Source: Patescibacteria group bacterium (GTDB lineage: Bacteria > Patescibacteriota > Patescibacteriia > JAHIZJ01). Taken from it: DNA of 64,000 bases. The stretch's first letter is position 1; each line of letters opens with the position of its first letter. Below are positions 1 to 64,000 of the stretch, piece after piece. The stretch lies in the NCBI GenBank assembly GCA_041650335.1, contig JBAZLK010000002.1:124070-188069 (forward strand). Direction: 5' to 3'. The position numbers were made by a program, and so were the translations under genes. The notes beneath the pieces are model-generated. The model was not told the DNA's origin. It did no database searches and worked only from the letters and a program-made list of their open reading frames with translations.

Positions 1-264
1 TGAGGCAACCATACTCTCCCCTTTTTCCCACTCGCCTTGCGGAAATTCCCAGGACACTGCCTTGACAGCGTACCGGTAGAGCTGGATCAGGTATATTTTT
101 TTACCCGCAATGGGAATGGTAACGCCGTAATCGGGTTTTTCAACAATGCCATAGACACCTCGACTGCCGTCAGAACGGATAACCCGTTTCTCCAACACTT
201 TCATCCAGTGATTTTGATAAACAATCTTTGAGCTAAGCGTTTTCCAAGGTTTCTTTGACTTCAT
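1..264 (-). CDS. NUDIX hydrolase (ADP-ribose pyrophosphatase-like), N-terminal part; C-terminus lies beyond window start
   Basis: Manual rc translation from ATG at 264: MKSKKPWKTLSSKIVYQNHWMKVLEKRVIRSDGSRGVYGIVEKPDYGVTIPIAGKKIYLIQLYRYAVKAVSWEFPQGEWEKGES..., the N-terminal pattern of ADP-ribose pyrophosphatase-type NUDIX proteins, running into the start of the Nudix box. Not in the ORF track because no stop falls inside the window. Confidence 0.5.
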   Translation of the reverse strand, partial: MKSKKPWKTLSSKIVYQNHWMKVLEKRVIRSDGSRGVYGIVEKPDYGVTIPIAGKKIYLIQLYRYAVKAVSWEFPQGEWEKGESMVAS

Positions 265-440
265 GGTATTCACCATTATTGGCAAGCTTTCATATCTATT
301 GTAGCTGGCCATGAAAAAATACACAAACCACCCTCTTGCATCTGTTGCATAAGTATGGTAAACCGCAGGTATTACCGCCGTTTCTCCAAGCAGTTACGGC
401 ACCACACCAGACGCCCTATTTCCAAGGAGGAGTGTATTCG

Positions 441-875
441 ATGAGGTGCGTAGCCCTGGCTACTCCCGTTGCGCTACCGGCTGAACGCTCGGCGGCGTGG
501 GTCGCGGTCGGCGATCGTGTCATGTGTTACGTGGATGATCGAGCCAGGTTCTTTCCGGACGACGATCAGCTGGCATTCTCGGACAGGTGGGTCCCGGGCC
601 GAGTGACGATTGCTTGCCCGCCCGGTCGGTGCGCCAAACAACCGTATCTGTCCGTGGACCTTGATCGGACGATCTTTCTGCAGCCCAACCCCCATCGTCC
701 GACCATCCCCCTTCGTCGCGAGATCGTCCTGCGCTGGACCAGTCCACGCGTGCTGCGGCAGGAAGAGTATCGCCGGTTGCGCTCGGACTCAGCGACAAGG
801 GATGCCTGGCAGCCGGCAGCCGAGGCGCAGAAAGACCACTCACCGCACTCTCTTGCCTGCTTCAGCCCGGAATGA
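441..875 (+). CDS. hypothetical protein (very high GC ORF)
   Basis: ATG at 441 preceded by AGGAGG 7 nt upstream (ccaaggaggagtgtattcgATG). 144 aa, Arg/Pro/Ala-rich, no recognisable domain. GC is markedly higher than neighbouring genes. The track ORF 336..875 is trimmed to the SD-supported start. Confidence 0.35.
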   Translation: MRCVALATPVALPAERSAAWVAVGDRVMCYVDDRARFFPDDDQLAFSDRWVPGRVTIACPPGRCAKQPYLSVDLDRTIFLQPNPHRPTIPLRREIVLRWTSPRVLRQEEYRRLRSDSATRDAWQPAAEAQKDHSPHSLACFSPE

Positions 876-915
876 ATCCCCGCACCCATGGCCGGCTCGT
901 TCCCTTGTGACTCGC

Positions 916-1410
916 TCACGAGGGCTTTTCTTTTCCCGCTGTTCTCAATACCTTCTCTGCAAACTGTTGGGCTTTTTGACAGTCGTTCGTGTTCGGCCGG
1001 CCACGATATAAGCCGCCGATGTATTTAAATATCCCCCAGCTATCCCAGCCCGGGCAATCAAATTCGCCAATAATCTGGTATTTTTTGTCCACGAGCATCC
1101 GGCGCAACTCTTGGTGGCTGCCGAACCAGGCGCCGTGAGTTGAAAATATAAAAACGGGAAAACCTTCGCGTTTAGGCAGCTGACTGGCAAAATCCAGCAG
1201 CGCCTGGTGGTGTTTCCAAAAATAAATACCCGAACCAAAGCCGACCAAATCATATTCCATAACCTCTTCAGGTTTTATCGTAAACGGCTTCCTCAGGTCA
1301 GCCGACAAAACATCGCCCATCTCCCGGGCGATAGTTTCCGTGTTGTGGTGGTGGATTGATTGGTAGATGATGAGCGTCTTCACTATAATTACCTCATCGG
1401 TTGTATTCAC
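916..1410 (-). CDS. flavodoxin-family protein
   Basis: 164 aa. N-terminal KTLIIYQSIHHHNTETIAREMGDVL resembles the flavodoxin FMN-binding loop (compare KALIVYGSTTGNTE...). Confidence 0.55.
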   Translation of the reverse strand: MNTTDEVIIVKTLIIYQSIHHHNTETIAREMGDVLSADLRKPFTIKPEEVMEYDLVGFGSGIYFWKHHQALLDFASQLPKREGFPVFIFSTHGAWFGSHQELRRMLVDKKYQIIGEFDCPGWDSWGIFKYIGGLYRGRPNTNDCQKAQQFAEKVLRTAGKEKPS

Positions 1411-1489
1411 TCAGCCAACTGAATTTATCTACTACTCATGACAAGTTTGGCTCCGCTTAATCCATGCTATTAACCGCGAATTTATAAGT

Positions 1490-2032
1490 TTAATCGTAAG
1501 CGACTGAAAACATTGGGTATAAGCCTTTGAGAACTATTTTAACTTCATTAAGAGCCCTGATGATATGTCGATTTAAATAGAGTTTTTGATCGCCGAAGAA
1601 AAAACAAACATCGTTTTCGTAATCTGAAACTAATTCCTTCCCTGATATGTTTGCTATTTTTCCTTTACCGTATGCAATATTAAAATAAAAAACAGTTTTA
1701 CCATCTAATAAATAATTATCCGATTCAATGTGGCAAGCAGCATCCCTTACATAACGAACAGCACTTGTTATATCCTTTACAAGCCTTCTACCATTATTAT
1801 ATTTTAAAACAACCATATCATCGGTAAAATTTATTCTCTTTCCAGATTTATCGCACTTCCAAAGCAAATTTTGCAATCTAATTATTAGCTCTGTAAAGGC
1901 TGATTGCACCAATGGATTTTTCCAGTTTCTTTTCTCAAAAATTTTGCTTTCTAATATTTTTGATATCCTATCAAATTCATATAGTGCCTCGCTTTGTTCT
2001 CTAATATTTTTTGGTTGGTTATTATTGCTCAT
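1490..2032 (-). CDS. hypothetical protein (AT-rich, next to tRNA-Gln)
   Basis: 180 aa ORF with roughly 33% GC, much lower than the flanks. No recognisable motif. Confidence 0.5.
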   Translation of the reverse strand: MSNNNQPKNIREQSEALYEFDRISKILESKIFEKRNWKNPLVQSAFTELIIRLQNLLWKCDKSGKRINFTDDMVVLKYNNGRRLVKDITSAVRYVRDAACHIESDNYLLDGKTVFYFNIAYGKGKIANISGKELVSDYENDVCFFFGDQKLYLNRHIIRALNEVKIVLKGLYPMFSVAYD

Positions 2033-2045
2033 AGTTTTGATTTAC

Positions 2046-2119
2046 TGGCTCCGGGGCAGGGACTCGAACCCCGATACCTGCCTCCAAAGGGCAGTGTCCT
2101 ACCATTAGACGACCCCGGA
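2046..2119 (-). tRNA. tRNA-Gln (anticodon TTG)
   Basis: rc reads TCCGGGGTCGTCTAATGGTAGGACACTGCCCTTTGGAGGCAGGTATCGGGGTTCGAGTCCCTGCCCCGGAGCCA. 7-bp acceptor stem TCCGGGG/CCCCGGA, anticodon stem CTGCC/GGCAG with loop CTTTGGA (anticodon TTG), T-loop TTCGAGT, CCA encoded. Confidence 0.8.
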
Positions 2120-2214
2120 TCAAAAACCGCTATTATTATCGACACCCGCCGCGCCTACAAACAAAAAATGGGCGTATCACCCATATCCTAGCAAACAATC
2201 GAAGTTTTTTCAAC

Positions 2215-3543
2215 TCATTTAAGAAATAAGAATATTATGCTCGCAATGGCGACAATAATCATAAAAAAAGTAATTATCCATCCCAGAACATTTACTGGCC
2301 GACTATTGGCGTATTCACCCAGATGTTTTTTGCTGCCACTGATGAGCATGATAAAAATCATCAGAATGGGCGCGATAATACCATTAAGAATGGCCGCGTA
2401 AATCAATGCTTTAATCGGATCAAGACCGATGAAATTGATGGCGAAACCAATGACAATGGCAGCAATAATCACCCCATAAAAAGCATAAGCGTTTTTTAAC
2501 TTCCGATAAAGTCCTTCATGCCAGCGAAAACTTTCTGAAAAAGCATAGGCGGCTGAACCAGCCAACACCGGTATCGCCAGCAGCCCGATCCCGATGATAC
2601 CCACAGCGAAGAGAAGGGTGGCATATTTTCCAGCAAACGGTCGAAGCGCCTCAGCGGCCTGAGCGGCGGTATCGATGTTTGTAATTCCCGCCGGGTGTAA
2701 AACTGCTCCCGTCGTCAAGATAATAAAAAACATGACGATATTTGAAAAGAACATGCCGGTCCATACGTCTTTACGCATAGCCCGGATCTCCGGCCAATTA
2801 TTTTCCTGCGATCGGGCTTTTATCGTCGTTTGGCCGTCTAAGATTTCTTCCTCGACTTCTTGGGAGGCCTGCCAAAAAAAGAGGTACGGCGAAATAGTCG
2901 TGCCAAGAATGCCACAGATCAGGAGGATTTGATCGCGCGATAATTGCAGTGATGGGATAACGGCTCGACGCGCCACGTCTCCCCAGTCAACGCCTTTGAG
3001 CGTTAACGCAGTAATCACGTAGGCCAGCAAGACCAGCGCCAATATTTTTAGCACTTTTGAATACTTGCGATACGAGGTGAATATTTCCAAAATCAGCGTT
3101 ACCACAGTAAAGCCGATAAGCAAGAGAGCGTATTTTAATTGCGGGGCGATGAGATTTGCCGCTTCAGCCATGGCGCCGAGATCCGCGCCGATATTGAATG
3201 TATTGGCAATAAACAGTAGTACCGTGCAAAGATACAGCATCCAGCGGGGAAAGTGGAGACGGATATTGGCCGCTAAGCCGCGGCCGGTAACCAAGCCGAT
3301 CCGGGCGCACATTTCTTGGACAATCGTCATGAACGGAAACGTAAATGCGGCCAGCCAAAGAAGCTGGAAGCCGAAACGGCTTCCCGTCTGCGAATAGGTA
3401 GCAATGCCGGACGGGTCGTCGTCAGCCGCCCCGGTTGTCAGGCCAGGACCAAGCTGATGCCAAAACCGGCCCAGCCTTTTTATGCGATTGGATATGCTGG
3501 GACGCTGAGGGTTAGGCTTTACGGTTGGTGGTTTTTTTGGCAC
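2215..3543 (-). CDS. mntH: NRAMP-family divalent metal (Mn2+/Fe2+) transporter
   Basis: 442 aa multi-TM protein. N-terminal GPGLTTGAADDDPSGIATYSQTG matches the Nramp DPGN-type signature region. Confidence 0.8.
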   Translation of the reverse strand: MPKKPPTVKPNPQRPSISNRIKRLGRFWHQLGPGLTTGAADDDPSGIATYSQTGSRFGFQLLWLAAFTFPFMTIVQEMCARIGLVTGRGLAANIRLHFPRWMLYLCTVLLFIANTFNIGADLGAMAEAANLIAPQLKYALLLIGFTVVTLILEIFTSYRKYSKVLKILALVLLAYVITALTLKGVDWGDVARRAVIPSLQLSRDQILLICGILGTTISPYLFFWQASQEVEEEILDGQTTIKARSQENNWPEIRAMRKDVWTGMFFSNIVMFFIILTTGAVLHPAGITNIDTAAQAAEALRPFAGKYATLLFAVGIIGIGLLAIPVLAGSAAYAFSESFRWHEGLYRKLKNAYAFYGVIIAAIVIGFAINFIGLDPIKALIYAAILNGIIAPILMIFIMLISGSKKHLGEYANSRPVNVLGWIITFFMIIVAIASIIFLFLK

Positions 3544-3577
3544 GCTCTATAAATTATCGAGCACCCGTATCGTAATT

Positions 3578-4489
3578 TTATACCTTCAAATGCCGACCAA
3601 TCGCAATCATTGACGATATCACCGAGAGAATCAGAGCTACAATCAGCTGGAGGCCGAATATTTCGAAGAAATGGCTGGCAAAGTAGCTCGCAATATTCAG
3701 ATCATAACCCTGGAAAAAGTTCGTAATTTGCGGAGAAATGACTTTTAACAACGGATAGAGTATGCCCGTGGAGATTACCGTGCCAAGCAACGCATAGATA
3801 ACGCTTTCGAGAATAAACGGCCCGCGGATAAACCAGCCCGTCGCGCCGACCAAACGCATAATACCGATCTCTTCACGATGTGTGTAAATGGTAATCCGAA
3901 TGGTGTTAAAAATAACCAGGATCGCAATAATGATAAAGGTGACACTCATCACCAGCGCGACTTGATACAAGCGATCGGTGATATTCGTCAGCCGCCGGAT
4001 AACGGTTTGATAGTCTTCGAAATCCCGGTCGTAAATAAGCTGGCTGTAGCTCGGGTCTGATAATACCTGCAAAACCTCGTTTGTTTTATTAAGGTCATTC
4101 ACGCGAACGATCAAGGTTGAGCCCAGCGGATTATCCGCTAATATTTCCAGTGTTTCTTGGATAACCGGATCATCCTTAAAACGTTCTTTGAATGAGGCCA
4201 GCGATTGCTCTTTTGGAATAAACGTCACGTCTTTCACTGAGTCGAGCGTCTGGAGTCGGGCTTGGATGGCCTGGATTTCTTTCTCGGCCACGTCGGGATT
4301 AAAATAGACGCTTAAATCCACTTTTTCTTCAACTGACTGGATCGCGCGATCGCCGATGAAGTTTACCGCTCCCAGCAGACTTACGGAAAAAAGCGTCAGA
4401 ACTAAAATCAATAAGGTGGCGGCGGAAAGCCAAATATTTCGGATGAAGTTCTGCCAGGCAAATTTGAGCGCGCGATAAAACGAAATCAT
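3578..4489 (-). CDS. ftsX: cell-division ABC transporter permease FtsX
   Basis: 303 aa, N-terminal TM plus large periplasmic loop plus 3 C-terminal TMs. Lies immediately downstream of ftsE. Confidence 0.75.
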   Translation of the reverse strand: MISFYRALKFAWQNFIRNIWLSAATLLILVLTLFSVSLLGAVNFIGDRAIQSVEEKVDLSVYFNPDVAEKEIQAIQARLQTLDSVKDVTFIPKEQSLASFKERFKDDPVIQETLEILADNPLGSTLIVRVNDLNKTNEVLQVLSDPSYSQLIYDRDFEDYQTVIRRLTNITDRLYQVALVMSVTFIIIAILVIFNTIRITIYTHREEIGIMRLVGATGWFIRGPFILESVIYALLGTVISTGILYPLLKVISPQITNFFQGYDLNIASYFASHFFEIFGLQLIVALILSVISSMIAIGRHLKV

Positions 4490-4506
4490 GTTTCGTGGCT
4501 AAAGCA

Positions 4507-5226
4507 TTATAAAAGGTATTCTCCTTCCTCTTGATCGGAAATGATCTGGCCGTGATCGAGGGTGATTACCCGTTTCCGGAGCGCGTTGACAATATCGCGG
4601 TTATGCGTCACCAAGACAACGGTCGTGCCGAATTTGTTTATCTTTACCAGCAGGTCGATAATCTCCTGGGCGTTAATCGAGTCCAAATTGCCGGTCGGCT
4701 CATCGGCAATGATGATTTTCGGTCGGTGGACCAGGGAACGCGCAATGACAACTCGTTGCTGTTCGCCACCGGATATTTGGCCCGGAAAGCGGTCTGTTTT
4801 ATCTTCAAGGTTAACGATCTTTAAGGCTTGGGGAACGATTGTCCGGATCTTGGTTGGCGATGCGCCGGCTACCTCCAACGCAAAAGCGACGTTTTCATAG
4901 ACCGTCTTTTTCGGCAGGAGCTTAAAATCCTGAAAAACAACGCCGATTTGCCGACGCAAGGTTGGCACCTCGTCGTGTTTAATGTTGGTGATATCCCAGC
5001 CGCCGATAACAATCCGTCCTTTTGTTACCCTCTCCTCGGCAATAATCAGCCTGGCGAGAGTGGTTTTGCCGGTGCCGGATTGGCCGACGATCGAAACAAA
5101 CTCCCCGGGACGGATATGGAGAGTGACGTTTTTGAGAGCGACCGTGTTCGGTTTATAGTTTTTGGTGACGTTTTTGAGATAGATCATGGCTTGTTTTGGG
5201 AAAAGGTATCCGCTGAATTCCAACAA
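4507..5226 (-). CDS. ftsE: cell-division ABC transporter ATP-binding protein FtsE
   Basis: Walker A GQSGTGKTT, ABC signature LSGGEQQRVVIARSL, Walker B IIIADEPTGNLD. The true start may be the internal MIYLKNV. Confidence 0.85.
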   Translation of the reverse strand: MLEFSGYLFPKQAMIYLKNVTKNYKPNTVALKNVTLHIRPGEFVSIVGQSGTGKTTLARLIIAEERVTKGRIVIGGWDITNIKHDEVPTLRRQIGVVFQDFKLLPKKTVYENVAFALEVAGASPTKIRTIVPQALKIVNLEDKTDRFPGQISGGEQQRVVIARSLVHRPKIIIADEPTGNLDSINAQEIIDLLVKINKFGTTVVLVTHNRDIVNALRKRVITLDHGQIISDQEEGEYLL

Positions 5227-5260
5227 AAATAGTCCCGTTCGATTAGATACTATTATAGCA

Positions 5261-5290
5261 TTGACGCGTCACCTTCCTCATGCGTATAAT
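5261..5290 (+). promoter_or_regulatory. sigma70-like promoter upstream of tRNA-Gly
   Basis: TTGACG (5261-5266), 18-nt spacer, TATAAT (5285-5290). Confidence 0.45.
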
Positions 5291-5432
5291 AAGGAAAGTA
5301 GGGACATCTTAAGTAAAACGTTTCTGGAAGTATTTGTCAAACGGGCGGGCGTCGTTTCCGGCAGAGCCGGACCCGGCTTTGCCGGGCAGTTGGTAGAGTG
5401 CCTGCTTTCTTGGTCCTCGGCGGCAGTTGCCG

Positions 5433-5506
5433 GCGGGATTAGTACAGGGGTAGTATGCTTGCTTCCCAAGCAAGAGACGCGAGTTCGAGTCTCGTATCCC
5501 GCTCCA
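5433..5506 (+). tRNA. tRNA-Gly (anticodon CCC)
   Basis: GCGGGATTAGTACAGGGGTAGTATGCTTGCTTCCCAAGCAAGAGACGCGAGTTCGAGTCTCGTATCCCGCTCCA. Acceptor GCGGGAT/ATCCCGC, anticodon stem CTTGC/GCAAG with loop TTCCCAA, T-arm GCGAG-TTCGAGT-CTCGT, CCA encoded. Confidence 0.8.
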
Positions 5507-5599
5507 TCTGCTCCCGCGAAGGATGCAGTGAGGAGATCGTCGCGCCCGTGGCGGTATCACCCGCTCCAGTTCATGACCGGGCCCCTCGCGGTTTCATCC

Positions 5600-6004
5600 T
5601 TACACCGTTACGTACTGATGCACCTTTTCGATCACGCTGGCGGGCGTTTCAGCGGCTTTGACCAGGTATTCGGCGACGCCCAGCTCTTCCGAGCGTATCC
5701 GATCCTCGTGCGTGTCAATGTTGCTGAACACGAAAACGACCAGCTGGCGCGTCTTCGGATGCTGCCGTAGGTCGGCCAGCAGGTCAAACCCGACCCGCCG
5801 GTCATAGGCGACCATCTCCCCCGGCCGTTCCGGTATGATCAAATCAAGGAGCAACAGTTTTGGCCGGTGTTTTATGGCCAGCTCAATCCCCTGTTCCTTT
5901 GTCTGGGCAACCAAGAGTGTGTAGGTTGAGTGCCGCTCGAAGACCTGTTGGTACAGACGGACCAACGGCTGTTCGTCCTCAACGAGAAGGATTGTTTGTT
6001 TCAT
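5600..6004 (-). CDS. single-domain response regulator (CheY-like receiver)
   Basis: Start reassigned to MKQTILLVEDEQ... (ATG rc at 6002-6004). Receiver motifs: LLVEDE, LLLDLIIP (phospho-acceptor Asp), final K in YLVKAA. The track ORF 5600..6238 has an implausible N-extension that overlaps the hydrolase gene. Confidence 0.7.
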   Translation of the reverse strand: MKQTILLVEDEQPLVRLYQQVFERHSTYTLLVAQTKEQGIELAIKHRPKLLLLDLIIPERPGEMVAYDRRVGFDLLADLRQHPKTRQLVVFVFSNIDTHEDRIRSEELGVAEYLVKAAETPASVIEKVHQYVTV

Positions 6005-6776
6005 GGACGGCCGAGTGTTTATTGATAAAGTCATAGATTGCCCGATAGACCTCAAACCGTTGCGGTGTTTCATAATAATGGTGTTCCGGGCTATCAAGCC
6101 AGTGCAATGCTTTGTCACGAGAAGCGACCTGATCAACGAGATAGTGGGCGCTTCGTGGCTGCACATTGAAATCTTTTCGAGTTTGAACGACCATGATTGG
6201 CGTCTGAATGCGCCGGAGTATTTTCCGGCTGAGAACAATCACTCGATACATCGCGTGAAGCGCGCGTAGTGGCAAGACGAGATACTTCCCCAGCCGTTCA
6301 TAGTGCGCCCGCTGAGCCGGCTTAACCCAGCTTTTGGTCACGCTTTTCTTCAGCCGCATGAGGAGGGGAATAAGAAAACGATGCAGATATTCGTGAGGCA
6401 AGAATAGTGGGGTGTTAATGGTAACAAGGCCGGACGGTTGGAGGGCGTGTTCGGCGGTCACAATCAAGGCGAGATTCCCGCCGAAAGAATAGCCGACTAC
6501 GGCGACTCCACCTCGCGATACCGTTCTCAAACGCTGATATTCGCTGACCACGGCGGCGCTCCAATCCGATGCCCGTTTCGTATTCAAATCATCGGGCGTT
6601 GTCCCGTGTCCGGGCAAGCAAGGGCCTGAAACGGTCAGGCCGTGCTTTGACAAATACTCGCCTAATTCGATAACATCAGATGGTCCGCTGGAAAACCCAT
6701 GGATCATGAGGACGGCCGGCCGATCCGGCTGTCCGGAGAAGAAAAATGGCTGGGCGACAGGAGCGTGACTTTCCAT
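5979..6776 (-). CDS. alpha/beta-hydrolase fold esterase/lipase
   Basis: 265 aa. HGFSSGP oxyanion region and nucleophile elbow GYSFGG (GXSXG). Confidence 0.7.
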   Translation of the reverse strand: MESHAPVAQPFFFSGQPDRPAVLMIHGFSSGPSDVIELGEYLSKHGLTVSGPCLPGHGTTPDDLNTKRASDWSAAVVSEYQRLRTVSRGGVAVVGYSFGGNLALIVTAEHALQPSGLVTINTPLFLPHEYLHRFLIPLLMRLKKSVTKSWVKPAQRAHYERLGKYLVLPLRALHAMYRVIVLSRKILRRIQTPIMVVQTRKDFNVQPRSAHYLVDQVASRDKALHWLDSPEHHYYETPQRFEVYRAIYDFINKHSAVHETNNPSR

Positions 6777-6787
6777 AATTTTTTTAG

Positions 6788-6863
6788 GCCGATGTAGCTC
6801 AATTGGCAGAGCAATCCCTTCGTAAGGGAAAGGTTGTCGGTTCGATTCCGACCATCGGCTCCA
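6788..6863 (+). tRNA. tRNA-Thr (anticodon CGT)
   Basis: GCCGATGTAGCTCAATTGGCAGAGCAATCCCTTCGTAAGGGAAAGGTTGTCGGTTCGATTCCGACCATCGGCTCCA. Acceptor GCCGATG/CATCGGC, D-arm GCTC-AATTGGCA-GAGC, anticodon loop TTCGTAA, T-arm GTCGG-TTCGATT-CCGAC, CCA encoded. Confidence 0.8.
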
Positions 6864-6893
6864 GTAACCTTTTTACGGTTCAGTCTGTGATAT

Positions 6894-6926
6894 AAAACAA
6901 ACCCCGGCTCTTCGGGGTTTGTTTTT
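6894..6926. terminator. bidirectional rho-independent terminator (tRNA-Thr on plus, PPIase gene on minus)
   Basis: AAACAAACCCCGGCTCTTCGGGGTTTGTTTTT: 8-bp GC-rich stem flanked by A-run and T-run. Confidence 0.65.
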
Positions 6927-6934
6927 ATACCATC

Positions 6935-8275
6935 CTATTTAATGTAATTATAGATTTTCGCGGCGGTTTCCTTTTCGGTCAACCATTGATCGACGCCCAT
7001 CGTGTACACCAGGATATGCTGGAGATGATACCGCTCTTCACCTTCGGTGCCATTGTTGGCTGTATCATCAGCCTTCGGTTTTTCGACGAGCTTGATAATG
7101 TGATAACCGTAAACCGTCTGGACAATTGAGCTGACCTCTCCTTCGTTCAGGGCGAATGCGGCCGTGGCGAATTTTTCATCGAGATCAGACCGAGCCACCC
7201 AGCCGAGATCGCCGGTTTCACCGGACGAGGTGTCTTCATTGTACTCTTTGACAAGATCTTCAAACTTCGAGCCATCCTTCAATTTTTGGGCGACTTCGTC
7301 AATGCGCTTTTTGGCGTTTTGGTTATAACTGAGCGAAGCGTCAAAGGCAAGCTTTTCCTGAACTTTCTGGCGCAAGACGTAGCTCTTAAGAATACTTCTT
7401 TCAAAATCAGCGAGTTTCCAGCCGTACATTTCCTGCAAGGTCGCTTCGAGCGCGTCACGACCGCCTGACTCCGTGCTAAGCTTGTCGACCTCAGTATTGA
7501 TATCAGCTTGGGTAGCCGTTATACCTAACGTCTTTGCCTCAATTTCCAGCAGTTTGTCCTTGATGAGTTTATCGATGATGAGCGACCGAAAATCCTCTTC
7601 TGATGGTTTCGTAACCAGATCAGGGGTAAGCGAAGCCTGTTTGTCGTAATACTGTTTCAACGCGGCCAGGTCGTGATTAAAGTCGCTATACCGAACGAGA
7701 TGGTATTTCACTATGGCCGCCGGGTATGGAACGATTTTCATCACCTCGGTCATCACCCGGTTATTCCATTTATAGCGATATAATCCGACGCCAAAGACCA
7801 CGAGGGCAACGACAACGATGCCCAACAAACCTGCGACGACAAATAATACTACTTTCTTCTTAAGGCTGGTGGATTTTTTCTTTTTCGGCTCCTTTATTTC
7901 GGCCTCGGACGGCTTTATCGACGGTGGCGGCGGTTCGGGCGGTGGCGTCGGTTTCGGGGCGACCGGCGGTACTATTTTTTTCACGGGGGGCGGAGCTTGG
8001 ACCTTTGGCGGTGGCGGTGGCGACGCTTTTACGGGTGGGGCCGGTTTTGCCGTTTTCTGCGGTTGCCCTTGTTTTTGATTAGCCGGCATTGCGTCTTTAT
8101 GGATTACCTCAAGGATTTCCTTCCGCGCTTCGGCCATATCTCGATCGCTTAATTCAGATTCAGCGATAGTATCGGATTGGCTTTTTACGTTCGCCGACGC
8201 ACCGTTGCTCTTCTTTTTTAGGTCCTGATTTGCCTCAGTTTTTTTACCTCGGCCGTTTGATGAGTTTCGTGGCAT
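6935..8275 (-). CDS. PpiC/parvulin-type peptidyl-prolyl cis-trans isomerase (SurA/PrsA-like) with N-terminal Pro-rich region and TM anchor
   Basis: The C-terminal rotamase-like region KFEDLVKEYNEDTSSGETGDLGWVARSDLDEKFATAAFAL...GYHIIKL is parvulin-like. The N-terminal third is low complexity (PPPPPKVQAPPPVKK...). Confidence 0.7.
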   Translation of the reverse strand: MPRNSSNGRGKKTEANQDLKKKSNGASANVKSQSDTIAESELSDRDMAEARKEILEVIHKDAMPANQKQGQPQKTAKPAPPVKASPPPPPKVQAPPPVKKIVPPVAPKPTPPPEPPPPSIKPSEAEIKEPKKKKSTSLKKKVVLFVVAGLLGIVVVALVVFGVGLYRYKWNNRVMTEVMKIVPYPAAIVKYHLVRYSDFNHDLAALKQYYDKQASLTPDLVTKPSEEDFRSLIIDKLIKDKLLEIEAKTLGITATQADINTEVDKLSTESGGRDALEATLQEMYGWKLADFERSILKSYVLRQKVQEKLAFDASLSYNQNAKKRIDEVAQKLKDGSKFEDLVKEYNEDTSSGETGDLGWVARSDLDEKFATAAFALNEGEVSSIVQTVYGYHIIKLVEKPKADDTANNGTEGEERYHLQHILVYTMGVDQWLTEKETAAKIYNYIK

Positions 8276-8284
8276 AATGATCCT

Positions 8285-8734
8285 TTATTTTTTAGCAAAA
8301 AAATAATTCCACCATTTTTGCGGAGGGGAAAGCTGGTCATTGTCCGAGCTATCGCTAGCTGTTGTCGTCTGTCCACCGACCCCAGCTGAGCCACCGGCAA
8401 TAGGAACGCTGATTGCTGATTCACCCTCTTTTTGAAGACCAAGCTTTAATCTCGCTTCTTGCTCCTTGTAGTAGTCAGACTGAAAATACGCGACTAAACC
8501 CGATAATTCGGTGTTTTGATTCTGGAGTTCGGCTATTTGCTCTTCAAGCTTCTGTATTTCTTGACGGACTTCCCAGCGCCTGAAAATTTCCTTAATTAAA
8601 GCCACGGAAAACAGCACGATTATTCCCAATTCGATAACGAGAAGGATTTTCGATGTTAGAAAACGCCGCCATGCATTCGTGGGATTCTTCGGTCTCATGG
8701 TACAGATTATACCAAAACCGATAAATTCCGACAA
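8285..8734 (-). CDS. septum formation initiator (FtsB/DivIC-like) coiled-coil membrane protein
   Basis: TM segment followed by coiled coil EIQKLEEQIAELQNQNTELSGLVAYFQSDYYKEQEARLKLGL, typical of FtsB/DivIC. Confidence 0.5.
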   Translation of the reverse strand: MSEFIGFGIICTMRPKNPTNAWRRFLTSKILLVIELGIIVLFSVALIKEIFRRWEVRQEIQKLEEQIAELQNQNTELSGLVAYFQSDYYKEQEARLKLGLQKEGESAISVPIAGGSAGVGGQTTTASDSSDNDQLSPPQKWWNYFFAKK

Positions 8735-8740
8735 GGCAAA

Positions 8741-9379
8741 CTACTTCTTTGGCCTTTTCTGGTTTTTTCCCGCCATCTCCTCTGAGGCAATGAGCTTTTT
8801 GAATTGTTCATCGCTCATCCCCTTCTTTATCCTCATGACGAGATCAATCAATTCCTTGGCTGACAGGTCGTCCGGCGTCTTCTGGGCGGACACTTCGCGT
8901 TGAATTCGAATGATCGTATCCTGCACTTTCTGAGGTTCGGCGATGTCTTTTATCTCCAGGTTTGCCTGAGAGCCGGCAGTCTGTATCTCAAGATCGCCAT
9001 AATTAAATAGTGTTGGCATGACTCCTTTGATGCGAAAACTGACATCCTGAATTTTATCATAGGTCGATTCCGAAACAACTCGTTCAAACAACCCTTTTTG
9101 GTCAAAATCCAAAATGCGCTCCCTGGTCACCACGAGGGCGTTCTGATAATAAATGACGGTCTGACGGAGCGCAAAGATAATTCCGAATACCAGTGCCAGA
9201 AAAAATATGATGATGCCGGCCGTACCCCAGCGGAAAAGCGGATAGAGAAAAAAGAATGGCAGAAGGATGAAGACCAGCGACAAAAAGATGTGAAACGCGT
9301 ACGTCAGGTAGTACCGCCGCACCAGACAGACGATCTCTTCCCCTTCCTTTAAATGTTTGGTAAAATAATGGGTGAACAT
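8741..9379 (-). CDS. membrane protein with bacterial PH (YdbS/YdbT-like) domain
   Basis: Two N-terminal TMs then a bPH_2-like segment (GVMPTLFNYGDLEIQTAGSQANLEIKDIAEP). Confidence 0.45.
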   Translation of the reverse strand: MFTHYFTKHLKEGEEIVCLVRRYYLTYAFHIFLSLVFILLPFFFLYPLFRWGTAGIIIFFLALVFGIIFALRQTVIYYQNALVVTRERILDFDQKGLFERVVSESTYDKIQDVSFRIKGVMPTLFNYGDLEIQTAGSQANLEIKDIAEPQKVQDTIIRIQREVSAQKTPDDLSAKELIDLVMRIKKGMSDEQFKKLIASEEMAGKNQKRPKK

Positions 9380-9507
9380 TGAACTCTATGTTGGTCAATA
9401 AAAATCGTAAGAAAATTCAAATCATCTGGCTGATTATCACGATCATCGGCGTCTTTGCGATGGTCTTCTTCACTGTGCTGCCGGCGTTCGGGCAATAAAC
9501 GAGCTGG

Positions 9508-11313
9508 TCATTTTTTCCGCAAGAGGGCAAGATAGGCCTCTGGCGGGATATCAACCCGCCCCGTCTCGCGCATGCGCTTTTTGCCCTTTTTTTGTTTTTC
9601 CAAGAGCTTCATCTTCCGGGTGACGTCGCCGCCATAGAGCTTGGCCGTGACATCTTTCCGCAACGGGGCTAGCCGGGCAGACGCGATAATCGTACTCGAA
9701 AGCGTAGCCTGTATTTTCACTTCAAAGAGCTGGCGCGGAAGCGTCTCTTTGAGATTCTCAACGATGCGGCGGCCGTTGGCATAGGCTTCGCTTCGCCGCA
9801 CGATCGTCGCCAGCGGCTCGACGACTTCACCCGCAACCACAATGTCCAAACGGACAAGGTCGGCTTTACGGTATTCCAACAACTCATAACTCATCGAGGC
9901 ATAGCCGCGCGTCGCGCTTTTTAGTTTATCATAAAAGTTGATGATGACGCCAGCTAAGGGGATTTCGCAATGGACGACTACGCGCTCCGGATCAAGATAC
10001 TCCATGGTTAAATAAATGCCGTGACTTTCTTCAATCAGCTTCATGAGTGAACCGATAAAGCCGGACGGCGAGACAATATCAACTTTGAGCCACGGCTCTT
10101 CCATCGTTTCGATCTCGGCCAGATTCGGCAGCTCTTGGGGACTCCGGATCGTGATCGACTCGGCTTGTCCGCGCGTGTAGACGTGATAGGCAACGCTCGG
10201 CGCCGTCACGACTAAGTCAATATTATACTCGCGCTGCAAACGTTCCTGAACTATCTCTAAATGAAGCAGACCCAGGAATCCCGCCCGAAAGCCGAAACCC
10301 AAAGCTGGAAAATTCTCAGGCTCATAGGTCAGGGCGGCGTCGTTGAGCTTTAACTTCTCGATCCCCTCGCGGAGCCGCGGGTATTCATTTCCAACCTTGG
10401 CATAGAGTCCGGCAAACACCATCGGCTTCACGGATCGGTAGCCTGGTAGCGCGGCTGGATATGGCGGCGCCTCTTTCACGACCGTATCGCCCACGCGGCA
10501 ATCAGCCACTTCTTTCAAACCCGTGACGATATACCCGATCATGCCGGCCGTCAGCTCATCGCGCTTATCAAGTTTCGGGCTGAAAACACCGACCTCCAAG
10601 GCCTCAGTGACGCGATCAGTCTGTAAAAAACGCACCTTATCGCCGGCCCGAATCGCCCCATCAACCACGCGCACATACGCGACGACGCCGCGGTATTCAT
10701 CATAGACCGAGTCGAAAATCAACGACCGGTACGGCTGTACTTGATCTCCCGAAGGCGGCGGGATAACCTGGACGACGCGTTCGAGAATCTGCTCAATGTT
10801 CTGGCCTGTTTTGGCCGACACCAGAATAACGTCTGCTGGGGCAACGCCGATGAGTTTGACGAGATCTTTTGTGACGCGCTCGGTGTCGGCGTTCGGCAAA
10901 TCAATTTTGTTGATAACTGGGATAATCGTCAGGTTCTCTTCAAGCGCGAGATAGAGATGCGAGAGGGTTTGCGCCTCGATCCCCTGGGTAGCATCAACCA
11001 GCAAAATCGCGCCTTCGACCGCGGCCAACGTCCGGGAGACTTCATACGAAAAATCCACGTGACCGGGCGTATCGATAAAATGCAGAAGATACTGCTGCCC
11101 GTCTTTGGCTTGATATCGCATCTGCACCGGTTGGAGCTTGATCGTTATCCCCCGTTCTCGCTCCAGATCCATTTGATCAAGCAGCTGCTCTTTCATTAGG
11201 CGCTTCGGTACCGTTTTTGTGGCTTCTAAAAAACGGTCGGCCAAGGTCGACTTCCCGTGATCAATATGTGCGATCACGCAAAAATTCCGGATGTGCGTTA
11301 TGGCTTCATTCAT
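9508..11313 (-). CDS. lepA: elongation factor 4 (LepA)
   Basis: Start set to MNEAITHIRNFCVIAHIDHGKSTLADR (ATG rc at 11311-11313). GTPase G1 AHIDHGKST, DTPGH; full-length LepA-like C-terminus. The track ORF is extended 37 codons upstream. Confidence 0.9.
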   Translation of the reverse strand: MNEAITHIRNFCVIAHIDHGKSTLADRFLEATKTVPKRLMKEQLLDQMDLERERGITIKLQPVQMRYQAKDGQQYLLHFIDTPGHVDFSYEVSRTLAAVEGAILLVDATQGIEAQTLSHLYLALEENLTIIPVINKIDLPNADTERVTKDLVKLIGVAPADVILVSAKTGQNIEQILERVVQVIPPPSGDQVQPYRSLIFDSVYDEYRGVVAYVRVVDGAIRAGDKVRFLQTDRVTEALEVGVFSPKLDKRDELTAGMIGYIVTGLKEVADCRVGDTVVKEAPPYPAALPGYRSVKPMVFAGLYAKVGNEYPRLREGIEKLKLNDAALTYEPENFPALGFGFRAGFLGLLHLEIVQERLQREYNIDLVVTAPSVAYHVYTRGQAESITIRSPQELPNLAEIETMEEPWLKVDIVSPSGFIGSLMKLIEESHGIYLTMEYLDPERVVVHCEIPLAGVIINFYDKLKSATRGYASMSYELLEYRKADLVRLDIVVAGEVVEPLATIVRRSEAYANGRRIVENLKETLPRQLFEVKIQATLSSTIIASARLAPLRKDVTAKLYGGDVTRKMKLLEKQKKGKKRMRETGRVDIPPEAYLALLRKK

Positions 11314-12928
11314 AATTGGTTGACTGTCCGTTACGCTGAAAAAGTCGCTTGGCTTTATCAAGCCATTGCCGCAAAGCGCTGATTTCTTCGCAGTGCAGCA
11401 CGTAGGCGATGATAATGTAGGCAATCACGCCGGCCACAAAGGCAATGCTCGTCTGCAGGGCGATACCCAGAAAGGTTTGCATGTTGACACCGGTGGCAAT
11501 AAAATATTTCATGAGCTGAACAATCGCGCCCATGGCGATCGTCGCCACGATAATTTTTAGGGTGGAACGCAGAATTCTTCGTTCATCGAGATCGCCGACA
11601 ACGACACGCAAGGCGATCAATAAGAGTAACGTGTTTACAACGCTCGAGATTGAAAACGCCAACGCCAATCCATAAATACCCCAGCGTTGGCTCAACCAAA
11701 TCCCGAGGCCGATATTCATCGCCATCGAAATCAAGCTGATGATCACCGGCGTCTTCGTGTTTTGAAAGGCATAAAACGAGCGGGTGAGCATCGGTGCCAG
11801 GCTTTGGGCGAAGAGGGATAACGAAAAAAATCCGAGCGTCTGGGCGGTCAGGATGGTATCGTTCCAGTCAAACGCGCCCGCACCCAAGATGATCCGGACA
11901 AATTGAGCGCGAAGCAACAGAATGCCCACCGAAACCGGAATGATGAGAAAAAGGATTCTTCGAAAAGTCTCCGAGAAATGGCGGACAAAGCCGTCGCGAT
12001 CATTTTCCGCCCAAGCCTTACTGAAAACCGGAAATGACGAAATAGCCAGTGAAATCCCAAATACGCCAATGGGGAAACTCTGAAGATTGTTGGCCAGATT
12101 GAAAACCGCTACGCTGCCTGTGCCCAGGTTTGAGGCCAGAACATTGATCACCACCTGGTTGATCTGAACAACGCCGAGGCTTAGCGCCCGCGGTATCATC
12201 AACCGGCCGATTTTTCTCACGCCGGCATGAGCGGTATCAAAAATCCATTTATAGACAAAACCGACGCGGCGCGCCGCCGGCCACTGAACAACCAAGTGAG
12301 CAAACGAACCGATCACAACGCCATAGGCGAGACCTTTCACGCCCCAGTGCGGCGCGAGCACCAATATGCCGAAAATGATTCCGAAATTATACATGATCGG
12401 CGCGAGCGAATACACAAAAAACCGCCGAAACGAATTTAAAATTCCGCTTAAAACATTGCTCACCCCGAAGAAAACGATACTTACCAGCATGATCCGCGTC
12501 AGTAGGGCAGTCGCCGCCTTTTTTTCCGGTGAAAAACCAGGCGCGATAATACCCATTAATTGCGGCGTAAACAGCCACATCAAACCGCCGAGAATAATGA
12601 GCGTGATGGCGATCAGATTCAGAATCGAGTTTGTCATCGGCCAGGCTTGCCGTTCCACCTCCGGTTTTGACTGATCACGATGCCAGTACTCAAGGAAAAC
12701 GGGAATGAACGAAGCGGAAAGCGCGCCGAGGACGAAAATGTTAAAGATAAAGTCAGGCAGCCGAAAAGCGGCATAATACACATCGAGCACCTCGCCGGCG
12801 CCAAACGTTGACGCCAAAAGCCGGTCTCGGATGAGCCCCACCAGCCGACTCAAAACCGAGGCGAACCCAACAATGATGGCGCCGCCGAGGATTGTCGTTT
12901 CCAGACGGTAGAGTATCTTTTTTAGCAT
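11306..12928 (-). CDS. murJ: lipid II flippase MurJ (MviN)
   Basis: 540 aa, about 14 TM. N-terminal SRLVGLIRDRLLASTFGAGEVLDVYYAAFRLPDFIFNIF is the MurJ signature. Overlaps the lepA start by 8 nt. Confidence 0.85.
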   Translation of the reverse strand: MLKKILYRLETTILGGAIIVGFASVLSRLVGLIRDRLLASTFGAGEVLDVYYAAFRLPDFIFNIFVLGALSASFIPVFLEYWHRDQSKPEVERQAWPMTNSILNLIAITLIILGGLMWLFTPQLMGIIAPGFSPEKKAATALLTRIMLVSIVFFGVSNVLSGILNSFRRFFVYSLAPIMYNFGIIFGILVLAPHWGVKGLAYGVVIGSFAHLVVQWPAARRVGFVYKWIFDTAHAGVRKIGRLMIPRALSLGVVQINQVVINVLASNLGTGSVAVFNLANNLQSFPIGVFGISLAISSFPVFSKAWAENDRDGFVRHFSETFRRILFLIIPVSVGILLLRAQFVRIILGAGAFDWNDTILTAQTLGFFSLSLFAQSLAPMLTRSFYAFQNTKTPVIISLISMAMNIGLGIWLSQRWGIYGLALAFSISSVVNTLLLLIALRVVVGDLDERRILRSTLKIIVATIAMGAIVQLMKYFIATGVNMQTFLGIALQTSIAFVAGVIAYIIIAYVLHCEEISALRQWLDKAKRLFQRNGQSTNYE

Positions 12929-12960
12929 AATATCCTTCCTATAGTACCATCAATATCGAC

Positions 12961-12993
12961 AAAAAACAATGGAAAAACCCGCTTCGCGCGGGT
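12961..12993 (-). terminator. rho-independent terminator upstream of murJ
   Basis: Minus sense: ACCCGCGCGAAGCGGGT followed by TTTTTCCATTGTTTTTT. Confidence 0.6.
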
Positions 12994-13198
12994 TGGTCGC
13001 AGACTCGCTCCTGCCGAGTTGAGAGAAGGAGGCGAATAACGAACGGCAAGACGAAAAATCCGAAATTTTGTGTTGCGACGCGCGCAACGAGGATTCTGTT
13101 TGCTGATGTTCGATGACTTCCCTCCCTCACTACCGGCAGGAGTAAATGTGCCACCGGAAGTGTGGATAAGCCATTGTTCGTAGTATATTATACAAAAT

Positions 13199-13266
13199 CA
13201 CACGTTGATTGTGAACGTGTGTCGACATGGTTAAGGGGGCGGATTTGTCCGTCCCCTTTCTTCGGC
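13199..13266 (+). ncRNA. candidate small RNA convergent with the small ORF (possible antitoxin-like sRNA)
   Basis: A weak plus-strand promoter candidate (TGGATA 13163-13168, 18 nt, TATTAT 13187-13192). It is followed by hairpin CACACGTTgattgtgAACGTGTG, then terminator hairpin GGGGGCGGAtttgTCCGTCCCC plus TTTCTTCGG. Purely structural prediction. Confidence 0.25.
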
Positions 13267-13385
13267 TACCGCTGACCAAAGAGATAGCCGAGATACTCCG
13301 GCTGAGTGAGCCAGGTATAGACGATGACCGCGATCTCCAGGAACAGTACGCCGAACATCTGTTTTTCCCAGAATGAGATTTTCAT
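13266..13385 (-). CDS. small hydrophobic peptide (39 aa), not in the ORF track
   Basis: MKISFWEKQMFGVLFLEIAVIVYTWLTQPEYLGYLFGQR with a single TM. Strong SD: GGAAGGAGGAGAGCGGCC then ATG. It has its own promoter and a roughly 250-nt structured leader. The 96-aa track ORF 13231..13521 is in another frame and lacks an SD. Confidence 0.35.
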   Translation of the reverse strand: MKISFWEKQMFGVLFLEIAVIVYTWLTQPEYLGYLFGQR

Positions 13386-13650
13386 GGCCGCTCTCCTCCT
13401 TCCATGGATACCGGCCGGCTGATCGAGAACAACCTGAAGACTTGGAATAATATAAAGAGCAATTTGAAAGCCAAGTCTTCAGATTGTCATTGACCAGAAT
13501 AGTAATGTGCAGTGGTATCACCGCTGGAAAATGGGTGTGTACGCGGCTTCCCTTCCTCGTCTTCCTGTGAAGTGAAGAGAGAACTCAAGCGAGAAACCAT
13601 CACACCCATTTTTCAACGGTCAAGAGGAGAAACAGACGGAATTTTTTTAC

Positions 13651-13690
13651 GACCATCAATAATATACCAAGCTGGCGATTTTGTCAAGGG
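13651..13690 (-). promoter_or_regulatory. sigma70-like promoter driving the leader plus small ORF
   Basis: Minus sense CCCCTTGACA-17 nt-TATTAT (rc of 13682-13687 and 13659-13664). Confidence 0.45.
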
Positions 13691-13726
13691 GAGCTTGGCA
13701 AACGCAGCCGGCGCAATCAGCCAGTC

Positions 13727-16054
13727 TTATTTTTTTATTTGGAATATCGTACCAAGATAATAATCGCGGTCCAATATCTTTTCAAACGTCAACCTATTCG
13801 AATCATTCCGTAATTGTTGTTCGTCTGGCCATTGCCAGACAACCTGATAACCGTCGGGGTAGGTAATCTGGGACCGAAGCAAGGCGTCGAAACTCCCGGC
13901 CTGCCGCTGGATGAAGAGGCTGTACGGAAACGAATAATTTACCAAGTTTTCTGGCTTAATCAGGAACGGTAACCGATAGACGAACCGGACGGTCGCGCTC
14001 TGGCCCGGCTCGACCTGAACCCAATTTCCAAACACCGTCTTCCCAAACTCCTGGTTGATCCGGGTATTCGAGCGTTCGTCAATAATGACCTGACCCTCAA
14101 TCTGAGTCAAATCAGTGTCCGGCTGATACCCGGCCTCCGGCCATTTCATAAGCTTCGGGTCGGGTGCGACAAAGCCGGTCGCCTCGATTAATTCTGACCC
14201 AGCCGGCACATATAGCCGCATAAAGTCGATATTTTTTACACCAGTCCATTGATCGCCAGCCTTCCCGTTATGAACGCGGGTAATTTCAACCGTCGCCGTC
14301 GCCTGGCCGTCAGTACCGATCGCGAGTTGGTGAGAAATAGTTTGGTCGATCACCGCGTCTGTTTTGCCACCACTGATGTTCGTGTTCACGAGCATCAGAT
14401 AATCACCGCTGACCCGTTTGATTTCACCCGCCCAGCCGAGATTAACTACGTTTGTCTGAAGCGTTTCATCGCGGACATAAAAGAGGATATCGCGGCGCTC
14501 AAGCGCATCGCTGATGGCTGAAATGTTGGTAAAAAATTCCTTTTGGCCACCCTCAAATATCCGCTGGAGCAAGATTGGCAGTAAATCGGCGATAAACTGC
14601 TTTGGTTTGTTCTCCTCTTTATCGTATTCTTGTTCGACTTGATTGAGCGTTTCGTCAATAAAATTCTCACTTGTTATTGTAACCCCATACGTGTCTTGAA
14701 GGTCAATTGAGCCGCTGATTTTCAAGAGATTGATCACGACTTCGGGCGTTAAGCTGATGACCCCGTCGACGGTTGGTCCGCCACTTTTTTCATAGAACCA
14801 CATGATCTTCTTGGCTGACGTCGGGAAATCCGGAAACCAATTGGCGTCCTGGAGAAACCAGTGCGGGTTGACGAGATGCAAGGGCGTCGGCGAAACGACC
14901 TGTTCCGTTAGCTGACCCTGAAAATCATAGGGGCCGCCGCCGGGAACCTCGATTTTTTTTATGGCGCCATGATCAATATCGACCAGAGCGAGGCTGCCGA
15001 TGAATCCGCCAGTAGCACGCATTTCGCGGTTGTTCTGAAAAATCATCAGATACCGTTTTGAACCGTCGCCTCCTAATAGTTTTCGAAAGGTTTCGCCGAA
15101 CAATAAGAATTGGTCGAATTGCTGCTGCAATTGCGGCAAGCCTTCTTTCACGCGCTCCATTGCGGTTCGATATTGCGCCGGCAATGAATCGGCGTCGACC
15201 TGATTCAGATGCGTCGAGGCCAGCGCCAGGCGATCCCGGGCTGGTCCCAGGTATTCTTGGCTGGTCGCCAATAAATCGGTGATGTTATTTTGTATTAAAA
15301 AGTCTTTATTTTGGGCAATCTCCGGGTTGTAGGCCTGAATGGCTTGCGTGATATCCTGCCCGGCTAGCGCAATCGCCTGACCGGCCGCCAGGAGGTGTTC
15401 GCCGGACGATAACTGCTTGCCCTTCAGCGGGACAAAGCGCAGCAGGTCGATCACCGTGGCGCCGATTCGGTCCAGCTCGCGCTGAGCGGTCAGAAACGTG
15501 TCTGAGGCCTCGGCAAAACGGGCTCGAGCGGCATTATAATCGCTTTGCGTCGTGGCTTCGCCGGCCAGAACAAGCTGGTCAAAGGCGCGAATAGAGATGG
15601 CGAGAACTTGGCCGCGGACGTCGAGCAGGCGCTGATACCACCATAAGCCGAAGACGAGCAGTATTAAACCGAGCGAGACGGCCATGAATGCCGAGAGCGA
15701 TTTTAAGTGGCGACGCTCGATGCGTATTCTGGGCGGGGTGAACTTGACGGCGCGTTTCGGAGCGGCGGTTGCAGGTTGCGTGAATGTTGTCGGCGGAGCC
15801 AGCTCAACCGATTCAACTTTTTGAGACGGCGCCGGGGCGGCGGTTTTCGACGGCTTGCTGGAGGTCAGCGACTTCAGTTTTCCGAAGACGGTCCCCTTTT
15901 TTCGCTGTTCCAACTCCTGACGTAACCGTTCAACTTCTTTTTGCAACATCAACTCCCGGAGATTGATGACATTCGACTCCGGGATCGAGCCGCCTTCCTG
16001 GAGATGTGAAAGCGGTATTCGCTTGGCGCTGCCTTTTTTCTTCCTTCGTTCCAT
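13727..16054 (-). CDS. DUF4012 domain-containing membrane protein
   Basis: 775 aa, N-terminal TM. Central motif MIFQNNREMRATGGFIGS is the DUF4012 hallmark. Sits directly upstream of the glycosyltransferase cluster. Confidence 0.65.
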   Translation of the reverse strand: MERRKKKGSAKRIPLSHLQEGGSIPESNVINLRELMLQKEVERLRQELEQRKKGTVFGKLKSLTSSKPSKTAAPAPSQKVESVELAPPTTFTQPATAAPKRAVKFTPPRIRIERRHLKSLSAFMAVSLGLILLVFGLWWYQRLLDVRGQVLAISIRAFDQLVLAGEATTQSDYNAARARFAEASDTFLTAQRELDRIGATVIDLLRFVPLKGKQLSSGEHLLAAGQAIALAGQDITQAIQAYNPEIAQNKDFLIQNNITDLLATSQEYLGPARDRLALASTHLNQVDADSLPAQYRTAMERVKEGLPQLQQQFDQFLLFGETFRKLLGGDGSKRYLMIFQNNREMRATGGFIGSLALVDIDHGAIKKIEVPGGGPYDFQGQLTEQVVSPTPLHLVNPHWFLQDANWFPDFPTSAKKIMWFYEKSGGPTVDGVISLTPEVVINLLKISGSIDLQDTYGVTITSENFIDETLNQVEQEYDKEENKPKQFIADLLPILLQRIFEGGQKEFFTNISAISDALERRDILFYVRDETLQTNVVNLGWAGEIKRVSGDYLMLVNTNISGGKTDAVIDQTISHQLAIGTDGQATATVEITRVHNGKAGDQWTGVKNIDFMRLYVPAGSELIEATGFVAPDPKLMKWPEAGYQPDTDLTQIEGQVIIDERSNTRINQEFGKTVFGNWVQVEPGQSATVRFVYRLPFLIKPENLVNYSFPYSLFIQRQAGSFDALLRSQITYPDGYQVVWQWPDEQQLRNDSNRLTFEKILDRDYYLGTIFQIKK

Positions 16055-16062
16055 GCGCGTTG

Positions 16063-17181
16063 TTATGACTCGCGATAATATGCCAGGGTCTGTTCGGCCA
16101 TGCTTTTCCAGCTATATCGCTTCACCTGCTCGAAACCGCGCTGTCGTAAAACCGCGCGTTTTTCTTCATGTTGAATAAGGTCTAAAAGTACTTGTACTAT
16201 AGCATGTTTGTTCTTTGGATCAAAGTAGGCGGCGCTTTGGCCAAGAATTTCAGGCAAACAGGAGTACGCTGAACAGGCGACGGGCGCGCCATATTGCATT
16301 GCCTCCAACGGCGGGAGACCAAAACCTTCTGAAAGTGAGGGAAAAACATAGAGCAACGCCTGGCGATACAGGGCCGGCAAATCCGCGTCGGCGACATAAC
16401 CCGGGAAGATAACAACGTCATCGAGTTTCAACGCTTGGCGTAAAGCGATCAGGCGGTTGTAGAAATAATCCATTTTTCCGACCAAGACCAGCTTTACTTC
16501 CGGACGCTGCCGATGCAGTTCAACAAACGCTTCAAGTAACAGTTCAAGATTTTTATGCGGATAGGCGTTGCCAACATATAACAGATACGGTGATTGAACC
16601 TTCAAGCGACGCAGGATCTGCTCGGGCGCATCCGGGCTCTCCGGGAACGCATCGGCCGCTTCATACGTGACAGCAATTGATTCTTTGGCTAGATGGAAAT
16701 AGTCATGCAATTCATTTTTTACGTATTCAGAAACCGTGATAATCTTCTTGGCGCGCCGCACGGCCGAACGGATCGCGACGGTATAGCCAAGCCTCTTAAA
16801 ATAATACATCACCGGCCCGAGGCGCGTCGCCCGAACCGTCGGAAAATGGGTGATGATTAAATCGTGAATTGTGACAATAAATGGTCGTCGATACAGTATC
16901 GGCACGTTAAAATGAGGAAAATGCATGAGATCAAGGTGATACTTGGCCAAAAGCCGCGGAAAACCGATCTGTTCTTGCCAGGAATACCAGCGATAAGGCG
17001 CCAATACCTTGGCAAAACGCGGATTTTTTGGGTGATAGGTATCGATATTTTCCGGTCGCAAAAATATCGTGTAGCGATTCTCGCGGTCAGTCGCTTCAAG
17101 ATTGGTGATGAGTTTTTCGGTGTATCGCCCAAGCCCCTTGCCGCCTGGGCCGAGGAAGCGAGCGTCAATTCCGATGTGCAT
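16063..17181 (-). CDS. GT4-family glycosyltransferase
   Basis: C-terminal EGFGLPPLEAMQYGAPV (GT4 E-x7-E region), 372 aa. Confidence 0.8.
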   Translation of the reverse strand: MHIGIDARFLGPGGKGLGRYTEKLITNLEATDRENRYTIFLRPENIDTYHPKNPRFAKVLAPYRWYSWQEQIGFPRLLAKYHLDLMHFPHFNVPILYRRPFIVTIHDLIITHFPTVRATRLGPVMYYFKRLGYTVAIRSAVRRAKKIITVSEYVKNELHDYFHLAKESIAVTYEAADAFPESPDAPEQILRRLKVQSPYLLYVGNAYPHKNLELLLEAFVELHRQRPEVKLVLVGKMDYFYNRLIALRQALKLDDVVIFPGYVADADLPALYRQALLYVFPSLSEGFGLPPLEAMQYGAPVACSAYSCLPEILGQSAAYFDPKNKHAIVQVLLDLIQHEEKRAVLRQRGFEQVKRYSWKSMAEQTLAYYRES

Positions 17182-18313
17182 TGTTTACGAGATTGGTAAA
17201 TAAATCGAGTGTTTTTTTGGCAGTCTGTTGCCAGGTATAGTTTTTTAAAACCTCCTGTCGGTGACTGAGCAACAGCTGGCGTAACTTGTCATTTCCGGCG
17301 CTGGCCAGGAGCGCTTCCGTCAATTCTCTGACATTGTAGGGCTGTACTAAAATCGCACTATCGCGCAAAACCTCTGGCAGTGCCGGAGCGGCAGCAGCAA
17401 TAACTGGCGTACCAACCGCTACGCTTTCCAGGGGCGGGAAACCAAAGCCCTCATAGACCGAGGGGTAAATAAAGAGATCGGCTGCCCTCAAGAGACAACG
17501 TTTTTCTCGATCTGACAGATAGCCGAGGAGCCGGATGTCGCGCCCATGTTTGAGTTGTGCAATCATCTTCTGAAGCTGACTGTATTGCCAACCAGCCGCG
17601 CCAACGATAAACAGCGTATGCGGTAATGTGGAGCGTTCTTTAAACTGGTCAAAGGCTTGAAGCAGCGTAACCAGGTTTTTTCTCGGCTCTAGGAAGCCGA
17701 TCGATAGAAAATACGGCTGGGTGAGCTGATGAGCGGCGAGAACCGCCTTTATTTCGGCCGCCGCGCTCTCATGAAAACATTCTTCATCAATACCTGAATA
17801 GATCACCTCAATCCGCTCCGCCGGAATTTCGTACACATCGATCAGGTCTTTTTTTGTTTGCTCGGAGACGGCAATAATCTTGTCGGCCCGTCGGGCGAGT
17901 CGCCGCGGCGATACGCCCGCGTGCCAGAGTCGCCGTTTGATATTTAAGAAGCGCGGGTAAATCTCAAACGATAAATCATGAACCGTCAGAACAAACGGAC
18001 AGTTTTTGGAAAGACTTACAAAATTTATATTTGGCACGAAAAATAGATCAACCGGTCCAATGACGCGATCGAGCTGCGGCCGCCGAAGCAACGCCAAACT
18101 AGAATTATAGAGTTTATTCGGCCACCGCGTTTGCCGTAGTTGCGTGTTCGTTTGCGGAAAAGCGGCGCGTGGACGAGCCCACGAGTTCGAATACAGAATA
18201 TATTCGTTCTGCTGATCCAAGCGCAATAAATGCTCGAGCAACTGGCGAGTATAGCGTGGCACGCCCCCCGGCCGCGCTTCTGAAAGGCATCGGATGTCTA
18301 CACCGATACGCAT
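17165..18313 (-). CDS. GT4-family glycosyltransferase
   Basis: EGFGFPPLESVAVGTPVIAAAAPALPEV, 382 aa. Overlaps its neighbour by 17 nt. Confidence 0.8.
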   Translation of the reverse strand: MRIGVDIRCLSEARPGGVPRYTRQLLEHLLRLDQQNEYILYSNSWARPRAAFPQTNTQLRQTRWPNKLYNSSLALLRRPQLDRVIGPVDLFFVPNINFVSLSKNCPFVLTVHDLSFEIYPRFLNIKRRLWHAGVSPRRLARRADKIIAVSEQTKKDLIDVYEIPAERIEVIYSGIDEECFHESAAAEIKAVLAAHQLTQPYFLSIGFLEPRKNLVTLLQAFDQFKERSTLPHTLFIVGAAGWQYSQLQKMIAQLKHGRDIRLLGYLSDREKRCLLRAADLFIYPSVYEGFGFPPLESVAVGTPVIAAAAPALPEVLRDSAILVQPYNVRELTEALLASAGNDKLRQLLLSHRQEVLKNYTWQQTAKKTLDLFTNLVNNAHRN

Positions 18314-18316
18314 GCG

Positions 18317-18928
18317 TTAGCCGGTCTTAAAATACCGGACAAGGTAGATCACGCCGAGGCTGAGACAAAAACCAAGAACGAGCCCAACAATCGTATTAAT
18401 AATGAGCGGGGGCTTCTGGGCCACAATGACCGGCGTCGAACCGACGACCTCAAATAAGGCCTTTCGATCGGCTGTTTGGTTTAGCGAGGCGCCGCGCTCT
18501 TTTACCGTGTCGATGATTGACTGCGATATTTTTTGGGCAGTCTGTTCATCCCGTTCGGAAAACGTTACGACGATGTTCTGGGCCGAATACTTTCTGGTTT
18601 TGAAACGGCTTGAAAACGTCTCGAGTGACGTGATCGAGGGATCAATCCCGGCGCGATCGTAGATCTCGAGCAGTACCGACGGTGTATAAAACCAGCTGAC
18701 CACCGTCTGCGAGAAAAGATCGCTCGCCTGAATCGCGTAATACCCGTCATACTGGTATTCCGCCGTGTCCTGTTTATTAATCCGGTTGACCGCGAACGAG
18801 ATTGAGGCTTTATGCGTAGTCGGCGACAGATACGTGAAAACGAATGCGGCCGCGGTGACCAAAACCGTAAGAACGATGATCAGGAGGCGATTGCGTTTAA
18901 TAAACTCTTTGTGCTCAGAAAATTTCAT
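18317..18928 (-). CDS. Wzz/YveK-like polysaccharide chain-length determinant protein (short form)
   Basis: 203 aa with an N-terminal TM, periplasmic domain, and C-terminal TM. The position inside the GT/WbaP cluster supports the call. Confidence 0.45.
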   Translation of the reverse strand: MKFSEHKEFIKRNRLLIIVLTVLVTAAAFVFTYLSPTTHKASISFAVNRINKQDTAEYQYDGYYAIQASDLFSQTVVSWFYTPSVLLEIYDRAGIDPSITSLETFSSRFKTRKYSAQNIVVTFSERDEQTAQKISQSIIDTVKERGASLNQTADRKALFEVVGSTPVIVAQKPPLIINTIVGLVLGFCLSLGVIYLVRYFKTG

Positions 18929-18946
18929 AGGCGATATATTGAACGA

Positions 18947-20047
18947 TTAAATATGTTTACGTTGCCGCCAACGTTCTTCAACTAATTTTCCAATTTGTTC
19001 CTTGAACCGGTCCTGATTGAACGTCTCGGCGTGCGCCCGAATTACTGCCGGATCAAATGTTTCCGGCTTGAAACGGAGTACGGCGTCGGCCAAAGCCGCC
19101 CAATGCTGGTCGGCAAAAAATATTCCGGTCTTATTTTCGACGACTGTATCCAAGGCGCCGCCTTTGGCGAAAGCGATTACGGGCCGACCAGCCGCCATTG
19201 CTTCAATGGCCGTGATACCAAAATCCTCTTCTTGAGGGTAGATAAATGCCTTCGCCCGTCGCATCAGCTGAGCTTTCTGTTGTTCGGAAACTGGTCCGAG
19301 AAATTCGATGTTCGCCTTCGCGATTTTTCGGAGGCGTTTTTCTTCCGGTCCATCACCAAATATCTTGAGCGGCAGGCCAAGTTGGTTAAACGCGTGAACA
19401 GCCAAATCATACCGTTTATAGGGCACCAGCCGCCCGCCAATGAGAAAATAGTTATCATAGCCGTCCGACACTTGAAAATTCCGCATTTCGACCGGCGGAT
19501 AGATCACCTCGCTCGAACGTCGGTAGTATTTTGCGATCCGCTGTCGTACCGATTGCGAGTTCGCAATAAATTCGTCAACCCGCTGGGCTGCCAATTGGTC
19601 CCAGAGGCGTATCCGGGGCAGGATAAACGGGATAAGTTTTTTTATCAATAAAGGATAGCGGAGCTCTTGAACGTAACTGTAGGTATCACTCCAGAGGTAC
19701 CGCGTCGGCGAATGACAATAACAAATATGGATACTGTCCGGTCGGGTGATCACGCCCTTGGCAAAGGCGGAACACGATGAAAGGATCACGTCGTATTCCG
19801 ATAAATCATAATGCTCAACCGCCGTTGGCATCCACGGCAAAAACCATTGATAGTGGCGCAAACCGAGGGGTATTTTCTGAATAAAGGAGGTGTAAATTTT
19901 CCGGTCTCGAAACGATGGATTGGCCCGCTTCCGGTCATAAACCAAGGTATACGTTGGCGCGTCCGGATAGAGTTCCTGGAACGCCTGCAGAACTCGTTCG
20001 GCTCCCCCGTCCTGAGCCAAATGCTCGTGAATTAATGCGATTTTCAT
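18947..20047 (-). CDS. GT4-family glycosyltransferase
   Basis: EEDFGITAIEAMAAGRPVIAFAKGGALDTV, 366 aa. Confidence 0.8.
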   Translation of the reverse strand: MKIALIHEHLAQDGGAERVLQAFQELYPDAPTYTLVYDRKRANPSFRDRKIYTSFIQKIPLGLRHYQWFLPWMPTAVEHYDLSEYDVILSSCSAFAKGVITRPDSIHICYCHSPTRYLWSDTYSYVQELRYPLLIKKLIPFILPRIRLWDQLAAQRVDEFIANSQSVRQRIAKYYRRSSEVIYPPVEMRNFQVSDGYDNYFLIGGRLVPYKRYDLAVHAFNQLGLPLKIFGDGPEEKRLRKIAKANIEFLGPVSEQQKAQLMRRAKAFIYPQEEDFGITAIEAMAAGRPVIAFAKGGALDTVVENKTGIFFADQHWAALADAVLRFKPETFDPAVIRAHAETFNQDRFKEQIGKLVEERWRQRKHI

Positions 20048-20050
20048 AGG

Positions 20051-21439
20051 TTAGCTTGCTGATTTAGCACTCAATACGACCCAGGGGGTACGCAAAAGTA
20101 TTTTAAAATCTAATAACGGTGACCAGTGTTCGATATAGTAGATATCAAGTCGCGCCTCCTCGTTAAAGTTCAGTTCCGAACGTCCTGATATCTGCGCCAG
20201 CCCGGTAACACCCGGTTTAATGGCGAGCAATTTCCGCTGTTCTTTTTGGTAGCGGCGGACTTCCTCGGGTTCGTGCGGCCGCGGGCCGACCAGGCTCATT
20301 TCGCCCCGAAGTATATTAAAGAGTTGGGGCAACTCATCAAGACTCGTCCGACGGATGAATTTGCCGAACCGCGTTACCCGGGGATCGTCTTTCATCTTGA
20401 ACAACGGACCATCGCTACGTTCATTAAACTTCATGAGCTCGGGTTTCATAGCGTGTGCGTTCTCCACCATCGAGCGAAATTTATACGCGCCGAAGCGGCG
20501 CTCCCGTTCGCCGACCCGCTCCGAACGATAAAATACCGGTCCGGAGCTGTCGAGCTTGATAATAATCGCGACACAAATCAAGAGCGGCGACAAGATAAGA
20601 AGGATAATGGCCGCAAAAAATGTATCAGTGATTCTTTTCAGGATCCGACCCCAGCCGTCAAGCGGTGTTCGCTTGATCTCAATCATGGGACGGCCGATAA
20701 TGGTTTCAATGGTCACGTTCGAAATTGCCGCATCGAGCAGGTCGGCGGTATATTTGAACGAGACGTGGCGATCGTGACACAGGTCAACCATCTTCAGGCG
20801 TGTTTCTCGGCCAGCAGACGGGTCAGCCAAAATAACTTCATCGATCGGCTGTGCCTGGAGCATACCGCCAAGTTGCTGAATCGCTGCGTCTCCACTCACA
20901 GGTATTTCTGCCAGCACCCGGTACCCCAGTTGCGGACTGGCTCGAAATTGCTTATTGAGTAGACTGGCCGTCTCGCCCGACCCGATGATGAGGACATTGC
21001 GTAAGCCATAGCCTTTTTGCAATAACGCGTGCTGGATTGATCGAACAATCAGGCGACCGATACTGACGGATACGATTGCTAACAGCCAGCCGGCTAAAAT
21101 AATAAACCGCGAGGAGAATAACTCGCGCTGGAAAAAAATTAATACCATGAGAAAGAGGACGCCCGTTGAACAGGCCAGAAATATTTTTACGATTTCGTCG
21201 AGAAATCGCCGCGTTCCCCGCATCGTGTACAAGCCGGACAGCGCAAAGACACATACCCAAATCAAACCAACGCCGATGAGAATCGGTATGAATTCCTTGA
21301 GCGGCAGCTCATAGACGACTGGTCGCAGGCTGGCAATCTCGCGGAAGCGCAATCGATACGCGACCAGTCCGGCTGCCACAATCATCAGATAATCAACTGG
21401 TACTAAAACACCGCTGAAAACGAGTTCAGTTCTTTTCAT
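20051..21439 (-). CDS. undecaprenyl-phosphate sugar phosphotransferase (WbaP/bacterial sugar transferase family)
   Basis: 462 aa with N-terminal TMs. The C-terminal catalytic domain has PLFYRSERVG...YKFRSM...DELPQLFNILRGEMSLVGPRP. Confidence 0.85.
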   Translation of the reverse strand: MKRTELVFSGVLVPVDYLMIVAAGLVAYRLRFREIASLRPVVYELPLKEFIPILIGVGLIWVCVFALSGLYTMRGTRRFLDEIVKIFLACSTGVLFLMVLIFFQRELFSSRFIILAGWLLAIVSVSIGRLIVRSIQHALLQKGYGLRNVLIIGSGETASLLNKQFRASPQLGYRVLAEIPVSGDAAIQQLGGMLQAQPIDEVILADPSAGRETRLKMVDLCHDRHVSFKYTADLLDAAISNVTIETIIGRPMIEIKRTPLDGWGRILKRITDTFFAAIILLILSPLLICVAIIIKLDSSGPVFYRSERVGERERRFGAYKFRSMVENAHAMKPELMKFNERSDGPLFKMKDDPRVTRFGKFIRRTSLDELPQLFNILRGEMSLVGPRPHEPEEVRRYQKEQRKLLAIKPGVTGLAQISGRSELNFNEEARLDIYYIEHWSPLLDFKILLRTPWVVLSAKSAS

Positions 21440-21449
21440 AAAATGTCGT

Positions 21450-22020
21450 TAGCGTCTCAAGAAGACCGATAAGCCGAATTCTGTCTCCGCACCACTCGCT
21501 CCGTTCCACTATCGCTCGGGTGCAGAGCAAGCCCTGTATTGAAATTGGGGGCTTGCTCTGTGCCCAAACATAGCGAAGCGAAGTGAGTGGTACAGAGGAT
21601 GATCATCTCTCTAGGCCCGAGTGTTGCCACTGGGCTCAAGCGACCTACCCGTCCGGTCGACTGACCGGACCTATTCGGTCTTGCACCTGGCAGGGTTTTT
21701 CCCGTCCGATCATTACTGACCGGACCTGTGGGCTCTTGCTTTCACCCGCCGAAGCGGGCTATCCCACGCGAAGGTGGGCCCACTCTTTTCACCCTTACTA
21801 ACAGAGGCACCAAGTTTATGCCTCCATTAGCGGTATTGTTTCTGTGACACTCTCCCTGGCTTACGCGCGCCTCAAAAGTCTATAGTGCTCTTCAGACCAC
21901 GCGTTTCCGCCTCCATTTCGAAGGTGCCAACTTACCCGGCCGCATGACCGGGTGGTGTTCGGACTTTCCTCCCTCAGGCATTTATTTGCCTGACGGCGAT
22001 CATCTGGTCTTCTCAAGACT
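21450..22020 (-). ncRNA. rnpB: RNase P RNA (bacterial type, unusually long)
   Basis: Minus sense shows the conserved P4/J regions: GGAGGAAAGTCCGAAC, AGGTCGCTTGAGCCCAGTGGCAACACTCGGGCCTAGA, GTAAGGGTGAAA, and 3' ACAGAATTCGGCTTATCGGTC. P1 pairs 5' AGTCTTGAGAAGACC with 3' GGTCTTCTTGAGAC. About 570 nt, owing to extra hairpins including two related GTCCGGTCAGT...CCGGACGGG elements. Confidence 0.8.
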
Positions 22021-22115
22021 TCAATACCATACCGTATTATCTGTTTTTTGTCAATAATAATAAGAGCAACTGTTTATACATAATCAAAAGGGTTGCCTGC
22101 TTCGAATTTTGCCTA

Positions 22116-22535
22116 TTATGATTTCAAATTATTGTCGAGCGCTTGATTTACAAGCTGGTCGGCAATCTTATTTTTTTCCCGCGGAATCGCGTGGAAAGAT
22201 GCTTTTTTGAATTGATGAATGAGGTTCCACGTTTTCACGAAATACGGCCCCAGCCCTTGATTCTTCACCTTGTATTTCAGATTTAACTGCTGAACAACCA
22301 GCTCGCTGTCGAGATAGCACTCGACTTCATGGGCGCCGAGCTCGAGCGCCCGCGCCAACGCAAATTCAATCGCTTGATACTCCGCCTGATTATTCGTCGC
22401 CACGCCGATAAAGGATGAAATTTTATCGACCACTGTTATTCCGTCCGCCGCAAACAGAACCGCTCCGACTGCCGCGGGGCCGGGGTTACCGCGCGCGCCA
22501 CCGTCAGAGTAAATTATAATTTTGCTTTGTTCCAT
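22116..22535 (-). CDS. rnhA: ribonuclease HI
   Basis: IIYSDGGARGNPGPAAVGAV (RNase H DxG region) with C-terminal catalytic Asp/His region. 139 aa. Confidence 0.8.
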   Translation of the reverse strand: MEQSKIIIYSDGGARGNPGPAAVGAVLFAADGITVVDKISSFIGVATNNQAEYQAIEFALARALELGAHEVECYLDSELVVQQLNLKYKVKNQGLGPYFVKTWNLIHQFKKASFHAIPREKNKIADQLVNQALDNNLKS

Positions 22536-24040
22536 ACGTATGAATAATATGATGTATCAGTCATCAATTCGATCGGCGCCCGATTGTCGGTAAAGACGAG
22601 GCCGTGGGTTGGTCGATAGAATTCAATCGCGTCCGTAATTCCTTCGGCGAGCGGCTTGACTGATGCAGGGTAAACAGCATTCGCGAAGTCAAGCGGCGCC
22701 TGACTCGCCATAACCAGGTAATTGACGGCATTTGGCTGCCTGATAAACGCTACCGTCGGAAAAGCCGTGCCCAGGGTGCGTAAAAAAGAATCAAATAGGG
22801 TTGAATTTTTGTTCGGAGCGACGAAGTTAATAGCCACCGCCCCGTTCGGCTGGAGGTGGTCGGCGACCAACATAAAAAATTCCTTGGTGGCTAAATGGAA
22901 CGGGATCGCCATTTGATTCGTATAGACATCAACGACGATGAGGTCGTACTTCCCGGTCTGCTGACGCAAAAACGAGCGCCCATCGGCGATGTGAATGGCA
23001 ACCGGCAGCGTGCCGAGCTCAAAAAATTTCCGTCCGGCTTCGATTAAACCGGGATCAATATCAACGCCGTCCATTGTTAAGTCATAGTCGCGTCCATAGA
23101 CTTGTTCATACAGCCGCGCCCCCGTCCCCCCGGCAACGCCGATAAATAGGACGTCGAGGGGCTGCCCGGCTTTTTTAAGCGTCGGCGGAAGAAGCGTTAA
23201 ATAATCAAAGTAATGTCCCGTGAAAACCGAATTTTTCATATAGACGGATTGCAGCGCGTGGCCTTCATTCGTGATCAGTAGACGCTCGTTGTTGCGTTCG
23301 AGCACTTGGATGAACTGGTAGGGCGTTTCACGCTCGTAAATCACATCAGCCCGTGGTCGGATTTTTCCGTTTGCGAAAAATATGGTGGAAAGCGATAAAA
23401 GCGTAAATAATCCGGCCGGTATAAAAATAAGGAGCAGGACGGATTTTCTCCAACCGAAAGCGCCCAGGATTAATAAGACCGCCGCCGATATAAAAATCGT
23501 TTCTTGAGTGCCAACATAGGGGATCGCGACAAATGCGGTAATAAAGGTCCCGACAATACTGCCGACTGTTGACCAGGCGTAGAGCGAGCCAGCCGAGGAG
23601 CCGGTTTGTTCAACCGCTGAGGTAGCCAAACGGACGGCGAACGGACTGACCATGCCGAGTAAAAAGACGGGCGGGGCAAACAGGCACAGTATCAGAATAA
23701 ACGCGCCAAACGACAAGGAGAGGGCGTTCTGGCTAAAGTTGTCGAGCACGGCCGGCGCGAGCGCCCGATAGACAAAGGGCACTACGCTCACATAAAGACC
23801 GGCCATAATCGTGATTTTCATGAGCAGGGTCAGGGACGGTTTCCGGTCAGCGAGCCGCCCGCCATACCAGTAGCCGAGCGCGAGGGCGATGAGTATAATC
23901 CCGATAATATTCGCCCAAATAAATATGCTGGCGCCAAAATACGGGGCCAGCAAGCGCGAGGCCGCCATTTCCAGGACGAGGACGACAAAACCTGTTCCAA
24001 AAACGAAAAATCGAAGATAGCGCAGTTGTCCGGGCGTCAT
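22514..24040 (-). CDS. membrane-anchored spermidine synthase-like aminopropyltransferase
   Basis: About 200 aa of N-terminal multi-TM region, then a Rossmann-fold methyltransferase-like domain (VLFIGVAGGTGARL...MDGVDIDPGLIEAGRKFF...YDLIVVDVY) typical of SpeE-like proteins. Confidence 0.65.
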   Translation of the reverse strand: MTPGQLRYLRFFVFGTGFVVLVLEMAASRLLAPYFGASIFIWANIIGIILIALALGYWYGGRLADRKPSLTLLMKITIMAGLYVSVVPFVYRALAPAVLDNFSQNALSLSFGAFILILCLFAPPVFLLGMVSPFAVRLATSAVEQTGSSAGSLYAWSTVGSIVGTFITAFVAIPYVGTQETIFISAAVLLILGAFGWRKSVLLLIFIPAGLFTLLSLSTIFFANGKIRPRADVIYERETPYQFIQVLERNNERLLITNEGHALQSVYMKNSVFTGHYFDYLTLLPPTLKKAGQPLDVLFIGVAGGTGARLYEQVYGRDYDLTMDGVDIDPGLIEAGRKFFELGTLPVAIHIADGRSFLRQQTGKYDLIVVDVYTNQMAIPFHLATKEFFMLVADHLQPNGAVAINFVAPNKNSTLFDSFLRTLGTAFPTVAFIRQPNAVNYLVMASQAPLDFANAVYPASVKPLAEGITDAIEFYRPTHGLVFTDNRAPIELMTDTSYYSYVWNKAKL

Positions 24041-25743
24041 GAGGTCCGATGAAGATCAATGATTTTCAATTGTAGCTCTTGGGTGCCATTCCACTGGTTC
24101 ACGCCGACTTCGTAGGCGATTTCAACCGGCGCGTCGACCAATAATTCGTCACCGCGCGCGCCAAAGCCGAAACCAATGAAACGGCGGCTTACCGTTGCCT
24201 CGTCTCGGGTGACGAGCCGTAAATGGTTGCGATTGGCGCCGACCCGTTCCCAATCAATCACCGTCAATCGCGTACTGGCGAAAACTGGTGACGGGTTGCC
24301 CTCGCCAAATGGCGCGAACGCCTCGAGCGCTTCGACCAGCGGCCAATCGATCTGGCTGAATTGTATTTCCGCGTCAACCGTCAGCTGGGGGCGTAATTCC
24401 AAACCGTGCAAACTGTCAGCGGCCAGCTGCGAAAGCGCCTTTGTAAAATCTGTCACGCTGACGTCTTCTTTCAACGTAAAACCGCAGGCCTGACGATGCC
24501 CTCCATAATGAACCAGCAGATGTTCTATTTTTTTCAGCGCTTCGGTAATATGAAATTCGGCGATGCTCCGACCGGACCCAATGATCAGGTTTTGCCGCCG
24601 GCCGATGATGACCGCCGGCCGATGGTGTTTTTCGCAAAGCCGCGAGGCGACCAGCCCGATTAATCCAGCCGGCCAGTCGTTCCCCTGCGCCACCACGAGA
24701 TATTGCTCAGGCAAAACGTTGCCGATTTGCTCTTCAGCCTGTTGAGCAATTTGCTCAGTCAGGCGCTGGCGCGATTGGTTCAGCTGATGGAGATTCTGGG
24801 CAAACTCTGCTGCTTCGTCCCGCAAGCCAGTCATTAGGAGCGCATAGGCGGCATTGGCGTGGTCCACTCGTCCCGCCGCGTTCAAGCGCGGCACGATCTG
24901 GAAAGCGACCGACCGCGCATCAATGCTTTCGGGTTTCAAGCCCATAACCTGATATAGCGCTTCGAGTCCGACGCGCCGGGTTTTTTGGAGCACAATTAAG
25001 CCATACTTCGTCAAGGTTCGGTTTTCACCGACCAGCGGTACGTAATCAGCGATGGTGCCAAGCGCGACGAGATCGAGGAGCCATTTTTCTTCGGCTTCAG
25101 GGTGGTTTGCCCGCCGCAAGAGCGCTTGTGATAGTTTAAATGCGACGCCAGTGCCGGACAGCTTGGCAAATGGATACGTTTCCTCAGCTAATGACGGGTT
25201 TATGATGCAGTCGGCTGGCGGTAGTTCTCCATGGGCAAGATGATGGTCGGTGATAATGACATCCATCCCCTTTTTCTTCGCCAACGCCACCTCGGCCGTA
25301 TTAGTCGTGCCACAATCAACGGTAATAATCAATTGGGTGCCCTTTTTCGCCAGCTCAGTAATCGTGGCAATATTTAAACCGTAGCCCTCGATCTCACGAT
25401 GCGGCAAATACACTTCGATCGCACTCTCCGGGGCGATTAAGCGCAGGGTGGAAACCAGCGTTGCCGTTCCGCAGACACCGTCGGCGTCATAGTCGCCGTG
25501 AACGACAATTTTTTCCTTTTCCGACAAGGCCTTCTGTATCCGAACAACCGCCCGCTCCATATCGCGAAATAGAAACGGATCATGGACGTCTTGGCTATAG
25601 TCGGGATTGAGAAATTCATCAATCGCCGCCTGGGTCCGTAAGCCACGGTTCCAGAGCAATTGCAAAACAATCGGATGAATTTCCGGAAAGGCATTGCGTT
25701 CTTTCTGGGTGAGCTTCGGCGCTACCCGCCAAACATGATCCAT
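24037..25743 (-). CDS. recJ: single-stranded-DNA-specific exonuclease RecJ
   Basis: DHH motifs VVHGDYDADGVCGTA, DHH (ITDHHLA), and DHHA1 C-terminal region. 568 aa. Confidence 0.85.
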   Translation of the reverse strand: MDHVWRVAPKLTQKERNAFPEIHPIVLQLLWNRGLRTQAAIDEFLNPDYSQDVHDPFLFRDMERAVVRIQKALSEKEKIVVHGDYDADGVCGTATLVSTLRLIAPESAIEVYLPHREIEGYGLNIATITELAKKGTQLIITVDCGTTNTAEVALAKKKGMDVIITDHHLAHGELPPADCIINPSLAEETYPFAKLSGTGVAFKLSQALLRRANHPEAEEKWLLDLVALGTIADYVPLVGENRTLTKYGLIVLQKTRRVGLEALYQVMGLKPESIDARSVAFQIVPRLNAAGRVDHANAAYALLMTGLRDEAAEFAQNLHQLNQSRQRLTEQIAQQAEEQIGNVLPEQYLVVAQGNDWPAGLIGLVASRLCEKHHRPAVIIGRRQNLIIGSGRSIAEFHITEALKKIEHLLVHYGGHRQACGFTLKEDVSVTDFTKALSQLAADSLHGLELRPQLTVDAEIQFSQIDWPLVEALEAFAPFGEGNPSPVFASTRLTVIDWERVGANRNHLRLVTRDEATVSRRFIGFGFGARGDELLVDAPVEIAYEVGVNQWNGTQELQLKIIDLHRTS

Positions 25744-25837
25744 GGGTTTACTGTACCATCAATTATTCTATCGGTAAAGAAAAAATCGGGTGATTTCCCC
25801 GCTTGAAATCTTCCTGGTCGTTACTCGGTACCCGCTT

Positions 25838-26380
25838 TCACTGGGCCGGGCTATAATTACCAATCGCCGAGGTGACGCCACCGCTGACGACCTGGCAAGG
25901 CGCTGTACTCCGTTCTAGACAGGTGCTTAAATGATAGGTCTGATTTGATAAGACCTCGCTATCATTCGCATCACGGACGCAGGCTTGCCCGGTACCAGGT
26001 TCATAATGGCAGTAATAGTATCGATACCCCTGGCCGCAGGAGCAGCCGGTCGTGGCGTTGACCGGATCGAGTGGTATCGCCGCGAGGTATTTCAGATCGA
26101 CCAATTCTTGTAAAGGATTTCCAATCGTTTGGGCGCTGCCGTTTTTCCATTCAGAATCGGTGCTAAAACCCTCGCCGATCGGGTAATGGCCGAATTTTTT
26201 ATAATACCGATCAAGCGCGACCGTAATTTGCGCGAGGTTATCCCTCCGTTGATTATCGCGCTTGTTGATTTTAAAACGGTGCATGTAATAGACGCCGATA
26301 ACCGTAATTAGACATATGACAAAAATTATCGCCATTATCGCCATAACCGTTACACCGCTGATATTTTTTTGCTTTTTCAT
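25838..26380 (-). CDS. type IV pilin/pseudopilin-like protein with non-canonical N-terminus
   Basis: Hydrophobic N-terminal helix followed by RRDNLAQITVALDRYYKKFGHYP (GspG/ComGC-like), and multiple Cys in the C-terminal half. Lacks the classic G-FTLIE cleavage motif. Confidence 0.4.
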   Translation of the reverse strand: MKKQKNISGVTVMAIMAIIFVICLITVIGVYYMHRFKINKRDNQRRDNLAQITVALDRYYKKFGHYPIGEGFSTDSEWKNGSAQTIGNPLQELVDLKYLAAIPLDPVNATTGCSCGQGYRYYYCHYEPGTGQACVRDANDSEVLSNQTYHLSTCLERSTAPCQVVSGGVTSAIGNYSPAQ

Positions 26381-26384
26381 AAGG

Positions 26385-26915
26385 CTATTTTAGCATTATT
26401 TTTCCGCCGGGCAAATACCCGTGCGCCCGCAGCTGGTCATGCACTTGCCGGAGAATTACTTTTTGATTCAGGTATCTCAACAAACGGATGGCCTCTGGGT
26501 ATGCGCACCAACGATAGGCCGTGTGTTCATTAGACAAACGGACGCGGCCGCTCCCAAAGCCGGCAAAGAGATATACGGTTTTACATATCTGCTGCTGGCC
26601 GACCCGGAAGTGATACCGCATGAGTTTTTGAAATTGTGGCAAGATGCAAATTTTCTTTAAACCCACCTCCTCGCGTACCTCCCGCCGCGCCGCCGTTTCC
26701 ACGGTCTCGCCGGATTCGATCTTCCCCTTCGGCCACTCCCACCGCGGGCTCAGACTGGTCTTGACGAGTAGGATTTTTTTCGTCACGGCATGAAAAATAA
26801 CGATACCAGCTGAGCGCTGATAATGTTTTTTTGTTTTCGCGCGCTTCATAATCTTAGAGACTTTGAAGGATTGAGGAAATACGCTGCGCCTCATCTCGGA
26901 CAACCTCGGAATCAT
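26385..26915 (-). CDS. NUDIX hydrolase
   Basis: Nudix box GKIESGETVETAARREVREEVGL. Confidence 0.6.
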   Translation of the reverse strand: MIPRLSEMRRSVFPQSFKVSKIMKRAKTKKHYQRSAGIVIFHAVTKKILLVKTSLSPRWEWPKGKIESGETVETAARREVREEVGLKKICILPQFQKLMRYHFRVGQQQICKTVYLFAGFGSGRVRLSNEHTAYRWCAYPEAIRLLRYLNQKVILRQVHDQLRAHGYLPGGKIMLK

Positions 26916-27159
26916 ATTCCCCAGCGTGGGCGTGTCCGTCCTCGTAAGTTGGCTGTTTCGCGTCGAGATGGAGGTTAACCGTTAAGCCGCCAGCGACTGT
27001 CCGTTCAAGATAAATGTGAAACTGCGGGTAGCGCACCCGGCGCAACGGTCGGACATAACTCACCTCACCGGTCCGACGATTATAAAATTCCGCGTAGCCA
27101 CACTGACGCATGAGATTCCGTTCGTTATCGCGAAAAGCCTTCTCAAACAGTATTTTCAT
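26854..27159 (-). CDS. hypothetical small protein
   Basis: 101 aa ORF that overlaps the neighbouring gene by 62 nt. No motif recognised. Confidence 0.3.
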   Translation of the reverse strand: MKILFEKAFRDNERNLMRQCGYAEFYNRRTGEVSYVRPLRRVRYPQFHIYLERTVAGGLTVNLHLDAKQPTYEDGHAHAGEYDSEVVRDEAQRISSILQSL

Positions 27160-29242
27160 GGACCTCCGTGATTACCGCGCGGGCGTCAACCACGACTCCG
27201 CCGTCGCCGCTGGCTCCGACCAGATATGGATTGATATCCAGTTCCGATATTTGTGGATAGGTTTGAAGCATTTGTCCGAGTTGAGCGGCCGCGTGATAGA
27301 GCGCGTTTCGATCAAGCGAGCGATCACCGACCGACTGACGCAGTTGGTTCGCCAGCGGAGATTCCTCAAGCTGCCGTCGAATGGCCTGGGTTGTAAACGG
27401 CGGCAAGAGCGTTAGGATCCTTGCTTCGTTCTCCACTTCGGTGCCGCCAACGCCGATGATAACCACCGGTCCAAAGGTCGCATCGCGTTTTCCGCCGAGA
27501 AACCACTCGCGACGACCTGACACCATGCGCTGCACCATCCAGCCCTCGTCAGCGCCCCGCCGATACGAGGCGGGAAATTGTCGTTCAGCCTGCCGCAATT
27601 GCCGGCGGAGCTGAGCCGGATCGTCTAGCTGAAGCCAGATCGCTTTCTTTTTTGCCTTATGGATAACCCGATGGCTGAGGAGCTTTATAGCCAGGGGAAA
27701 GTGAAGTTTTTTCGAAACGCGGATTGCCTCGATAGCGTTCTTCGCCACCTGATACGGTGCGATCCGAAAACCAAACCGTCGCAACAGTCTCTGCGTAGCG
27801 GGCGGTAACAACAAGCCGTCCACCGGCATCTGCGAACGCGTGAAGAATTTAAGCCGCGGAAAAATGATTCGCTGTCGTGGCAACCGCCGCGCTGTTTCAT
27901 ACTCAAACAGCCGCTGAAATGCCCGGATGCCGTTTTCCGGATAAGTAAAATGCGGTAAGCGGTTTTTTTCAAAGATCGCGTAAGCGCCAGCGACTGATTT
28001 TCCGCCGAGAAAAGCGGCCAGAATCGGTTTCTCTGGATAGCGTCGCTGCACCTGAACTATTGTTTCAGCTGTCGCTGTCGGCTGAGTAACAACCTGGGGG
28101 GTCAGGATCACCAACATGCCGTCCACGGTCGGGTCAGCCGCGAGTATATTCAAAGCGCGGCGATACCGCGATTCGTCAGCATCGCCAATCAGGTCAATCG
28201 GATTGGTTAGGCTGGCTGATGGCGGCAGGGCGCGTGTTAATTTCCGCGCGGTGGCAGCCGTGAGCGTACTTAAGCGCAGCGGCGTTTGGGCAACGGCATC
28301 GGTCGCGATAATCGCGGGGCCGCCGGCATTCGTCACAATCGCCAAACGGCGCCCATGGAGGCGCCGACCGGTCGAAAAAACCATCGCCAAATCATAGAGC
28401 TCCTCTACGGTTGTGGCCACCAGCACGCCGGCGCTTTGGAGCGCCGCCAGCGTGACCTCGCGCGATGAGGCGAGAGCGCCGGTATGGGATTTGGCCGCGG
28501 TTTGACCAAGCTCTGAGAGGCCGGCCTTAAAGACAATGACTGGCTTTACTTTTATGGCCCGCTTCGCTTCTTCCAAGAAGGCGGGGCCGTTTGAAATGCT
28601 TTCCAGATAGAGCAGGATCGCTTTCGTCTTTTTATCCTGACGAAAATGGCTGAGAAAATCAGTTTCAGTTAGGCCGGCGCTGTTGCCCAGGCTAACCACG
28701 GCTCGAAATCCAACCTTGGCCCGTTTGCCCCAATCAGTGATCGCCGCGGCTAATGCGCCTGACTGAGAAATCAGCGCCACGGTTCCGCCTGGTTCAAGCG
28801 GACGACTGAATGAGGCGTTGATCCTGTTGTCGCCATGGAGAAAACCGAGGCAGTTTGGCCCGAGCAATCGGAGGTTGTACTTCCCGGCCCGTCGTTTCAG
28901 GTCACGCTCTCGCGCTTCTCCGGCTGGACCGATTTCTTTGAAACCCGATGAAATCACGATGCCGTACGGAATTCGCGCCCGGCCGCATTCTTCAATGATC
29001 CCAGGGACAGTCGGCGCCGGCGTGACGATAATTGCCACATCAATCCGGCCCGGCACTGCCAGCACGTTTGAAAAACAGCGGTGGCCAGCCACCTGTGAAA
29101 TATTCGGATTTACCGGAATGAGCCGGCCGCGGTAGCCGCCGTCGTGAAGATTGTAATACACCCGACTGCCCAGCTTATTCTTATTGCGCGAAACGCCGAT
29201 GACGGCGATCGTCCGGGGCGAAAAAAAATTTTGCATGTTCAT
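27143..29242 (-). CDS. acetate--CoA ligase (ADP-forming), fused alpha/beta domains
   Basis: N-terminal CoA-binding domain (RTIAVIGVSRNKNKLG), succinyl-CoA-synthetase-like domain with GPNCLGF, C-terminal ATP-grasp region. Start set to MNMQNFF (29242). Confidence 0.75.
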   Translation of the reverse strand: MNMQNFFSPRTIAVIGVSRNKNKLGSRVYYNLHDGGYRGRLIPVNPNISQVAGHRCFSNVLAVPGRIDVAIIVTPAPTVPGIIEECGRARIPYGIVISSGFKEIGPAGEARERDLKRRAGKYNLRLLGPNCLGFLHGDNRINASFSRPLEPGGTVALISQSGALAAAITDWGKRAKVGFRAVVSLGNSAGLTETDFLSHFRQDKKTKAILLYLESISNGPAFLEEAKRAIKVKPVIVFKAGLSELGQTAAKSHTGALASSREVTLAALQSAGVLVATTVEELYDLAMVFSTGRRLHGRRLAIVTNAGGPAIIATDAVAQTPLRLSTLTAATARKLTRALPPSASLTNPIDLIGDADESRYRRALNILAADPTVDGMLVILTPQVVTQPTATAETIVQVQRRYPEKPILAAFLGGKSVAGAYAIFEKNRLPHFTYPENGIRAFQRLFEYETARRLPRQRIIFPRLKFFTRSQMPVDGLLLPPATQRLLRRFGFRIAPYQVAKNAIEAIRVSKKLHFPLAIKLLSHRVIHKAKKKAIWLQLDDPAQLRRQLRQAERQFPASYRRGADEGWMVQRMVSGRREWFLGGKRDATFGPVVIIGVGGTEVENEARILTLLPPFTTQAIRRQLEESPLANQLRQSVGDRSLDRNALYHAAAQLGQMLQTYPQISELDINPYLVGASGDGGVVVDARAVITEVHENTV

Positions 29243-29243
29243 A

Positions 29244-30269
29244 TCAGAGACGTTCTTTATAAATCTTTCGGTAGCGTTCAAATAGTTCGGCTCGCCGGAG
29301 TAATCCTTTTTGCGGTCCGATCGTGCCAACAACAGAGCTGCTGTTTATCATTGCGAGCCGCAGTGCGCGACGCAGATCGTTTTTACATAAACGCAGCCCA
29401 GCGGTCAGGGTTGAGCCAAAGGCGTCGCCTGCGCCGGTAGTGTCCACGTCGTGCGTGCCAACCGCTTTTTCAAAATATCGTTTCTCACCGTCAAACGCCG
29501 TACTGCCGCGCTCGCCAGCCGTGACCACGGCAATTTTCGGTCCCCATGACCGCAAAATTTTAGCTAAGACTAGCGGGTTTTTTAAGCCAGCCGTCCGGCC
29601 TTGGGCGCGGAGGATTAATTCGGTCGCCTCGTCGACATTGACGATAAATACCTCGGTCAATTTCAGCAAACGGGCCAAACCCTTCCGGCCGGCGGCAAGC
29701 TGCTTCTGGCCGGGATTCCATACGAGTTTCACCTGCTTTCGCTGGGACAGAAAAGCTACCAGATTCGATACGCTCTGCGACCACGATGGTGCAGTCAATG
29801 ATGCCAGATACAGCCACCGCGCCGGCGCTCGAAGTAATTCTGCCTGAGCCATTCTCATCCGATCATTCGCGCCCCGATACAGAAAGGCGGCGTGCTCCTT
29901 GGTCTTGTTCTGAATGGCCATAAATGAAAAACCTGTCGCCACGGTCGCATCTTGTTCGATAAATTTCGTCTCAATCCCCTCGCGCCGCAAGGAGGCGATA
30001 ATTCCAGCGCCGTCATGATCTCGACCGACCCTGACAAATGCGCCGGTCCGCAAGCCCAGACGACGGAACGTTATCGCTGAATTGCACCCGCCGCCGCCAT
30101 ACACGAAATAAATTGCGGTCGGTAAAATCTTGGCCCCGTATTCGAAGCCAATCAATTTTTGACGCAGCAGGTCTTTCGGATTTGGCACCACGCAGCCTTC
30201 GGCCGTATAAAACATGATATCGCGAGTGGCTCCGCCGATGGTGATAACATCGAAACGTCTTCGAAACAT
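29244..30269 (-). CDS. PfkB-family carbohydrate/nucleoside kinase
   Basis: N-terminal GG motif (TIGGATRD) and C-terminal DTTGAGDAF anion-hole motif. Confidence 0.75.
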   Translation of the reverse strand: MFRRRFDVITIGGATRDIMFYTAEGCVVPNPKDLLRQKLIGFEYGAKILPTAIYFVYGGGGCNSAITFRRLGLRTGAFVRVGRDHDGAGIIASLRREGIETKFIEQDATVATGFSFMAIQNKTKEHAAFLYRGANDRMRMAQAELLRAPARWLYLASLTAPSWSQSVSNLVAFLSQRKQVKLVWNPGQKQLAAGRKGLARLLKLTEVFIVNVDEATELILRAQGRTAGLKNPLVLAKILRSWGPKIAVVTAGERGSTAFDGEKRYFEKAVGTHDVDTTGAGDAFGSTLTAGLRLCKNDLRRALRLAMINSSSVVGTIGPQKGLLRRAELFERYRKIYKERL

Positions 30270-30279
30270 AGGCTTTTTG

Positions 30280-31854
30280 TTAGGTGTCTAAAAATCCTTT
30301 TGGAAAACGGGCCAGTACTTTTCCCGTCATTTCTTTTGGCGGCTTTATCTTATAGAGATTCAAGATTGTTGGAGCAATGTCCCCGGCGACGCCGTTCTTT
30401 CGTAGGTGCAGCCCTGTATATTGGTTGGAGATGATATAAAACGGCACCGGATTTGACGTGTGGTTCGTGTGCACCTCGCCTGATTTCAGATCGATCTTTT
30501 GTTCGGCATTCCCATGATCGCTGGTGATGAAAACGACCCCTTTCTTTTCTAAAACCGCTTCGACAACCTGGCCGATACATTCATCAACCACTTCGACCGC
30601 CCGAATCGTCGCCGCCAGGTTGCCGGTATGACCAACCATATCCGGATTGGCATAGTTCATCACGTAAAAATCGTACACATCCATTTGGACATTATTAACC
30701 ACCACCTGGGTAACTTGATACGCACTCATTTCCGGCTTTTGATCATACGATTTGACGTCCGGCGAAGGGATCAGCACCCGCTGTTCACCCGCGACCGGCT
30801 CGGCGTAGCCGCCGTTGAAAAAATAAGTCACGTGAGCGTATTTCTCGGATTCAGCGATATAGAGCTGGCGAAAATGCCGCAGGGCCATCGGCAACGTCCC
30901 CTTGAGATCGACGCTCGGAAACGCCGTCAACACGCCCGGCAAGTCCGGTCCGAAATCGGTCATGGCAATAAAACGTAAGCCGGAAATCGCTTTGCACCGT
31001 TTAAAACCAGGGAAATCGCTTTGCACGAAAGCCTTGGTCAATTGTCGCGTCCGATCAGACCGGAGATTAAAAAAGATGATCGAGTCATTATTGTTGACCG
31101 TCCCGATTGGTTTACCCTTTTCGTAAAAAACAGTCGGGCGGATGAACTCGTCGCTCTCGCCGCGGTTATAGGAAGAGATGACGGCCTTGATCGGGTCCGT
31201 CTGCTCCAGCCCCTGTCCGCAGACAATCGCGTTAAACGCCTTTTCCGTGCGCGACCAGACCTTTTTCCGATCCATCGCATAAAAACGTCCCTGGAGAGAG
31301 GCTATTTTTACCTCGGGATATCGCTTCAATGCCACCAAGAGATCGCGCAGATAGCCGACTGAGGCGTACTGAGGAGAATCCCGGCCGTCGGTAAAGAGGT
31401 GCAGGCACACATTCTTCAGGCCTTCGCCATGAGCTAACGAGAGCAGGGCCAACAAATGATCCGGATCGCTGTGCGCGCTTTGTTCGGCCGTCAGCAAGCC
31501 CATAAGGTGAAGGGTTGAGTGGTTCCGCTTCACGTGTCCAATGGCTTCATGAAAAGCGGGGTTCTTAAAAAACGTACCCTCATTGATGGATTTTGAGATA
31601 ATTACCGAGTCCTGATCGACAATCCGCCCGGCGCCGATATTCATGTGGCCGGCCTCGGAGTTGCCGTCTTGTCCGATCGGAAGACCGACCAGGCTGCTCG
31701 CCGCTTTCAGCAGGGTATGCGGGTATTTTGCGTCGAGCTGATCAAAAACGGGTGTCTTGGCCAGTCGGATGGCGTTACCCGAATTCGGCGGCGCCACGCC
31801 CCAGCCGTCAATGACGATCAGAACAACTGGTTTGATTGTTTTTTTAGCTGCCAT
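30280..31854 (-). CDS. gpmI: 2,3-bisphosphoglycerate-independent phosphoglycerate mutase
   Basis: VVLIVIDGWG N-terminus and iPGM core motifs (SDHGN, TSDHGN-like). 524 aa. Confidence 0.9.
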   Translation of the reverse strand: MAAKKTIKPVVLIVIDGWGVAPPNSGNAIRLAKTPVFDQLDAKYPHTLLKAASSLVGLPIGQDGNSEAGHMNIGAGRIVDQDSVIISKSINEGTFFKNPAFHEAIGHVKRNHSTLHLMGLLTAEQSAHSDPDHLLALLSLAHGEGLKNVCLHLFTDGRDSPQYASVGYLRDLLVALKRYPEVKIASLQGRFYAMDRKKVWSRTEKAFNAIVCGQGLEQTDPIKAVISSYNRGESDEFIRPTVFYEKGKPIGTVNNNDSIIFFNLRSDRTRQLTKAFVQSDFPGFKRCKAISGLRFIAMTDFGPDLPGVLTAFPSVDLKGTLPMALRHFRQLYIAESEKYAHVTYFFNGGYAEPVAGEQRVLIPSPDVKSYDQKPEMSAYQVTQVVVNNVQMDVYDFYVMNYANPDMVGHTGNLAATIRAVEVVDECIGQVVEAVLEKKGVVFITSDHGNAEQKIDLKSGEVHTNHTSNPVPFYIISNQYTGLHLRKNGVAGDIAPTILNLYKIKPPKEMTGKVLARFPKGFLDT

Positions 31855-31865
31855 GCAAGTATTGC

Positions 31866-33140
31866 TTATTTCTGCCGTTCGACTTCGTCCTCGATTTCCA
31901 TCAATCGATTATATTTCACCACCCGTTCGCCGCGCGAGACTGAGCCGGCTTTCAAATAATCGGCGTTCAGACCGACGGCCAGATCAACAATCGTCGTGTC
32001 GGTTGTTTCGCCCGAGCGATGCGAGCAAATGATTTTATAGCCGTTCTGCTTGGCTGTCTCCATGGTTTCAATCGTTTCACTGATCGTGCCAACCTGATTC
32101 GGCTTGATCAGAATACCCGTTCCAACCTGGCGCTGGATGGCTTCCTTTAATATTTTCAGATTAGTGCAAAACATATCATCGCCAATAATCGTCATTTTTC
32201 CGCTCAATGCTTTGGTCAGTCGCTGCCAGCCGCTCCAGTCGTCCTCGCGCAAACCGTCTTCGAGCAACGTGATCGGGTAGGTATCCGCCCAGCGGCTATA
32301 GAGATCGATCAGCTTGTCGGTATCAAACGCGGCGTCCTCGACTTCAATAAAATAGGTATCGCGTTCTTTGTCGTAAAACGAGTTCGCGCCCGCGTCAATG
32401 CCGAGGAAGACGTCTTTGCCGGGCTTATACTTGCTGGCTTTAATTGCCTGGATAATCCATTCAAGCGCGTCAATGCTTGAATTAATGTCCGGCGCGTAGC
32501 CGCCTTCATTGCCCGTGTCCGTATCGAGCCCTTCAGCTTGCAGCACGTCCTTCAGCTTATGAAAAACTTCCGCGCCCATTCGGATACGTTCGCGGGCCGT
32601 CGAGGCGGAATACGGGATGATCCAAAATTCCTGGAAATCAAGGTTTGTGTCAGCGTGCTTGCCGCCGTTGAAAATATTCATCACCGGCGTCGGCATGGAA
32701 TACTCTTTTGAGCTGGCCAGCGAGGATAATTGCCGCAGATATTGATACAAGGGCAGATGGAGCGCTTTTGTGGCCGCCCGGAGCACGCTCAACGAAACCG
32801 CCAGCGTCGTATTGGCGCCGAGCTTTGATTTATTCTCCGTTCCATCCAGCGCGATCAGCTTTTTATCGACGGCTTTCTGATCGGCGGCGTCGAAACCCTT
32901 CAGCTCTTTCGTGATGAGGGTGTTTATGAACTGACAGGGCTTCAACACCCCCTGCCCGCCATACCGTTTCATATCACCGTCGCGCAATTCGAGCGCTTCT
33001 TTCGACCCTTTCGAAGCGCCGGCCGGGACTGAGGCGCGTCCACGCACGCCGCCGGCTAACGTCGTCCGCACCTCGATCGTCGGATTCCCGCGCGAATCAA
33101 GAATTTCCCGGGCATTCAGGTGTTCAATTTTTGTGGACAT
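31866..33140 (-). CDS. eno: enolase
   Basis: MSTKIEHLNAREILDSRGNPTIEV; 424 aa; conserved SHRSGETED. Confidence 0.95.
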   Translation of the reverse strand: MSTKIEHLNAREILDSRGNPTIEVRTTLAGGVRGRASVPAGASKGSKEALELRDGDMKRYGGQGVLKPCQFINTLITKELKGFDAADQKAVDKKLIALDGTENKSKLGANTTLAVSLSVLRAATKALHLPLYQYLRQLSSLASSKEYSMPTPVMNIFNGGKHADTNLDFQEFWIIPYSASTARERIRMGAEVFHKLKDVLQAEGLDTDTGNEGGYAPDINSSIDALEWIIQAIKASKYKPGKDVFLGIDAGANSFYDKERDTYFIEVEDAAFDTDKLIDLYSRWADTYPITLLEDGLREDDWSGWQRLTKALSGKMTIIGDDMFCTNLKILKEAIQRQVGTGILIKPNQVGTISETIETMETAKQNGYKIICSHRSGETTDTTIVDLAVGLNADYLKAGSVSRGERVVKYNRLMEIEDEVERQK

Positions 33141-33161
33141 AACTCGTCTCCGCTTATGAAT

Positions 33162-34346
33162 TTATCGTTTATTCAGATAGCGCAAGCCCGGCAGGGCGAC
33201 GCCAGAAAGAAAATCAAGCATTGCGCCGCCGCCCGTCGAAACAAAATCAATCTTTTTTTCAACACCCGACATTTCCAGGGCTGCTTCCGTATCTCCCCCG
33301 CCGACCACGCTGCGGCCTTTTATCCGGGCAATTGCCCGGGCCACGGCAAAGGTCCCGCGGGCGAAAGGCGCTAGCTCGAAATAGCCCATCGGCCCGCTCC
33401 AAAGTACTGTTTTCGCCCGTTTTATTATTTCACCATATAGCTTCACCGTATCCGGACCGATATCGAGCAGATACTCGTTTGGTTTAACGTTACCGACGGC
33501 CCGGACGGCGGTGGCGGCATCCTTGCTTATCCGGGTAGCAGTCACGACGTCGACCGGTATTTTTATTTTTACATCAGTCAGTTTCAGGCTCCGGGCGACC
33601 CGGGCAGCTGCCCCGCTCACCCGCGATCGGCCGACGGCGATGCCTTTTATCTGGAGTATCGTGTTGGCGGCCACGCCGCCCAATAAGACAAAATCTGCTT
33701 TTGTTAATAATCGAGTTAACAGCGCCACCTTATCCTCTATTTTTGCGCCGCCGATTACCGCCACAAACGGACGTTTCGGCTGCCGCATCAGTCGGCTGAG
33801 CGTATCGATCTCGCTCATTACCGTAAAACCAGAGACCGTCGGCAGATATCGCTGCGGACCGACGATGGAGGCGACGTCGCGGTGCGCCTGCGCAAATGCA
33901 TCAAAAACTTGGATTTCTCCGAGCGCCGCCAGTTCTTTCATGAAGCCGGCGTCTTTCGCTTCTTCCTCGGCATGAAAACGCACATTTTCAAGTAAAATCA
34001 CCTCGCCTGGTTTTTGGACTGCCAGCGCCTTCGTCACGGTTGGACCAATGCAATCGTCGAGCTTTTTTACCCGCTGGCCTAACAGCCGGCTGAGGCTTCG
34101 GGCTACTGGGTCCAATTTGTACTTTGCCACCTGCTTACCATCCGGCCGGCCGCACCAGGTCAGGATAACGATTCGGCAGCGCTGGCGGATAAGATATCGC
34201 AGGGTCGGGATGGTTGCCACAAGACGCGTATCATCGCGGACAACATATCCTTTTTTCGCCTTTTCCAGCGGAACATCATAGGCCGTCCGGTACAACACAC
34301 GCTTTCCCCGCAGGTTGACCATCCGAAGGGTTTTCGCATTTTTCAT
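33162..34346 (-). CDS. pgk: phosphoglycerate kinase
   Basis: Start set to MKNAKTL (34346). LLENVRFH...EE motif and GGGD/A region present. Confidence 0.9.
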   Translation of the reverse strand: MKNAKTLRMVNLRGKRVLYRTAYDVPLEKAKKGYVVRDDTRLVATIPTLRYLIRQRCRIVILTWCGRPDGKQVAKYKLDPVARSLSRLLGQRVKKLDDCIGPTVTKALAVQKPGEVILLENVRFHAEEEAKDAGFMKELAALGEIQVFDAFAQAHRDVASIVGPQRYLPTVSGFTVMSEIDTLSRLMRQPKRPFVAVIGGAKIEDKVALLTRLLTKADFVLLGGVAANTILQIKGIAVGRSRVSGAAARVARSLKLTDVKIKIPVDVVTATRISKDAATAVRAVGNVKPNEYLLDIGPDTVKLYGEIIKRAKTVLWSGPMGYFELAPFARGTFAVARAIARIKGRSVVGGGDTEAALEMSGVEKKIDFVSTGGGAMLDFLSGVALPGLRYLNKR

Positions 34347-34423
34347 GGTATGAATTATACCATAATATTGAAAAAAATAAAAATGCCCGAAAGCCGGCAT
34401 ATTTCTGTGTTTGTCGGGAAGTA

Positions 34424-35326
34424 TTAGAGGTGATCGCCCGCAAACTGCAGCACGCGTTTCTTATATTCTTCCCGTTGGCCCATGAACAACGATTCGTAAT
34501 TTCCGGACACGGTCCAGAGTTCCGTCCCTTTCGAGATTACGTTTTGGTGGATATCCCGTGCACTCTGCGCTGATCCTTCATCGTTGTTCTCGGCGGCCAT
34601 GAGCAATATCGGCGCGGTGGTATTCCGGACGCTGTCCGCCGGCACAAATTTGCTCGGATTTGTCTGGGCTAGAAATCGAAACCATTGGCCAGTCATCCAG
34701 GCGAGCGGCTTTCTCAGGAATGAATATTGCTCATACATCGTATCCAATCTGGTAGAAAAACGATCAGTCGCGCTGTCAGCAATAACCATCCGGATGTCGG
34801 CTGTTTCAGCCGCCGCGAGTATGGCGGCGTTTGCGCCAATGTCATACCCAAAAACTCCAATCCGCGTCCGATCGACGTCTGATCGGGTTTTCAGATATTC
34901 GAGTGCACCGAGAACATCCTTCGATTCCTTATAACCGAATGTCACCGGCTTCACCCCGCTACTCCCATGTCCCCGAAAATCGAACAGGAACAAGTTATAT
35001 GTATCATGCAGGTAATGACACCAATCCAAGGCCTCGGCCCTGGTCAGGCCGTATCCGTGGAGAACGATAACCGTCGCCGGATTTTTATTTTCTTCCTTTT
35101 TCTTCGCCGGTATAAACCACCCCTTCAACGCCACGTTGTCGGTACTGTTAAAGTTTACGTTCTCATAGGAAAACTTCAGTGTTTCCGGGGTTCGCTCGCT
35201 CACCTCGGTTTTCGGGTAGGCGTTCGTCCGGAAGGTATAATACGTAATAATCAAACTCGATACCACGACGATCAGTATGATATCTCGGATGATTTTTCGC
35301 GTTACAATGTAGGAGGTATATAACAT
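34424..35326 (-). CDS. membrane-anchored alpha/beta hydrolase (S9/dienelactone-hydrolase-like)
   Basis: N-terminal TM. VLHGYGLTR and nucleophile elbow GVFGYDIGA. Confidence 0.55.
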   Translation of the reverse strand: MLYTSYIVTRKIIRDIILIVVVSSLIITYYTFRTNAYPKTEVSERTPETLKFSYENVNFNSTDNVALKGWFIPAKKKEENKNPATVIVLHGYGLTRAEALDWCHYLHDTYNLFLFDFRGHGSSGVKPVTFGYKESKDVLGALEYLKTRSDVDRTRIGVFGYDIGANAAILAAAETADIRMVIADSATDRFSTRLDTMYEQYSFLRKPLAWMTGQWFRFLAQTNPSKFVPADSVRNTTAPILLMAAENNDEGSAQSARDIHQNVISKGTELWTVSGNYESLFMGQREEYKKRVLQFAGDHL

Positions 35327-35518
35327 GATAGGTCTATTATACCATTTTTAAAAAATAAAAAAAGCGACAATAACAATCTTGTACCGATAATGCGCCGTGC
35401 TTTCAGACTATTTTCAGCCAGAAACAGTTTTAGATTTATAATTTATCCCGCCGTAAATCTATTTAGCTGTTAACCGTGCCGTTTCTGTGTCATTTACCCA
35501 GTTTAATATGTGCCTATG

Positions 35519-36256
35519 TTACATTATCGGGGTGACTGAATTCACTAAAGCATACATTAAGTCAATTTCATCTATGAGACTTTTTGCTGATTTTGGCGGC
35601 TCACCAGAAAGGCTATTAGTGTACGTCTGGAAATCTTGTCTTGAAATTCTAGTGTTTGATGAAAGTGACATAACCAGCGTTTTATCTGGGTCAGCGTTTT
35701 TTCTAAGAAAATATATCTTTGCAATAATTCCAATATCACTGTTCTCCGAAAGATAATCAGGAATATATTTATACGCTGTAAATCCGTTAAATTTGGTATT
35801 TACATCATTGATACTTTTACATTGAGCAAAATCGACCAAGCTTGTAAGATTGTTGCAAGATATATTCTTTAAATCACTAATAGCTGATAGTTCATTCAGC
35901 GTCGGAAATGATGTTTCAAAGGCACAACCGTTATTTAATCGATAGCTCAGCCAGAAAAAATTATTTTGAAGCGTATCGTGCGATAGATAGCCACACGTGA
36001 GATCGGAATCCCAGTCTGTTTTGTTATATTTGGTGAGATCCTGATCAGTGATGTTAAAAAGCGCCTTTGGCAACTTCAAGCTGACGCGAGCGTACGGTAG
36101 ATGAACCTCTTGACCATCGGTCGCAGGCTTGATCGTGACTAAATCGGGCAAGGTGCTTTTCTCGCTTTTTATGCCCTTAGCCAGCCAGAAGAAGCCGGCG
36201 GTAGCCAGTAAGAATAAACCGACCATCAATGAAATGAATAAGCCATTGCTTTTCAT
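35519..36256 (-). CDS. hypothetical secreted protein (AT-rich)
   Basis: Start reassigned to MKSNGLFISLMVGLFLLATAGFFWLA (signal anchor) at 36256. The upstream part of the track ORF overlaps the M23 gene terminator region. Confidence 0.5.
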   Translation of the reverse strand: MKSNGLFISLMVGLFLLATAGFFWLAKGIKSEKSTLPDLVTIKPATDGQEVHLPYARVSLKLPKALFNITDQDLTKYNKTDWDSDLTCGYLSHDTLQNNFFWLSYRLNNGCAFETSFPTLNELSAISDLKNISCNNLTSLVDFAQCKSINDVNTKFNGFTAYKYIPDYLSENSDIGIIAKIYFLRKNADPDKTLVMSLSSNTRISRQDFQTYTNSLSGEPPKSAKSLIDEIDLMYALVNSVTPIM

Positions 36257-36302
36257 GGGAGGGGGATTTAAAAAATGATTATTTCTAACCATATTATGGC
36301 AC

Positions 36303-36346
36303 GAAGAAAAAGGCCGGGGAAGGCAGTTAAAGATAATGCCTTCCCC
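36303..36346 (-). terminator. rho-independent terminator after the M23 peptidase gene
   Basis: Minus sense GGGGAAGGCAttatctttaacTGCCTTCCCC then GGCCTTTTTCTTCG. Confidence 0.65.
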
Positions 36347-36359
36347 GCGGACCCGAATC

Positions 36360-37016
36360 TTAGCAGAAAAAGAAGACAATACAGGCGTAATATTCAGAAT
36401 CACAGAGTGTTGGTATGACAGGATCTCCGTTGGCGTCGAAGTGATCGATGTTTTCGTACCCGACAAGATGAAGATGCGGACCCGAGGAGGTATTCCCAAT
36501 TCTGCCGAGGTACTGCCTGGCCGTGACATACTGTCCCTTCTGGACCGCCGTGGACTGGAGGTGCGCATAACGCAGGGCAACGTGCCGAGCAGGATCATAG
36601 ATCACTACCTGGAGTCCTTGGCCATAACCAGAACCAACTTTCACGACTGTTCCGTTGAACCCGGCGTATACCTTACGGCCAACTCCATGCTCATCCAAAG
36701 TTGTTCCGTCAATCCGGCTGATGTCGCGGGCATAGTAATCAGCCCCTTGATGCGAATTCATCGTTTGCCCGCAGGCATCGATGGTACCGCCTCCGGTCCT
36801 AATACCGCTCATTCCGCGCCAATCATCCGGATCCTCCCCTGGCCCAATCGGCGAAGCGATGCCCATATAGGCACCACGAACCATGGGCATTCCGCTCGAA
36901 AGATCGTCGCTGATCTCTTCGGGCGACGGGTTTGACACTGCCCCCTCCTTCGCGCATCCGACGAGAAACGACAGGGGGAGGGCGAGGATAAGGCAGAAAA
37001 AACTGAACCTCTTCAT
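36360..37016 (-). CDS. M23-family peptidoglycan metalloendopeptidase, lipoprotein
   Basis: Lipobox signal MKRFSFFCLILALPLSFLVGC. M23 motifs HxxxD-like region and HLHLVGYE (HxH). Confidence 0.8.
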   Translation of the reverse strand: MKRFSFFCLILALPLSFLVGCAKEGAVSNPSPEEISDDLSSGMPMVRGAYMGIASPIGPGEDPDDWRGMSGIRTGGGTIDACGQTMNSHQGADYYARDISRIDGTTLDEHGVGRKVYAGFNGTVVKVGSGYGQGLQVVIYDPARHVALRYAHLQSTAVQKGQYVTARQYLGRIGNTSSGPHLHLVGYENIDHFDANGDPVIPTLCDSEYYACIVFFFC

Positions 37017-37121
37017 TAGTTTGCCTCCATTTCAGAAATGCGGCCTCACTCCACTACAACAAGTAACGTGATTCTTCCAGCTCAGGTCTAGCTACCTCCT
37101 TTTTCTAGACCAGGGAAACGG

Positions 37122-37286
37122 GTTGTCGAAAGAACGGGCAATCATTACGGTCTCATACCCCTTTCAGATATGAAAAACCGGCCAATGCCCGTCGCGTTGG
37201 TTCTTGGTAAATAAATAAACGAGCCGTGAAAGCCCACCTCTCTTCACTTACAAAGTGCAAAATCAGTAAGACGCTGCTTATCCACC
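37122..37286 (-). repeat. conserved promoter plus leader element, copy A (upstream of M23 lipoprotein gene)
   Basis: Contains promoter module (rc GGTGGATAAGC ... GAAGAGAGGTGGGCTTTCACGGCTCG) and the ~95-nt leader module (rc CCAACGCGACGGGCATTGGCCGG...GATTGCCCGTTCTTTCGACAAC). Confidence 0.7.
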
Positions 37287-37342
37287 GATGGTCATTTTGA
37301 AGCTATCGCTGTGCTTGCATATTAATCTGTTTGCTCTTCGAA

Positions 37343-37945
37343 TTATTCGTTCACACTAATACTTTCAAGGATCGTGCTATACGTATCACGTACGTTTTCT
37401 AAGTCATCAGCGGTAAAAGTTGAGATTGATCCTGTTGGAGTCGATGGAGCGGTTTGTTCAATGTAGAAATTATACTTATCTCCTTGGTTGTCTTGAAATA
37501 TCGTGCTAATATACACACCAACACCGCTCAGCTTTTCAATACGATAACCTGGTAGTGAATGGAAGGTGATATTTTTAAGCGATGAACGATAGTCATCAGA
37601 TATTATCTGCTCCATATACGATTCTAGACTGGTGGCGTCTCGCGGTATGTTCTTGGTAAGATCATATTCCAGATCTCCAATGGCTGGATGCGTCATGATA
37701 GTAATTTGCCAGCTGGAACCACTAACTGTTTGTGGAACCATATCTGACCCTGTTGGAATACGTAATGTAACATTGTAATCTGTCAAAGTCTTCGTCTCGA
37801 AATCTGCGATGGTATAGTTATTTCTATTATTATTAATAATCGTAGCATTGTCATTTTGATTATTACGACCGTCGAGATAAAGCCACGCACCTACTGTGAT
37901 TGCAGCCATTATTACGACTGACCATAATACAACCTGTTTTTTCAT
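37343..37945 (-). CDS. hypothetical secreted protein (AT-rich)
   Basis: 200 aa with N-terminal signal anchor MKKQVVLWSVVIMAAITVGAWLY. No recognisable domain. Confidence 0.5.
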   Translation of the reverse strand: MKKQVVLWSVVIMAAITVGAWLYLDGRNNQNDNATIINNNRNNYTIADFETKTLTDYNVTLRIPTGSDMVPQTVSGSSWQITIMTHPAIGDLEYDLTKNIPRDATSLESYMEQIISDDYRSSLKNITFHSLPGYRIEKLSGVGVYISTIFQDNQGDKYNFYIEQTAPSTPTGSISTFTADDLENVRDTYSTILESISVNE

Positions 37946-38004
37946 TGTTTTTATAATAATAGTAATTTGTTAGAATAAGGGGAAGTTGGATTCCTCCCCC
38001 TAGT

Positions 38005-38625
38005 TTACCACACATTGTACTGTGAGAGGATATGACCCCACATCGGCAGAACGTGACGAGTAATCCTGTTGGATTCGATGAAATTTGAGTCGATCACATC
38101 CAGTCTTGTCGGATGTCCGACCCCATCCCTTTCCATAACCTGGAAAACGATGGCGGTATGAGGGATTCGTCCACCGGCATTTGATCGTTGAATGACCTGT
38201 CCGGGCCTCACCACGTTGATGCTTCGTGTCGCATAGGCATACCCGCTGGGCAGCGTGACTATCCCACCCGTCGCCCGTGAAACGATGGTGCTCCCAAACG
38301 ACTTACACTGCCCCCCGATGCCGACGCCAAGCCCACGATAATTCCAATCCCCCGCGAACCAGCAACCATCGTTACAGATAATCTCGTCCGAGGCACCCCA
38401 GTCGTTGTTGTTGTAGTGATCTCTCGAGAGAGCGTAGCAGATCTCACGATAGACTGCATACTCCCACTGCTCCGGAAGCTGTGATTGTGGTATTGGGAAA
38501 ATGCCGTTGGGCGGCCATTCCTCCTGTGACTCAGGTGATAACACACCTCCCCTCTTTCCGCAGCCAAGCAATAACCCTCCAGCAATTACCGGCAAGACCT
38601 TCAGAAAATCCCTGCGTGTGTTCAT
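38005..38625 (-). CDS. CHAP-domain-like peptidoglycan amidase/peptidase, Tat-type lipoprotein
   Basis: Start at MNTRRDFLKVLPVIAGGLLLGCG (RR motif plus lipobox). GGAGG SD. Cys/His pair GGQCKSFGSTIV ... PHTAIVFQV resembles the CHAP catalytic dyad. Confidence 0.5.
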   Translation of the reverse strand: MNTRRDFLKVLPVIAGGLLLGCGKRGGVLSPESQEEWPPNGIFPIPQSQLPEQWEYAVYREICYALSRDHYNNNDWGASDEIICNDGCWFAGDWNYRGLGVGIGGQCKSFGSTIVSRATGGIVTLPSGYAYATRSINVVRPGQVIQRSNAGGRIPHTAIVFQVMERDGVGHPTRLDVIDSNFIESNRITRHVLPMWGHILSQYNVW

Positions 38626-38650
38626 CCTCCTCTCCTTTTCTATTGGTAGT

Positions 38651-38752
38651 GTTGTCGAAAGAACGGGCAATCATTACGGTCTCATACCCCTTTCAGATAT
38701 GAAAAACCGGCCAATGCCCGTCGCGTTGGATCTCTTGGTAAAAAAATAAACG
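38651..38752 (-). repeat. conserved leader element, copy B (leader module only; about 25 nt upstream of the CHAP gene start)
   Basis: Near-identical to copies A and C across about 95 nt (gttgtcgaaagaacgggcaatcattacggtctcatacccctttcagatatgaaaaaccggccaatgcccgtcgcgttggatctcttggtaaaaaaataaacga). Confidence 0.7.
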
Positions 38753-38915
38753 AACTGACTTCAGTATAATTTATGGCTCTCGATTATCGACTGATACTAA
38801 TATATGGTTTCTATTGCAGTAATTGCCGTAGAAACCGCGGTCCGATCGCCTTGCTAGCTACCCCATCCGATTGGCCCAGTCTTTTTAGCGGACACACAAC
38901 CACTTCTTCGCTATA

Positions 38916-39557
38916 TTACTTAAGGCTCACCGATTCAGCAATCGTCATCAGCGTTTCTTCAGAAACGTCGTTTGAGATTAGTACCAGTATTTCGTTCGAG
39001 GTAATAAAATACAGGTATTGCCCAACCGCACCGCCAACCCCATTTCCCTGGTGGGTGAGTACAATTGTGTTTAGGCCGACGACGCGCGTTTCGTTTCTGA
39101 CAATAGTTTCACCAGGCATGTTCCGCTCAATCCACGGCGCCAGCCGACCCCATTGGTCAGATGAAATATTTTCATCGTTGGTATAAACTGCCAGGTGCAT
39201 GACGTCGTCCGCAAAGGTATTGAATCCATCGGGCGTATTACGGTTATGCCCCTCACTGGTGTTTTTATTTGTTCGAGAAAAACGAACCAATAAACTCTCT
39301 GTTTTAATTGGCGGCACGACCTGATAAGAAAACTCACTCGGCACGACAAGCGAAAAACCATAGCGAGCACTAATATACGCAGTCGTCTGTCCGGCGCTGT
39401 TTAACGGCCTAAATGCCGGATCGGCTTGCGTTTGACTGAGGCTAATTTGATCGGATGGTTCTGTTTTTGCCCGGCTGACCGCGAAAAGCCAGGCGCCAAG
39501 CACCACTGATAAAACCAGAATGACGGCAAAGGAAATGATGGTTGTTGGTTGTTTCAT
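38916..39557 (-). CDS. hypothetical signal-anchored protein
   Basis: 213 aa, N-terminal TM MKQPTTIISFAVILVLSVVLGAWLFAV. Confidence 0.5.
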   Translation of the reverse strand: MKQPTTIISFAVILVLSVVLGAWLFAVSRAKTEPSDQISLSQTQADPAFRPLNSAGQTTAYISARYGFSLVVPSEFSYQVVPPIKTESLLVRFSRTNKNTSEGHNRNTPDGFNTFADDVMHLAVYTNDENISSDQWGRLAPWIERNMPGETIVRNETRVVGLNTIVLTHQGNGVGGAVGQYLYFITSNEILVLISNDVSEETLMTIAESVSLK

Positions 39558-39639
39558 GGGTTGTATGCTTAATTATAGTTTATTTTATATCGTATCGTCA
39601 GAAAAGGGAAGTCGTTTTCACGGCTTCCAGGTAATCTCA

Positions 39640-40341
39640 CTATCGCCTGACTGGTACATATATCTTCCCCTGCGTAGCCCAGGAAGCCTCAAAGTCACTG
39701 ACCGAAATCTGTCTGTAACAGCCGTACGAGCTTCCCGGATCGTGTAGAATGACGTTTCCGTTCCAGCCAACTGCGAGAACCCAGTGTGCCGTTCCGCCGG
39801 AACTGACGATGCGGCCTTTTTTGATCATGACGCCGCAAATCACGGGATGTCCGTGCGCCACCTCGTTTATCACGTCATTGGCGCGATTGCCATAGTAGAC
39901 GGTGTAATGAAGTCCGTGGAATTCAGTCAGAAGGATGCCCAGGGCGTTTCGTCCGGAGAAGTTAGTGTACCATCCGTTGGGACTGTCGAAACGCGAATCA
40001 TCGAGGCGATCGGCTAAGAACTGATTTTCCGCGGTGATGACCCATGGTTCGACGTAGCCATTGTTAAAGTAGCCGCCCAGCATCACCCCGCAGGCCTGAC
40101 CGCAGTTCTTCGTGTTGTACTGATCGCCGGGCGGGAACTGGCGGAGCCAACGCATGTTGAGATGGAAACAGTAGCCAGGGTAGTCTGCCAGCAAACCGAC
40201 AATCGGTGCCAGTGAGTCCGGCAGCAACTGCTCTCCCGAGTGATCAACGGGTTCGGTTGATACGGCCTGCTCCTGCCCGCACCCCATAATTAACGTAAGG
40301 GGGAGAGCGAGAATAAGGCAGAAAAAACCGGAGCGTTTCAT
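39640..40341 (-). CDS. C39-like (papain-fold) cysteine peptidase domain lipoprotein
   Basis: Start at MKRSGFFCLILALPLTLIMGC (paralogous to the M23 signal peptide). Cys region NCGQACGVMLGGY and His region AHWVLAVGW resemble the Peptidase_C39-like catalytic dyad. Confidence 0.5.
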   Translation of the reverse strand: MKRSGFFCLILALPLTLIMGCGQEQAVSTEPVDHSGEQLLPDSLAPIVGLLADYPGYCFHLNMRWLRQFPPGDQYNTKNCGQACGVMLGGYFNNGYVEPWVITAENQFLADRLDDSRFDSPNGWYTNFSGRNALGILLTEFHGLHYTVYYGNRANDVINEVAHGHPVICGVMIKKGRIVSSGGTAHWVLAVGWNGNVILHDPGSSYGCYRQISVSDFEASWATQGKIYVPVRR

Positions 40342-40462
40342 TGGATTTACCTCCCTGTCGTACCGAACGACAGTGGTTGAGATGATGAGCAATAACACAC
40401 CCTGAAACCGAGACTCAACGCCTCCTTTTCCTCCTTTCTTAATAGAGACAGTAGCGATAGGT

Positions 40463-40638
40463 ATTGTCAAAAGAACGGGCAATCATTACGGTCTCATACC
40501 CCTTTCGGATATGCAAAACCGGCCAATGCCCGTCGCGTTGGATCTCTTGGTAAAAAAATAAACGAGCCGTGAAAGCCCGTCTTCTTTCTGCCTTTAGTAT
40601 GCGCCATCAATAATACCTGTCAATGTAGCTTATCCACC
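40463..40638 (-). repeat. conserved promoter plus leader element, copy C (upstream of C39-like lipoprotein gene)
   Basis: Has both modules. Promoter module rc GGTGGATAAgctacaTTGACA-17 nt-ATACTA then AGAAAGAAGACGGGCTTTCACGGCTCG; leader module as in copies A and B. Confidence 0.7.
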
Positions 40639-40662
40639 GACGGCTTTATGACGCGACGGCTG

Positions 40663-40698
40663 ATAAAAAAACGGACCACATGGTCCGTTTTATTTATT
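40663..40698. terminator. bidirectional rho-independent terminator
   Basis: AAAAAAACGGACCACATGGTCCGTTTTATTTATT. Confidence 0.7.
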
Positions 40699-40709
40699 AC
40701 TGCCTCGAC

Positions 40710-41336
40710 TTATTCGAGTTTTACGCTGTCAAAAATATCGCTCACCGTCTGACTCGCTTTGAGATAGGTAGCCGAGTCGGGATTTGGGTCAAATATTTCG
40801 GCTCGGATCTGCCAGATACCTGTTCCGGTCTGGATATAATAGGTGTGATATGAATCCGTGATCGGATTGCCCTGGAACCAAATCCATTGGCGGATGCCGA
40901 TATTCCCGTCGCGGTCATCCCGGGTACGGACTTTTTCGTTCGCTGTTTCGGATTTCGCATTGATAAAATCAGGCAATGAAAGATTTTCGGCGTTTGGCTC
41001 TTTGCTAATCGCCAGTCTGATAAGCGATTCAGTCACGTCTTGCTTCGAGAGCGGATCAGTGATGGTCGCCTGTTCAGTCGACTCAAGTTCGCCCACCGTC
41101 GTCGAGCCGTTTTCAGCCGAAATCGAAAGAAGCGTCAGATTTTTTGGGTACATGAAGGTAATTCCCTGCGCTTGGAACGTTTCGGTCAGCGGCGGCACTT
41201 CCGTATTTCTGTTTGTTTTCACAGAGCACATCGTGGTGGCGAAGCTCGGCACTGATTGCAAGCCATACATCACCGCCGCACCCCCGGTGAGCGCCGCCAG
41301 TAGAAAAATGACAAAGTACCAAAAATTTTTACGCAT
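40710..41336 (-). CDS. hypothetical secreted protein
   Basis: 208 aa with signal anchor MRKNFWYFVIFLLAALTGGAAVMYG. Confidence 0.5.
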   Translation of the reverse strand: MRKNFWYFVIFLLAALTGGAAVMYGLQSVPSFATTMCSVKTNRNTEVPPLTETFQAQGITFMYPKNLTLLSISAENGSTTVGELESTEQATITDPLSKQDVTESLIRLAISKEPNAENLSLPDFINAKSETANEKVRTRDDRDGNIGIRQWIWFQGNPITDSYHTYYIQTGTGIWQIRAEIFDPNPDSATYLKASQTVSDIFDSVKLE

Positions 41337-41466
41337 ACATAGCTATTTTAATGCCAAATGGTCAATATTCCCATATATTTGCGCTCCTGACGAACGGCAT
41401 GGGCGGCTTTTCGTGCTTGATAATAGTATACTACACTTATAATTTTTTTCATATGATATTTTCCCA

Positions 41467-41499
41467 GCAATAAAACGGGCACGAACTTGCGTTCGCGCC
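41467..41499 (-). terminator. rho-independent terminator after the 913-aa gene
   Basis: Minus sense GGGCGCGAACGCAAGTTCGTGCCC then GTTTTATTG. Confidence 0.55.
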
Positions 41500-41528
41500 C
41501 AGAGGACGTTTGTGCGATGTTTGTTTTC

Positions 41529-44270
41529 CTAACGGACCACGATCAGCCGGCGCTCGGATTGTTCGATGCCTGACCGGACGCGGCAGAAGTAGATGCCGCT
41601 CGCTACCCGCTGACCCTGATCGTCGCGGCCGTTCCAGATAATGGCCTGGGGTCCGGACGGCAGCTCGCCAGTGAACAGCGTCTGCACCCGCCGGCCGGAT
41701 ACGTCGTAGATCTCGACAGCCACCGGTTTCGCCTGGTTAAGGGTGAAGGAGATAGTCGTCGAGGGGTTGAGGGGATTCGGCGTGGCGGATAGCGTCTTGG
41801 CCATGCTGGCCGACGCCGACTGCCGCCACTGGACGCTGATGTCCCTCAGCCAGACTGAACCAGCGTCCTGGCCGAGGTAGAAGATGAGCTTCGCGGCCGG
41901 GTCGGTGACTTCCGGCCAGAACGGCAGGACGATCGGCTGATCGGCCGAGGCCAGAGTGAGATTGACGCCTTGCCACAGCGGCTTGGCACCGTTCGAACAC
42001 TCGATCACAGCCGTGATCGCGCACGGCGGATTAGCCGCGCCGGTAAAAACGAGCTCGCACGCGCTTCCGGCCTGCGTGTAAACCCAGTCCTGCGTGAGAG
42101 AAAGCTCGTGCCACTGCCGGGCATGGTCCACGCTCACTCTGAGAGTGTGATCGTCCTGGACCACCGGCACCAGCCAGTCGAGACCGGCCGGCTTGGTGAA
42201 TTGCCAGCAGTCAAGGCCGCGGGTGAAGCTGCCGTTGCTGATGAAGCTGCCCGGATCATCCTCGCCCGTGCAGGTTGGAGGTGGCGGGGGTGGTGGAGGC
42301 GGCGGACTGTCGTCAGACACGAGCCGGATATTGCGGATCCGGAACATGCTTCCGCCGGTCTCGCCGAACGCCCAGGTCAGCTTCGCCGTTGAAGCAGTCC
42401 TGGTAACGGTGATGGGAAAACGGTGCTCTTCCCAGCCGCCCGGCGACTGGCGATAATCCTGCCACAAACCGCAGTTGACGTACTGGCCGTTCACCTGCAC
42501 GGTCAGACCGAGCATAGTGTGGACGGTCCGCACGCTCTGCTGTTCATAGCTCAGGATCAGCTTCTCGCCGGCCGTGATCCGGGGCAGGGTTTGTGACAGC
42601 TGGACGCTCCAGATGTCGGCATTCCCGTGCATGACGAATTCGGCCATGGGCGTCGCCAGATTAATGTCGCAGTGCTCGGTCGGCCAGATCGGCGTTTCCC
42701 AGCAGTCGAGACAGCTCTCGAAGCTTCCGTTTGCGATAAGGTTGTCAGGAGAACGATAGCACTCGTCTGCCCCAGCCTTGGCCATCTTGTTCTCGTCCAC
42801 GCACCGGCTCAAGTCGATCTCGGAAACGGAATGTCCGTCCGTCTCTAAACGCCAGTGCTTGCCGCTTCGATGTTCGTAGAAGTCCTGGGTAATTTTACCG
42901 TCCATCTCGAACTGATCGGTGGTCGGATACCCAAACCTGTCTACGTCGCCGTGGCTTTCGAAATACGCCAGGATATTCCTGTCGTAGACGCAGTGGGCTT
43001 CAGCCGTACAGGAGTTATGGATAGCGCCGGCCGGATCATAGAAGATGATTGCCTTGGACCCGTCCGGACGCCTGAAGTCCTGAACGTCATAGCCGTCCCA
43101 GTTGTGGACCCGAGCCGTGCCGCTTCCGCCTGGAATAGCATGACCCAGATTCTGGGAGCCGCCGTTCCGGTTGTAGCACTCGGCAAAGAGATAGCTTGAT
43201 TCTGGGTGCCAGCCATTTTCGTAGTAGCCGGGGGCGCAGTTGGGATACCAGGCGAAATGCGGCAGACCATTGGCCCAGAGCATCACACCGTCCGTGCACT
43301 CCTGGATAGCGGAGATGCCGTCAAGCCGCGTAACGGCGTTCTCTTTGTAGTTTTGCTTGTAGTAACTTCGGAGATTCGATGGTACGTTGCTCTCGTCCCG
43401 GATCGGCATCTTGGCCGGGCATCTCGGGCCGCCACGCTGCGTCCAGAAAGTCCATAGGCCTGAATGCAAGACAATCGCGGCTCTGGCTCCTCCCAGCGCA
43501 TCGTAAACGATGGCGTTATCGCCGAAGAACCCGCCGTTGAAGTGCCAGATAGCGCAATTCTTCGGCATGCCCCGAGCGTCGTAGAGATCATTCGGATCCC
43601 AGGCGTAGTACCAGGGATGGCTGGAATTAGCCCGACGGGCTGCGTCCAAATCCCACATCTGATACTCAGGGTAACCAATCATGGCCGAGCCGTAGCGACT
43701 GTAAGCCTGGTCAAACAGGGCGGTGTTGCGGGAAACAACAATACTGCCATAGATAGGATTTCCACCGTCCGAAAAGCTTGATGAGATCGACTGGCCGTTT
43801 GGGTTGTCGCCTTGTTGTCGCTGATAATGGAGATGCGCGTTGTATCTTCCATCGGCATCACCCATCAAGCCGATTACCTGGCCAGCTTTTACCTCTTCAC
43901 CAGGCTTGACGAACAACTTCTCTAGATGTCCATTCAAACCCTCATCTTCTTCCGCGCCCTTGTAGCGAATAACCGCGCAGTTACCCCAATCGTCTTGGCC
44001 AGGTCGGTAATCCTGGGCATAAACAACCACTCCATCTTCAGTTGCGACGATGGGATAACCAATGTTTCGCTCCCTATAAAGTCCATTAACACAGAAATCC
44101 CACGCGAACTCAAGCTTGCTGCCTCGAAGATGGGTTGGGGTATCAGCGTTTCCTTGCCCACAAACCAATACAGTGCCACCGATGACGGGGAGATTCTGTT
44201 CAGCTACTGACGCGGATGAATACACAAAACCAAGCACCAAAAACAACCCCAGGATCGATGCTGACTTCAT
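41529..44270 (-). CDS. large secreted multidomain protein: N-terminal M23 peptidase domain, central beta-rich region, poly-Pro linker, C-terminal Por/FlgD-Ig-like sorting-type tail
   Basis: Signal peptide MKSASILGLFLVLGFVYSSASVA. M23 motifs (GTVLVCGQGN..., HLHYQ). An 11xPro run. The last ~85 aa, SATPNPLNPSTTISFTLNQAKPVAVEIYDVSGRRVQTLFTGELPSGPQAIIWNGRDDQGQRVASGIYFCRVRSG..., match the T9SS/FlgD-like C-terminal domain pattern. Confidence 0.7.
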   Translation of the reverse strand: MKSASILGLFLVLGFVYSSASVAEQNLPVIGGTVLVCGQGNADTPTHLRGSKLEFAWDFCVNGLYRERNIGYPIVATEDGVVVYAQDYRPGQDDWGNCAVIRYKGAEEDEGLNGHLEKLFVKPGEEVKAGQVIGLMGDADGRYNAHLHYQRQQGDNPNGQSISSSFSDGGNPIYGSIVVSRNTALFDQAYSRYGSAMIGYPEYQMWDLDAARRANSSHPWYYAWDPNDLYDARGMPKNCAIWHFNGGFFGDNAIVYDALGGARAAIVLHSGLWTFWTQRGGPRCPAKMPIRDESNVPSNLRSYYKQNYKENAVTRLDGISAIQECTDGVMLWANGLPHFAWYPNCAPGYYENGWHPESSYLFAECYNRNGGSQNLGHAIPGGSGTARVHNWDGYDVQDFRRPDGSKAIIFYDPAGAIHNSCTAEAHCVYDRNILAYFESHGDVDRFGYPTTDQFEMDGKITQDFYEHRSGKHWRLETDGHSVSEIDLSRCVDENKMAKAGADECYRSPDNLIANGSFESCLDCWETPIWPTEHCDINLATPMAEFVMHGNADIWSVQLSQTLPRITAGEKLILSYEQQSVRTVHTMLGLTVQVNGQYVNCGLWQDYRQSPGGWEEHRFPITVTRTASTAKLTWAFGETGGSMFRIRNIRLVSDDSPPPPPPPPPPTCTGEDDPGSFISNGSFTRGLDCWQFTKPAGLDWLVPVVQDDHTLRVSVDHARQWHELSLTQDWVYTQAGSACELVFTGAANPPCAITAVIECSNGAKPLWQGVNLTLASADQPIVLPFWPEVTDPAAKLIFYLGQDAGSVWLRDISVQWRQSASASMAKTLSATPNPLNPSTTISFTLNQAKPVAVEIYDVSGRRVQTLFTGELPSGPQAIIWNGRDDQGQRVASGIYFCRVRSGIEQSERRLIVVR

Positions 44271-44405
44271 GACCGGTTACCTCCTTCCGCATTGCGGATA
44301 CAAACATGTCAATGTGCTAACACCCTCTCAATTTCGAGAGGCCTTTCACTACCTGCTAACAGGCGGCGAAAGCGCTCTCGAAATGAAAATGTGTCGTTTC
44401 GCTTC

Positions 44406-45563
44406 TTACTCAGCTTTCAGGCTAAACATAATAGTATTAAACACATCGAGCATATCGTAATCAAACCAGGCCCCGAGTGAAATATTTATCAGATTTTCAT
44501 TCAGCTGGATATATGCTTCACGATGTATAGCATTTCCGGCATATTCATATTGGTATGCCTTCCCGCTTAGCGGTTGAGGAAGGTCGATTAGCTGATCATT
44601 AATACCCTTATCTCTTATCCATTTTTCCAGATCATTTGGTTTCGTTTTTTCCCATGAAATCGCAAATATGGGAGTTTCTGTCTCTCTATCAATATATTCT
44701 TTTTTTGTGATGTATAACGTATTTCCCTCCTGGTTTCTAATACCGTAATCAGAGGGATAAAGGAAAAAAAAGCCAAGCTCGCTATTCGTATACTTCTGCC
44801 AATTTGCCGTATCCAGTTTTGTACTCAGATCAAAGGCCATGTTGTTTGTAAATTCCAGACTTCGAGCGATCTGGTCGGCGGTATTGAGCAGGTTTTCATC
44901 GCCAGACAACACGACCGCTGAAAGTTCTAACACCTGTTGATTGTGTTTTATATAGTAGTTTGTTATTTTACCATCTAGCCATTCTGTATCGACTTGAACT
45001 TTCGGTGTTTTTCCGGTCGTGATTTTTTCGATTATGGCATCGTTACCGTCAATTGCCGTTTGCTCCGTTGTGACATCAAAATATATATCTCTGCGATTAA
45101 CTTTTAAATATTCGTCAAACCACCCTGTTAAACTTAAACTTGATATCTTGTAGACATGAACATCAACATTAATCTCACCCTTTTGAGGATGGTATACGTC
45201 TAGATTTTCAGAATAATTTTGAATGTATGCCGTTTGAATTCCTTGTGTTACTAATTGCACTTCTTCATCATTATCAATTTGGACAAGTTGCCACTCTTTC
45301 GGAAATTTCAATCTATAACTATATTTATCGTTTGTGTATATGTTCCAACCCGTCACCGGATCAATCGTAATGTTAACGTTGGTGTTCTGATTTGTTGTAT
45401 TTGTGTTTGCATTACCATTCACATTGCTATTGATATTCTGATTTGAATTAGTATTGATTTTTTTGTTAAATCCCCACCACACTGCGCCTCCAGCCAAGAT
45501 GATAACAATAACAATCAAGACAATGGCGATTGCAGAGACTCCTTTGTTGTTAAATTTCTTCAT
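44406..45563 (-). CDS. hypothetical membrane-anchored protein with Asn-rich low-complexity region (AT-rich)
   Basis: 385 aa. TM MKKFNNKGVSAIAIVLIVIVIILAGGAVWW, then NTNSNQNINSNVNGNANTNTTNQNTN. Confidence 0.5.
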   Translation of the reverse strand: MKKFNNKGVSAIAIVLIVIVIILAGGAVWWGFNKKINTNSNQNINSNVNGNANTNTTNQNTNVNITIDPVTGWNIYTNDKYSYRLKFPKEWQLVQIDNDEEVQLVTQGIQTAYIQNYSENLDVYHPQKGEINVDVHVYKISSLSLTGWFDEYLKVNRRDIYFDVTTEQTAIDGNDAIIEKITTGKTPKVQVDTEWLDGKITNYYIKHNQQVLELSAVVLSGDENLLNTADQIARSLEFTNNMAFDLSTKLDTANWQKYTNSELGFFFLYPSDYGIRNQEGNTLYITKKEYIDRETETPIFAISWEKTKPNDLEKWIRDKGINDQLIDLPQPLSGKAYQYEYAGNAIHREAYIQLNENLINISLGAWFDYDMLDVFNTIMFSLKAE

Positions 45564-45800
45564 GGTTATTCTCCCTGTCTAAAAAGTAAATAACGACATC
45601 CATTGAAGGATCCCGTCTTTCCTTTTTTCATTAATAATATTCAATTGTTTAGGTTGTTTTGTTTGCATTATTTAGTGTAAAGCAAAGGTCATCTTTTGTC
45701 AAATAAAAACATTAACTAACTAGGAAAGAAAACGCAGCCTAGTCGTTCGTGAAAAAATATATATTACGCATTTACGATCGACGCAATTCCTGCCCGATTA

Positions 45801-48572
45801 TTATTCTACCGGCAGAGTAAATATAAACGTGCTCCCCTTGCCCAAACCTTCGCTCTCGACCCAGATCTGTCCGCCGTGGGCGTCGACGATGCGCTTGGCA
45901 ATATAGAGACCGAGACCGGACCCGTCCGGCTGGACTTGGGCGATGCCCTCCCCGCGGACAAACTTCGTGAACAGCCGCTTGGCGTCATCCGGCGGGATAC
46001 CGCGGCCCGTGTCCTTCACGGAAACGCTGATATTGCCGTTGATCTTCTGAACCGAAACCGTGACGCTGCCCTGCGGTGTGTATTTTATCGCGTTATCGAC
46101 GAGATTCAAAATGACGTCTTTCAATTTATCCGAATCAACCATCAGGGCGGGCAGTTTTTTGGCCGGCTTTTTGTATTCCAGCTTGAGGCCTTTTTCCTCA
46201 GCCACCTTGATGATTTCGATCAATTCGGTCTGGATCAGTTCTTCGATTTGCGCCGGTTTCTTATCGAGTACGAATTTACCCGCCTCGATCTTCGTAATAT
46301 TGAGGAATAAATTTACCATCCGGACCATGCGCTTGCTCGCATCCAGCACTTGTTTCAAAATATTCAGTTTTTCTTCGTCAATCTTTCCGAAATCGCCGTC
46401 CACCAGCATGGACAGCCAGCCCTGGATGCCGGTCAGCGGGGTGCGCAATTGGTGCGAGGCGATGGAGATAAACTCGTTCTTCGCCTCGTCGAGCTGTTTC
46501 AAATGATCGTTCGCCTTGGCCAGCTCGGTATTCGTCAGCCGTAGCTCCTCGACCAACTTCAGATTCCTAGTGACAATACCCATCTGATCGGCCAGCGACT
46601 CCATCATCTGGATCTCGTCCTCAGATACTTCTTTCTTGGATTTTTGGATGACAAACACGATCGATCCGATGATCTCCTTTTCCGAGAAAATCGGCGCGGC
46701 CACGATCGTCTTCGCGCCCACGAGCTTTTGCATAGCATAGCAGATCGGCTTTGGAATCGGCGGGGACAGGAAATCAGATAGCGATTCGCTGATCTGGATA
46801 TTTCCCGTGCGGATTGCCTCCGTCGCCAGATCCTTATCCGCCATCGTGCCGCTGTATTGTTCGAGCTGTTTGGGCAGGAGTTTGACCGCGGCTTGAGTGA
46901 TTTTTGTCATCGTGATGGCCACCGGATGCGTTTTTTCACCTTCTCCGCGTAAAATAATAACCCCCCCGATGTACCCCAGCTCATTGGCGATGCCGTCAAC
47001 GATCGCCTGGGTAACCTTCTTGAAGTCGAGCGACCGAGTGATGATATTGCCGATACTCTGGAGAGCGTTCAAGTAGACATTCCGGTTCTTTAGCTCCACG
47101 TTGGCCATCTGAAGATCGGCCGTGGCGTGCTCGACCTCAACCTTCAGCTTTTCACTGAATGATTTTACCTCGTCATAGAGCCGCGACTTCTCGATCGCCG
47201 ACCCCATGAGCGGGCTCAAGACTTCGAGCAGTTTCAGGTCGTTTCCGCTATAGACATCGCCGGATCGCTTCTGGCCCAGCACATAGAGGCCAGTCACCTC
47301 GCCCTCGAGCATGATCGGCGCGATCACTGCCGCGCCCGTGGCTTTTACCTCAGCTAGTGATTTCTCGAGCTGTTTGCGCTCGCGTTCATCGGCCGTATCG
47401 GAGATTTTTCGCTCAAGCTCTTCGAGGACAACCACTTTTTCGGTTTTTTGAACGTATTTGGCGACCGAGCCATTCGCATCGACGCGCGTATTATTACCGT
47501 TACCGTTGTTATTTCTACGCTTGCTGTATGACTGTTTGTTTTTCGTGAGCAATAATATGTCCGCATATTTGATTTTCAGAATACTGGCGAGCTTCCACTC
47601 CACTGACGACAGCAGATCATCGAGCTCGATCTTCACACTGACCATTTCGGTCAGTATCTGGGTGGCTTCGGTATAGTCCACCTCGCCTTTGAAGAATATT
47701 GCATCGGTAATTTTTGCCAGTAAACGCTTCAACGGATCAAAACCGAAAACTATTACAAGCGAGACAAGGATAGTCGCGAGAAACCCCGACCCGCCAAGCT
47801 CTTGGATAAAAAGACCGGTCAGAAACGTAGCTGAAGTGAAAGCAAACGTAGTAAAAAGAATGAGAAAGAAATAGATAATGGAGCGAGATATAACCACCCT
47901 AATATCAAACAATCTGTGTTTGACGATTGCATAGGCGGTAATAATCGCATAAATGAAAACAAAATAATTACCAACAGGATAAATATTTAATCTAAAATCT
48001 AGTAAAAAATTTGTAGATCCACCAACAAATCCAATCAATGACGCGACAAACATGTATAATAACTGTTGTGATCTGAGACCAAGAGCTTTTTTATATTCAA
48101 TATATATATTTCTGATACTCCAAAAAACGACTGCAACAAAATATATAAGAAATGTTGGGTATATGCTTCCAGTTTTTACCGGCCAATAGCCAAAATATGT
48201 CCTGGGACTCACTTGCTCGATAAACAATTTAGAAAAAACGAGAATCGAAAATATTACCGAAATGACATACAAAAAAATAGTAATATACAAGTATTTCTTT
48301 TTTGTCCTGCCGGTTAATACAACGCTATAACGAAAAAATACGGCGGGTAATAACGCAGTACCAATATACAACAACCTTTGCCAAATCAATGCCTGATCAG
48401 AGTTATTAGCAATGACGGTACCGAATAAACCTATAGTCCATATTGAAGTTACACAACTGACAAGAAACCATATTTGATTTAATTCTTTCTTCCTATTTCC
48501 AAATAAAACAAACAGTCCTAGTGCAACAGTTAATATCGCGGTTAAAAGACAGGTATACGCAAAAGTGTTCAT
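45801..48572 (-). CDS. sensor histidine kinase with N-terminal 7TM sensor module and GAF domains
   Basis: 923 aa. The first ~300 aa are multi-TM. H-box FISIASHQLRTPLTGIQGWLSML, N/G boxes (NLVDNAIKYT, DTGRGI, GSGLGLYI). Confidence 0.8.
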   Translation of the reverse strand: MNTFAYTCLLTAILTVALGLFVLFGNRKKELNQIWFLVSCVTSIWTIGLFGTVIANNSDQALIWQRLLYIGTALLPAVFFRYSVVLTGRTKKKYLYITIFLYVISVIFSILVFSKLFIEQVSPRTYFGYWPVKTGSIYPTFLIYFVAVVFWSIRNIYIEYKKALGLRSQQLLYMFVASLIGFVGGSTNFLLDFRLNIYPVGNYFVFIYAIITAYAIVKHRLFDIRVVISRSIIYFFLILFTTFAFTSATFLTGLFIQELGGSGFLATILVSLVIVFGFDPLKRLLAKITDAIFFKGEVDYTEATQILTEMVSVKIELDDLLSSVEWKLASILKIKYADILLLTKNKQSYSKRRNNNGNGNNTRVDANGSVAKYVQKTEKVVVLEELERKISDTADERERKQLEKSLAEVKATGAAVIAPIMLEGEVTGLYVLGQKRSGDVYSGNDLKLLEVLSPLMGSAIEKSRLYDEVKSFSEKLKVEVEHATADLQMANVELKNRNVYLNALQSIGNIITRSLDFKKVTQAIVDGIANELGYIGGVIILRGEGEKTHPVAITMTKITQAAVKLLPKQLEQYSGTMADKDLATEAIRTGNIQISESLSDFLSPPIPKPICYAMQKLVGAKTIVAAPIFSEKEIIGSIVFVIQKSKKEVSEDEIQMMESLADQMGIVTRNLKLVEELRLTNTELAKANDHLKQLDEAKNEFISIASHQLRTPLTGIQGWLSMLVDGDFGKIDEEKLNILKQVLDASKRMVRMVNLFLNITKIEAGKFVLDKKPAQIEELIQTELIEIIKVAEEKGLKLEYKKPAKKLPALMVDSDKLKDVILNLVDNAIKYTPQGSVTVSVQKINGNISVSVKDTGRGIPPDDAKRLFTKFVRGEGIAQVQPDGSGLGLYIAKRIVDAHGGQIWVESEGLGKGSTFIFTLPVE

Positions 48573-49216
48573 TGTATTGTATTCTGTTTTTCCACTAAAT
48601 TGACAATCTTTTTGGCTATTTGTCGTTTTCCTTTAATAAAAATGATATTATTGGCATGGTCTAATATAAATGCCTCGTGAACCCCTCTAACTCTTTTATA
48701 TTCGTTTGCCACCATGAAATCGGCGCGTGACTCCGCCATACTTTTGGACGCGATCTGAATTAATTGTTTTGATGTTTTGTTTACTTCCAACTTGAACTTA
48801 ACAAGAATGGTACTGGGGGTAATTTTTTTAATATAATTTACTATTTTTTTTGTTGGCTTCAGTTTCAAAAATATCGTTTTCTTGCCACTTTTTATTTTCC
48901 CACTATATTTTTTTGATAACTGATAATCGGATATTGCGGCGGAATGAAATATTGCGTCGTATTTATTTTCTTTAATTTCTTTAATGAATATCCGAAACAA
49001 TTCATCATAATAGTGAAATTTTATTAATCTAACTTTAATAGATCTAAGTTTATGATCACAAACTCTTCCTGGTCCTAACATCAGTGTAACCTTGTGTCCT
49101 CTTCTGCTAGCGATTTTTGCTATTTCAAAACCAAGATTACCTGCAAAAACATTCGTAATTACTCTTACTTTATCGATGGGAACCCAAACTGGACCGGCGG
49201 TCACTAATACTCTCAT
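48569..49216 (-). CDS. coaB: phosphopantothenate--cysteine ligase-like (CoaB domain)
   Basis: MRVLVTAGPVWVPIDKVRVITNVFAGNLGFEIAKIASRRGHKVTL matches the CoaB pattern VLVTSGGT.EPID.VRFI.N.SSG. Confidence 0.55.
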   Translation of the reverse strand: MRVLVTAGPVWVPIDKVRVITNVFAGNLGFEIAKIASRRGHKVTLMLGPGRVCDHKLRSIKVRLIKFHYYDELFRIFIKEIKENKYDAIFHSAAISDYQLSKKYSGKIKSGKKTIFLKLKPTKKIVNYIKKITPSTILVKFKLEVNKTSKQLIQIASKSMAESRADFMVANEYKRVRGVHEAFILDHANNIIFIKGKRQIAKKIVNLVEKQNTIQ

Positions 49217-50012
49217 TTTTTACTATATAATTATTTTTTACTTTTTTATACCATTTCCATGGAGTCCTAAACAAATTGTATTTTACGTATAGTGATAAAT
49301 GATTTTGTTTAAACCATTTGATAAACTCTTTATCAATATCTTCTCTACTTCTTATTTGATGTCCCCTTTTCCTGAGAAAATCGATATAGATATTACCTAT
49401 TGGAAAGATAAAATGTTTAGTAATATATCTCGGTTTTTTCTCTAGTTGATAATCAATATTATCCAAAGGCTCACTCATGCTAATAATGTGCTTTTCATTT
49501 ATTGGATGCACTGCATCATGTTCCCCATCCCATATAATCAAATCTGTGAGATTATCAATATGTTTTGTCTTCAATGAAAGTTCTGTATCCGTTGATGGGT
49601 CGCATTTTATCCAGCGATTATCTATATATACAAAGCAAACTATATGCACCGATGAACTACTAATACTTTCCTTGATAAAAGAAGGAAGAATATGCCCAAA
49701 AGATTCCCCGCCAATTACCTTATATATACAATATCCGCTCGGTATACCTGCAGCTCTAAAAAGCGCAACAAGTAAATTTGTACTAGTGGTACACATGCCC
49801 GTCTGACTCTCCATAGTTTCAGAAGCTCTCTTACTCCATGCGCCAACCCTGTATTTAATATTATCCCTTACATATTCAAAAAGTGCTATCGCAAGATCCT
49901 TATCATTCTGATTGACCTTTTTATAACTTTTAACAAAATCTATAATATTGTGATTATCATAATCACAATATTTTGTAACAGCTAAATACTTTTGCTTATT
50001 TATTTTTTCCAT
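49170..50012 (-). CDS. transglutaminase-like cysteine protease superfamily protein
   Basis: Core GMCTTSTNLLVALFRAAGIPSGY (catalytic Cys), then His/Asp region (SFGHIL...VYIDNRWIKCDPS). Overlaps coaB by 47 nt and coaC by 13 nt. Confidence 0.55.
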   Translation of the reverse strand: MEKINKQKYLAVTKYCDYDNHNIIDFVKSYKKVNQNDKDLAIALFEYVRDNIKYRVGAWSKRASETMESQTGMCTTSTNLLVALFRAAGIPSGYCIYKVIGGESFGHILPSFIKESISSSSVHIVCFVYIDNRWIKCDPSTDTELSLKTKHIDNLTDLIIWDGEHDAVHPINEKHIISMSEPLDNIDYQLEKKPRYITKHFIFPIGNIYIDFLRKRGHQIRSREDIDKEFIKWFKQNHLSLYVKYNLFRTPWKWYKKVKNNYIVKNESISDRRSSLGSHR

Positions 50013-50578
50013 TGCTTTAATAATTTTTCGATGTTATTTTGAAGGACATCATTTCCAATTAGCGCTCCTTCACCCTCATAACCGCATGCTAATTTTCCTT
50101 TGATCGGTCCAACGATGCTATATTTATCCAAGTTGCCTATTTTAATATTTCTCAATTTGCTAATATTTGACTGGATTATTTCATTTTCCCACATATGACA
50201 ATTCATAGCGGGCGCAATAAGTACTGGCGTTTTTTTCGGGAGTGCGCACATTACTGTTGTAAGTAAATTATCAGCTATTCCACATGATAATTTACTTATT
50301 GTATTTGCAGTCGCCGGTGCTAATACAAAAATGTCGCACCAATCAGCTAAATGTATGTGCTCAACAACGGTTTTATCGTGCGTTTCAAAGGTATCTAAAT
50401 ATACTTGCGAATTAGACAATGTCTGTATAGTTACCAGTGAAATCAATTGCGTGGCAGCCGCCGACATAATAACTTTAACAGTTGCCCCTGAAGCCTTTAG
50501 TCTATTTATTAAACTACACATTCTATAAGCACCAATACATCCAGTAATTCCTAATAATATCTTTTTGTTCTTTAACAT
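50000..50578 (-). CDS. coaC: phosphopantothenoylcysteine decarboxylase-like flavoprotein (CoaC domain)
   Basis: KKILLGITGCIGAYRMCSLINRLKASGATVKVIMS... and PAMNCHMWEN match the HFCD flavoprotein family. Confidence 0.6.
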   Translation of the reverse strand: MLKNKKILLGITGCIGAYRMCSLINRLKASGATVKVIMSAAATQLISLVTIQTLSNSQVYLDTFETHDKTVVEHIHLADWCDIFVLAPATANTISKLSCGIADNLLTTVMCALPKKTPVLIAPAMNCHMWENEIIQSNISKLRNIKIGNLDKYSIVGPIKGKLACGYEGEGALIGNDVLQNNIEKLLKQWKK

Positions 50579-50640
50579 ACCATTTAATTAAATTATTATA
50601 TATTAAAATTCTTTATAAAACATATAGGACAAAGATCCAA

Positions 50641-51324
50641 CTACTTCTTCAATACTATCACTGCAATCATAACCGCCACGACACCGGCAAATAGCGGAGA
50701 ATATGCCATGTTAATTGATAAATCAAAAAGGGGGAAGATGCGATCCATAACCACGCCAACTAAACCGCTAATACCAATTATTATAGTAACGGCGGTTACC
50801 TGTTTTTTTAGTTGCACCGAGACAATGTTTATTTTTTTTATTAACAAATATAGTGATAACAACAAATATATCAACGATACTATGAAGAGCGCCCAGAACG
50901 CATTACCTGGTTTAATATCGATAAATCCTTCATTTACATTAACATCATTAATGAAGCTTGGCTGTAATATTATTGCTGGCAAGACAATAAATATTGATCC
51001 AAATATTACCAATCGGCGAACAAGAGGATCCATATTTGTCGGCAACGGATAATACATTGCCAATGCAAGGAGACTTACGAAACTGGCCGTACCAGAGTAG
51101 AATGCTGCCCTGGCAATAATCAACTTTGACATTTCTGTATTCGAAGTCATGAGAAGTCCAACAAAGAAGGACATTAGTGAAAAACCAAAAAGCATAGCGC
51201 AGAGCGCATAGATAGACTGAGTTTTTTGATATCGAAAATAAATATACAATGCGAGAATCAATTCTAATATGGAAAGAGACCAAAGAATTATTGTATTTGC
51301 TTCAGTAATGATACTCATTTTCAT
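50641..51324 (-). CDS. hypothetical polytopic membrane protein
   Basis: 227 aa, about 6-7 TM, AT-rich. Confidence 0.45.
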   Translation of the reverse strand: MKMSIITEANTIILWSLSILELILALYIYFRYQKTQSIYALCAMLFGFSLMSFFVGLLMTSNTEMSKLIIARAAFYSGTASFVSLLALAMYYPLPTNMDPLVRRLVIFGSIFIVLPAIILQPSFINDVNVNEGFIDIKPGNAFWALFIVSLIYLLLSLYLLIKKINIVSVQLKKQVTAVTIIIGISGLVGVVMDRIFPLFDLSINMAYSPLFAGVVAVMIAVIVLKK

Positions 51325-51642
51325 ACCGCTTTTTTCTTAAATAGAATAGGTGTAAGAAACTTAATTGTTACCGATTCACAAAAAGCATATAAAAAAGCCA
51401 GCGCAAAAAGCAAGCCAGCTTCAATAAGTAAAATGTAGTTTTGTATCTGCATCCTTGTCTACTATGAAAAATTAGGATTCCAGTCGGATGCCTTTTAGTT
51501 ACAGAGATATTATACAAAAATCTGCGGAAAAGTCAAATCTGAAATAATTACACTAAATATGACACGATGCACATAAAAATGTGCGATAAATGGTCTATTT
51601 GTGTGAATATATCGAAGTACTCACTTTTGTTACATTTCGTTG

Positions 51643-51996
51643 TCATCCTGAACTTGCTTCAGGATCTCCATACCACTTTTCCGCTAGGTCAATATAATTT
51701 GGATTCTGCTTTTGAATCAAATTCATTTTCCACACCCGATGCCAATTCTTCAATTGTTTTTCTCTCGTGATAGCCGCACAGATGTCATCGGTTTCTTCAT
51801 AATACAATAATTTGGTCAGATTATATCTCGCACTGAAACCCCTAACTAAATGATTCTTGTGTTCATACATCCTCCGTATTAAATCATTAGTCACACCGAT
51901 GTAAAGCGTTGTGTAGAGAGTGTTGGATATAATATAGACATAATAGGTTTTCATAAATTCTATGTTGATTATGAGATGCTGAAACAAGTTCAGCAT
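51643..51996 (-). CDS. GIY-YIG nuclease family protein
   Basis: YYVYIISNTLYTTLYIGVTNDLIRRMYEHKN is a canonical GIY-(10-11)-YIG plus Arg/Glu region. 117 aa. Confidence 0.7.
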   Translation of the reverse strand: MLNLFQHLIINIEFMKTYYVYIISNTLYTTLYIGVTNDLIRRMYEHKNHLVRGFSARYNLTKLLYYEETDDICAAITREKQLKNWHRVWKMNLIQKQNPNYIDLAEKWYGDPEASSG

Positions 51997-52048
51997 GACA
52001 ATAAAATAAAAAACAGGGTTTATGTCTCCCTGCTTTCTTTTATCTTTT

Positions 52049-53509
52049 TTAAACTTTTACCCCAATCCGCTCAAGCGCGTTTTTATAAAGTATCACATTT
52101 TCTAATGCATAGGCCGCCTCCTGCGCGACATTCTGTAAATATCTGACGTCTTCTGTTGTATACGGTTCGTTCGATGTCTTACTGCCAAGAAGAACAAGCG
52201 CAGAAAGTCCGTGGCGCGTAGCTAGCGGCAATACCGCTTCGGTTTTCAGATTGTCCATTTCCTTTTCGCACTGCTCGAGCCGTCGCTGTTCAAGACCGAA
52301 TGCTTCCTGAAATAGATACGGGATTTCTTCACGGATTAGCATTTTCATGGAATCTTTCAAAAAACTCGGTAATGCTTCTTCTGCGCGAATACTGATATTG
52401 CCGTCTAATGAGTCATATGTTCCCTGGCGCTTGTTTACTATTAAACAAGTTATTCGATTCACGTTCACAACCTTTAATATTTCACCCGATAGCTCTCGGC
52501 AAAACTCTTCCAAGTCCACTAAACCGATCACGCGCTGCCGAACATCTTCAATCATCTGTTTCATATTCGGCTGGCGCGAAAAAAACAAACGGTTAATTAT
52601 TCGTATCAACCATTTACGAAATGGGATAAAGGTTACGGCAATAACAAGCACTGAAGCAAAATTCACAAATGCACGGTTGAATGCGTACTTCTGGACTAAA
52701 TAATCATTCGCAAGCAGAACTAAATAACCATAGACGATTAGTAATAATATAAGAACCAGCGTATGGGCCGCGCCCTTTTTCATTACTATCCTTACGTCCA
52801 TAAAACGATACCGTAGTATGGCATACGCAATAAGCCACGTAAACACAGCTAAACCAATCAAACTTAGAGGATATAATTTATTGTAACCAAGCGATGGCAG
52901 TAGTAAATTAAATAGTAAAGAAAATGTCGCAACGCAAATAAACGCAAAGATAATATAACGTAGTTGAATCTTTGTAACTTTTGATGTAGTTGATTTGAAA
53001 ATATTGAATAATTTTTTCAATCCAAAAAATGCATATATTAATAAATAAATAATATATGCAGGATACAATTGACTAATACTCGGACGATAACCGTAATTTT
53101 CAATATATTCGACATCAGAGATGTTATACCTTGTCGGAACTATTGCTACAATGGCTATGGATGGTAAAAAAAGTAGCAAAATTTGCCACCACGAAAATGG
53201 CGTCTTTTTTTTATAGAGAGTATACGCAAAAAGTAAAAATAATGTCGGGGAAAACGCCGGTCCGAGAAAAGTCAGTCTCGCCCATAAAAGAGCGGCTTCT
53301 TTGCCACCAACAAGATCGGACATAATGTTCGCAAACAACCACACAGAGAGACTTAGCACTAACGATCCAAAGAAGATCAGATTTGGTCTTTTTTTGCTCT
53401 TAATAAATACGGTAATGGATATTACCAGGAGCGCAAAAAAACAAATTACTGAGGTAACTTCAATAATTTGGATCTCTAGACTATGATATATTCCAGGATT
53501 AATCTCCAT
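52049..53509 (-). CDS. membrane sensor with N-terminal 7TM module and C-terminal GAF-like domain (no kinase domain)
   Basis: The first ~300 aa are multi-TM and resemble the N-terminus of the 45801..48572 kinase. The C-terminus is GAF-like (ALVLLGSKTSNEPYTTEDVRYLQNVAQEAAYALENVILY). Confidence 0.5.
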   Translation of the reverse strand: MEINPGIYHSLEIQIIEVTSVICFFALLVISITVFIKSKKRPNLIFFGSLVLSLSVWLFANIMSDLVGGKEAALLWARLTFLGPAFSPTLFLLFAYTLYKKKTPFSWWQILLLFLPSIAIVAIVPTRYNISDVEYIENYGYRPSISQLYPAYIIYLLIYAFFGLKKLFNIFKSTTSKVTKIQLRYIIFAFICVATFSLLFNLLLPSLGYNKLYPLSLIGLAVFTWLIAYAILRYRFMDVRIVMKKGAAHTLVLILLLIVYGYLVLLANDYLVQKYAFNRAFVNFASVLVIAVTFIPFRKWLIRIINRLFFSRQPNMKQMIEDVRQRVIGLVDLEEFCRELSGEILKVVNVNRITCLIVNKRQGTYDSLDGNISIRAEEALPSFLKDSMKMLIREEIPYLFQEAFGLEQRRLEQCEKEMDNLKTEAVLPLATRHGLSALVLLGSKTSNEPYTTEDVRYLQNVAQEAAYALENVILYKNALERIGVKV

Positions 53510-53617
53510 GGTGTTTGTCTTATGTGTTATACAGAATCATACCAAAATCAGCGAAAAAGTCAAATTCTTTAGTTAATTACAAAACCGGGGACAACCCCGG
53601 TTTTGTACATTATCCGC

Positions 53618-54154
53618 TTATTGTACTTTTTCAATCTCATTGGTTAATTTGGTCTTCGCATATTCCGTGCCAGCCTCGTCGCGAAAGATATTACCCGGCA
53701 GTGCAGTGAAAATCGCCTGCATCGTTGAAAGCGGGGTGTATGCCTGTAAATCATCGCGATAATACAGATAGAGCAGGCGCTCATCGCCGGGTTTGAGGTT
53801 CTGTCCGCCTTGGGTGTCGGCGATGACGACGAGATTTCCATTTTCACCCCCAAGAATTGACACAATAAGTTTTTTCGACGCAGTTCCCTTCCAGACTTCC
53901 TGCGGCTCCACCTGCCAATCCGTGTAAATCATTTTCTCTCCCGTATCTTTCTCGAAGACTTCCCGGACATTGCTCGAGATGAATCGGCCGGTAAGAACAA
54001 TCTGTGATTCTTTTGCCAGATCGGCTGGCGTAAGTGTCACCTCTAACTTGCTAACACTTGTGGTAGGTTTATCGCCGCGCAGTGCGATTATCGCAATGAG
54101 ACTTCCGATAATAAACACGCCGGCCAAACCAATGATGATTGTTCGCTTTTTCAT
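53618..54154 (-). CDS. hypothetical secreted protein
   Basis: 178 aa, signal anchor MKKRTIIIGLAGVFIIGSLIAIIAL. Confidence 0.45.
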   Translation of the reverse strand: MKKRTIIIGLAGVFIIGSLIAIIALRGDKPTTSVSKLEVTLTPADLAKESQIVLTGRFISSNVREVFEKDTGEKMIYTDWQVEPQEVWKGTASKKLIVSILGGENGNLVVIADTQGGQNLKPGDERLLYLYYRDDLQAYTPLSTMQAIFTALPGNIFRDEAGTEYAKTKLTNEIEKVQ

Positions 54155-54172
54155 ATTTTTTTACATAAAGTA

Positions 54173-54736
54173 TTAGATGCCATATATTGCCCTGATGCCG
54201 GAAATATCATCCGAATGCAACGTGCGCTTATATGTCTCACCGGGTGCCCCGCTTCCATACATTGTTTTCCAATAATCTCCGCCGCTGTACAGATCATTGA
54301 GCATAAGCCAGTGTCCAAATTCATGCGCCATGACATTTTCAACGTCATATTTGTTCGGGTCCCCGTTCACGTCCCAAGAAAAGCGCGAGTTTATGTATGT
54401 ATCACGATCAGTGATGCGATTATTGTTCCATCCTTCTCGCACATACGTTATGGCAAGTGCATGTGGGTCAGACAAATACTGGAGACGCACTTCATGCCCT
54501 TGCGAGCCAGCAATAAACCGATACTTTGCGCCCGCCTGATTCCACGATGACATAGCGTGGGATATGGCCGGTACCCAGGCGGGCAGGATACTACTGTGCA
54601 TGTAGACCGATACCCGGGTCGGATTGCCATAGTCCCAGTGATGGCCGGAATTGTAGTAGGCTTGGGCGTTAGGCGCACTAATGCCGGCCATAGCCGCAAC
54701 AAAGAACGCGACTAATGCTAAAAACTTTTTTCTCAT
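54173..54736 (-). CDS. secreted zinc metalloprotease (HExxH)
   Basis: Start at MRKKFLALVAFFVAAMAGISAPNAQA (signal peptide). Motif VMAHEFGHWLMLND. Confidence 0.55.
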   Translation of the reverse strand: MRKKFLALVAFFVAAMAGISAPNAQAYYNSGHHWDYGNPTRVSVYMHSSILPAWVPAISHAMSSWNQAGAKYRFIAGSQGHEVRLQYLSDPHALAITYVREGWNNNRITDRDTYINSRFSWDVNGDPNKYDVENVMAHEFGHWLMLNDLYSGGDYWKTMYGSGAPGETYKRTLHSDDISGIRAIYGI

Positions 54737-54806
54737 CTTGTACCCTTTTCCACCCGTCATATTAATTATAGCTATGTCAATGGATAATTGGAAATAAAGC
54801 AAAAAA

Positions 54807-54882
54807 CGAGCCCGAAAGCCCGTCTCTTTCTAACACTAGAATACTCTCTACGTATATTATGTCAACTACCTGTTATCCACCC
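54807..54882 (-). repeat. conserved promoter element, copy D (upstream of secreted metalloprotease gene)
   Basis: rc GGGTGGATAAcaggtagTTGACA-16 nt-TATTCT-agtgtt-AGAAAGAGACGGGCTTTCGGGCTCG. Confidence 0.65.
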
Positions 54883-55520
54883 GCCCCCGCAACTTGATAT
54901 AATGCTTCCAACTCTACTTTTGTCCACCGGATACCGTACACAGCTCGAAATATTCGTGGAAATATTTCGGGTGAATTTGTCTGGCCAAGCTTTCGCAGCA
55001 ACGTAAGCATTTTTTTCTCGCCGTATTTCCGGATCAGCGCGTTGACCCAGAAATACCCGACCGGATATGCCATGACAGAGAAGTTACCCATGGGTCTTGT
55101 TACTGAGAGCGCCAGCGCCAATGGCGGCGTGCGTTTTTTCTGACCAGCCAACCAGCAAGCCAAGCCTTCGTTCAGCCATTTCGGCACATTCCAACCCGCA
55201 ACACTGCGGATGTACAGATGCGCGTGTTCGTGGCGCAGGGTGGTCCAGAATTCAGATCGGCGCCTATGGTTTGACTCGCTGACGTATTTTTCCGGGCTCA
55301 GAATATAAATTACCCGTTCTCTCGTCCAGCCGACTGACCAATCCTCAGTTTTTCTTCCCCAAAGAGCGTCGATCTGACGTCGCGAGGTGAGAAGAACGAC
55401 CAACGGTTCAGAAAGCTTGTATCCGAAGAAACGGTCAAGTTCTTTCGTTTGCATTTTTATCTGGCGTCGCAGTTTCGGCAGTTGGCGAACCCGACTTATT
55501 TCCACACATAGGTTTTTCAT
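54873..55520 (-). CDS. hypothetical protein with HExxH motif (putative metal-dependent hydrolase)
   Basis: TTLRHEHAHLYIRS; 215 aa. Confidence 0.35.
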   Translation of the reverse strand: MKNLCVEISRVRQLPKLRRQIKMQTKELDRFFGYKLSEPLVVLLTSRRQIDALWGRKTEDWSVGWTRERVIYILSPEKYVSESNHRRRSEFWTTLRHEHAHLYIRSVAGWNVPKWLNEGLACWLAGQKKRTPPLALALSVTRPMGNFSVMAYPVGYFWVNALIRKYGEKKMLTLLRKLGQTNSPEIFPRIFRAVYGIRWTKVELEALYQVAGAGG

Positions 55521-55534
55521 TGTATCGTTTTTTA

Positions 55535-56122
55535 CTATTTCTCAACCTTATGAGCGATCATTCTGACCACATGATGCTGATGGGGTTCTTCCTTGCCTGG
55601 GTGTCCCGGATCGTCAATCACCGCTTCGCGATAAAAATCAACATCAAAATCGGAAAACAGATCGCGTAGCTGCCCTTTTTGGAAATAACAGGCGTCCGGT
55701 CGTTTTTGATAGGACGGCTCATCAACCGTGAAACCAGATACAATGATATACCCGCCTGGATGGAGGGCGTTTTTTACTCGCTGGATTAAGTCGAGCGCTT
55801 TTGGTTTTTCTATAAACTGGAGGACATTGAAAAGCTGGATTATGGAGTATCGATCAGGCTCTATCTCGAAATCCTCTGCCCGACCCTGGATGATTTTGAT
55901 CGGCAGTTTGTTAAAGTCAGGTGTTTTTTTCATTTCAGCAATTTCGTCTGGCGACCTTTCCACCGCCACAACGCGCCAGCCGTTTTGCGCCATGAACAAA
56001 CTGTCACGCCCTTGACCGGCGCCAAAATCAAGGAAGGAATGTGCACGATCAGCGTTTTGCCAAATCCTCTGCAATAATTTGTTGGGCATACTGATTGGGT
56101 TTTGTGTAATCGACACGGGCAT
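55535..56122 (-). CDS. class I SAM-dependent methyltransferase (TehB-like)
   Basis: LDFGAGQGRDSLFMAQNGWRVVAVERSPDEI (motif I and post-I). Confidence 0.65.
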   Translation of the reverse strand: MPVSITQNPISMPNKLLQRIWQNADRAHSFLDFGAGQGRDSLFMAQNGWRVVAVERSPDEIAEMKKTPDFNKLPIKIIQGRAEDFEIEPDRYSIIQLFNVLQFIEKPKALDLIQRVKNALHPGGYIIVSGFTVDEPSYQKRPDACYFQKGQLRDLFSDFDVDFYREAVIDDPGHPGKEEPHQHHVVRMIAHKVEK

Positions 56123-56445
56123 AATTCGTTAGATAATAGCAATATATAGTATAAATATGGAAGCGCCTTCGTACAAATATACGAACGTCATCTATTGGCT
56201 CATGCACAGCGATAAAAACTTTTTCTTGATTGTCGCGTTTAATTCCTTGCTAAGTTCGCGTTGAAACGCTAGTTCAACTGGTTCAGACGTTTGTATATGT
56301 CCTCCCGGTAAAAAATTTGAATCAGCTCCGCGTATATACAATTACCAATAATTTTTTTATGAATCATTCCTCCTGGACTACCAGCAACCTCGCATCACGT
56401 ACAGATTTATTAGCTATAATATTTTGATATTAGTGAGGCGTTTTA

Positions 56446-56865
56446 TCATGATCTTAAATGTTTTATTACGGTTCTCTTGTATCCACTCTCCATCTTAAGC
56501 ATCCTTACTCCAGCTGCAGTCACCCAACGCCATTTGTCATGTTCCTCACTCAGATAGAATCGGCTCTTCGATATCCGGCATTCAAAAACCACAACGCAAA
56601 AATGATACCTGGCAATATCATGGAATTTCGTCATGATATTAAACACTGATATTGGTCGGCCAATTTCTACCCGGGTAATTCCAAGTTCCTCTTTTAATTC
56701 TCGGCACAGGACCGCCTGCGGCGTTTCTCCAAATTCCATCTTTCCTCCGGGCAATTCCCAGGAACCGCCGGGCGTATGTACAAATAATACTTTATTATCG
56801 CGTAGGATCAACGCTTTTATTGTAATGCGTAATCGCCGTTCCATTTTTGGATAGTAACCCTTCAT
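56446..56865 (-). CDS. NUDIX hydrolase
   Basis: Nudix box GGKMEFGETPQAVLCRELKEELGI. Confidence 0.6.
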   Translation of the reverse strand: MKGYYPKMERRLRITIKALILRDNKVLFVHTPGGSWELPGGKMEFGETPQAVLCRELKEELGITRVEIGRPISVFNIMTKFHDIARYHFCVVVFECRISKSRFYLSEEHDKWRWVTAAGVRMLKMESGYKRTVIKHLRS

Positions 56866-57437
56866 AACTTTTTATTATTCAATTTATCAATAAACATTGC
56901 GAATGTATTTTCTTTAAGAGAAATATGACGGCCGTACCATCGTTCCACTAATCCACTGAATTCTATTATTCGAGTAAACCCGGAATTTCGGTCGTGGTTT
57001 ATCTGCTTTCGATACCACGACTTACCTTCTGTCTCGCTGATATGAATAGCATTTAAACAACGGACAAAGTATTCCTCAAGATTGTCACGGAATGTTTGCC
57101 CTCGATAGTTATCGGGAAGTCCAATTTCACATTCCTGGACAAAATGACTGACCGACATTTTTGTCTTTATCAGTGAATGCAGGGCTTCGTGTCGCACGGT
57201 ATTCCAGGGGAAGCTATGATCTGGGTGGGGATGTAAACGAATAATATGTTTTACTCCGTCATGTGATACTCGACCGTTCCCCAAGGGCAGATGCTCGTCA
57301 ATTTTTATTTCCAAAATCAACGAACAATCATCTTCGTTCCACCGTAATAGGTCAACTGCCTCAAGGACGGTTGATCTGCACTTCTCCATAAACCCATCTA
57401 TTTTCGATAATTTTTTGGCTAGTTTAATATCGATCAT
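56862..57437 (-). CDS. hypothetical HExxH protein (putative metallopeptidase) downstream of the radical SAM gene
   Basis: RHEALHSLI motif; 191 aa; AT-rich compared with the flanking rSAM gene. Confidence 0.4.
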   Translation of the reverse strand: MIDIKLAKKLSKIDGFMEKCRSTVLEAVDLLRWNEDDCSLILEIKIDEHLPLGNGRVSHDGVKHIIRLHPHPDHSFPWNTVRHEALHSLIKTKMSVSHFVQECEIGLPDNYRGQTFRDNLEEYFVRCLNAIHISETEGKSWYRKQINHDRNSGFTRIIEFSGLVERWYGRHISLKENTFAMFIDKLNNKKL

Positions 57438-57516
57438 TATTTTCTAGATTACGCCACAAGGTGCAAAAAGTAAAATCCCTTCGATCTCGGCATCAAAGGG
57501 GTATAGCAACATCCAG

Positions 57517-58785
57517 TCACTTGATTGGCTCCGGTGGAAGACCGAGCTCCATCCGGAGAATTGCCCGAGTGAAAAAGCGTATCCCCTCACAACGGTGGCT
57601 AACCCGCCTAGCGAAACCAGCCCCGTACGCCGACGCTCGCACATGGCAACAGTCGCCTTTGCAATTGCTCATGGCATAACAGTCATGACATTGGGGCACC
57701 GAATCCGCTGTATAGCCGGCCAATTGTTGATACGATTTCCCGGATATTTCGGGACCCGTGCCATGGGGCGTTATTTTGCCATAATGGAAGCATGCCGCTA
57801 GCGGATCGCGGGAATCGCTGACTCGCGTACAGGCCGTTACGTTGCCCTCCGGATCGATGCCGAAGATTCTGCCGTTGACCCCGCAGAAGCTGAGCCGGCA
57901 TACGTGCGACTTGAAGGTTGCCAATGAGGAACGCAGCTGCAAGTTATTTGCTTTCGCAATCGCCAGCAAGCCTACATACTGCTGAGCAAACACTCGAAGA
58001 TCCGGCGGTTGCGCATTGGTGTCGATGCACCTTCCGGTATACTCCAGCGGCTCGATGCCGATGACCACATTCGGCCAGCGACGGTGCAAAAACAGCACAT
58101 TGTCTTCGAGATCGTTGACGCTCTCTGCCGAAACAGTCATCCGAAAGCCTATACCGATGGTACCAACACCACTTAGCGCGTCGATGTTGGCCGCCACGAT
58201 ATTGAACGACGGTCGTCCGTCGGCCAGCGGCCTCTGTTTGTTCTGTATCATCGGAGGTCCGTCGATTGAGATCGAGATGTTCGTGAAGTTGTCAACGATG
58301 AAGCGCCGAAGCTTGGAGGAAAAGCAGCCGTTGCTGACAATGGCGAGTTTGCACCGGAGCCCCGTTTCGGACTCCTTCTGCCTGCAGTAGGCCACGATTT
58401 TACGCACCAGCCTCAAAGACAACAGCGGTTCCCCGCCGCCGGTCAGCGTAACGTCGAAGTGTGATAGCCCCAACTCTTTCGCATCTTTGGCCACCTGGTC
58501 GATAGCCTGGCAGGCTATGGGAAATGGCATTTCCCGTCGCTGTTGCGTACCGGAATTCGCGTGGCAGTAAATGCAGCGCAAATTACAGAAGTTGTTGAGC
58601 ACCAGATCACAACGGGGAAACCTCCCGTCCGGCGCGCGTTCAGTGGAATGCGTCTCAACTGTTGCGTCAAACAGGTCGGGTACTTGGATGCTCTGCGGAA
58701 CAAGCCGGACCGTGCGAAGCTGGGGAATGTACACGATCTTGTTCCCGCTTTCAACCGGAATCTGAAAAGCGCGAACCGCAGTCAT
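57517..58785 (-). CDS. radical SAM / SPASM-domain peptide-modifying enzyme
   Basis: CNLRCIYCH (CxxxCxxC). C-terminal Cys cluster CHDCYAMSNCKGDCCH fits the SPASM Cx2Cx5Cx3C pattern, plus additional upstream Cys. GGAGG SD. Confidence 0.8.
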   Translation of the reverse strand: MTAVRAFQIPVESGNKIVYIPQLRTVRLVPQSIQVPDLFDATVETHSTERAPDGRFPRCDLVLNNFCNLRCIYCHANSGTQQRREMPFPIACQAIDQVAKDAKELGLSHFDVTLTGGGEPLLSLRLVRKIVAYCRQKESETGLRCKLAIVSNGCFSSKLRRFIVDNFTNISISIDGPPMIQNKQRPLADGRPSFNIVAANIDALSGVGTIGIGFRMTVSAESVNDLEDNVLFLHRRWPNVVIGIEPLEYTGRCIDTNAQPPDLRVFAQQYVGLLAIAKANNLQLRSSLATFKSHVCRLSFCGVNGRIFGIDPEGNVTACTRVSDSRDPLAACFHYGKITPHGTGPEISGKSYQQLAGYTADSVPQCHDCYAMSNCKGDCCHVRASAYGAGFARRVSHRCEGIRFFTRAILRMELGLPPEPIK

Positions 58786-58812
58786 TGGTCACCTCCTGAG
58801 AAAGGATTGAGT

Positions 58813-58836
58813 GGGGCCGGCGGTGAAACCGGCCCC
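58813..58836 (-). promoter_or_regulatory. intergenic hairpin between precursor peptide and radical SAM gene (putative attenuator/partial terminator)
   Basis: GGGGCCGGcggtgaaaCCGGCCCC, perfect 8-bp GC stem, 30 nt after the peptide stop. Confidence 0.5.
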
Positions 58837-58853
58837 CTACCGCGTTGACTCGA

Positions 58854-59018
58854 TCAGTCGCTCGAGCAGATGTAGTCGTCGCAGCAGTTGTCGCAGCAGG
58901 CTTGCCCGTTCTGCGAATATTGCCGATCGCTCAGCGTTGCTTCTCGCACGCTGACCTGATCCAGCTCCGACAGCGTCGCAATTGAACGGGTTTCCGTGCC
59001 ATGGCTCGACGCATTCAT
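58854..59018 (-). CDS. candidate RiPP precursor peptide (54 aa, Cys/Asp-rich C-terminus), absent from the ORF track
   Basis: MNASSHGTETRSIATLSELDQVSVREATLSDRQYSQNGQACCDNCCDDYICSSD. SD GGAGAGGAGGG lies 8 nt before ATG. Directly upstream of the rSAM/SPASM gene. Confidence 0.55.
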   Translation of the reverse strand: MNASSHGTETRSIATLSELDQVSVREATLSDRQYSQNGQACCDNCCDDYICSSD

Positions 59019-59178
59019 TTAGCTACCCTCCTCTCCGCCCATAGGAGTCAGGTTGATTAGCCAGAGGTTCCGGCATTCGGAATGTGGCAAAACCGCCAGA
59101 GACCGATGGGTCTTTTGTTGTAAAAGATCGATAACACAAAAAGAGCCGGTTTTTCTGCCTGCCTTCGGAAGGCAAGAA

Positions 59179-59247
59179 AGAAAGCCCGTCTCTTTCTGCC
59201 TGCATGATACACCATCTAGAGAACCGGTCAAGATCGTTTTATCCACT
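59179..59247 (-). repeat. conserved promoter element, copy E (upstream of the precursor peptide)
   Basis: rc GTGGATAAaacgatcTTGACC-16 nt-TATCAT-gcaggc-AGAAAGAGACGGGCTTTC. Confidence 0.65.
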
Positions 59248-59346
59248 CAGCTAGATATAAATTAGATAATTGCCTGTTCGTTTGAAATAAAAATGACCGA
59301 ACGGGAGGTCCGGTCAAGAAGTAGCTCGGTTGCCAGCAATGTACAT

Positions 59347-60513
59347 TTAGGGTGGGCCGATGATGGCGAGCTCCCGTTCCAGCTCGCAGTCAAAACTCCA
59401 GGGAGAGTAGGTCGAATGAACCAGGTTGTTCGTGGCAGAGATAGCGTACCGCCGGCGCGCTTCCTTCTTCCAGCAGAGCGCGCGATAGTATCCGCCCCGG
59501 CCGGCGACCAGCACCGCGAGCGATTCGCCGCGTGCCAGCAATGCGACCGCTTCTTCGTACCAGTCATCAGCGCGCGATGCCTGGTACCACGTCTGCGCTT
59601 CGGCCTGAGTAAACCGGTGCGGCCAGGTCCGGACGATGTTCAACCCGTACCGATTAAGCAGTTTGAGCAATTCGGCTTCAAGTCCCCGGCGGCGCGCTTC
59701 CGGCTTCAGCAGTATGAGCGAGCGCTCGATGCGGTCCGGCTGGAGCGAGCCTTTTGGGCACAGCGTCAGCCAGCGGTAATAGCCCGGTTCATTGATGAAC
59801 GTGCGGCTCAGCGTGAGATCGCCGGGCGTATTGATGTTGCAGCACAGGTCGTCGCCGACCAGGCCCAGGATCCGGAAGTTCCGCATTAGCAGCAGCCGAA
59901 CCAGGTAGTCCCAGCCGAGCGAATAGGCCTGAAACTGATAGTTCTGCCAGTTACGAAAATCCTCTACCCAGCCACCGCTCAACCGCTCGAGGCTGGATGT
60001 CCGGAACGCCCACAGCACCAGGAGCGTCGGTATCTCGTGCCCTGGCACTTCTTCAAGTTCACACACCCAGCCGTTTTCAACCCGGTACCGCCAGTAGATC
60101 CAGTCAGAGGTGATGAACGGCCGGCAGACCGTGGTGATGAGCACGGCGCCATCCGCCGAGGACTCCTGTTCCAGCGCCTGAAGCAAGCGGTCAGCGCTGG
60201 CTGGATGCCAGAGCGTATCCCCGTTCACTCCGACAATGATGTCAGGCTGATATTGCCGGGCGGCGTTGAAGAAACAGGTCGTCAGCGGTTCGACACACCC
60301 GGCCGCGACGTTGACGCGTCCGGCGGTATGCTCGATCAGCGCCTCCTTCCCGTCGTCGACACCCATTACGATCGAATTGAAACCGGTCGTCAGGCCAGCC
60401 TCGATTATCCGATCAATAATCGGCCGCCCCTCAACTTCAACCAGCGATTTCGGCCCGGCACATCCGAGTCGGCGTCCCTGGCCGCCGGCGGCGATGAAGA
60501 GTTGCGTTTTCAT
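59347..60513 (-). CDS. fusion protein: N-terminal sugar-phosphate nucleotidyltransferase-like domain plus C-terminal nucleoside-diphosphate-kinase-like domain
   Basis: N-terminus AAGGQGRRLGCAGPKSLV (NTP-transferase G-x-G-x-R-x-n-K). C-terminus RSLILLKPEARRRGLEAELLKLLNRYGLNIV ... NNLVHSTYS resembles the NDK motifs (IKPD..., N.IHGSDS). Confidence 0.5.
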   Translation of the reverse strand: MKTQLFIAAGGQGRRLGCAGPKSLVEVEGRPIIDRIIEAGLTTGFNSIVMGVDDGKEALIEHTAGRVNVAAGCVEPLTTCFFNAARQYQPDIIVGVNGDTLWHPASADRLLQALEQESSADGAVLITTVCRPFITSDWIYWRYRVENGWVCELEEVPGHEIPTLLVLWAFRTSSLERLSGGWVEDFRNWQNYQFQAYSLGWDYLVRLLLMRNFRILGLVGDDLCCNINTPGDLTLSRTFINEPGYYRWLTLCPKGSLQPDRIERSLILLKPEARRRGLEAELLKLLNRYGLNIVRTWPHRFTQAEAQTWYQASRADDWYEEAVALLARGESLAVLVAGRGGYYRALCWKKEARRRYAISATNNLVHSTYSPWSFDCELERELAIIGPP

Positions 60514-61478
60514 ACACCGATCTCCTTCTCATGCCAGCGCCAGAAAGGTTCTGAGACGCGGTAGCCGCCTTTGGCGAACGAAAGCCGCAGTTTGGCGAAC
60601 CATGGCCCATCTAGACTAATCCCGAGATCGACCAGCTGACCCCCGCTTTCCTGGGTATCGGCCCGGCCTTCAATGAGGTCAGCCGCCGCGGAACAGCCGT
60701 GGCGAGCCAGGTACTCCAGCACAAACAGGTAGTACTGCGGAACTTGCCGATGGCCCAAGAAACGATAGGCATCGATGAGACGCAGCTCGTGTTCGGACAG
60801 CGGGCGTTTCGCCCGGTAGCCGTCAAGAAAGTACTGGAGACCGTCGAAATAATGGCGGTAACTCCAGCCGCCGTCCGTGACTAACAGGATCATGAAGGAC
60901 AGCGAGGCGCCGATGTCATAGACCGGCCAGCATACGCCGGAGTGCTCCCAGTCATAGGTGATCATCGGCTCGGCACTGAACAAGTTCTGGATTGTGTAAT
61001 CGCCGTGGATATAGACCGGCGCCAGACCATTCAAAGCAAGCCGGGCAGCCGACATGGTAGCGGCGGCTGCAGCCAGGGCCCCTTCGGGCAGATTGCTGCG
61101 CCGCAAGACATCCGTCTGCAGATCCTGAAACCGGCGGTTAATGAGCGCCGCGGTCGGCTCGCCATCGCACGTAAGGCCATGGATGTCGGCCAGCGTAGAT
61201 CCAATCGCCTGGAACGCCGACGGCTGCGGATTGCCCCACAACACCTGGTCAACGCGCGGGGCATAGATGCGCTCCATCACTGTCCAGCCGCCCCAGCGCC
61301 CGATGCCAGACTTCAGCACCCGCGGCGTACAGATACCTCCGTTCCCGGCCAAGGTAAGACCGCGCATTTCCGCCGCGTGCCGTTCCGGCCACATCCCCTT
61401 TTTCGTGAAGGTCGTTTCCGTCTGCTCATACTCTTTGCGCATTCCACCCAGCTTCAAATAAGCGTCCATAACAAACAC
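60510..61478 (-). CDS. aminoglycoside-phosphotransferase/choline-kinase-like small-molecule kinase
   Basis: YIHGDYTIQNL (Brenner HGD..N catalytic loop) and DWEHSG (D-x-E). Confidence 0.6.
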   Translation of the reverse strand: MFVMDAYLKLGGMRKEYEQTETTFTKKGMWPERHAAEMRGLTLAGNGGICTPRVLKSGIGRWGGWTVMERIYAPRVDQVLWGNPQPSAFQAIGSTLADIHGLTCDGEPTAALINRRFQDLQTDVLRRSNLPEGALAAAAATMSAARLALNGLAPVYIHGDYTIQNLFSAEPMITYDWEHSGVCWPVYDIGASLSFMILLVTDGGWSYRHYFDGLQYFLDGYRAKRPLSEHELRLIDAYRFLGHRQVPQYYLFVLEYLARHGCSAAADLIEGRADTQESGGQLVDLGISLDGPWFAKLRLSFAKGGYRVSEPFWRWHEKEIGV

Positions 61479-61571
61479 CCCCTGCTCGCTGTCTGAAACA
61501 GCGCGTTGTCAAAGATCATCGGGCCGGGGCTCGCCGGAACCCTCCGATCAACCGTCTAGCAACCGTGTCAA

Positions 61572-62234
61572 CTAAGTAATATCCCCGGCTTGTGCCTCCA
61601 TCCTAATCTGACGGAGCAAATTGTCAAGCCTGGCATATCGCTTCTTAGCGATGGCTTTTATTATTGGAAAATAGAACTGGCGCAGGTAATTTTTCGCGCT
61701 AACCCGGGCTCCTTCGGTCACCCAATACTCGTACAGCCGGTCAAGCCCTTTTTTATCGTAATGGGCATAGGTGATGTGACGCCAAATCTGCAGACAACCG
61801 TAATTATCCAAACGATCCGCATCCTTGACCATTTTCGCCTCCACGCTGAGCGCCTTTTTCCCGTGTTGCTGGTCTATTATGGACTGGACTTTCTTTATCT
61901 TGTCCCGGCCCAGTCCTGACCGGCCGATATATTTTACCACCAGCCGTGACCCGATTTCTGCGTGCCGCCGGTCAGCGTCAGAGTCATAGCGCAGCTCGCC
62001 TTTCGCATTCAACGACTTTATTTTGCCAACATCTGAAAATAAGGCGGCTACAAGCAAAACATCCTTGTCGATGTTCATTTTTTTGAAAAATGGCAGAGTC
62101 AGGAATTTCTCGCAGTATCGCATAACGCGCACTCCGTGATCGTATCGAAATTCGTACCCGCCGCCCGCCTCGTACGTATTCCGGAAGATGGCGTGATACT
62201 TTTGCAACAAACCGGCCCTTAAATTTTTTTGCAT
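61572..62234 (-). CDS. HD-domain phosphohydrolase
   Basis: LVAALFSDVGK, RHAEIGS, KDADRLD match HD motifs. Confidence 0.55.
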   Translation of the reverse strand: MQKNLRAGLLQKYHAIFRNTYEAGGGYEFRYDHGVRVMRYCEKFLTLPFFKKMNIDKDVLLVAALFSDVGKIKSLNAKGELRYDSDADRRHAEIGSRLVVKYIGRSGLGRDKIKKVQSIIDQQHGKKALSVEAKMVKDADRLDNYGCLQIWRHITYAHYDKKGLDRLYEYWVTEGARVSAKNYLRQFYFPIIKAIAKKRYARLDNLLRQIRMEAQAGDIT

Positions 62235-63331
62235 AATTTTTTATATATTTGTAAAAACGGCTCGAGACAGCGCGGCCAATGGTAATACCGTTCAACAAAC
62301 TTCCGGCCGCGCACCGTCATTGTACTATAGCTCCCGTAATTTTGCATAATGCCATGTATTCGGTCAGCGTACGCCGTGATATCATCCTCAATTATACAGG
62401 CATCGCGTACCGACGGATGCAGTCCTCGTACGCTCACGCTCGTGGCCACCAGTGGTAGTCCGGACGCCAGATAGTCAAGCACTTTTAAACTTGTCCCGGA
62501 CGCTTCCAGAATCGGCGCCACGGCAATGTCAGAGGCGAGTAACTCACGGCTGAGGTTCTTCGTGCCTCCGAAAAATACCGTTCCCGGGCCGCTGTATTTA
62601 TTTCTCAACGCCTCGGACACCGGGCCCATGATATTGATGCAATATCGGCGATCAAGCTTTTTCAGCTTAGGCAGAACGATCGTGGCCAGACGCCGGATCG
62701 CGTTTTCATTCGGCGGATAATAACCATGGCCCAAAAAAGCGATCCGAAATCTCTTCCGCTTCCGTATCTTGAACTGGATCGCGTTCGCGTCAATTGCCCC
62801 GCGATAGACGGTGATAGCGTGCCGCGAGCTATTCAGGCCAGCCAGCTGGCGCCTGTCTCGATTCGACCGGCAGAGCGTGTGGTTGGCCACGGTTATGGCG
62901 CGCGCTTGCTGTTTTTTCATAAACCGGACCATTTGGCTGTTCCGGTCGAGGCCGCCATAGAGAGTATGGTCAACATTGATGGCTTCATAAATAATTTTCA
63001 AACCGTATTTTTTTAAGACTGGCCCGAGGGCATTTATTTCCTCGGCGTTGCACATGTGAAGGCAATCAATATCGAATGCCGAGCACGCATAGGCCAAAGC
63101 CCGGGCTTTGTCGGGACGCGCTGTCGCCGGCACAAAAATCGTGGTAAACGGCTGTTTTGAGTACAATTTAGGGTCATCCCAGCCGCGGTAATTTATAATC
63201 AAATAAGGACGCACGCGACCGGTAGCGGCGAGATATTTCATGAGGTTGTAAATAGAGTAGAAAACGCCGTTCCGGATCGGTAAAAACGACCCATCCACAT
63301 AAAAGCCTACGCGGTAAATTTTTTTATTCAT
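62219..63331 (-). CDS. GT4-like glycosyltransferase
   Basis: C-terminal EASGTSLKVLDYLASGLPLVAT. Confidence 0.65.
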   Translation of the reverse strand: MNKKIYRVGFYVDGSFLPIRNGVFYSIYNLMKYLAATGRVRPYLIINYRGWDDPKLYSKQPFTTIFVPATARPDKARALAYACSAFDIDCLHMCNAEEINALGPVLKKYGLKIIYEAINVDHTLYGGLDRNSQMVRFMKKQQARAITVANHTLCRSNRDRRQLAGLNSSRHAITVYRGAIDANAIQFKIRKRKRFRIAFLGHGYYPPNENAIRRLATIVLPKLKKLDRRYCINIMGPVSEALRNKYSGPGTVFFGGTKNLSRELLASDIAVAPILEASGTSLKVLDYLASGLPLVATSVSVRGLHPSVRDACIIEDDITAYADRIHGIMQNYGSYSTMTVRGRKFVERYYHWPRCLEPFLQIYKKLCKKI

Positions 63332-63996
63332 AGCTTGTTTCGGATCATGGCTTCAAGCGCTTCCATTTTCTCGGTGCCGGGCAGCGTTATTATTTCGGTT
63401 TGCGGCTCGAGTTTTGGAAATACCTCTACGTAATATTGGCGGAAGCGGCGCAAGAAATTTACATTCAGCCACATGTTCGGGCTGGTCCGCGCCGGCACGC
63501 GTTCTTTCCGTCGGCTAGAAACGTTTACAGAAAGGTCGATATAGAACACCCGCCACGGTTTGATTATCAATTTTTTTACCAGCGCTCGGCGGTACCAGCG
63601 CAGCGCCGTCTGATACATCGTCGCCGACTTCACCCGATCATAAGCCCAATAGAATGCCAGCGTGCTGGGATAATAACGGTCGAGCACAAATTCTTTCTTC
63701 GGCGAGCGCATGATTGCCCGAGTCTTCAGCTCTTCGCTCCGAAAATAATAAGCCTGGCCCATCGCCTGGTCATTGGCCGGCTCAGTCGGTAATATTTGCG
63801 GAACCCGACCCATGCGTTTGTTGCCGCGCGTTAATAAAATAGCCAGGCTTGTCTTTCCGGCGCCCGGCAGACCCTCGAGCGCGTAGAGTTTTTTATCAAA
63901 AACCGAGACCGTTCCAGAATTTGCCGCGACAAAGCCGTAGAGCGCGTCATTGGGCAAATGATATATTTTTTTCGGCTTAAAGCCTCGCCGCAGCAC
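63328..63996 (-). CDS. P-loop kinase (deoxynucleoside/thymidylate-kinase-like); 5' end may lie beyond window
   Basis: Walker A GLPGAGKTS; 222 aa. The listed first codon is GTG at the window edge. Confidence 0.5.
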   Translation of the reverse strand: MLRRGFKPKKIYHLPNDALYGFVAANSGTVSVFDKKLYALEGLPGAGKTSLAILLTRGNKRMGRVPQILPTEPANDQAMGQAYYFRSEELKTRAIMRSPKKEFVLDRYYPSTLAFYWAYDRVKSATMYQTALRWYRRALVKKLIIKPWRVFYIDLSVNVSSRRKERVPARTSPNMWLNVNFLRRFRQYYVEVFPKLEPQTEIITLPGTEKMEALEAMIRNKL

Positions 63997-64000
63997 CTCG

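Follow-up and report, generated by a model that had tools for sequence, protein, structure and literature searches.

In the terminator switches of the BglG/SacY/LicT type, which use RAT sequences, and at the targets of ANTAR proteins, a protein stabilises a small hairpin whose sequence extends into the 5' arm of the terminator in the leader, and the two folds are mutually exclusive. The NusG paralogue LoaP controls the dfn and mln antibiotic operons of Bacillus velezensis, where nearly identical hairpins mark each target operon (PMC12691694).

The locus described here comes from a Patescibacteria (candidate-phyla-radiation, CPR) bacterium. The window, meaning the whole stretch of contig JBAZLK010000002.1 that was analysed, is 64 kb long. 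A sequence-only reading had claimed five related copies of a promoter and leader element, here called A (37122-37286), B (38651-38752), C (40463-40638), D (54807-54882) and E (59179-59247). All five are present at these positions, on the minus strand and far beyond chance, except that copy E extends to 59135 rather than 59179. Three additional copies (F, G and H) are found on the same contig just past the end of the window. An Rfam search, even at E<=10, gave no sequence or structure match for the cassette.

Judged from its sequence, one control cassette heads the genes for secreted cell-wall hydrolases and a modified-peptide operon, together referred to here as the arsenal. The genes behind the cassettes consistently encode M23, CHAP-like or C39-like lipoproteins, an M10-like secreted protease, or a precursor with a radical SAM enzyme. 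On the minus strand, gene A (36360-37016) encodes an M23 metallopeptidase lipoprotein; gene B (38005-38625) a CHAP-like lipoprotein with a Tat signal, which has no Pfam match and is a homologue of a protein of the related genome L129 that matches CHAP; gene C (39640-40341) a lipoprotein with a Peptidase_C39_2 domain; and gene D (54173-54739) a secreted HExxH metalloprotease resembling Peptidase_M10/M7. Genes B, C and D are each followed by a partner, of 200 residues (37343-37945), 213 residues with an N-terminal anchor (38916-39557) and 178 residues, also anchored (53618-54154), respectively. Downstream of copy E lie the genes for a Cys-rich precursor of 54 residues (59018-58854) and a radical SAM enzyme (58785-57517). 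Copy H, just outside the window, heads an HD-domain operon.

The cassette has a sigma70-type promoter with an upstream box, as previously described. The box, (G/A)GTGGATAA, lies at 37286-37278, 40638-40630, 54881-54873 and 59247-59239 on the minus strand; GTGGATAA occurs at five sites in the 64 kb (chance expectation 1.9), and four of the five are cassette copies. An independent promoter scan calls TTGACA-16-CATACT in C (40596-40623), TTGACA-16-TATTCT in D (54838-54865) and TTGACC-16-TATCAT in E (59231-59204), the last forming a single stretch with its box AGTGGATAA (59204-59247). The geometry is constant, with the -35, 16 nt, the -10 and then 6-7 nt to AGAAAG (10 nt in F). In copy C the box GGTGGATAA (40630-40638) is 6 nt ahead of the -35, and in copy D the TAA of the box (GGTGGATAA, 54873-54881) doubles as the stop codon of a Peptidase_MA_2 gene that lies upstream (54873-55520). 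Copy A (37264-37286) had been noted for its poor -35, correctly: the box GGTGGATAA (37286-37278) is followed by a degenerate TTACTG (37269-37264). Copy B is indeed a leader behind a different promoter, with its own promoter-like site TCGATA-16-TATACT (38763-38790), neither box nor 5' arm of a first unit, and a first-unit remnant TTCGTTTATTTTTTT (38754-38740). In 21 kb of L001 the combination of box and -35 was observed 3 times, where chance would give 0.01. The transcribed block GAAAGAGACGGGCTTTC, with up to 3 mismatches, was observed 3 times against 0.30 expected.

The GGTGGATAA box had been proposed as the site of one factor dedicated to the arsenal. This does not stand, because the box also heads tRNA operons at the same position, in the same genome (as a perfect TGTGGATAA) and in L129, and because unrelated genes of some ten further CPR lineages have promoters marked by TGTGGATAAC-N4-9-TTGAC. 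The DnaA-box-like element (T/G/A)GTGGATAA is, as we read these promoters, a general promoter signal of CPR bacteria. TGTGGATAA is the same as TTATCCACA, the consensus for DnaA boxes in E. coli, T. thermophilus and T. tengcongensis (PMC1888806). All nine positions match at the tRNA promoters of this genome and of L129 and at 12 of 13 other CPR promoters, and the L152 variant TGTTGATAA fits TTATCNACA. The arsenal cassettes, in contrast, have G or A for the first T (8/9), and here a single putative box, whose side and distance relative to the -35 are fixed, takes the place of a cluster. A single GTGGAT also resembles one MraZ-binding repeat. The signal specific to the arsenal is most likely an attenuator or antiterminator at the RNA level rather than the DNA box.

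The sequence-only reading described AGAAAGAGACGGGCTTTC as a conserved initial transcribed sequence. The conservation is real, but the nature of the sequence had been missed: it is the 5' arm of a hairpin resembling an intrinsic terminator, with a U tract, at about +8 to +35 of the predicted transcript. On the minus strand, hairpin and U tract occupy 37209-37239 in copy A and 40552-40582 in copy C (AGACGGGC..GCUCGUUU). In copy D there are 12 pairs followed by U6 (54801-54828), and in copy E the hairpin is 65 nt long and ends in CUCUUUUUGUG (59135-59199; -32 kcal/mol, z -4.2). A terminator scan flags A, C and D, and the folding energies of C, D and E lie between -10.5 and -32 kcal/mol (z -2.7 to -4.2). 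The 10 nt 3' of the stem contain 4-9 U in all instances. Hairpin-plus-U terminators occur at gene ends in the same genome (40691-40668, 59316-59294 and 41501-41476).

The 105-nt leader module described earlier is likewise present, as a direct repeat in three copies (A, B and C; 86-96% identity), but it had not been recognised for what it is, namely a second copy of the hairpin unit with an extra hairpin inserted in the loop. These second units, all on the minus strand, precede the ribosome-binding site. Each consists of a small hairpin, a long hairpin and a tail: in A (37122-37200) the hairpins are at 37200-37182 and 37193-37133; in B, which has only this unit (38651-38729), they are at 38729-38711 and 38722-38662, with the tail GUUCUUUCGACAAC; and in C (40463-40541) the small hairpin CCAACG/CGACGGG/CAUUGG is at 40541-40523 and the long hairpin GACGGGCA...UGCCCGUU at 40534-40474, with the tail GUUCUUUUGACAAU. 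F and G, outside the window, also bear a second unit; in F the first unit ahead of it is decayed. A and C have no promoter-like site between the first unit and the gene, and expression from the cassette promoter would therefore require read-through of two tandem hairpins.

Nested in every unit is a small hairpin whose stem varies and whose loop, (A)AGACGGG, is conserved; this fold and the terminator fold are mutually exclusive. In copy C the small hairpin, a putative antiterminator, is GAAAG/AAGACGGG/CUUUC (40571-40588, minus strand, as are those that follow), starting at about +2 of the predicted transcript. Copy D has GAAAG/AGACGGG/CUUUC (54814-54830), which overlaps the terminator-like hairpin; copy E has AGAAAG/AGACGGG/CUUUCU (59179-59197), within the 65-nt hairpin; and copy A has a diverged GUGAAG/AGAGGUGGG/CUUUCAC (37226-37247), overlapping its first terminator-like hairpin. 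The stems around the same loop include GAAAG/CUUUC, AACGAUG/CAUUGUU, CGAAG/CUUCG and AACG/CGUU; that of the second unit in A, B and C has a C-A mismatch. The small GAAAG/CTTTC hairpin of the earlier reading is borne out, now with support from covariation. In an alignment framed by hand, with extra loop bases trimmed and few, partly related rows, 94% of cells are paired and both sides have changed in 3 of 5 pairs. Its covariation score is 0.40 versus 0.17 in shuffles (0/500 reach 0.40), and sliding the partner by 1-3 columns gives only 24-60% pairing. Among unrelated GACGGG sites (n=513), a closing stem of at least 5 bp is found in only 3.5%. The small hairpin alone has an energy of -1.4 to -5.2 kcal/mol, against -13 to -28 kcal/mol for the terminator fold, and would therefore need help to win.

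The 18-nt 5' arm is conserved in five further related genomes. It is identical in CAYJKP01 (L020), STA_36 (L007, L025), L129 and L138; L152, L021 and copy C differ from it by the insertion of a single A. The 3' arm varies (GCUCGUUU, CCGGCUCUUUUU, CCUGGACUCUUU or CCCGUUCUUUUU), and the loop between the arms of the long hairpin ranges from 4 to >50 nt. M23 orthologues of the related genomes are only 45-54% identical. In the relatives the arm is always upstream of M23, CHAP-like or C39-like lipoproteins or of a radical-SAM peptide operon, and, as proposed, secreted hydrolase and modified-peptide genes are accompanied by the element in six related genomes.

We hypothesise that the cassette works in two layers. 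The first would be the sigma70-type promoter, with the DnaA-box-like element 4-9 nt ahead of the -35. The second, specific for arsenal genes, would lie in the RNA. The transcript is predicted to open with AGAAAGA(A)GACGGGCUUUC and to fold first into the weak small hairpin, with a stem of 4-7 bp and the loop (A)AGACGGG, whose sequence would then be captured as the 5' arm of the far more stable hairpin with its U tract, an intrinsic terminator. By default, RNA polymerase would stop in the leader and the genes would be off. A putative trans-acting factor, most likely an RNA-binding protein, would recognise the AGACGGG loop and either stabilise the small hairpin or ride with the polymerase. With the small hairpin stabilised and the terminator arm blocked, the terminator could not form, and transcription would continue into the genes for the hydrolases and their partners and into the radical-SAM peptide operon. 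This suggests that the arsenal is co-activated by antitermination. Leader attenuation relieved by a putative factor binding the AGACGGG hairpin is our preferred model, held tentatively, at a little under an even chance. Several observations count against it, among them the C-A mismatch and the limits of the hand-framed alignment noted above. In D, C and A the 3' arm begins just 1-3 nt past the small hairpin, so that a factor would have to bind within a very short time. Copy D also has a second promoter-like site 3' of the hairpin (TTTCCA-18-TATAAT, 54765-54794, minus strand, from the promoter scan), possibly a bypass promoter for gene D, so that the D hairpin may simply terminate the upstream gene. 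Neither about 75 kb of this genome nor the related loci yielded a candidate antiterminator (CAT/PRD, ANTAR or NusG paralogue; Pfam).

It is unlikely, though conceivable, that the 5' hairpin is constitutive, guarding the mRNA from 5'-end-dependent decay or serving as a fixed, partial terminator that shields the gene from transcription arriving from upstream and tunes its level, with no dedicated factor. The stem begins 2-5 nt from the predicted 5' end, and 5' stabiliser hairpins are known from mRNAs of secreted proteases, for example aprE of B. subtilis. Apart from the hairpin, no terminator separates the upstream gene from the cassette in D, A, F and H, so that transcripts of that gene would end there too. 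Pfam revealed no regulator gene in the inspected DNA. For these roles, however, structure alone suffices. They leave unexplained an arm identical at 18/18 nt where the proteins are about 50% identical, the conserved CUUUC, which lies in the terminator loop, and, in second units remote from the 5' end, the conservation of the AGACGGG loop while its stems covary.

Processive antitermination by Nus factors is improbable. Here the small hairpin would correspond to boxB and the tail that follows the second hairpin, GUUCUUU(N)(N)ACAA, to boxA, bound by NusB/NusE, making the polymerase resistant to termination. The tail is kept in A, B, C, F, G and the L129 CHAP leader (variant GAUCUUUUACAAC in E), and its first 7 nt fit boxA GYTCTTTAANA (PMC5725501), a gamma-proteobacterial consensus. 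The boxA consensus drifts between phyla, boxA also serves outside rRNA (PMC5725501; PMC7665894), and tandem terminators would favour a processive mechanism. However, the final four consensus positions mismatch unless a 1-nt gap is allowed, the tail is missing from D, H, L152, L007 and L138, and boxA complexes act mainly against Rho rather than against intrinsic terminators (PMC7665894).

Quite improbable is a family of tiny sRNA genes, each yielding a trans-acting RNA of 30-65 nt with a shared 5' sequence. Every copy has a complete promoter and then an immediate terminator, and the A/G-rich 5' stretch and 3' U tail resemble sRNAs of the Hfq type. Yet the shared sequence is hidden in a stem, the downstream genes of A and C have no other promoter-like site, the unit in B and G sits within an mRNA leader behind a different promoter, and the place directly ahead of one gene class is kept in six genomes. 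Very improbable, in turn, is a DNA operator, in which GAAAG-N7-CTTTC and its relatives would be inverted repeats at +2 to +18 bound by a dimeric repressor and the RNA folds incidental. The repeat does lie just 3' of the -10, a frequent repressor position, but the pattern is reversed, with a conserved spacer (the loop) and half-sites (the stems) that vary with compensatory changes; moreover, the spacing of the long-hairpin arms ranges from 4 to >50 nt, and second units are 50-100 nt away from the promoter. Functionless mobile-element fragments or a recently copied repeat are hardly credible: copies within a genome are very alike (86-96% in the window, 87-99% in L152), but terminal inverted repeats or target duplications were not seen, the repeat unit extends into the sequence encoding the signal peptide, the spacers differ although the blocks are conserved, and syntenic loci of other genomes are occupied at the same positions.

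Among known systems, the preferred attenuation model shares with phage lambda nut and rRNA boxB-boxA a small hairpin near the transcript 5' end and a U-rich, boxA-like linear element upstream of terminators (PMC5725501, PMC7665894); here, however, the boxA match is only partial and is missing in several copies, and no N-like protein is known. As with LoaP, a small conserved hairpin in the 5'-leader RNA and an intrinsic terminator in the same leader would activate operons for secreted or antagonistic products. The LoaP hairpin differs in having a UNCG tetraloop and in lying well upstream of the terminator without overlap, whereas the cassette loop is AGACGGG and its hairpin shares bases with the terminator arm; also, the loaP gene adjoins its target, and no NusG paralogue was seen nearby here. 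In the BglG/SacY/LicT switches the RAT forms an imperfect hairpin of 29 nt, and ANTAR depends on two hairpins with hexaloops, in contrast to the one 7-8-nt loop of the cassette, and the inspected DNA had no CAT-PRD or ANTAR protein, nor the cassette an Rfam match. The small hairpin of the cassette nevertheless overlaps the 5' arm of the terminator in the same way as in both of these systems.

The arsenal genes considered here, all on the minus strand, lie in chromosomal DNA, as the window encodes LepA, MurJ, PGK, enolase, iPGM, RecJ and RNase P RNA. The window is identical to a stretch of the 368-kb metagenome contig ERZ27247363 k141_2554607, and its proteins carry WC497_ locus tags at NCBI. 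The RNase P RNA (21454-22015) is class A, scores 176 bits and, at 562 nt, has three large insertions relative to the 367-nt model. TGA is a stop codon, given that 16 of 53 long window ORFs end in it, though the genome carries a UGA-reading tRNA: a four-tRNA operon about 7 kb past the window end (L003 4139-4463, same contig) includes an anticodon-UCA tRNA (SeC according to ARAGORN) and a tRNA-Thr with anticodon AGU.

The five cassettes (copies A to E) described in the sequence-only reading were all located at their positions in the window, and three more (F, G and H) lie just past its end on the same contig. In all of these but B and G a DnaA-box-like element, here called the box, lies 5' of the -35, and between promoter and gene there are one or two units, each a small hairpin with an AGACGGG loop that overlaps a terminator-like hairpin. 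Four of the five window occurrences of GTGGATAA (1.9 expected) fall in cassette copies, and the box followed by TTGAC is found three times in 21 kb of L001, against 0.01 expected. In copy F, which lies 5' of an M23 gene, the box and promoter are present, the first unit is decayed and the second is short. Copy G is a second unit alone behind a different promoter, 5' of a C39_2 gene. Copy H reads GGTGAATAA-N6-TTGACG-N16-TATTAT-N6-AGAAAGAGACGGGC, followed by a hairpin like that of E, and precedes an operon of HD, thymidylate-kinase-like, glycosyltransferase, HD, APH and nucleotidyltransferase genes.

Relatives were sought by one genome-collection scan, one metagenome scan and through homologues of the M23 gene. 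The first found the full cassette in CAYJKP01 (L020, L021) and in Patescibacteria STA_36 (L007, L025). The second, using the pattern AGAAAG-N1-2-GACGGGCTTTC, gave L129 and L138 as the only real cassettes among the matches listed, the rest being mostly chance soil matches, and the M23 route added L152 (GCA_016294925.1), with three cassettes. In all cassette-bearing relatives the 18 nt AGAAAGAGACGGGCTTTC are identical or longer by one A; the spacers of the promoters, the loops and the 3' arms vary, and the M23 orthologues are only 45-54% identical. The expectation that the element travels with secreted hydrolase and peptide genes is borne out, because such genes lie 3' of the cassettes in relatives too. 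M23 genes follow copies A and F and cassettes of L007 and L152; CHAP-like genes follow copy B and cassettes of L129 (a Pfam CHAP match), L025 and L152; C39_2 genes follow C, G and a cassette of L020; an M10-like metalloprotease gene follows D; and a Cys-rich precursor with a radical SAM gene follows E and cassettes of L020 and L129. More distant M23 homologues (L150, L153 and L154, 46-48% identity) have no cassette, and the element is thus confined to one clade. CAYJKP01 (L006, L020, L021) is deposited as "uncultured Gammaproteobacteria bacterium". This label looks wrong, given the synteny with the Patescibacteria contig and the 83% identity between its C39-like protein and that of gene G.

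Inside one genome, different hydrolase genes have a promoter-leader-signal-peptide block in common. In L152 a 290-nt repeat (9797-10086, 11851-12140 and 13268-13557) overlaps the ORFs by 86 nt; the products of genes A and C have their first 39 residues in common, with a nucleotide repeat at 36932-37022 and 40257-40347. The 105-nt leader is likewise a repeat in three copies, with 86-96% identity. Since the repeat reaches the signal-peptide codons of otherwise unrelated hydrolases, we read promoter, leader and signal peptide as one evolving 5' block, subject on this sequence evidence to concerted evolution, and not as a mobile element. Neither terminal inverted repeats, target-site duplication nor scattered insertions of a MITE or other mobile repeat were seen; the positions are syntenic, and the repeat enters signal-peptide codons.

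Every hydrolase gene is followed on its 3' side by a gene for a protein of roughly 200 residues with one N-terminal membrane helix (window 37343-37945, 38916-39557, 40710-41336 and 53618-54154; L001 1496-2083 and 3015-3665). These proteins are weakly alike (14-24% identity), with faint PsbP_2 matches in relatives, and in a search of 5.8 billion proteins the one homologue was the paralogue from this genome. A role as immunity or chaperone partners is possible.

An independent promoter scan agrees with the sigma70-type promoter proposed earlier. With 16 nt between them, the hexamers of C, D and E score 10/12 and read TTGAC(A/C)-16-(C/T)ATnCT or TATCAT, and the promoters of F, H, L152, L129 and STA_36 resemble them. 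Copy A does have the poor -35 ascribed to it (TTACTG), and is without a good -10. In nearly every copy AGAAAG starts 6-7 nt 3' of the -10, close to the roughly 7 nt at which transcription would be expected to begin. In A and C the scan picked up nothing promoter-like from the first unit to the gene, so that transcripts from the cassette promoter must there cross two terminator-like hairpins.

The box had been assigned to a single dedicated arsenal factor, which no longer holds, because tRNA promoters and CPR-wide matches carry it too. On the same contig, aaTGTGGATAAatcaaTTGACG-N17-TATAAA precedes the four-tRNA operon, and L129 and L152 have the same arrangement 5' of tRNA genes. In the genome-collection scan, at least 15 of 27 loci were CPR, and 10 of these do not belong to the cassette clade (they include Saccharibacteria, Nealsonbacteria and Berkelbacteria); CPR make up, on a rough estimate, only a few percent of the collection. 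GTGGATAA is preceded by T in 12 of 13 CPR promoters and followed by C in 12 of 13; for the non-CPR matches the figures are 6 and 1 of 12. The genes 3' of CPR boxes are varied, and include mraZ, a LysM-M23 protein, an ABC permease, an oxidoreductase and small proteins. A box in every promoter can be dismissed, as there are only 7-8 in about 75 kb and the window housekeeping genes are without one; this density marks it as a signal for a class of promoters.

The box TGTGGATAA equals the DnaA-box consensus TTATCCACA of E. coli, T. thermophilus and T. tengcongensis (PMC1888806). The arsenal boxes of A, C, D, E, F and H match the DnaA 9-mer TTATNCACA at 8/9 positions, the first T being G or A, and the match is 9/9 in the tRNA promoter, at window 13159-13167, in the L129 tRNA promoter and in 12 of 13 other CPR promoters. 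Our literature search found no published account of a CPR promoter motif or of this box in CPR. One GTGGAT of the box resembles one MraZ-binding repeat. The cassettes have one GTGGAT only, and the triple GTGG[A/T]G at a 10-nt period is found solely at the Berkelbacteria mraZ promoter (L024, about 7126-7040, minus strand). That promoter has TGTGGATAAC 5' of the -35 and, 3' of the -10, GTGGATaaaaGTGGGGaaaaGTAGTA, three MraZ-binding-like repeats with a 10-nt period; GTGGAT is common to its box and the MraZ repeat. A perfect TGTGGATAAG box also lies in the 800-nt MurJ/DUF4012 intergenic region (window 13159-13390). It is followed on the plus strand by a hairpin and terminator (about 13199-13262), which also serves a convergent minus-strand ORF for a hydrophobic 39-aa peptide (13384-13265), and this locus could be a small RNA/small membrane peptide pair.

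The conserved initial transcribed block had been described as containing a small hairpin. This is present, but the description is incomplete, for the block also supplies the 5' arm of a terminator-like hairpin. A terminator scan picked out AGACGGGC-loop-GCUCGUUU in A, C and D, where 8-9 of the next ten nt are U or T. E and H use this 5' arm too; there its partner is CCGGCUCU, with a hairpin inserted between the two arms and UUUUG after them, and this type of fold has -32 kcal/mol and a z of -4.2. Another such unit makes up the 105-nt leader in A, B and C (GACGGGCA ... UGCCCGUU, with a 47-nt inserted hairpin, then CUUUCGACAAC), and F and G have a short one, GAGACGGGC-AUUGUU-GCUCGUUUUUUU. In all three L152 cassettes, and in the CHAP leader of L129, the 5' arm of the first module is joined directly to the 3' arm of the second, CCCGUUCUUUUU. 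There is thus a single unit type, which consists of an A/G-rich flank on the 5' side, then GACGGGC, a free loop, GCYCGU and a U-rich tail. In E, H, F, G, L152, L129, L007, L025 and L138 the predicted stem energies lie between -10 and -42 kcal/mol, and the 10 nt after the stem include 6-8 U; unit 2 of A-C has a weaker tract of 4-5 U. The units thus have the predicted structure of intrinsic (Rho-independent) terminators, with a G+C-rich stem, a short loop and a U tract.

The flanks of every GACGGG can close the small hairpin, with the loop (A)AGACGGG. The stem is GAAAG/CUUUC in first units, AACGAUG/CAUUGUU in F and G, CGAAG/CUUCG in L129, AACG/CGUU in L138 and L007, and CCAACG/CAUUGG, with one mismatch, in the second unit of A, B and C. 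In an alignment framed by hand, with extra loop bases trimmed and rows that are few and partly related, 94% of cells are paired and both sides change in 3/5 pairs. Covariation in this same small alignment is 0.40 versus 0.17 when shuffled (0/500 shuffles reach 0.40). Slid-partner controls pair at only 24-60%, and a closing stem of at least 5 bp occurs at only 3.5% of 513 unrelated GACGGG sites. The small hairpin is weak (-1.4 to -5.2 kcal/mol) compared with the terminator fold (-13 to -28 kcal/mol). Its loop is the terminator 5' arm, and the two folds are therefore mutually exclusive; competition from the small hairpin accounts for the conserved CUUUC inside the terminator loop. A DNA-uptake-like repeat does not fit, since 6 of the 16 GACGGGC in 64 kb (9.1 expected) are cassette elements, and the motif is therefore not a genome-wide repeat.

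On the basis of these features we propose that the leader terminators attenuate, and that a factor reading the AGACGGG hairpin would relieve the attenuation, a mechanism to which we give a little less than an even chance. An invariant 5' arm and loop, free 3' arms and inserts, a constant U tract and covarying stems are the pattern of such switches, and for this reason attenuation is favoured. The main rival, in which the 5' hairpin is constitutive and serves to stabilise or insulate, would account for the structure but leaves the constraint on sequence unexplained. A Nus/boxA variant of antitermination is possible: the tail GUUCUUU(N)(N)ACAA (GUUCUUUCGACAA) follows the second hairpin at window 37122-37136, 38651-38665, 40463-40477 and 59117-59129 and at L003 7668-7681 and 9164-9177, and fits 7/11 positions of the gamma-proteobacterial consensus GYTCTTTAANA, although that of this lineage may differ. 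GUUCUUU agrees at 7/7 with the start of boxA, and the other four positions fit only with a 1-nt gap, but the tail is missing from several copies (D, H and L152). The conserved "spacer" and variable "half-sites" make a DNA operator unlikely.

For the attenuation model a cognate regulator was sought nearby, and about 60 proteins of the window and related loci gave no CAT, PRD, ANTAR or NusG/KOW match. No RNA-binding regulator or NusG paralogue was found in the neighbourhood, where only 7TM-GAF/HisKA_7TM sensors recur. HisKA_7TM membrane proteins adjoin the clusters in several genomes (window 52049-53509, 50641-51324 and 45801-48572; L150; L152). Most are without a kinase domain, consisting of 7TM and a GAF-like tail, and no response regulator was seen near their genes. 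A further terminator-like hairpin, with 9 pairs followed by AUUUUACUUU, lies at 57477-57500, in the gap that separates the radical SAM gene from the gene after it in the operon; it would be an internal stop for a processive antiterminator to cross.

CPR/Patescibacteria have tiny genomes in which few regulators can be recognised, and many of them live on host cells to which they are attached. To our knowledge, almost nothing is known of their gene regulation. The cassette offers a regulatory code that is concrete and can be tested. It combines an RNA element of 18 nt with a DNA element of 9-10 nt, and it marks the genes most likely to attack or remodel a neighbour's cell wall, plus a modified peptide. 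The RNA element can be used as a search key for arsenals elsewhere and as bait for the regulator. More speculatively, and with a probability we consider low, the two elements may be linked new control layers in CPR: a clade-specific antitermination regulon and a CPR-wide DnaA-box-like promoter element. In the first, a factor reading the AGACGGG-loop hairpins fused to leader terminators would release an "attack kit" of M23, CHAP and C39-like lipoprotein hydrolases with their partners, the metalloprotease and the radical-SAM modified peptide. In the second, TGTGGATAAC, identical to a strong DnaA box, would be read by DnaA or by a new factor of the same specificity. If so, DnaA or this factor would be a global transcription factor in these tiny genomes, tying the promoters of tRNA, division (mraZ) and arsenal genes to replication or to host-dependent nucleotide status; if the reader is DnaA, an ancient replication protein would be a main transcription switch in reduced bacteria.

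Comparison of the copies and 18 related loci with Rfam, at gathering thresholds and at E≤10, gave no relevant RNA family or riboswitch. No family, including any with the RAT, ANTAR or LoaP consensus, reached threshold, the best E-values (0.18-10) being to unrelated families, and the loop-inserted hairpins differ wholly from genome to genome, which does not fit a riboswitch aptamer. In their predicted folds the units resemble protein-dependent antiterminator RNAs (RAT, ANTAR and the LoaP hairpin), in that a small hairpin excludes the terminator.

Follow-up and report, generated by a model that had tools for sequence, protein, structure and literature searches.

Three near-identical repeats in the leaders of secreted hydrolase genes of a Patescibacteria genome, probably an enlarged form of a terminator-like hairpin

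Several cis-regulatory RNAs collected in Rfam are situated upstream of cell-wall hydrolase genes, among them the ydaO/c-di-AMP riboswitch and the NLPC-P60 and lysM-type motifs. The glpD leader carries a promoter-proximal inverted repeat, which can terminate transcription and, in the read-through RNA, can stabilise the 5' end. To judge from titles (PMC3997798), the Bacillus subtilis glpD leader with GlpP has a dual role in antitermination and mRNA stability, and the ompA, papA and aprE leaders, cryIIIA STAB-SD and the SP82 polypurine stabiliser belong to the 5'-end stabilisers. In conditional-termination leaders, which are attenuators, the 5' UTR contains an intrinsic terminator (PMC5314783).

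The window analysed here is a stretch of 64,000 nucleotides from a Patescibacteria group bacterium. Patescibacteria are mostly uncultured and are thought to live attached to host cells, and to our knowledge almost nothing is known about gene regulation in this group. A direct repeat of about 105 nt is present three times in the window, at 37120-37224 (A), 38649-38753 (B) and 40461-40565 (C). The flanking genes are all on the minus strand and each copy stands upstream of one of them:

36360..37016, minus strand: gene of copy A, M23 peptidase lipoprotein
37122..37215, minus strand: copy A, core of about 95 nt (hairpin proper 37133-37193)
38005..38625, minus strand: gene of copy B, lipoprotein of a Pfam-less family with invariant GGxCKxF, HTAIV and DVIDSN motifs
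38651..38752, minus strand: copy B, core (hairpin proper 38662-38722)
39640..40341, minus strand: gene of copy C, Peptidase_C39_2-like lipoprotein
40463..40560, minus strand: copy C, core (hairpin proper 40474-40534)

The initial annotation had described a near-identical leader module of about 95 nt in three copies, and this was borne out: the mean column identity in the alignment of the three copies is 92%, and a 29-mer of the core occurs exactly three times, against none expected from shuffled sequences. In the ungapped comparison with copy B, copy C is 96% and copy A 86% identical, the low value of A being caused by a 2-nt deletion, which is found in its 5' flank together with one substitution; one more change of A falls in the T-run. 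The statement that copy C differs only apically had to be corrected, since two of its tail positions are also changed (UUUCGACAAC to UUUUGACAAU). Copy B starts within the 3' strand of what is a small hairpin in A and C (AGUUCGUUU vs GGCUCGUUU), and in the alignment it is a mosaic of A and C. The latter two share islands of 87-100% identity amid flanks of 25-65%, and their weaker similarity continues on both sides of the core, signal-peptide codons included.

The three served genes represent one functional class, secreted cell-wall-hydrolase lipoproteins, where the product of the copy-B gene may be NlpC/P60- or CHAP-like, as assigned by motif only. The distance from the copy to the start codon is 104 nt in A, 24 nt in B and 120 nt in C, varying as had been claimed, and the element lies in 5' leaders, also as proposed. 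In A and C the core is located about 45-50 nt from the predicted transcription start; in B this distance is about 30 nt. Between the hairpin and the ATG there are no more than 24 nt in copy B and about 45 nt in L053 (a locus of the same genome, 2 kb outside the window), which obliges the transcript to run through the hairpin.

Read in the gene sense, each copy gives a stable hairpin of three tiers (z about -4.4). The 63-nt hairpin reaches -27.3 kcal/mol in A and -28.5 kcal/mol in C (z = -4.5 and -4.2, respectively), and none of 200 shuffles was equally stable in either case. The sense hairpin makes use of G.U pairs, and the antisense fold is weaker by about 9 kcal/mol. A three-tier stem had been predicted before and it does exist, but the apical stem is longer than described, consisting of UCAUAUCU/GGGUAUGA in A and B, and it closes a GAAAG loop. 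In copy C the outermost U-A pair of the apical stem is lost through a U to G change, and the single pair change of the inner stems, also in the apical stem, turns U.G into C-G. Loops and bulges are almost fully conserved across the three copies. An alternative fold with 1:4 + 2:3 pairing is available because the strands are duplicated, which makes it a trivial consequence; it is isoenergetic in A (-36.9 vs -36.3 kcal/mol) and 6 kcal/mol worse in C (-40.0 vs -46.0 kcal/mol), and the tail stays unfreed. A switch between alternative folds was rejected on these grounds, the energies fitting in A only. Leader peptides were rejected as well: the candidates were a tiny AUG-AGA-CCG-UAA frame in the hairpin and a possible 23-codon UUG ORF after core C, neither of which is conserved in A.

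The copies match no Rfam family at the gathering threshold or even at E<=10 (4227 models), in agreement with the earlier remark that they could not be matched to a known riboswitch class. The element shares with ydaO, NLPC-P60 and lysM-type RNAs its position in the 5' leader of peptidoglycan hydrolase genes, and it is unlike them in having no Rfam match and no conserved multi-helix core across species. Covariance model R1, built from the three copies, recovered no further member, whether in the window, in another 20 kb of this genome or in the relatives, and blastn-short revealed nothing similar to the core interior in 450 kb of related DNA. A strict two-part exact pattern had 0 matches among public genome and metagenome contigs, a search that diverged copies would escape. 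No match to the core was obtained in plasmids or phages; a 17-mer gave none in viral contigs, and the 12 matches of a 16-mer there were all dismissed as chance, with 28-42 of 92 positions identical and unrelated flanks. TTACCAA was set aside as a shared motif, being too common to be meaningful. An integron attC site was rejected since ATCCAAC occurs in the 5' flank and the complementary GTTGGAT is absent at the 3' end. Literature on Patescibacteria cis-regulatory RNAs yielded nothing about this leader element. The closest M23 ortholog (L041) and the two paralogous modules of L053 possess the stem base and the tail without the inner tiers. Together with the empty Rfam and R1 searches this argues against a conserved riboswitch-type module of about 95 nt, as initially suggested; no aptamer core conserved across species was seen, the inner tiers being confined to the three copies.

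As a leader hairpin the core is probably nothing unusual in kind, but it points to a recurrent 5' control module that combines GCCGTCG words, a GTGGATAA box and a promoter with a terminator-like hairpin and a ribosome-binding site. The parts found in the window are as follows, the promoters and terminators being consensus matches predicted by scanner:

37206..37251, minus strand (scanner 37239-37217): small terminator-like hairpin and U-run upstream of core A, GGUGGGC-UUUCAC-GGCUCGUUUAUUUAUUU, 50.5 bits with covariance model R2
37278..37285, minus strand: GTGGATAA box of module A; -35 and -10 degenerate
38763..38790, minus strand: predicted promoter of module B, TCGATA-16-TATACT, without GTGGATAA box
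40549..40594, minus strand (scanner 40582-40560): small terminator-like hairpin and U-run upstream of core C, AGAAAGAAGACGGGC-UUUCAC-GGCUCGUUUAUUUUUUU, 54.9 bits with R2
40596..40637, minus strand: module C, GTGGATAA box (40630-40637), then predicted promoter TTGACA-16-CATACT (40623-40596)
40668..40691, strand unassigned: strong hairpin terminator of the upstream gene, before module C (scanner)
54793..54880, minus strand: fourth module, upstream of a secreted M10-like metalloprotease gene (54173-54736), with GTGGATAA, TTGACA-16-TATTCT and small hairpin GAGACGGGC-UUUCGG-GCUCGUUUUUU
59130..59246, minus strand: fifth module, upstream of a small ORF and a radical-SAM gene, with GTGGATAA, TTGACC-16-TATCAT and a hairpin

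The small second hairpin just upstream of the core in A and C is an addition to what had been described before. The predicted promoter of copy B is unlike those of A and C and has no GTGGATAA box, which upholds the claim that this copy lies behind a different promoter. Candidate promoters inside the core (sigma-70, sigma-54 and ECF-type spacing, inspected by eye) were rejected, no convincing -10 or -12 being seen. The hairpin of the fifth module has the same 5' strand (AGAAAGAGACGGGC) and a different interior. Independent terminators precede module C, the module at 59.2 kb and that of L041; owing to the separate terminator at 40668..40691 the core is not needed for ending transcription of the upstream gene.

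Outside the enlarged copies, the recurrent part is the stem base with its flanks only, in which a purine-rich 5' strand ending with GACGGGC pairs with GCCCGUUCUUU, directly after a sigma-70-like promoter and usually with an upstream GTGGATAA box. The same genome has the small terminator-like hairpin in front of secreted hydrolase genes at six more places, and at least eight related Patescibacteria contigs have it there too; its stem sequence varies between some lineages. A fixed geometry of -10 hexamer, about 7 nt, purine-rich strand, clamp and U/C-rich tail was recognised in the window modules C, 54.8 kb and 59.2 kb, in both modules of L053, and in L041, L042, L049, L033 (three copies), L023 and L046. 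The order of promoter and then terminator-like hairpin was called independently by the consensus scanner, which besides the small hairpins of A and C reported those at 54828-54801, L053 8436-8459 and 9933-9956, L041 1440-1460 and L049 6166-6184; A, C, L049 and L020 have hairpins in tandem. Model R2 was built from five small hairpins, L042 having been misaligned in an earlier alignment of six, and it finds members absent from its seed (L042 and L033 at E 0.012, L053 at 3e-7 and 2e-5) as well as ordinary terminators of the same genome, which score like the weaker members. In a hand-anchored table 93 of 98 clamp cells of the base stem are standard pairs, the overall pairing of the base stem is 80% compared with 50-60% when the strands are slid, and three pairs are changed on both sides. 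Relatives carry 5' modules that are 94-100% identical and extend into the signal peptides.

The module is common to tandem cassettes (a secreted hydrolase with its cognate membrane-anchored partner), to a metalloprotease gene and to a peptide/radical-SAM pair. If confirmed, it would define a co-regulated "secreted arsenal" regulon, whose regulator could then be sought with concrete DNA and RNA motifs, and would account for the fragmentation of these loci in metagenome assemblies.

We consider the three repeats, with good confidence, as a genome-specific enlarged form of the promoter-proximal terminator-like hairpin that belongs to the shared 5' module of the hydrolase genes. This module, found before the secreted hydrolase genes of one Patescibacteria clade, would comprise GCCGTCG words, the GTGGATAA box, a sigma-70-like promoter, the hairpin, whose purine-rich 5' strand (AGAAAGARGACGGGC) would pair with a pyrimidine-rich 3' strand (GCYCGUUCUUUU), and a Shine-Dalgarno site. 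The core resembles the small hairpin after a partial duplication in tandem: its 5' strand is the same as the 5' strand and loop start of the small hairpin (GACGGGCAUUG), its 3' half (AUGAGACCGUAAUGAUUGCCCGUUCUUU) aligns with the entire small hairpin (AUGAGACGGGCAUUGUUGCUCGUUUUUU), and its tail CGUUCUUUsGACAAy is common to the small-hairpin modules. That the enlarged hairpin works as a leader attenuator or stabiliser, the explanation taken as a whole, has in our estimation an even chance; the narrower reading, a cis-acting attenuator of the intrinsic-terminator type in the nascent leader, is possible at somewhat less than that. The GC clamp followed by UUCUUU(C/U) would serve as terminator, in tandem with the canonical small terminator in A and C, and hairpins in read-through transcripts may additionally protect the 5' end. 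With the clamp, the U/C tail and the tandem terminators, full-length mRNA would need read-through or antitermination; no antitermination factor was identified, and no convincing antiterminator fold was found.

In the small hairpins the scanner calls a GC-rich stem with a U-rich tract immediately after it on the sense strand, and the hairpins lie between the predicted promoter and the start codon of the downstream gene. The core has a clamp of 7-8 bp and then UUCUUUCG or UUCUUUUG (5-6 U of 8), which was read directly because its loop exceeds the scanner limit. The arrangement is thus like that of conditional-termination leaders, with a GC-rich hairpin and then a U-rich tract between promoter and start codon in the gene sense, with tandem hairpins and with repeated strands that permit alternative pairings. 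It is unlike them in that no conserved sensor domain, leader peptide, T-box or RAT-type antiterminator element was found here, that the small hairpins begin at about +1 and so leave no upstream RNA for an antiterminator, and that in the core the interior is unusually large and the U-tract weak. This tail, with 5-6 U in 8, and the large interior are atypical of efficient intrinsic terminators and speak against termination by the core. The near-identity of the copies can be ascribed to exchange of sequence between paralogous 5' modules, as the mosaic copy B and the 94-100% identical modules of the relatives suggest. The sharp islands could instead mean strong selection on every core nucleotide, which a plain terminator would not need.

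As an enlarged form of a leader hairpin common to many such genes of the lineage, the repeats are more likely an attenuation or mRNA-stability element, whose copies recombination keeps similar, than a ligand-sensing riboswitch. A sensor RNA, either riboswitch or protein-binding riboregulator with the inner tiers and loops as recognition surface, is quite improbable, even if it would suit the loops and bulges that hardly vary between the three copies, the stable multi-tier fold, the two alternative folds possible in A and C and the single functional class of the downstream genes: Rfam has no match, homologs were found neither by the exact pattern in public contigs nor by covariance model and blastn in related loci, the inner tiers are missing in the closest ortholog and in paralogs of the same regulon, and they offer no covariation. 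A related and doubtful proposal is that the enlarged hairpin is a dedicated platform for an antiterminator, an RNA-binding protein or a small ligand, adding control on three of at least nine hydrolase cassettes over the GTGGATAA-box promoter; if true, it would be a new lineage-restricted class of cis-regulatory RNA over the secreted cell-wall-hydrolase arsenal of an episymbiotic CPR bacterium. At the other extreme, the extra 85 nt or so may be a neutral internal duplication of the small hairpin, gene-converted among three neighbouring modules and with no added function. Such a by-product, unlikely in our view, fits the absence of the inner tiers from paralogous and orthologous modules, the mosaic copy B with the generally concerted evolution of modules in relatives, and an interior that has no homolog anywhere searched; it does not fit the confinement of identity to the hairpin module next to A/C leader diverged to 25-65%, the very stable and strand-specific hairpin, or the apical-stem change of C from U.G to C-G.

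The preferred attenuator or stabiliser hairpin has to be weighed also against a pure 5' stabiliser, in which the hairpins sequester the 5' end and block 5'-end-dependent decay without terminating transcription, helped by a Shine-Dalgarno-like sequence that lies some 20-30 nt downstream and has no start codon. Of 9 independent promoters, 6-7 have the purine-rich 5' strand beginning at the expected +1, seven nt past the -10; in minimum-energy folds the predicted 5' end is paired with the U-rich strand, and behind the hairpin of A, C, L020, L015, L025 and L042 stands an SD-like AGAAAGGAGG that lacks a start codon. A predicted 5' end paired in a stem-loop with an SD-like purine run after it resembles the 5'-terminal stabilisers and STAB-SD, and, as with aprE, secreted proteins are encoded downstream; 5'-terminal stem-loops, the aprE leader, the polypurine stabiliser and STAB-SD, as far as titles in PMC3997798 tell, are precedents. 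The glpD leader is similar in having a promoter-proximal inverted repeat that could both terminate and stabilise, and different in its factor, no GlpP-like one being identified here, in the genes served (secreted hydrolases), in the CPR host and in showing no sequence similarity. A 5'-terminal stem can be assigned by inference to the small hairpins, but the core is internal, about 30-50 nt downstream of the predicted starts (45-50 nt in A/C, 30 nt in B), the small hairpin of L053 module 1 lies about 75-80 nt from its predicted promoter, and the hairpins here, unlike the known stabilisers, carry terminator-type U-tracts; a canonical GC stem with a U7 run would terminate unless prevented. Pure stabilisation is unlikely. 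Translational control by the pyrimidine tail UUCUUUC as an anti-Shine-Dalgarno, pairing with the upstream purine strand or the ribosome-binding site, is the most improbable of these readings. The minimum-energy fold of the copy-B leader pairs UCUUUC with part of the GGAGAGGAGG site, whose unpaired probability is 0.33-0.35 (weak support, in copy B only), whereas the A and C ribosome-binding sites are about 100 nt away and unpaired with the tail, and the complementarity is short and of low information. A DNA-level operator, a mobile repeat (MITE/REP) or a trans-acting small RNA gene is very unlikely too. The module is an inverted repeat in DNA, the repeat breaks assemblies, and a small RNA gene would likewise have a promoter and then a terminator-like hairpin, but copy B leaves no room for another promoter before its gene, and the arm spacing of the inverted repeat ranges from 4 to about 70 nt among members, which is incompatible with a dimeric DNA-binding site. 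A MITE/REP was rejected since the three copies have a single orientation, all in leaders, with no matching ends, terminal inverted repeats or target duplications and no plasmid or phage match (about 290 kb of the contig is outside the count). The RNA nature of the element, supposed from the beginning, is supported by its G.U pairs, by the sense strand folding about 9 kcal/mol better than the antisense and by a base stem that is kept with other sequence in the relatives.

The core, the roughly 95-nt leader repeat, is a new, local form of a familiar type of leader element; the wider promoter-hairpin module and the cassette arrays are a more interesting outcome than the repeat itself. The three near-identical copies described in the initial annotation are real: a repeat search returned them as direct copies, the window holds exactly three occurrences of a 29-mer of the core (none expected from shuffles), and mean column identity in the alignment of copies A, B and C is 92%. 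Since the genes of the repeat region all lie on the minus strand, the copies stand upstream of three lipoprotein genes.

37120-37224, minus-strand gene sense, repeat unit of copy A
36360-37016, minus strand, M23 peptidase lipoprotein behind copy A, start 104 nt from the copy
38649-38753, minus-strand gene sense, repeat unit of copy B
38005-38625, minus strand, Pfam-less lipoprotein with invariant GGxCKxF, HTAIV and DVIDSN behind copy B, 24 nt from the copy
40461-40565, minus-strand gene sense, repeat unit of copy C
39640-40341, minus strand, Peptidase_C39_2-like lipoprotein behind copy C, 120 nt from the copy

Folded in gene sense, the 63-nt hairpin has energies of -27.3 and -28.5 kcal/mol (z = -4.5 and -4.2), with 0 of 200 shuffles equally stable; the antisense fold is poorer by about 9 kcal/mol, as expected of an RNA stem with G.U pairs. 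The three tiers of the stem had been drawn correctly; the apical one is longer than was stated and closes a GAAAG loop.

Of the proposal of a cis-acting leader RNA, the leader position and the sense-strand hairpin stand, but the idea of a riboswitch class is not supported and has a low probability. No Rfam family reached its gathering score in the repeat region and none matched the copies even at E<=10. A covariance model built from copies A, B and C recovered no other member, whether in the window, in another 20 kb of this contig or in the relatives (loci with homologs of the lipoproteins behind A, B and C). The strict two-part core pattern had 0 occurrences in 185,579 species genomes and the JGI metagenome contigs, nothing similar to the core interior was found in 450 kb of related DNA, and the plasmid and phage databases gave no blastn match to the repeat. 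Viral-contig matches to a 16-mer of the core were judged to be chance.

The architecture recurs in the relatives without the core itself (e.g. L023, L033, L041, L042, L049 and L046). A sigma-70-like promoter often has GTGGATAA 6-8 nt ahead of it and GCCGTCG words farther up, and past the promoter comes a hairpin, in which a purine-rich strand ending in GACGGGC, about 7 nt past the -10 hexamer, leads through a variable interior to GCYCGUUCUUUU. The GTGGATAA box, whose reverse complement TTATCCAC is DnaA-box-like, stands 6-8 nt upstream of the -35 of the hydrolase promoters; in many cases one or two GCCGTC(G) words lie before it, at a spacing of about 9 or 17-18 nt. Four of its five occurrences in the window belong to such modules, and from this sequence context it looks like a conserved transcription-factor site defining a regulon.

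37278-37285, minus strand, GTGGATAA box
40630-40637, minus strand, GTGGATAA box
54873-54880, minus strand, GTGGATAA box; module at about 54.8 kb before an M10-like metalloprotease
59239-59246, minus strand, GTGGATAA box; module at about 59.2 kb before a small ORF and a radical-SAM gene
about 8318-8326 of L053 (same genome, about 2 kb beyond the window), GTGGATAA box
1297, 3351 and 4768 of L033 and 6110 of L049, GTGGATAA boxes in relatives
3940 of L046, 765 of L032, 295 of L022 and 3863 of L028, GTGGATAA boxes in further relatives

At the fifth window site (13162-13240, plus strand) an AT-rich stretch and the perfect hairpin CACACGTTGATTGTGAACGTGTG come after the box; this may be another regulon member with a different leader. 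The small ORF (about 58790-59017, ATG at 59017) and the gene of the radical-SAM/4Fe-4S protein (57517-58785) lie behind a box-promoter-hairpin module of the hydrolase type, and our guess is that the pair could be a modified-peptide cluster.

A consensus scanner independently called a promoter and then a terminator-like hairpin at the module sites. A covariance model of five small hairpins (short terminator-like hairpins with a U-run) picked up unseeded members in L042 and L033 (E 0.012) and in L053 (3e-7 and 2e-5); it also matches plain terminators of this genome with scores similar to those of the weaker members. When 14 leaders were anchored by hand and tabulated, the seven pairs of the clamp, the GC-rich base stem, were standard in 93 of 98 cells, and overall pairing was 80% compared with 50-60% when the partner strand was slid. 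At three pairs both partners differ from one leader class to another, e.g. GACGGGC/GCCCGUU versus GGGCGUC/GACGCUC. The interior is 4 to about 70 nt long, and different genomes have unrelated interiors. Tandem hairpins occur in leaders A and C, in L049 (by the scanner) and in L020, and separate terminators of the upstream gene precede modules C and 59.2 kb and, by sequence reading, L041. L020 is a 3.4-kb contig with 118-nt identical repeats at its ends (1-175 and 3230-3448). A different long hairpin (ACUCCCAUGCA...GGGC) is present there in several copies, as two hairpins in tandem before the gene, of which the second is flanked, like the core of the window, by CCAAGAGAAAGG and GUUCUUUCG.

A likely origin of the core is suggested by its neighbours. 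In leaders A and C a small hairpin with its U-run precedes the core, and copy B begins within the 3' strand of the small hairpin; another promoter is indeed predicted ahead of B, as had been proposed. Two kb outside the window, this contig has an M23 and a C39 gene that each lie behind TGAGACGGGCATTGTTGCTCGTTTTTT(T)CGTTCTTTGGACAATCGG...GAAAGGAGACAAGAATGAACACGCG. This L053 leader shares with the core the 5' strand (GACGGGCATTG) and the tail CGTTCTTTsGACAAy, and with copy B the ribosome-binding site and first codons, and it is without the inner tiers, the two inner stems of the core. Because MAFFT aligns the whole L053 small hairpin to the 3' half of the core, the core gives the impression of a small hairpin that was partly duplicated in tandem and then became a single long stem. 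In the closest M23 ortholog (L041, 71% identical; its 245-aa partner is orthologous too) only the small hairpin is present.

The T-run and 5' flank of copy B equal those of C, and its apex and tail those of A, which is a crossover pattern. A and C are 87-100% identical over the hairpin module and 87% at the signal-peptide start, compared with 25-65% elsewhere. Hydrolase cassettes within one genome of the relatives likewise carry long, near-identical 5' regions: in L015 a repeat of at least 300 nt is 100% identical and runs, by eye, through the intergenic region into signal-peptide codons, L025 has a 94% repeat, L024 a 100% repeat of 137 nt, and in L033 box, promoter, hairpin and signal peptide are identical among three cassettes. 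L002 (window 38680 to 37171), a short contig of this organism assembled independently from another sample, runs from within copy B to within copy A; such contig ends indicate that the repeats break assemblies. Taken together, these observations point to recombination between paralogous 5' modules as the source of the near-identity. Selection on the hairpin module is a possible alternative that would account for the sharpness of the identity islands. A further short contig of the organism, L054 (starting at L053 9929), likewise begins inside a leader module, and assembly breaks at the repeats may be the reason that many homologs are found on contigs of 1-3 kb.

As to function, the elements combine leader position, a sense-strand hairpin, a conserved clamp with pyrimidine tail, a terminator-like form and, in several leaders, a tandem arrangement. 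The hairpins would attenuate transcription, and expression would thus need read-through or antitermination; they may also shield the 5' end of the read-through mRNA, which is possible since the purine strand starts at the expected +1. Both effects have known precedents (PMC5314783; titles among the references of PMC3997798). In the core the U-tract is weaker (5-6 U of 8) and the interior large, therefore its terminator efficiency is uncertain. Folding also predicts other pairings between the duplicated strands, but as a switch they are not convincing, and predicted pairing of the copy B tail with part of the ribosome-binding site is a minor rival.

In several leaders the hairpin is followed, after 20-30 nt, by a strong Shine-Dalgarno-like run (AGAAAGGAGG) that has no usable start codon, and the real ribosome-binding site comes about 75-100 nt later. 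The corresponding run of copy B is the real site. In A, C and the relatives it resembles STAB-SD-type stabilisers.

37095-37099, minus strand, Shine-Dalgarno-like run of leader A
40420-40442, minus strand, Shine-Dalgarno-like run of leader C
also in L020, L015, L025, L042 and L050

Leader C holds a possible 23-codon UUG ORF ending within the main ribosome-binding site.

The window belongs to a 368-kb metagenome contig whose proteins NCBI labels "Patescibacteria group bacterium". The locus is an array of pairs, in which a higher-GC secreted hydrolase gene (M23, C39-like, M10-like or, by motif, NlpC/P60-like) is followed by a lower-GC gene of a membrane-anchored protein.

35519-44270, window, hydrolase/partner tandem pairs
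53618-54736, window, hydrolase/partner tandem pairs
8506-11446, L053, hydrolase/partner tandem pairs

Partner type tracks hydrolase type across genomes: C39 hydrolases have 213/216-aa partners (47% identity), M23 hydrolases 245-aa partners (33%) and the copy-B family 413-aa partners (48%). By analogy, the pairs resemble enzyme-immunity or enzyme-inhibitor pairs.

HisKA_7TM proteins adjoin the hydrolase arrays in three genomes (one full GAF-HisKA-HATPase kinase, several 7TM-only); no response regulator was seen near the window genes.

45801-48572, 50641-51324 and 52049-53509, window, HisKA_7TM proteins
18090-20319, L015, HisKA_7TM protein
819-2264, 5668-8545 and 14818-17691, L043, HisKA_7TM proteins

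In a 913-aa M23 protein (window 41529-44270), without the leader module, a poly-proline linker is combined with a FlgD_ig / Por_Secre_tail C-terminus, a sorting domain that seems unusual for a Patescibacterium; its gene has a GC of 0.60-0.65 versus 0.35-0.55 for the locus and may have been acquired horizontally. Several 23S_rRNA_IVP-family genes are scattered among the hydrolase cassettes of relatives (L015 4817-5176 and 7283-7726; L043 2304-2675, 3954-4349 and 5088-5474), and the duplicated 5' module of L015 takes in the 3' end of one of them. Finally, the RNase P RNA match at window 21454-22015 (176 bits) spans 562 nt against a 367-position model, thus it must contain large insertions.

Follow-up and report, generated by a model that had tools for sequence, protein, structure and literature searches.

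The hydrolase gene and its modules

On the minus strand of the window (the whole 64-kb stretch of DNA that was analysed) lies, at positions 41529–44270, an open reading frame with an ATG start for a protein of 913 amino acids that reads as a secreted modular peptidoglycan hydrolase. The identical protein sequence is on record from a 368,560-bp metagenome contig, under the name DD-metalloendopeptidase (NCBI; Patescibacteria MAG). The open reading frame is real and intact, and the fusion of domains in it is not an artefact of assembly, since a relative from a different sample has kept the same fusion and is syntenic on both flanks. Immediately upstream and on the same strand is a partner gene for a protein of 385 amino acids (44406–45563, minus strand), and beyond it a conserved neighbour, the gene of a HisKA_7TM-GAF-HisKA-HATPase histidine kinase (45801–48572, minus strand; domains from Pfam). 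The order of parts that a first-pass annotation had given for the hydrolase (signal peptide, M23 domain, central region, proline run, a further module and a C-terminal tail) was borne out by the translation and by the profile matches. Absent from that annotation were the LGFP-like nature of the central region, the repeat modules flanking the proline run and the conserved two-gene cassette.

The first 23 residues (MKSASILGLFLVLGFVYSSASVA, followed by EQ; 44202–44270, minus strand) have, when the translation is read by eye, a basic start, a hydrophobic core of about 14 residues and a small-x-small cleavage motif, and a lipobox cysteine, looked for in the same way in the N-terminus, is absent. 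This N-terminus reads as a predicted type-I Sec signal. It is followed by a putative M23 zinc endopeptidase head (residues 24–175; 43746–44201, minus strand), in which Peptidase_M23 (PF01551) matches residues 67–155 with 52.9 bits (cut-off 28.7). The catalytic residues H47, D58, H115, H146 and H148 are all present and are conserved across the family alignment, the HLHYQR of the head aligns with HLHFQR of lysostaphin, and a sequence search of the PDB found lysostaphin, ShyA and LytM among its relatives. It should be noted that the first histidine and the aspartate are separated by 10 residues rather than 3 (H-x10-D instead of the canonical HxxxD), a spacing which we take to be nearer to the long one of LasA-type M23A enzymes. 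From the alignment the head would be expected to cut peptidoglycan, albeit with non-canonical spacing.

The part that defines the family is the central module (residues 176–510; 42741–43745, minus strand), an LGFP-repeat-like region and putative cell-wall-binding domain. Its predicted fold, modelled from an alignment of sub-sequences of the proteins found in the searches, is like that of the solved LGFP domain of PS1. The Pfam LGFP profile (PF08310) did not match the 913-residue protein even at E ≤ 1 and matched 2 of 28 relatives, and no sequence relatives of the central module were found in the PDB. The description of the central region as rich in Trp, Tyr and Cys holds to a modest degree (Tyr 7.0%, Trp 3.3%, Cys 2.7%).

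Two copies of a beta-sandwich repeat of the CBM4/9 type follow, as far as can be told from relatives and from a low-confidence model: module A (residues 511–655, beginning LIANGSFESCLDCW; 42306–42740, minus strand) and module B (residues 666–825, FISNGSFTRGLDCW; 41796–42275, minus strand; GC3 0.83). By way of the related locus L009, module A aligns with a B-type module at 25% identity over 176 amino acids (E 3e-9). The domain behind the linker, put at about 200 residues in the first-pass annotation, is thus about 160 residues long and a diverged copy of the module in front of the linker, and the linker itself is a run of 10 prolines (residues 656–665; 42276–42305, minus strand, from the translation) and not of 11. 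The number of copies varies: there are two in the 913-residue protein, three in L009 and at least three in protein P0003. Foldseek matches of the low-confidence model of module A are to CBM4, CBM16 and CBM61; the Pfam profile CBM_4_9 did not match the 913-residue protein, and it matched one relative at E 7.7e-24. The LGFP-like module, probably together with the CBM-like pair, would bind the enzyme to a polymer of the cell wall.

The protein ends in a tail of 88 amino acids (residues 826–913; 41532–41795, minus strand) with the characteristics of the type-A C-terminal domain (CTD) of T9SS cargo and of the Ig-like beta-sandwich of FlgD. A tail of this kind, estimated at about 85 residues, had been proposed, and the profiles agree: TIGR04183 gives 33.2 bits, above its curated cut-off of 23, and FlgD_ig (PF13860) 43.7 bits against 27; only PF18962, with 25.3 bits, stays slightly below its cut-off of 27. 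The tail aligns over its full length with 16 other CTDs and carries all of the CTD motifs, namely PNPxNP as TPNPLNPST, GxYF as SGIYFCRV and the basic end as ...LIVVR. Sequence matches in the PDB are the FlgD structures 7eh9 and 7bhq and, at E 5.6e-3, the CTD of PorZ from P. gingivalis. In a single-sequence AF2 model, which is poor as a whole (residues 509–913), the tail has seven strands with a pLDDT of 79–90, and its local Foldseek matches, from a search that was mostly noise, include PorZ (5m11, 32% identity), PorU and FlgD. The FlgD equivalog model is matched in its Ig-like part alone, with 29 bits where 230 are required, and when the tail by itself was used as query, a word-indexed search gave no more than 26 short fragments, which carry no information on lineage. 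Judged by its sequence, the tail is a true homologue of the T9SS type-A CTD/FlgD-Ig family.

The cassette and its family

The partner has an N-terminal membrane anchor, an Asn-rich linker and one or more PsbP/PsbP_2-like domains. With 26.6 bits the match to PsbP_2 is slightly under the cut-off of 27, PsbP or PsbP_2 match in 4 of 8 partner homologues, and sequence relatives of the partner were not found in the PDB. In 19 of the 21 loci the gene that directly precedes the family gene, in the same orientation, is a partner homologue. The partner is the first member of the cassette, a membrane-anchored, extracytoplasmic PsbP-like protein, which might serve for docking of the enzyme or for self-protection. 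That partner and catalytic head diversify together throughout the family was considered and is unsupported (rank correlation rho 0.00 over all loci), and a cognate relation of enzyme and immunity protein is therefore not demonstrated. The histidine kinase of the window is 80% identical to the copy in the syntenic L009, and GAF-HisKA kinases are also found upstream in L003 and L024. PADLOC matched neither the hydrolase nor its partner, nor the gene downstream.

The family of the central module is very rare. At E ≤ 1e-3 it comprises 128 clusters among 1.84 billion (1.84e9) representatives, and a scan of GTDB, with an alignment of a 10-sequence subset as query, found it in 14 of about 186,000 species. 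Most of the named owners belong to Patescibacteria, Parcubacteria or Kerfeldbacteria, and a CTD tail ends at least 33 of the 130 family members checked and 9 of the 14 GTDB loci. The architecture had been called unusual for this lineage; in one sense it is not, for the same head, central module and tail are met with again in many genomes of Patescibacteria, where the copies occupy conserved chromosomal sites and are under purifying selection. It should be noted that the organism labels of family members come from MAG binning and that at least one of them (L009) is demonstrably wrong.

M23 enzymes often serve in remodelling the cell wall of the organism that makes them, and the 913-residue protein could likewise be a housekeeping autolysin or cell-division hydrolase, with extra domains that only position it on its own sacculus. 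The partial NCBIfam matches of the hydrolase (ShyA, MepM, EnvC, DipM), the likeness of its LGFP-like module to the self-wall-binding domain of Corynebacterium PS1 and the stable positions of the cassette on the chromosome would agree with this. A family so rare in clusters and in GTDB species does not, however, have a core function, and its members exchange heads among M23 subtypes and CHAP, have variable middles and occur on mobile islands, which are the traits of accessory, conflict-type genes. A housekeeping role is for these reasons distinctly unlikely.

Modules are exchanged between relatives. For example, in L024 and L025 the cassette is found at one and the same chromosomal site, between flanking genes that are only 40–49% identical, with a CHAP head in one case and an M23 head in the other. 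In three close relatives the heads are 35–39% and the partners 24–41% identical, the central modules 64–82%. Elsewhere in the family the middles are CBM-like, FG-GAP or discoidin-like, and the tails differ in type. The copies in MAGs labelled KSB1, Zixibacteria or Ignavibacteria are always found in mobile-element-like islands. The cassette would thus evolve by exchange of modules; it resides both at stable chromosomal sites of Patescibacteria and on mobile islands that bear recombinases.

Two islands bring to mind the wall-opening hydrolases of conjugation or type IV secretion apparatuses (cf. VirB1, PrgK, CwlT), as which the enzyme could be carried by an integrative element. In L023 the cassette has a relaxase, a TraG/TrwB-like coupling protein, ArdC, an integrase and a serine recombinase as neighbours, and in L026 a DUF87/TrwB ATPase and a serine recombinase; moreover, CHAP or M23 domains are used by the hydrolases of monoderm T4SS, and T4SS of the monoderm type are almost universal in Patescibacteria (PMC12102498). 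However, T4SS, relaxase or recombinase genes are found neither in the approximately 81 kb around the window gene nor at the chromosomal Patescibacteria loci L003, L024 and L025, PLSDB plasmids are without relatives, and a cleavable signal and carbohydrate-binding-type modules take the place of the membrane anchor that is typical of T4SS hydrolases. We consider a function in conjugation or type IV secretion very improbable. A phage lysin or a plasmid gene as origin of the family is likewise unsupported, with no relatives in the viral contigs of IMG/VR or the plasmids of PLSDB.

The tail in its host lineage

As judged from LepA, for which every named top match is from Patescibacteria, the host is a member of the Patescibacteria. 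The genes around the hydrolase gene, over 64 kb, share one orientation and are Patescibacteria-like, and synteny with L009 extends to either side. Organisms with a T9SS generally carry many CTD proteins, whereas in about 81 kb of the 368-kb contig (contig positions 249,952–331,068) the CTD of the 913-residue hydrolase is the only one. For the same stretch the precomputed Pfam matches contain no T9SS families, and NCBIfam models detected none in 10 unannotated proteins, so that the search for T9SS core genes suggested by the first-pass annotation came out negative there. Patescibacteria have been proposed to be without an outer membrane (PMC12102498), the T9SS is restricted to the FCB superphylum (PMC11205867), and our literature search for a link between Patescibacteria or CPR and the T9SS returned nothing relevant. 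In a lineage thought to be without an outer membrane, and with no T9SS genes in about 81 kb, a T9SS route is therefore unlikely, and the Bacteroidota-type secretion route that had been considered for this protein is not upheld.

This evidence also bears on the notion that the hydrolase is genuine T9SS cargo, either because the contig is from, or chimeric with, a diderm of the FCB type or because a Patescibacterium owns a T9SS. A tail above the TIGR04183 threshold, with the PNPxNP, GxYF and terminal basic motifs kept and aligning with the CTD of PorZ, together with a Sec signal (read from the sequence) as in T9SS cargo, is what such an explanation would predict. Against it stand the affiliation by LepA, the Patescibacteria-like surroundings with synteny on both sides, the solitary CTD in about 81 kb of genes devoid of T9SS families, and the published descriptions of the phylum and of the secretion system just cited; it is extremely improbable. 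The motifs of functional T9SS CTDs are preserved in the sequence of the tail, which in most family members is near the FCB consensus. Such retention is what one would expect of continued T9SS use somewhere, and it counts against our main reading given below.

In distantly related Patescibacteria the tail is maintained by purifying selection. Between the window and L002, two syntenic Patescibacteria loci, its dN/dS is 0.17–0.19 at a dS of 0.66, and in distant Patescibacteria copies synonymous sites are saturated (pS 0.62–0.92) at a pN of 0.19–0.30. Copies of the majority tail type of the family are 53–74% identical to each other in protein sequence; the tail of the window and L009 is only 24–39% identical to the majority. 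All tail-bearing open reading frames that were read are intact through the tail, with the sole exception of the low-coverage L002. Its in-frame TAG was considered as recoding or as the mark of a pseudogene, and both were rejected; an error at 3x coverage or a nonsense mutation at strain level is the likeliest explanation, because L009, which is 99.6% identical, has Lys at this position and an intact open reading frame of 1064 amino acids.

That the tail is a non-functional leftover, with the cassette or its 3′ end transferred from a T9SS-bearing FCB bacterium in which it was formerly ordinary T9SS cargo, has to be weighed against these numbers. The FCB-labelled copies lie on mobile-element-like islands, as mentioned, and in a rough NJ tree the members with FCB labels are intermingled with those labelled Patescibacteria. 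The GC3 of the 3′ modules and the tail is 0.81–0.83 (tail 0.81), higher than in every other gene of the window (maximum 0.75). Because the tail of the window and L009 differs in type from the majority tail, a replacement of the 3′ end is suggested. The proposal of a horizontal origin thus finds partial support, in the sharing of the cassette with FCB-labelled MAGs on islands, in the distinct tail type and in the GC3. A functionless appendage of 88 residues, however, would be expected to decay or to vanish over the time in which flanking genes at the same chromosomal site have drifted to merely 40–49% identity, and the tail has done neither: its dN/dS is low, the tails of distant Patescibacteria copies are 53–74% identical in protein sequence at saturated synonymous sites, and the open reading frames run through it. 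We therefore regard a mere leftover as unlikely.

Function and comparison with known systems

The explanation that accounts best for these findings, to which we assign a probability of roughly 0.6, is that of an intact, Sec-exported, wall-targeted lytic enzyme of Patescibacteria whose CTD-type tail plays a T9SS-independent role. Its M23 head would cleave peptidoglycan while the LGFP-like module and probably the CBM-like pair anchor it to a cell-wall polymer. Since the tail is kept under purifying selection in a lineage thought to be without outer membrane and T9SS, it would most likely be a T9SS-independent binding or tethering domain that attaches either to the surface of the producing cell or to the wall of the target; a surface tether, as proposed for a FlgD-Ig-like tail, is possible. 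The enzyme might be used in lysing or locally opening the wall of another bacterium, be it a host or a competitor. A more specific version, in which the CTD fold has acquired a second function in monoderm Patescibacteria as C-terminal signal or tether that positions swappable lytic enzymes, is speculative and in itself not likely to be right; the recogniser would then be a component of the producer's surface or of the envelope of a T9SS-bearing (FCB) host.

The presence of a type-A CTD is taken to mark type IX secretion and the FCB superphylum. In the present case the domain is under purifying selection and occupies stable positions on the chromosome, and this in a phylum believed to possess neither outer membrane nor T9SS; because it recurs and is conserved in such a group it probably has a different job there. 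This should be considered when annotations are compared: two family members from Patescibacteria (P0188 and P0202) are annotated by NCBI as "T9SS type A sorting domain-containing", and such labels suggest secretion by a route that these bacteria probably lack. Either the domain has another function, or lytic cassettes pass, unexpectedly, between Patescibacteria and FCB bacteria. If the CTD did have a second function, it would not be diagnostic of type IX secretion, and Patescibacteria would own an undescribed route of surface sorting or host targeting. The cassette, an anchored PsbP-like protein together with a wall-targeted hydrolase with exchangeable M23 and CHAP heads, is also a concrete candidate for how ultra-small and probably host-dependent bacteria might open the wall of another cell.

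Among known proteins the type-A CTD metallopeptidases of FCB bacteria are alike in having a Sec signal, an N-terminal catalytic domain, variable beta-sandwich middles and a CTD of 80–90 amino acids with the same motifs; indeed, metallopeptidases are a major class among TIGR04183 proteins (PMC11205867). They differ in their host, which for the hydrolase is a member of the Patescibacteria, thought to be without outer membrane and with no T9SS detected, so that its tail would not be usable in the known manner, and the pairing with a gene for an anchored PsbP-like protein is a feature of the hydrolase that is not described for T9SS cargo. With FlgD the hydrolase shares the Ig-like domain of the hook cap (PF13860), with a tail score above threshold and matches to 7eh9 and 7bhq. 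However, it has neither the N-terminal domain of FlgD nor a hook-cap context, there being no flagellar genes in the annotations of the window, and its Ig-like domain is located at the extreme C-terminus and has CTD-specific end motifs.

The M23 enzymes lysostaphin, LytM and LasA are similar in that a secreted head with the residues H, D, H and HxH is followed by a wall-targeting domain. In the lysostaphin type targeting is by SH3b, whereas the hydrolase has the LGFP-like module and the CBM-like repeats and, in addition, the C-terminal CTD. The LGFP domain of C. glutamicum PS1 (mycoloyltransferase A; 6swz, 6sx4) and the central module are only 12–14% identical with a high global rmsd, and the arrangement of the repeats is therefore different; moreover, the central module is attached to a hydrolase, belongs to another phylum and is part of a protein that itself has no Pfam LGFP match. 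Finally, the cassette resembles effector-immunity and polymorphic toxin cassettes in being a tight gene pair with a swappable head on a constant scaffold, in the fast evolution of head and partner among close relatives and in its occurrence on mobile or defence islands. In contrast to effector-immunity pairs, however, the partner is encoded upstream rather than downstream, matches no known immunity family and does not co-vary globally with the head.

The hydrolase and its modules

The window protein is an M23 enzyme of the Sec-secreted type. It carries an LGFP-like module, repeated β-sandwich modules and, at its end, a homologue of the type-A C-terminal domain (CTD) of T9SS cargo. Its open reading frame (41529–44270, minus strand, 913 aa, ATG start) lies exactly where the first-pass annotation had placed it, and an identical protein is on record on a 368,560-bp metagenome contig (ENA ERZ27247363), named peptidoglycan DD-metalloendopeptidase by NCBI and coming from a "Patescibacteria group bacterium" MAG. 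Judged by eye, the protein starts with a type-I Sec signal (MKSASILGLFLVLGFVYSSASVA). The head matches Peptidase_M23 (Pfam, residues 67–155, 52.9 bits), and all five functional positions of the family alignment are present (H47, D58, H115, H146, H148). The HLHYQR motif aligns with HLHFQR of lysostaphin; the H-to-D spacing, however, is 10 residues rather than the canonical three.

The central LGFP-repeat-like module (residues 176–510) is the marker of a rare family: of 1.84 billion cluster representatives, 128 match at E ≤ 1e-3 and 40 at E ≤ 1e-10. Pfam analysis of 28 members found M23 in 24, a CHAP head in 3, Por_Secre_tail in 17 and FlgD_ig in 11, with middles that vary (FG-GAP, LGFP and, in one member, CBM_4_9). 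A CTD ends 33 of the 130 members checked, always at the extreme C-terminus.

The proline run had been read as 11 residues followed by a domain of ~200 aa, but translation gives 10 prolines and the domain measures about 160 aa. Both segments flanking this linker begin with (L/F)I(A/S)NGSFxxxLDCW and are homologous over their full length (about 25% identity, about 175 aa, E 3e-9 via the copy at the homologous locus L009). The repeat module is present twice in the window gene, three times in L009 and at least three times in the family protein P0003; a CBM4/9-like fold is likely, though weakly supported.

The tail and the secretion route

The first-pass annotation had left the C-terminal ~85 aa between a T9SS CTD and an FlgD-Ig-like domain. 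As a CTD the tail (residues 826–913) passes with TIGR04183 (33.2 versus 23) and stays just under threshold with PF18962 (25.3 versus 27). FlgD_ig scores 43.7 bits against a curated threshold of 27, but no other FlgD feature is present, and the match is due to the close kinship of the two families. The tail can be aligned end to end with 16 other CTDs, and TPNPLNP, SGIYF and the basic terminal motif all occur in it. In the PDB its sequence matches Ig-like domains of FlgD and also, over the entire tail, the C-terminal domain of P. gingivalis PorZ. AF2, run without alignment, predicts a seven-strand sandwich (pLDDT 79–90). On these profile scores, alignments, PDB matches and model, the tail is classed as a type-A CTD at the level of sequence family.

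Nine family tails are 53–74% identical among themselves and close to NYPNPFNP...ETKKMLLLK, the usual consensus in FCB phyla other than Bacteroidota. Window and L009 share a tail of a separate type (24–39% identity to these nine), and that of L013 is a third. Within the hydrolase gene of the window, GC3 climbs from 0.50 in M23 to 0.70 in the central module and 0.81–0.83 in repeats and tail (other window genes: mean 0.54, maximum 0.75). This agrees with the 3′ end having been replaced by DNA from a donor richer in GC, at a time when the window and L009 lineages had not yet diverged. On its own, composition carries little weight here, since at nearly every locus the GC3 of the family gene exceeds that of its surroundings. 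The reading of the tail as a vestige of transfer from FCB bacteria is less well supported: among distant Patescibacteria copies synonymous sites of the tail are saturated (pS 0.62–0.92) at pN 0.19–0.30, so the tail has long been retained under constraint.

All named top relatives of the window's LepA are Patescibacteria (Uhrbacteria, Kerfeldbacteria, Komeilibacteria, Magasanikbacteria, Parcubacteria group), groups that fall in GTDB class ABY1, and the gene content of the 64 kb is that of a reduced genome. The Bacteroidota-type secretion route considered earlier fits poorly with this ancestry and with contig positions 249,952–331,068, where no T9SS family was found among precomputed Pfam matches, no T9SS match by NCBIfam in 10 unannotated proteins, and no other CTD-bearing ORF with an HMM from 17 CTDs. 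Because T9SS is limited to the FCB superphylum (PMC11205867) and Patescibacteria are described as having a monoderm-type T4SS and no outer membrane (PMC12102498), secretion through a T9SS is very unlikely. True T9SS cargo is accordingly a less well supported reading. A wall hydrolase associated with the T4SS is also less well supported.

Other features of the window are an RNase P class A RNA (21454–22015, minus strand) whose match covers 562 nt versus a 367-position model, which points to large insertions, and the minus-strand position of nearly all gene-like ORFs of at least 150 aa (1–64000). At 59347–61478 (minus) adjoining NTP_transf_3+NDK fusion and APH-family kinase genes have the top whole-gene GC3 values (0.72–0.75), a second compositional outlier. 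In a low-GC island (48000–53500, GC 0.32–0.38, GC3 0.27–0.37) the CoaC-like (Flavoprotein) gene is separate from the CoaB-like (DFP) gene, and a transglutaminase-core gene sits between the two and overlaps both; two HisKA_7TM paralogues and one GIY-YIG gene are also part of this island.

Recurrence, partner gene and carriers

The gene recurs in Patescibacteria with a conserved partner, under purifying selection and with exchange of modules. Among GTDB species representatives 14 loci were found, nine with the tail. L002 and L009, from other samples than the window and 99.6% identical to each other, have the same neighbours as the window (kinase 80%, downstream gene 95% identical; 93% for the partial L002 copy); the fusion is neither a one-off nor an artefact. 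Between window and L002, dN/dS is 0.09 in the central module, 0.11–0.13 in the repeats and 0.17–0.19 in the tail, at dS about 0.66. The M23 heads are only 30% identical versus 78–91% elsewhere, by which the head, too, is judged to have been exchanged. L002 (3× coverage) has an in-frame TAG at 3893–3895 where L009, with an intact 1064-aa ORF, has a Lys codon; a sequencing error or a nonsense mutation at strain level is the probable cause.

The partner gene (44406–45563, 385 aa) is the next one upstream, in the same orientation. Its product combines a membrane anchor at the N-terminus and an Asn-rich linker with weakly matching PsbP/PsbP_2-like domains, one or two in number. A homologue occupies this position in 19 of 21 loci and in all 15 tail-bearing ones. 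In three close relatives partner (24–41%) and head (35–39%) are far less conserved than the central module (64–82%). Over all loci, however, their divergence is uncorrelated (rho 0.00), so an enzyme-immunity relation is offered tentatively. The pair or the hydrolase gene is tandemly repeated in L011, L013 and the P0149/P0154 contig. Downstream of the hydrolase gene, 35519–41336 (minus) encodes a series of small proteins, secreted or anchored, including a second, short M23 (36360–37016, minus, 218 aa) and a Peptidase_C39_2 protein (39640–40482, minus). A paralogous set, M23 (196 aa) plus C39_2 (237 aa), lies just past the window end at L008 5363–7479.

By record titles and NCBI names, the tail-bearing copies of the window, L010, L012, L013, L015/P0202, L021, L024/P0188, L025/P0166, P0149 and P0154 belong to Patescibacteria, Parcubacteria or Kerfeldbacteria; L009 joins them by synteny with the window over 10 kb, its TPA record being titled "uncultured Gammaproteobacteria bacterium". 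The L019 TPA record bears the same title and has an anchored-partner gene of the same style; both labels look wrong. The chromosomal contexts of Patescibacteria copies are conserved, with a GAF/HisKA kinase upstream in the window, L009, L003 and L024. The distant L024 and L025 have ferredoxin and NiFe-hydrogenase genes downstream (40–49% identity), and at this site the cassette head is CHAP in one and M23 in the other. FeeM/autoinducer-synthase-like N-acyltransferase and ThiF-like genes upstream of the kinase-cassette region (L003 1–1029, L024 3513–5625) may form a conserved signalling neighbourhood.

For three tail-bearing copies the labels are of FCB type (KSB1, Zixibacteria, Ignavibacteria); these and the unlabelled L004 all lie within mobile-element-like islands. 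Islands L004, L017, L023 and L026, whose host phylum labels differ from one to the next, each have a RuvC-like gene and a large serine recombinase (25–41% identical among the four). Their variable content includes LexA or other HTH regulators, restriction-modification, CBASS and Gabija-like genes; L023 has a relaxase and a TraG-like protein, L026 a DUF87/TrwB.

Proposed function and known systems

Outside the cell, the M23 enzyme would cut cross-links of peptidoglycan, presumably held to a wall polymer by its LGFP-like and CBM-like modules, and the target may be the wall of another bacterium. The tail would then be a binding or tethering domain independent of T9SS. A housekeeping autolysin is less well supported: the family is rare, its heads are swapped, copies are carried on mobile islands, and Patescibacteria are proposed to live in dependence on hosts (PMC12102498), all of which speaks against it.

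No account of T9SS-type CTDs from Patescibacteria or CPR turned up in the literature searched, and the NCBI pipeline already labels some family proteins "T9SS type A sorting domain-containing". The finding would weigh more if the tail turned out to have a function of its own in monoderm cells. Type-A CTDs on M23 peptidases are commonplace among FCB bacteria, and to that extent the kind is already known; what appears to be new is its Patescibacteria setting.
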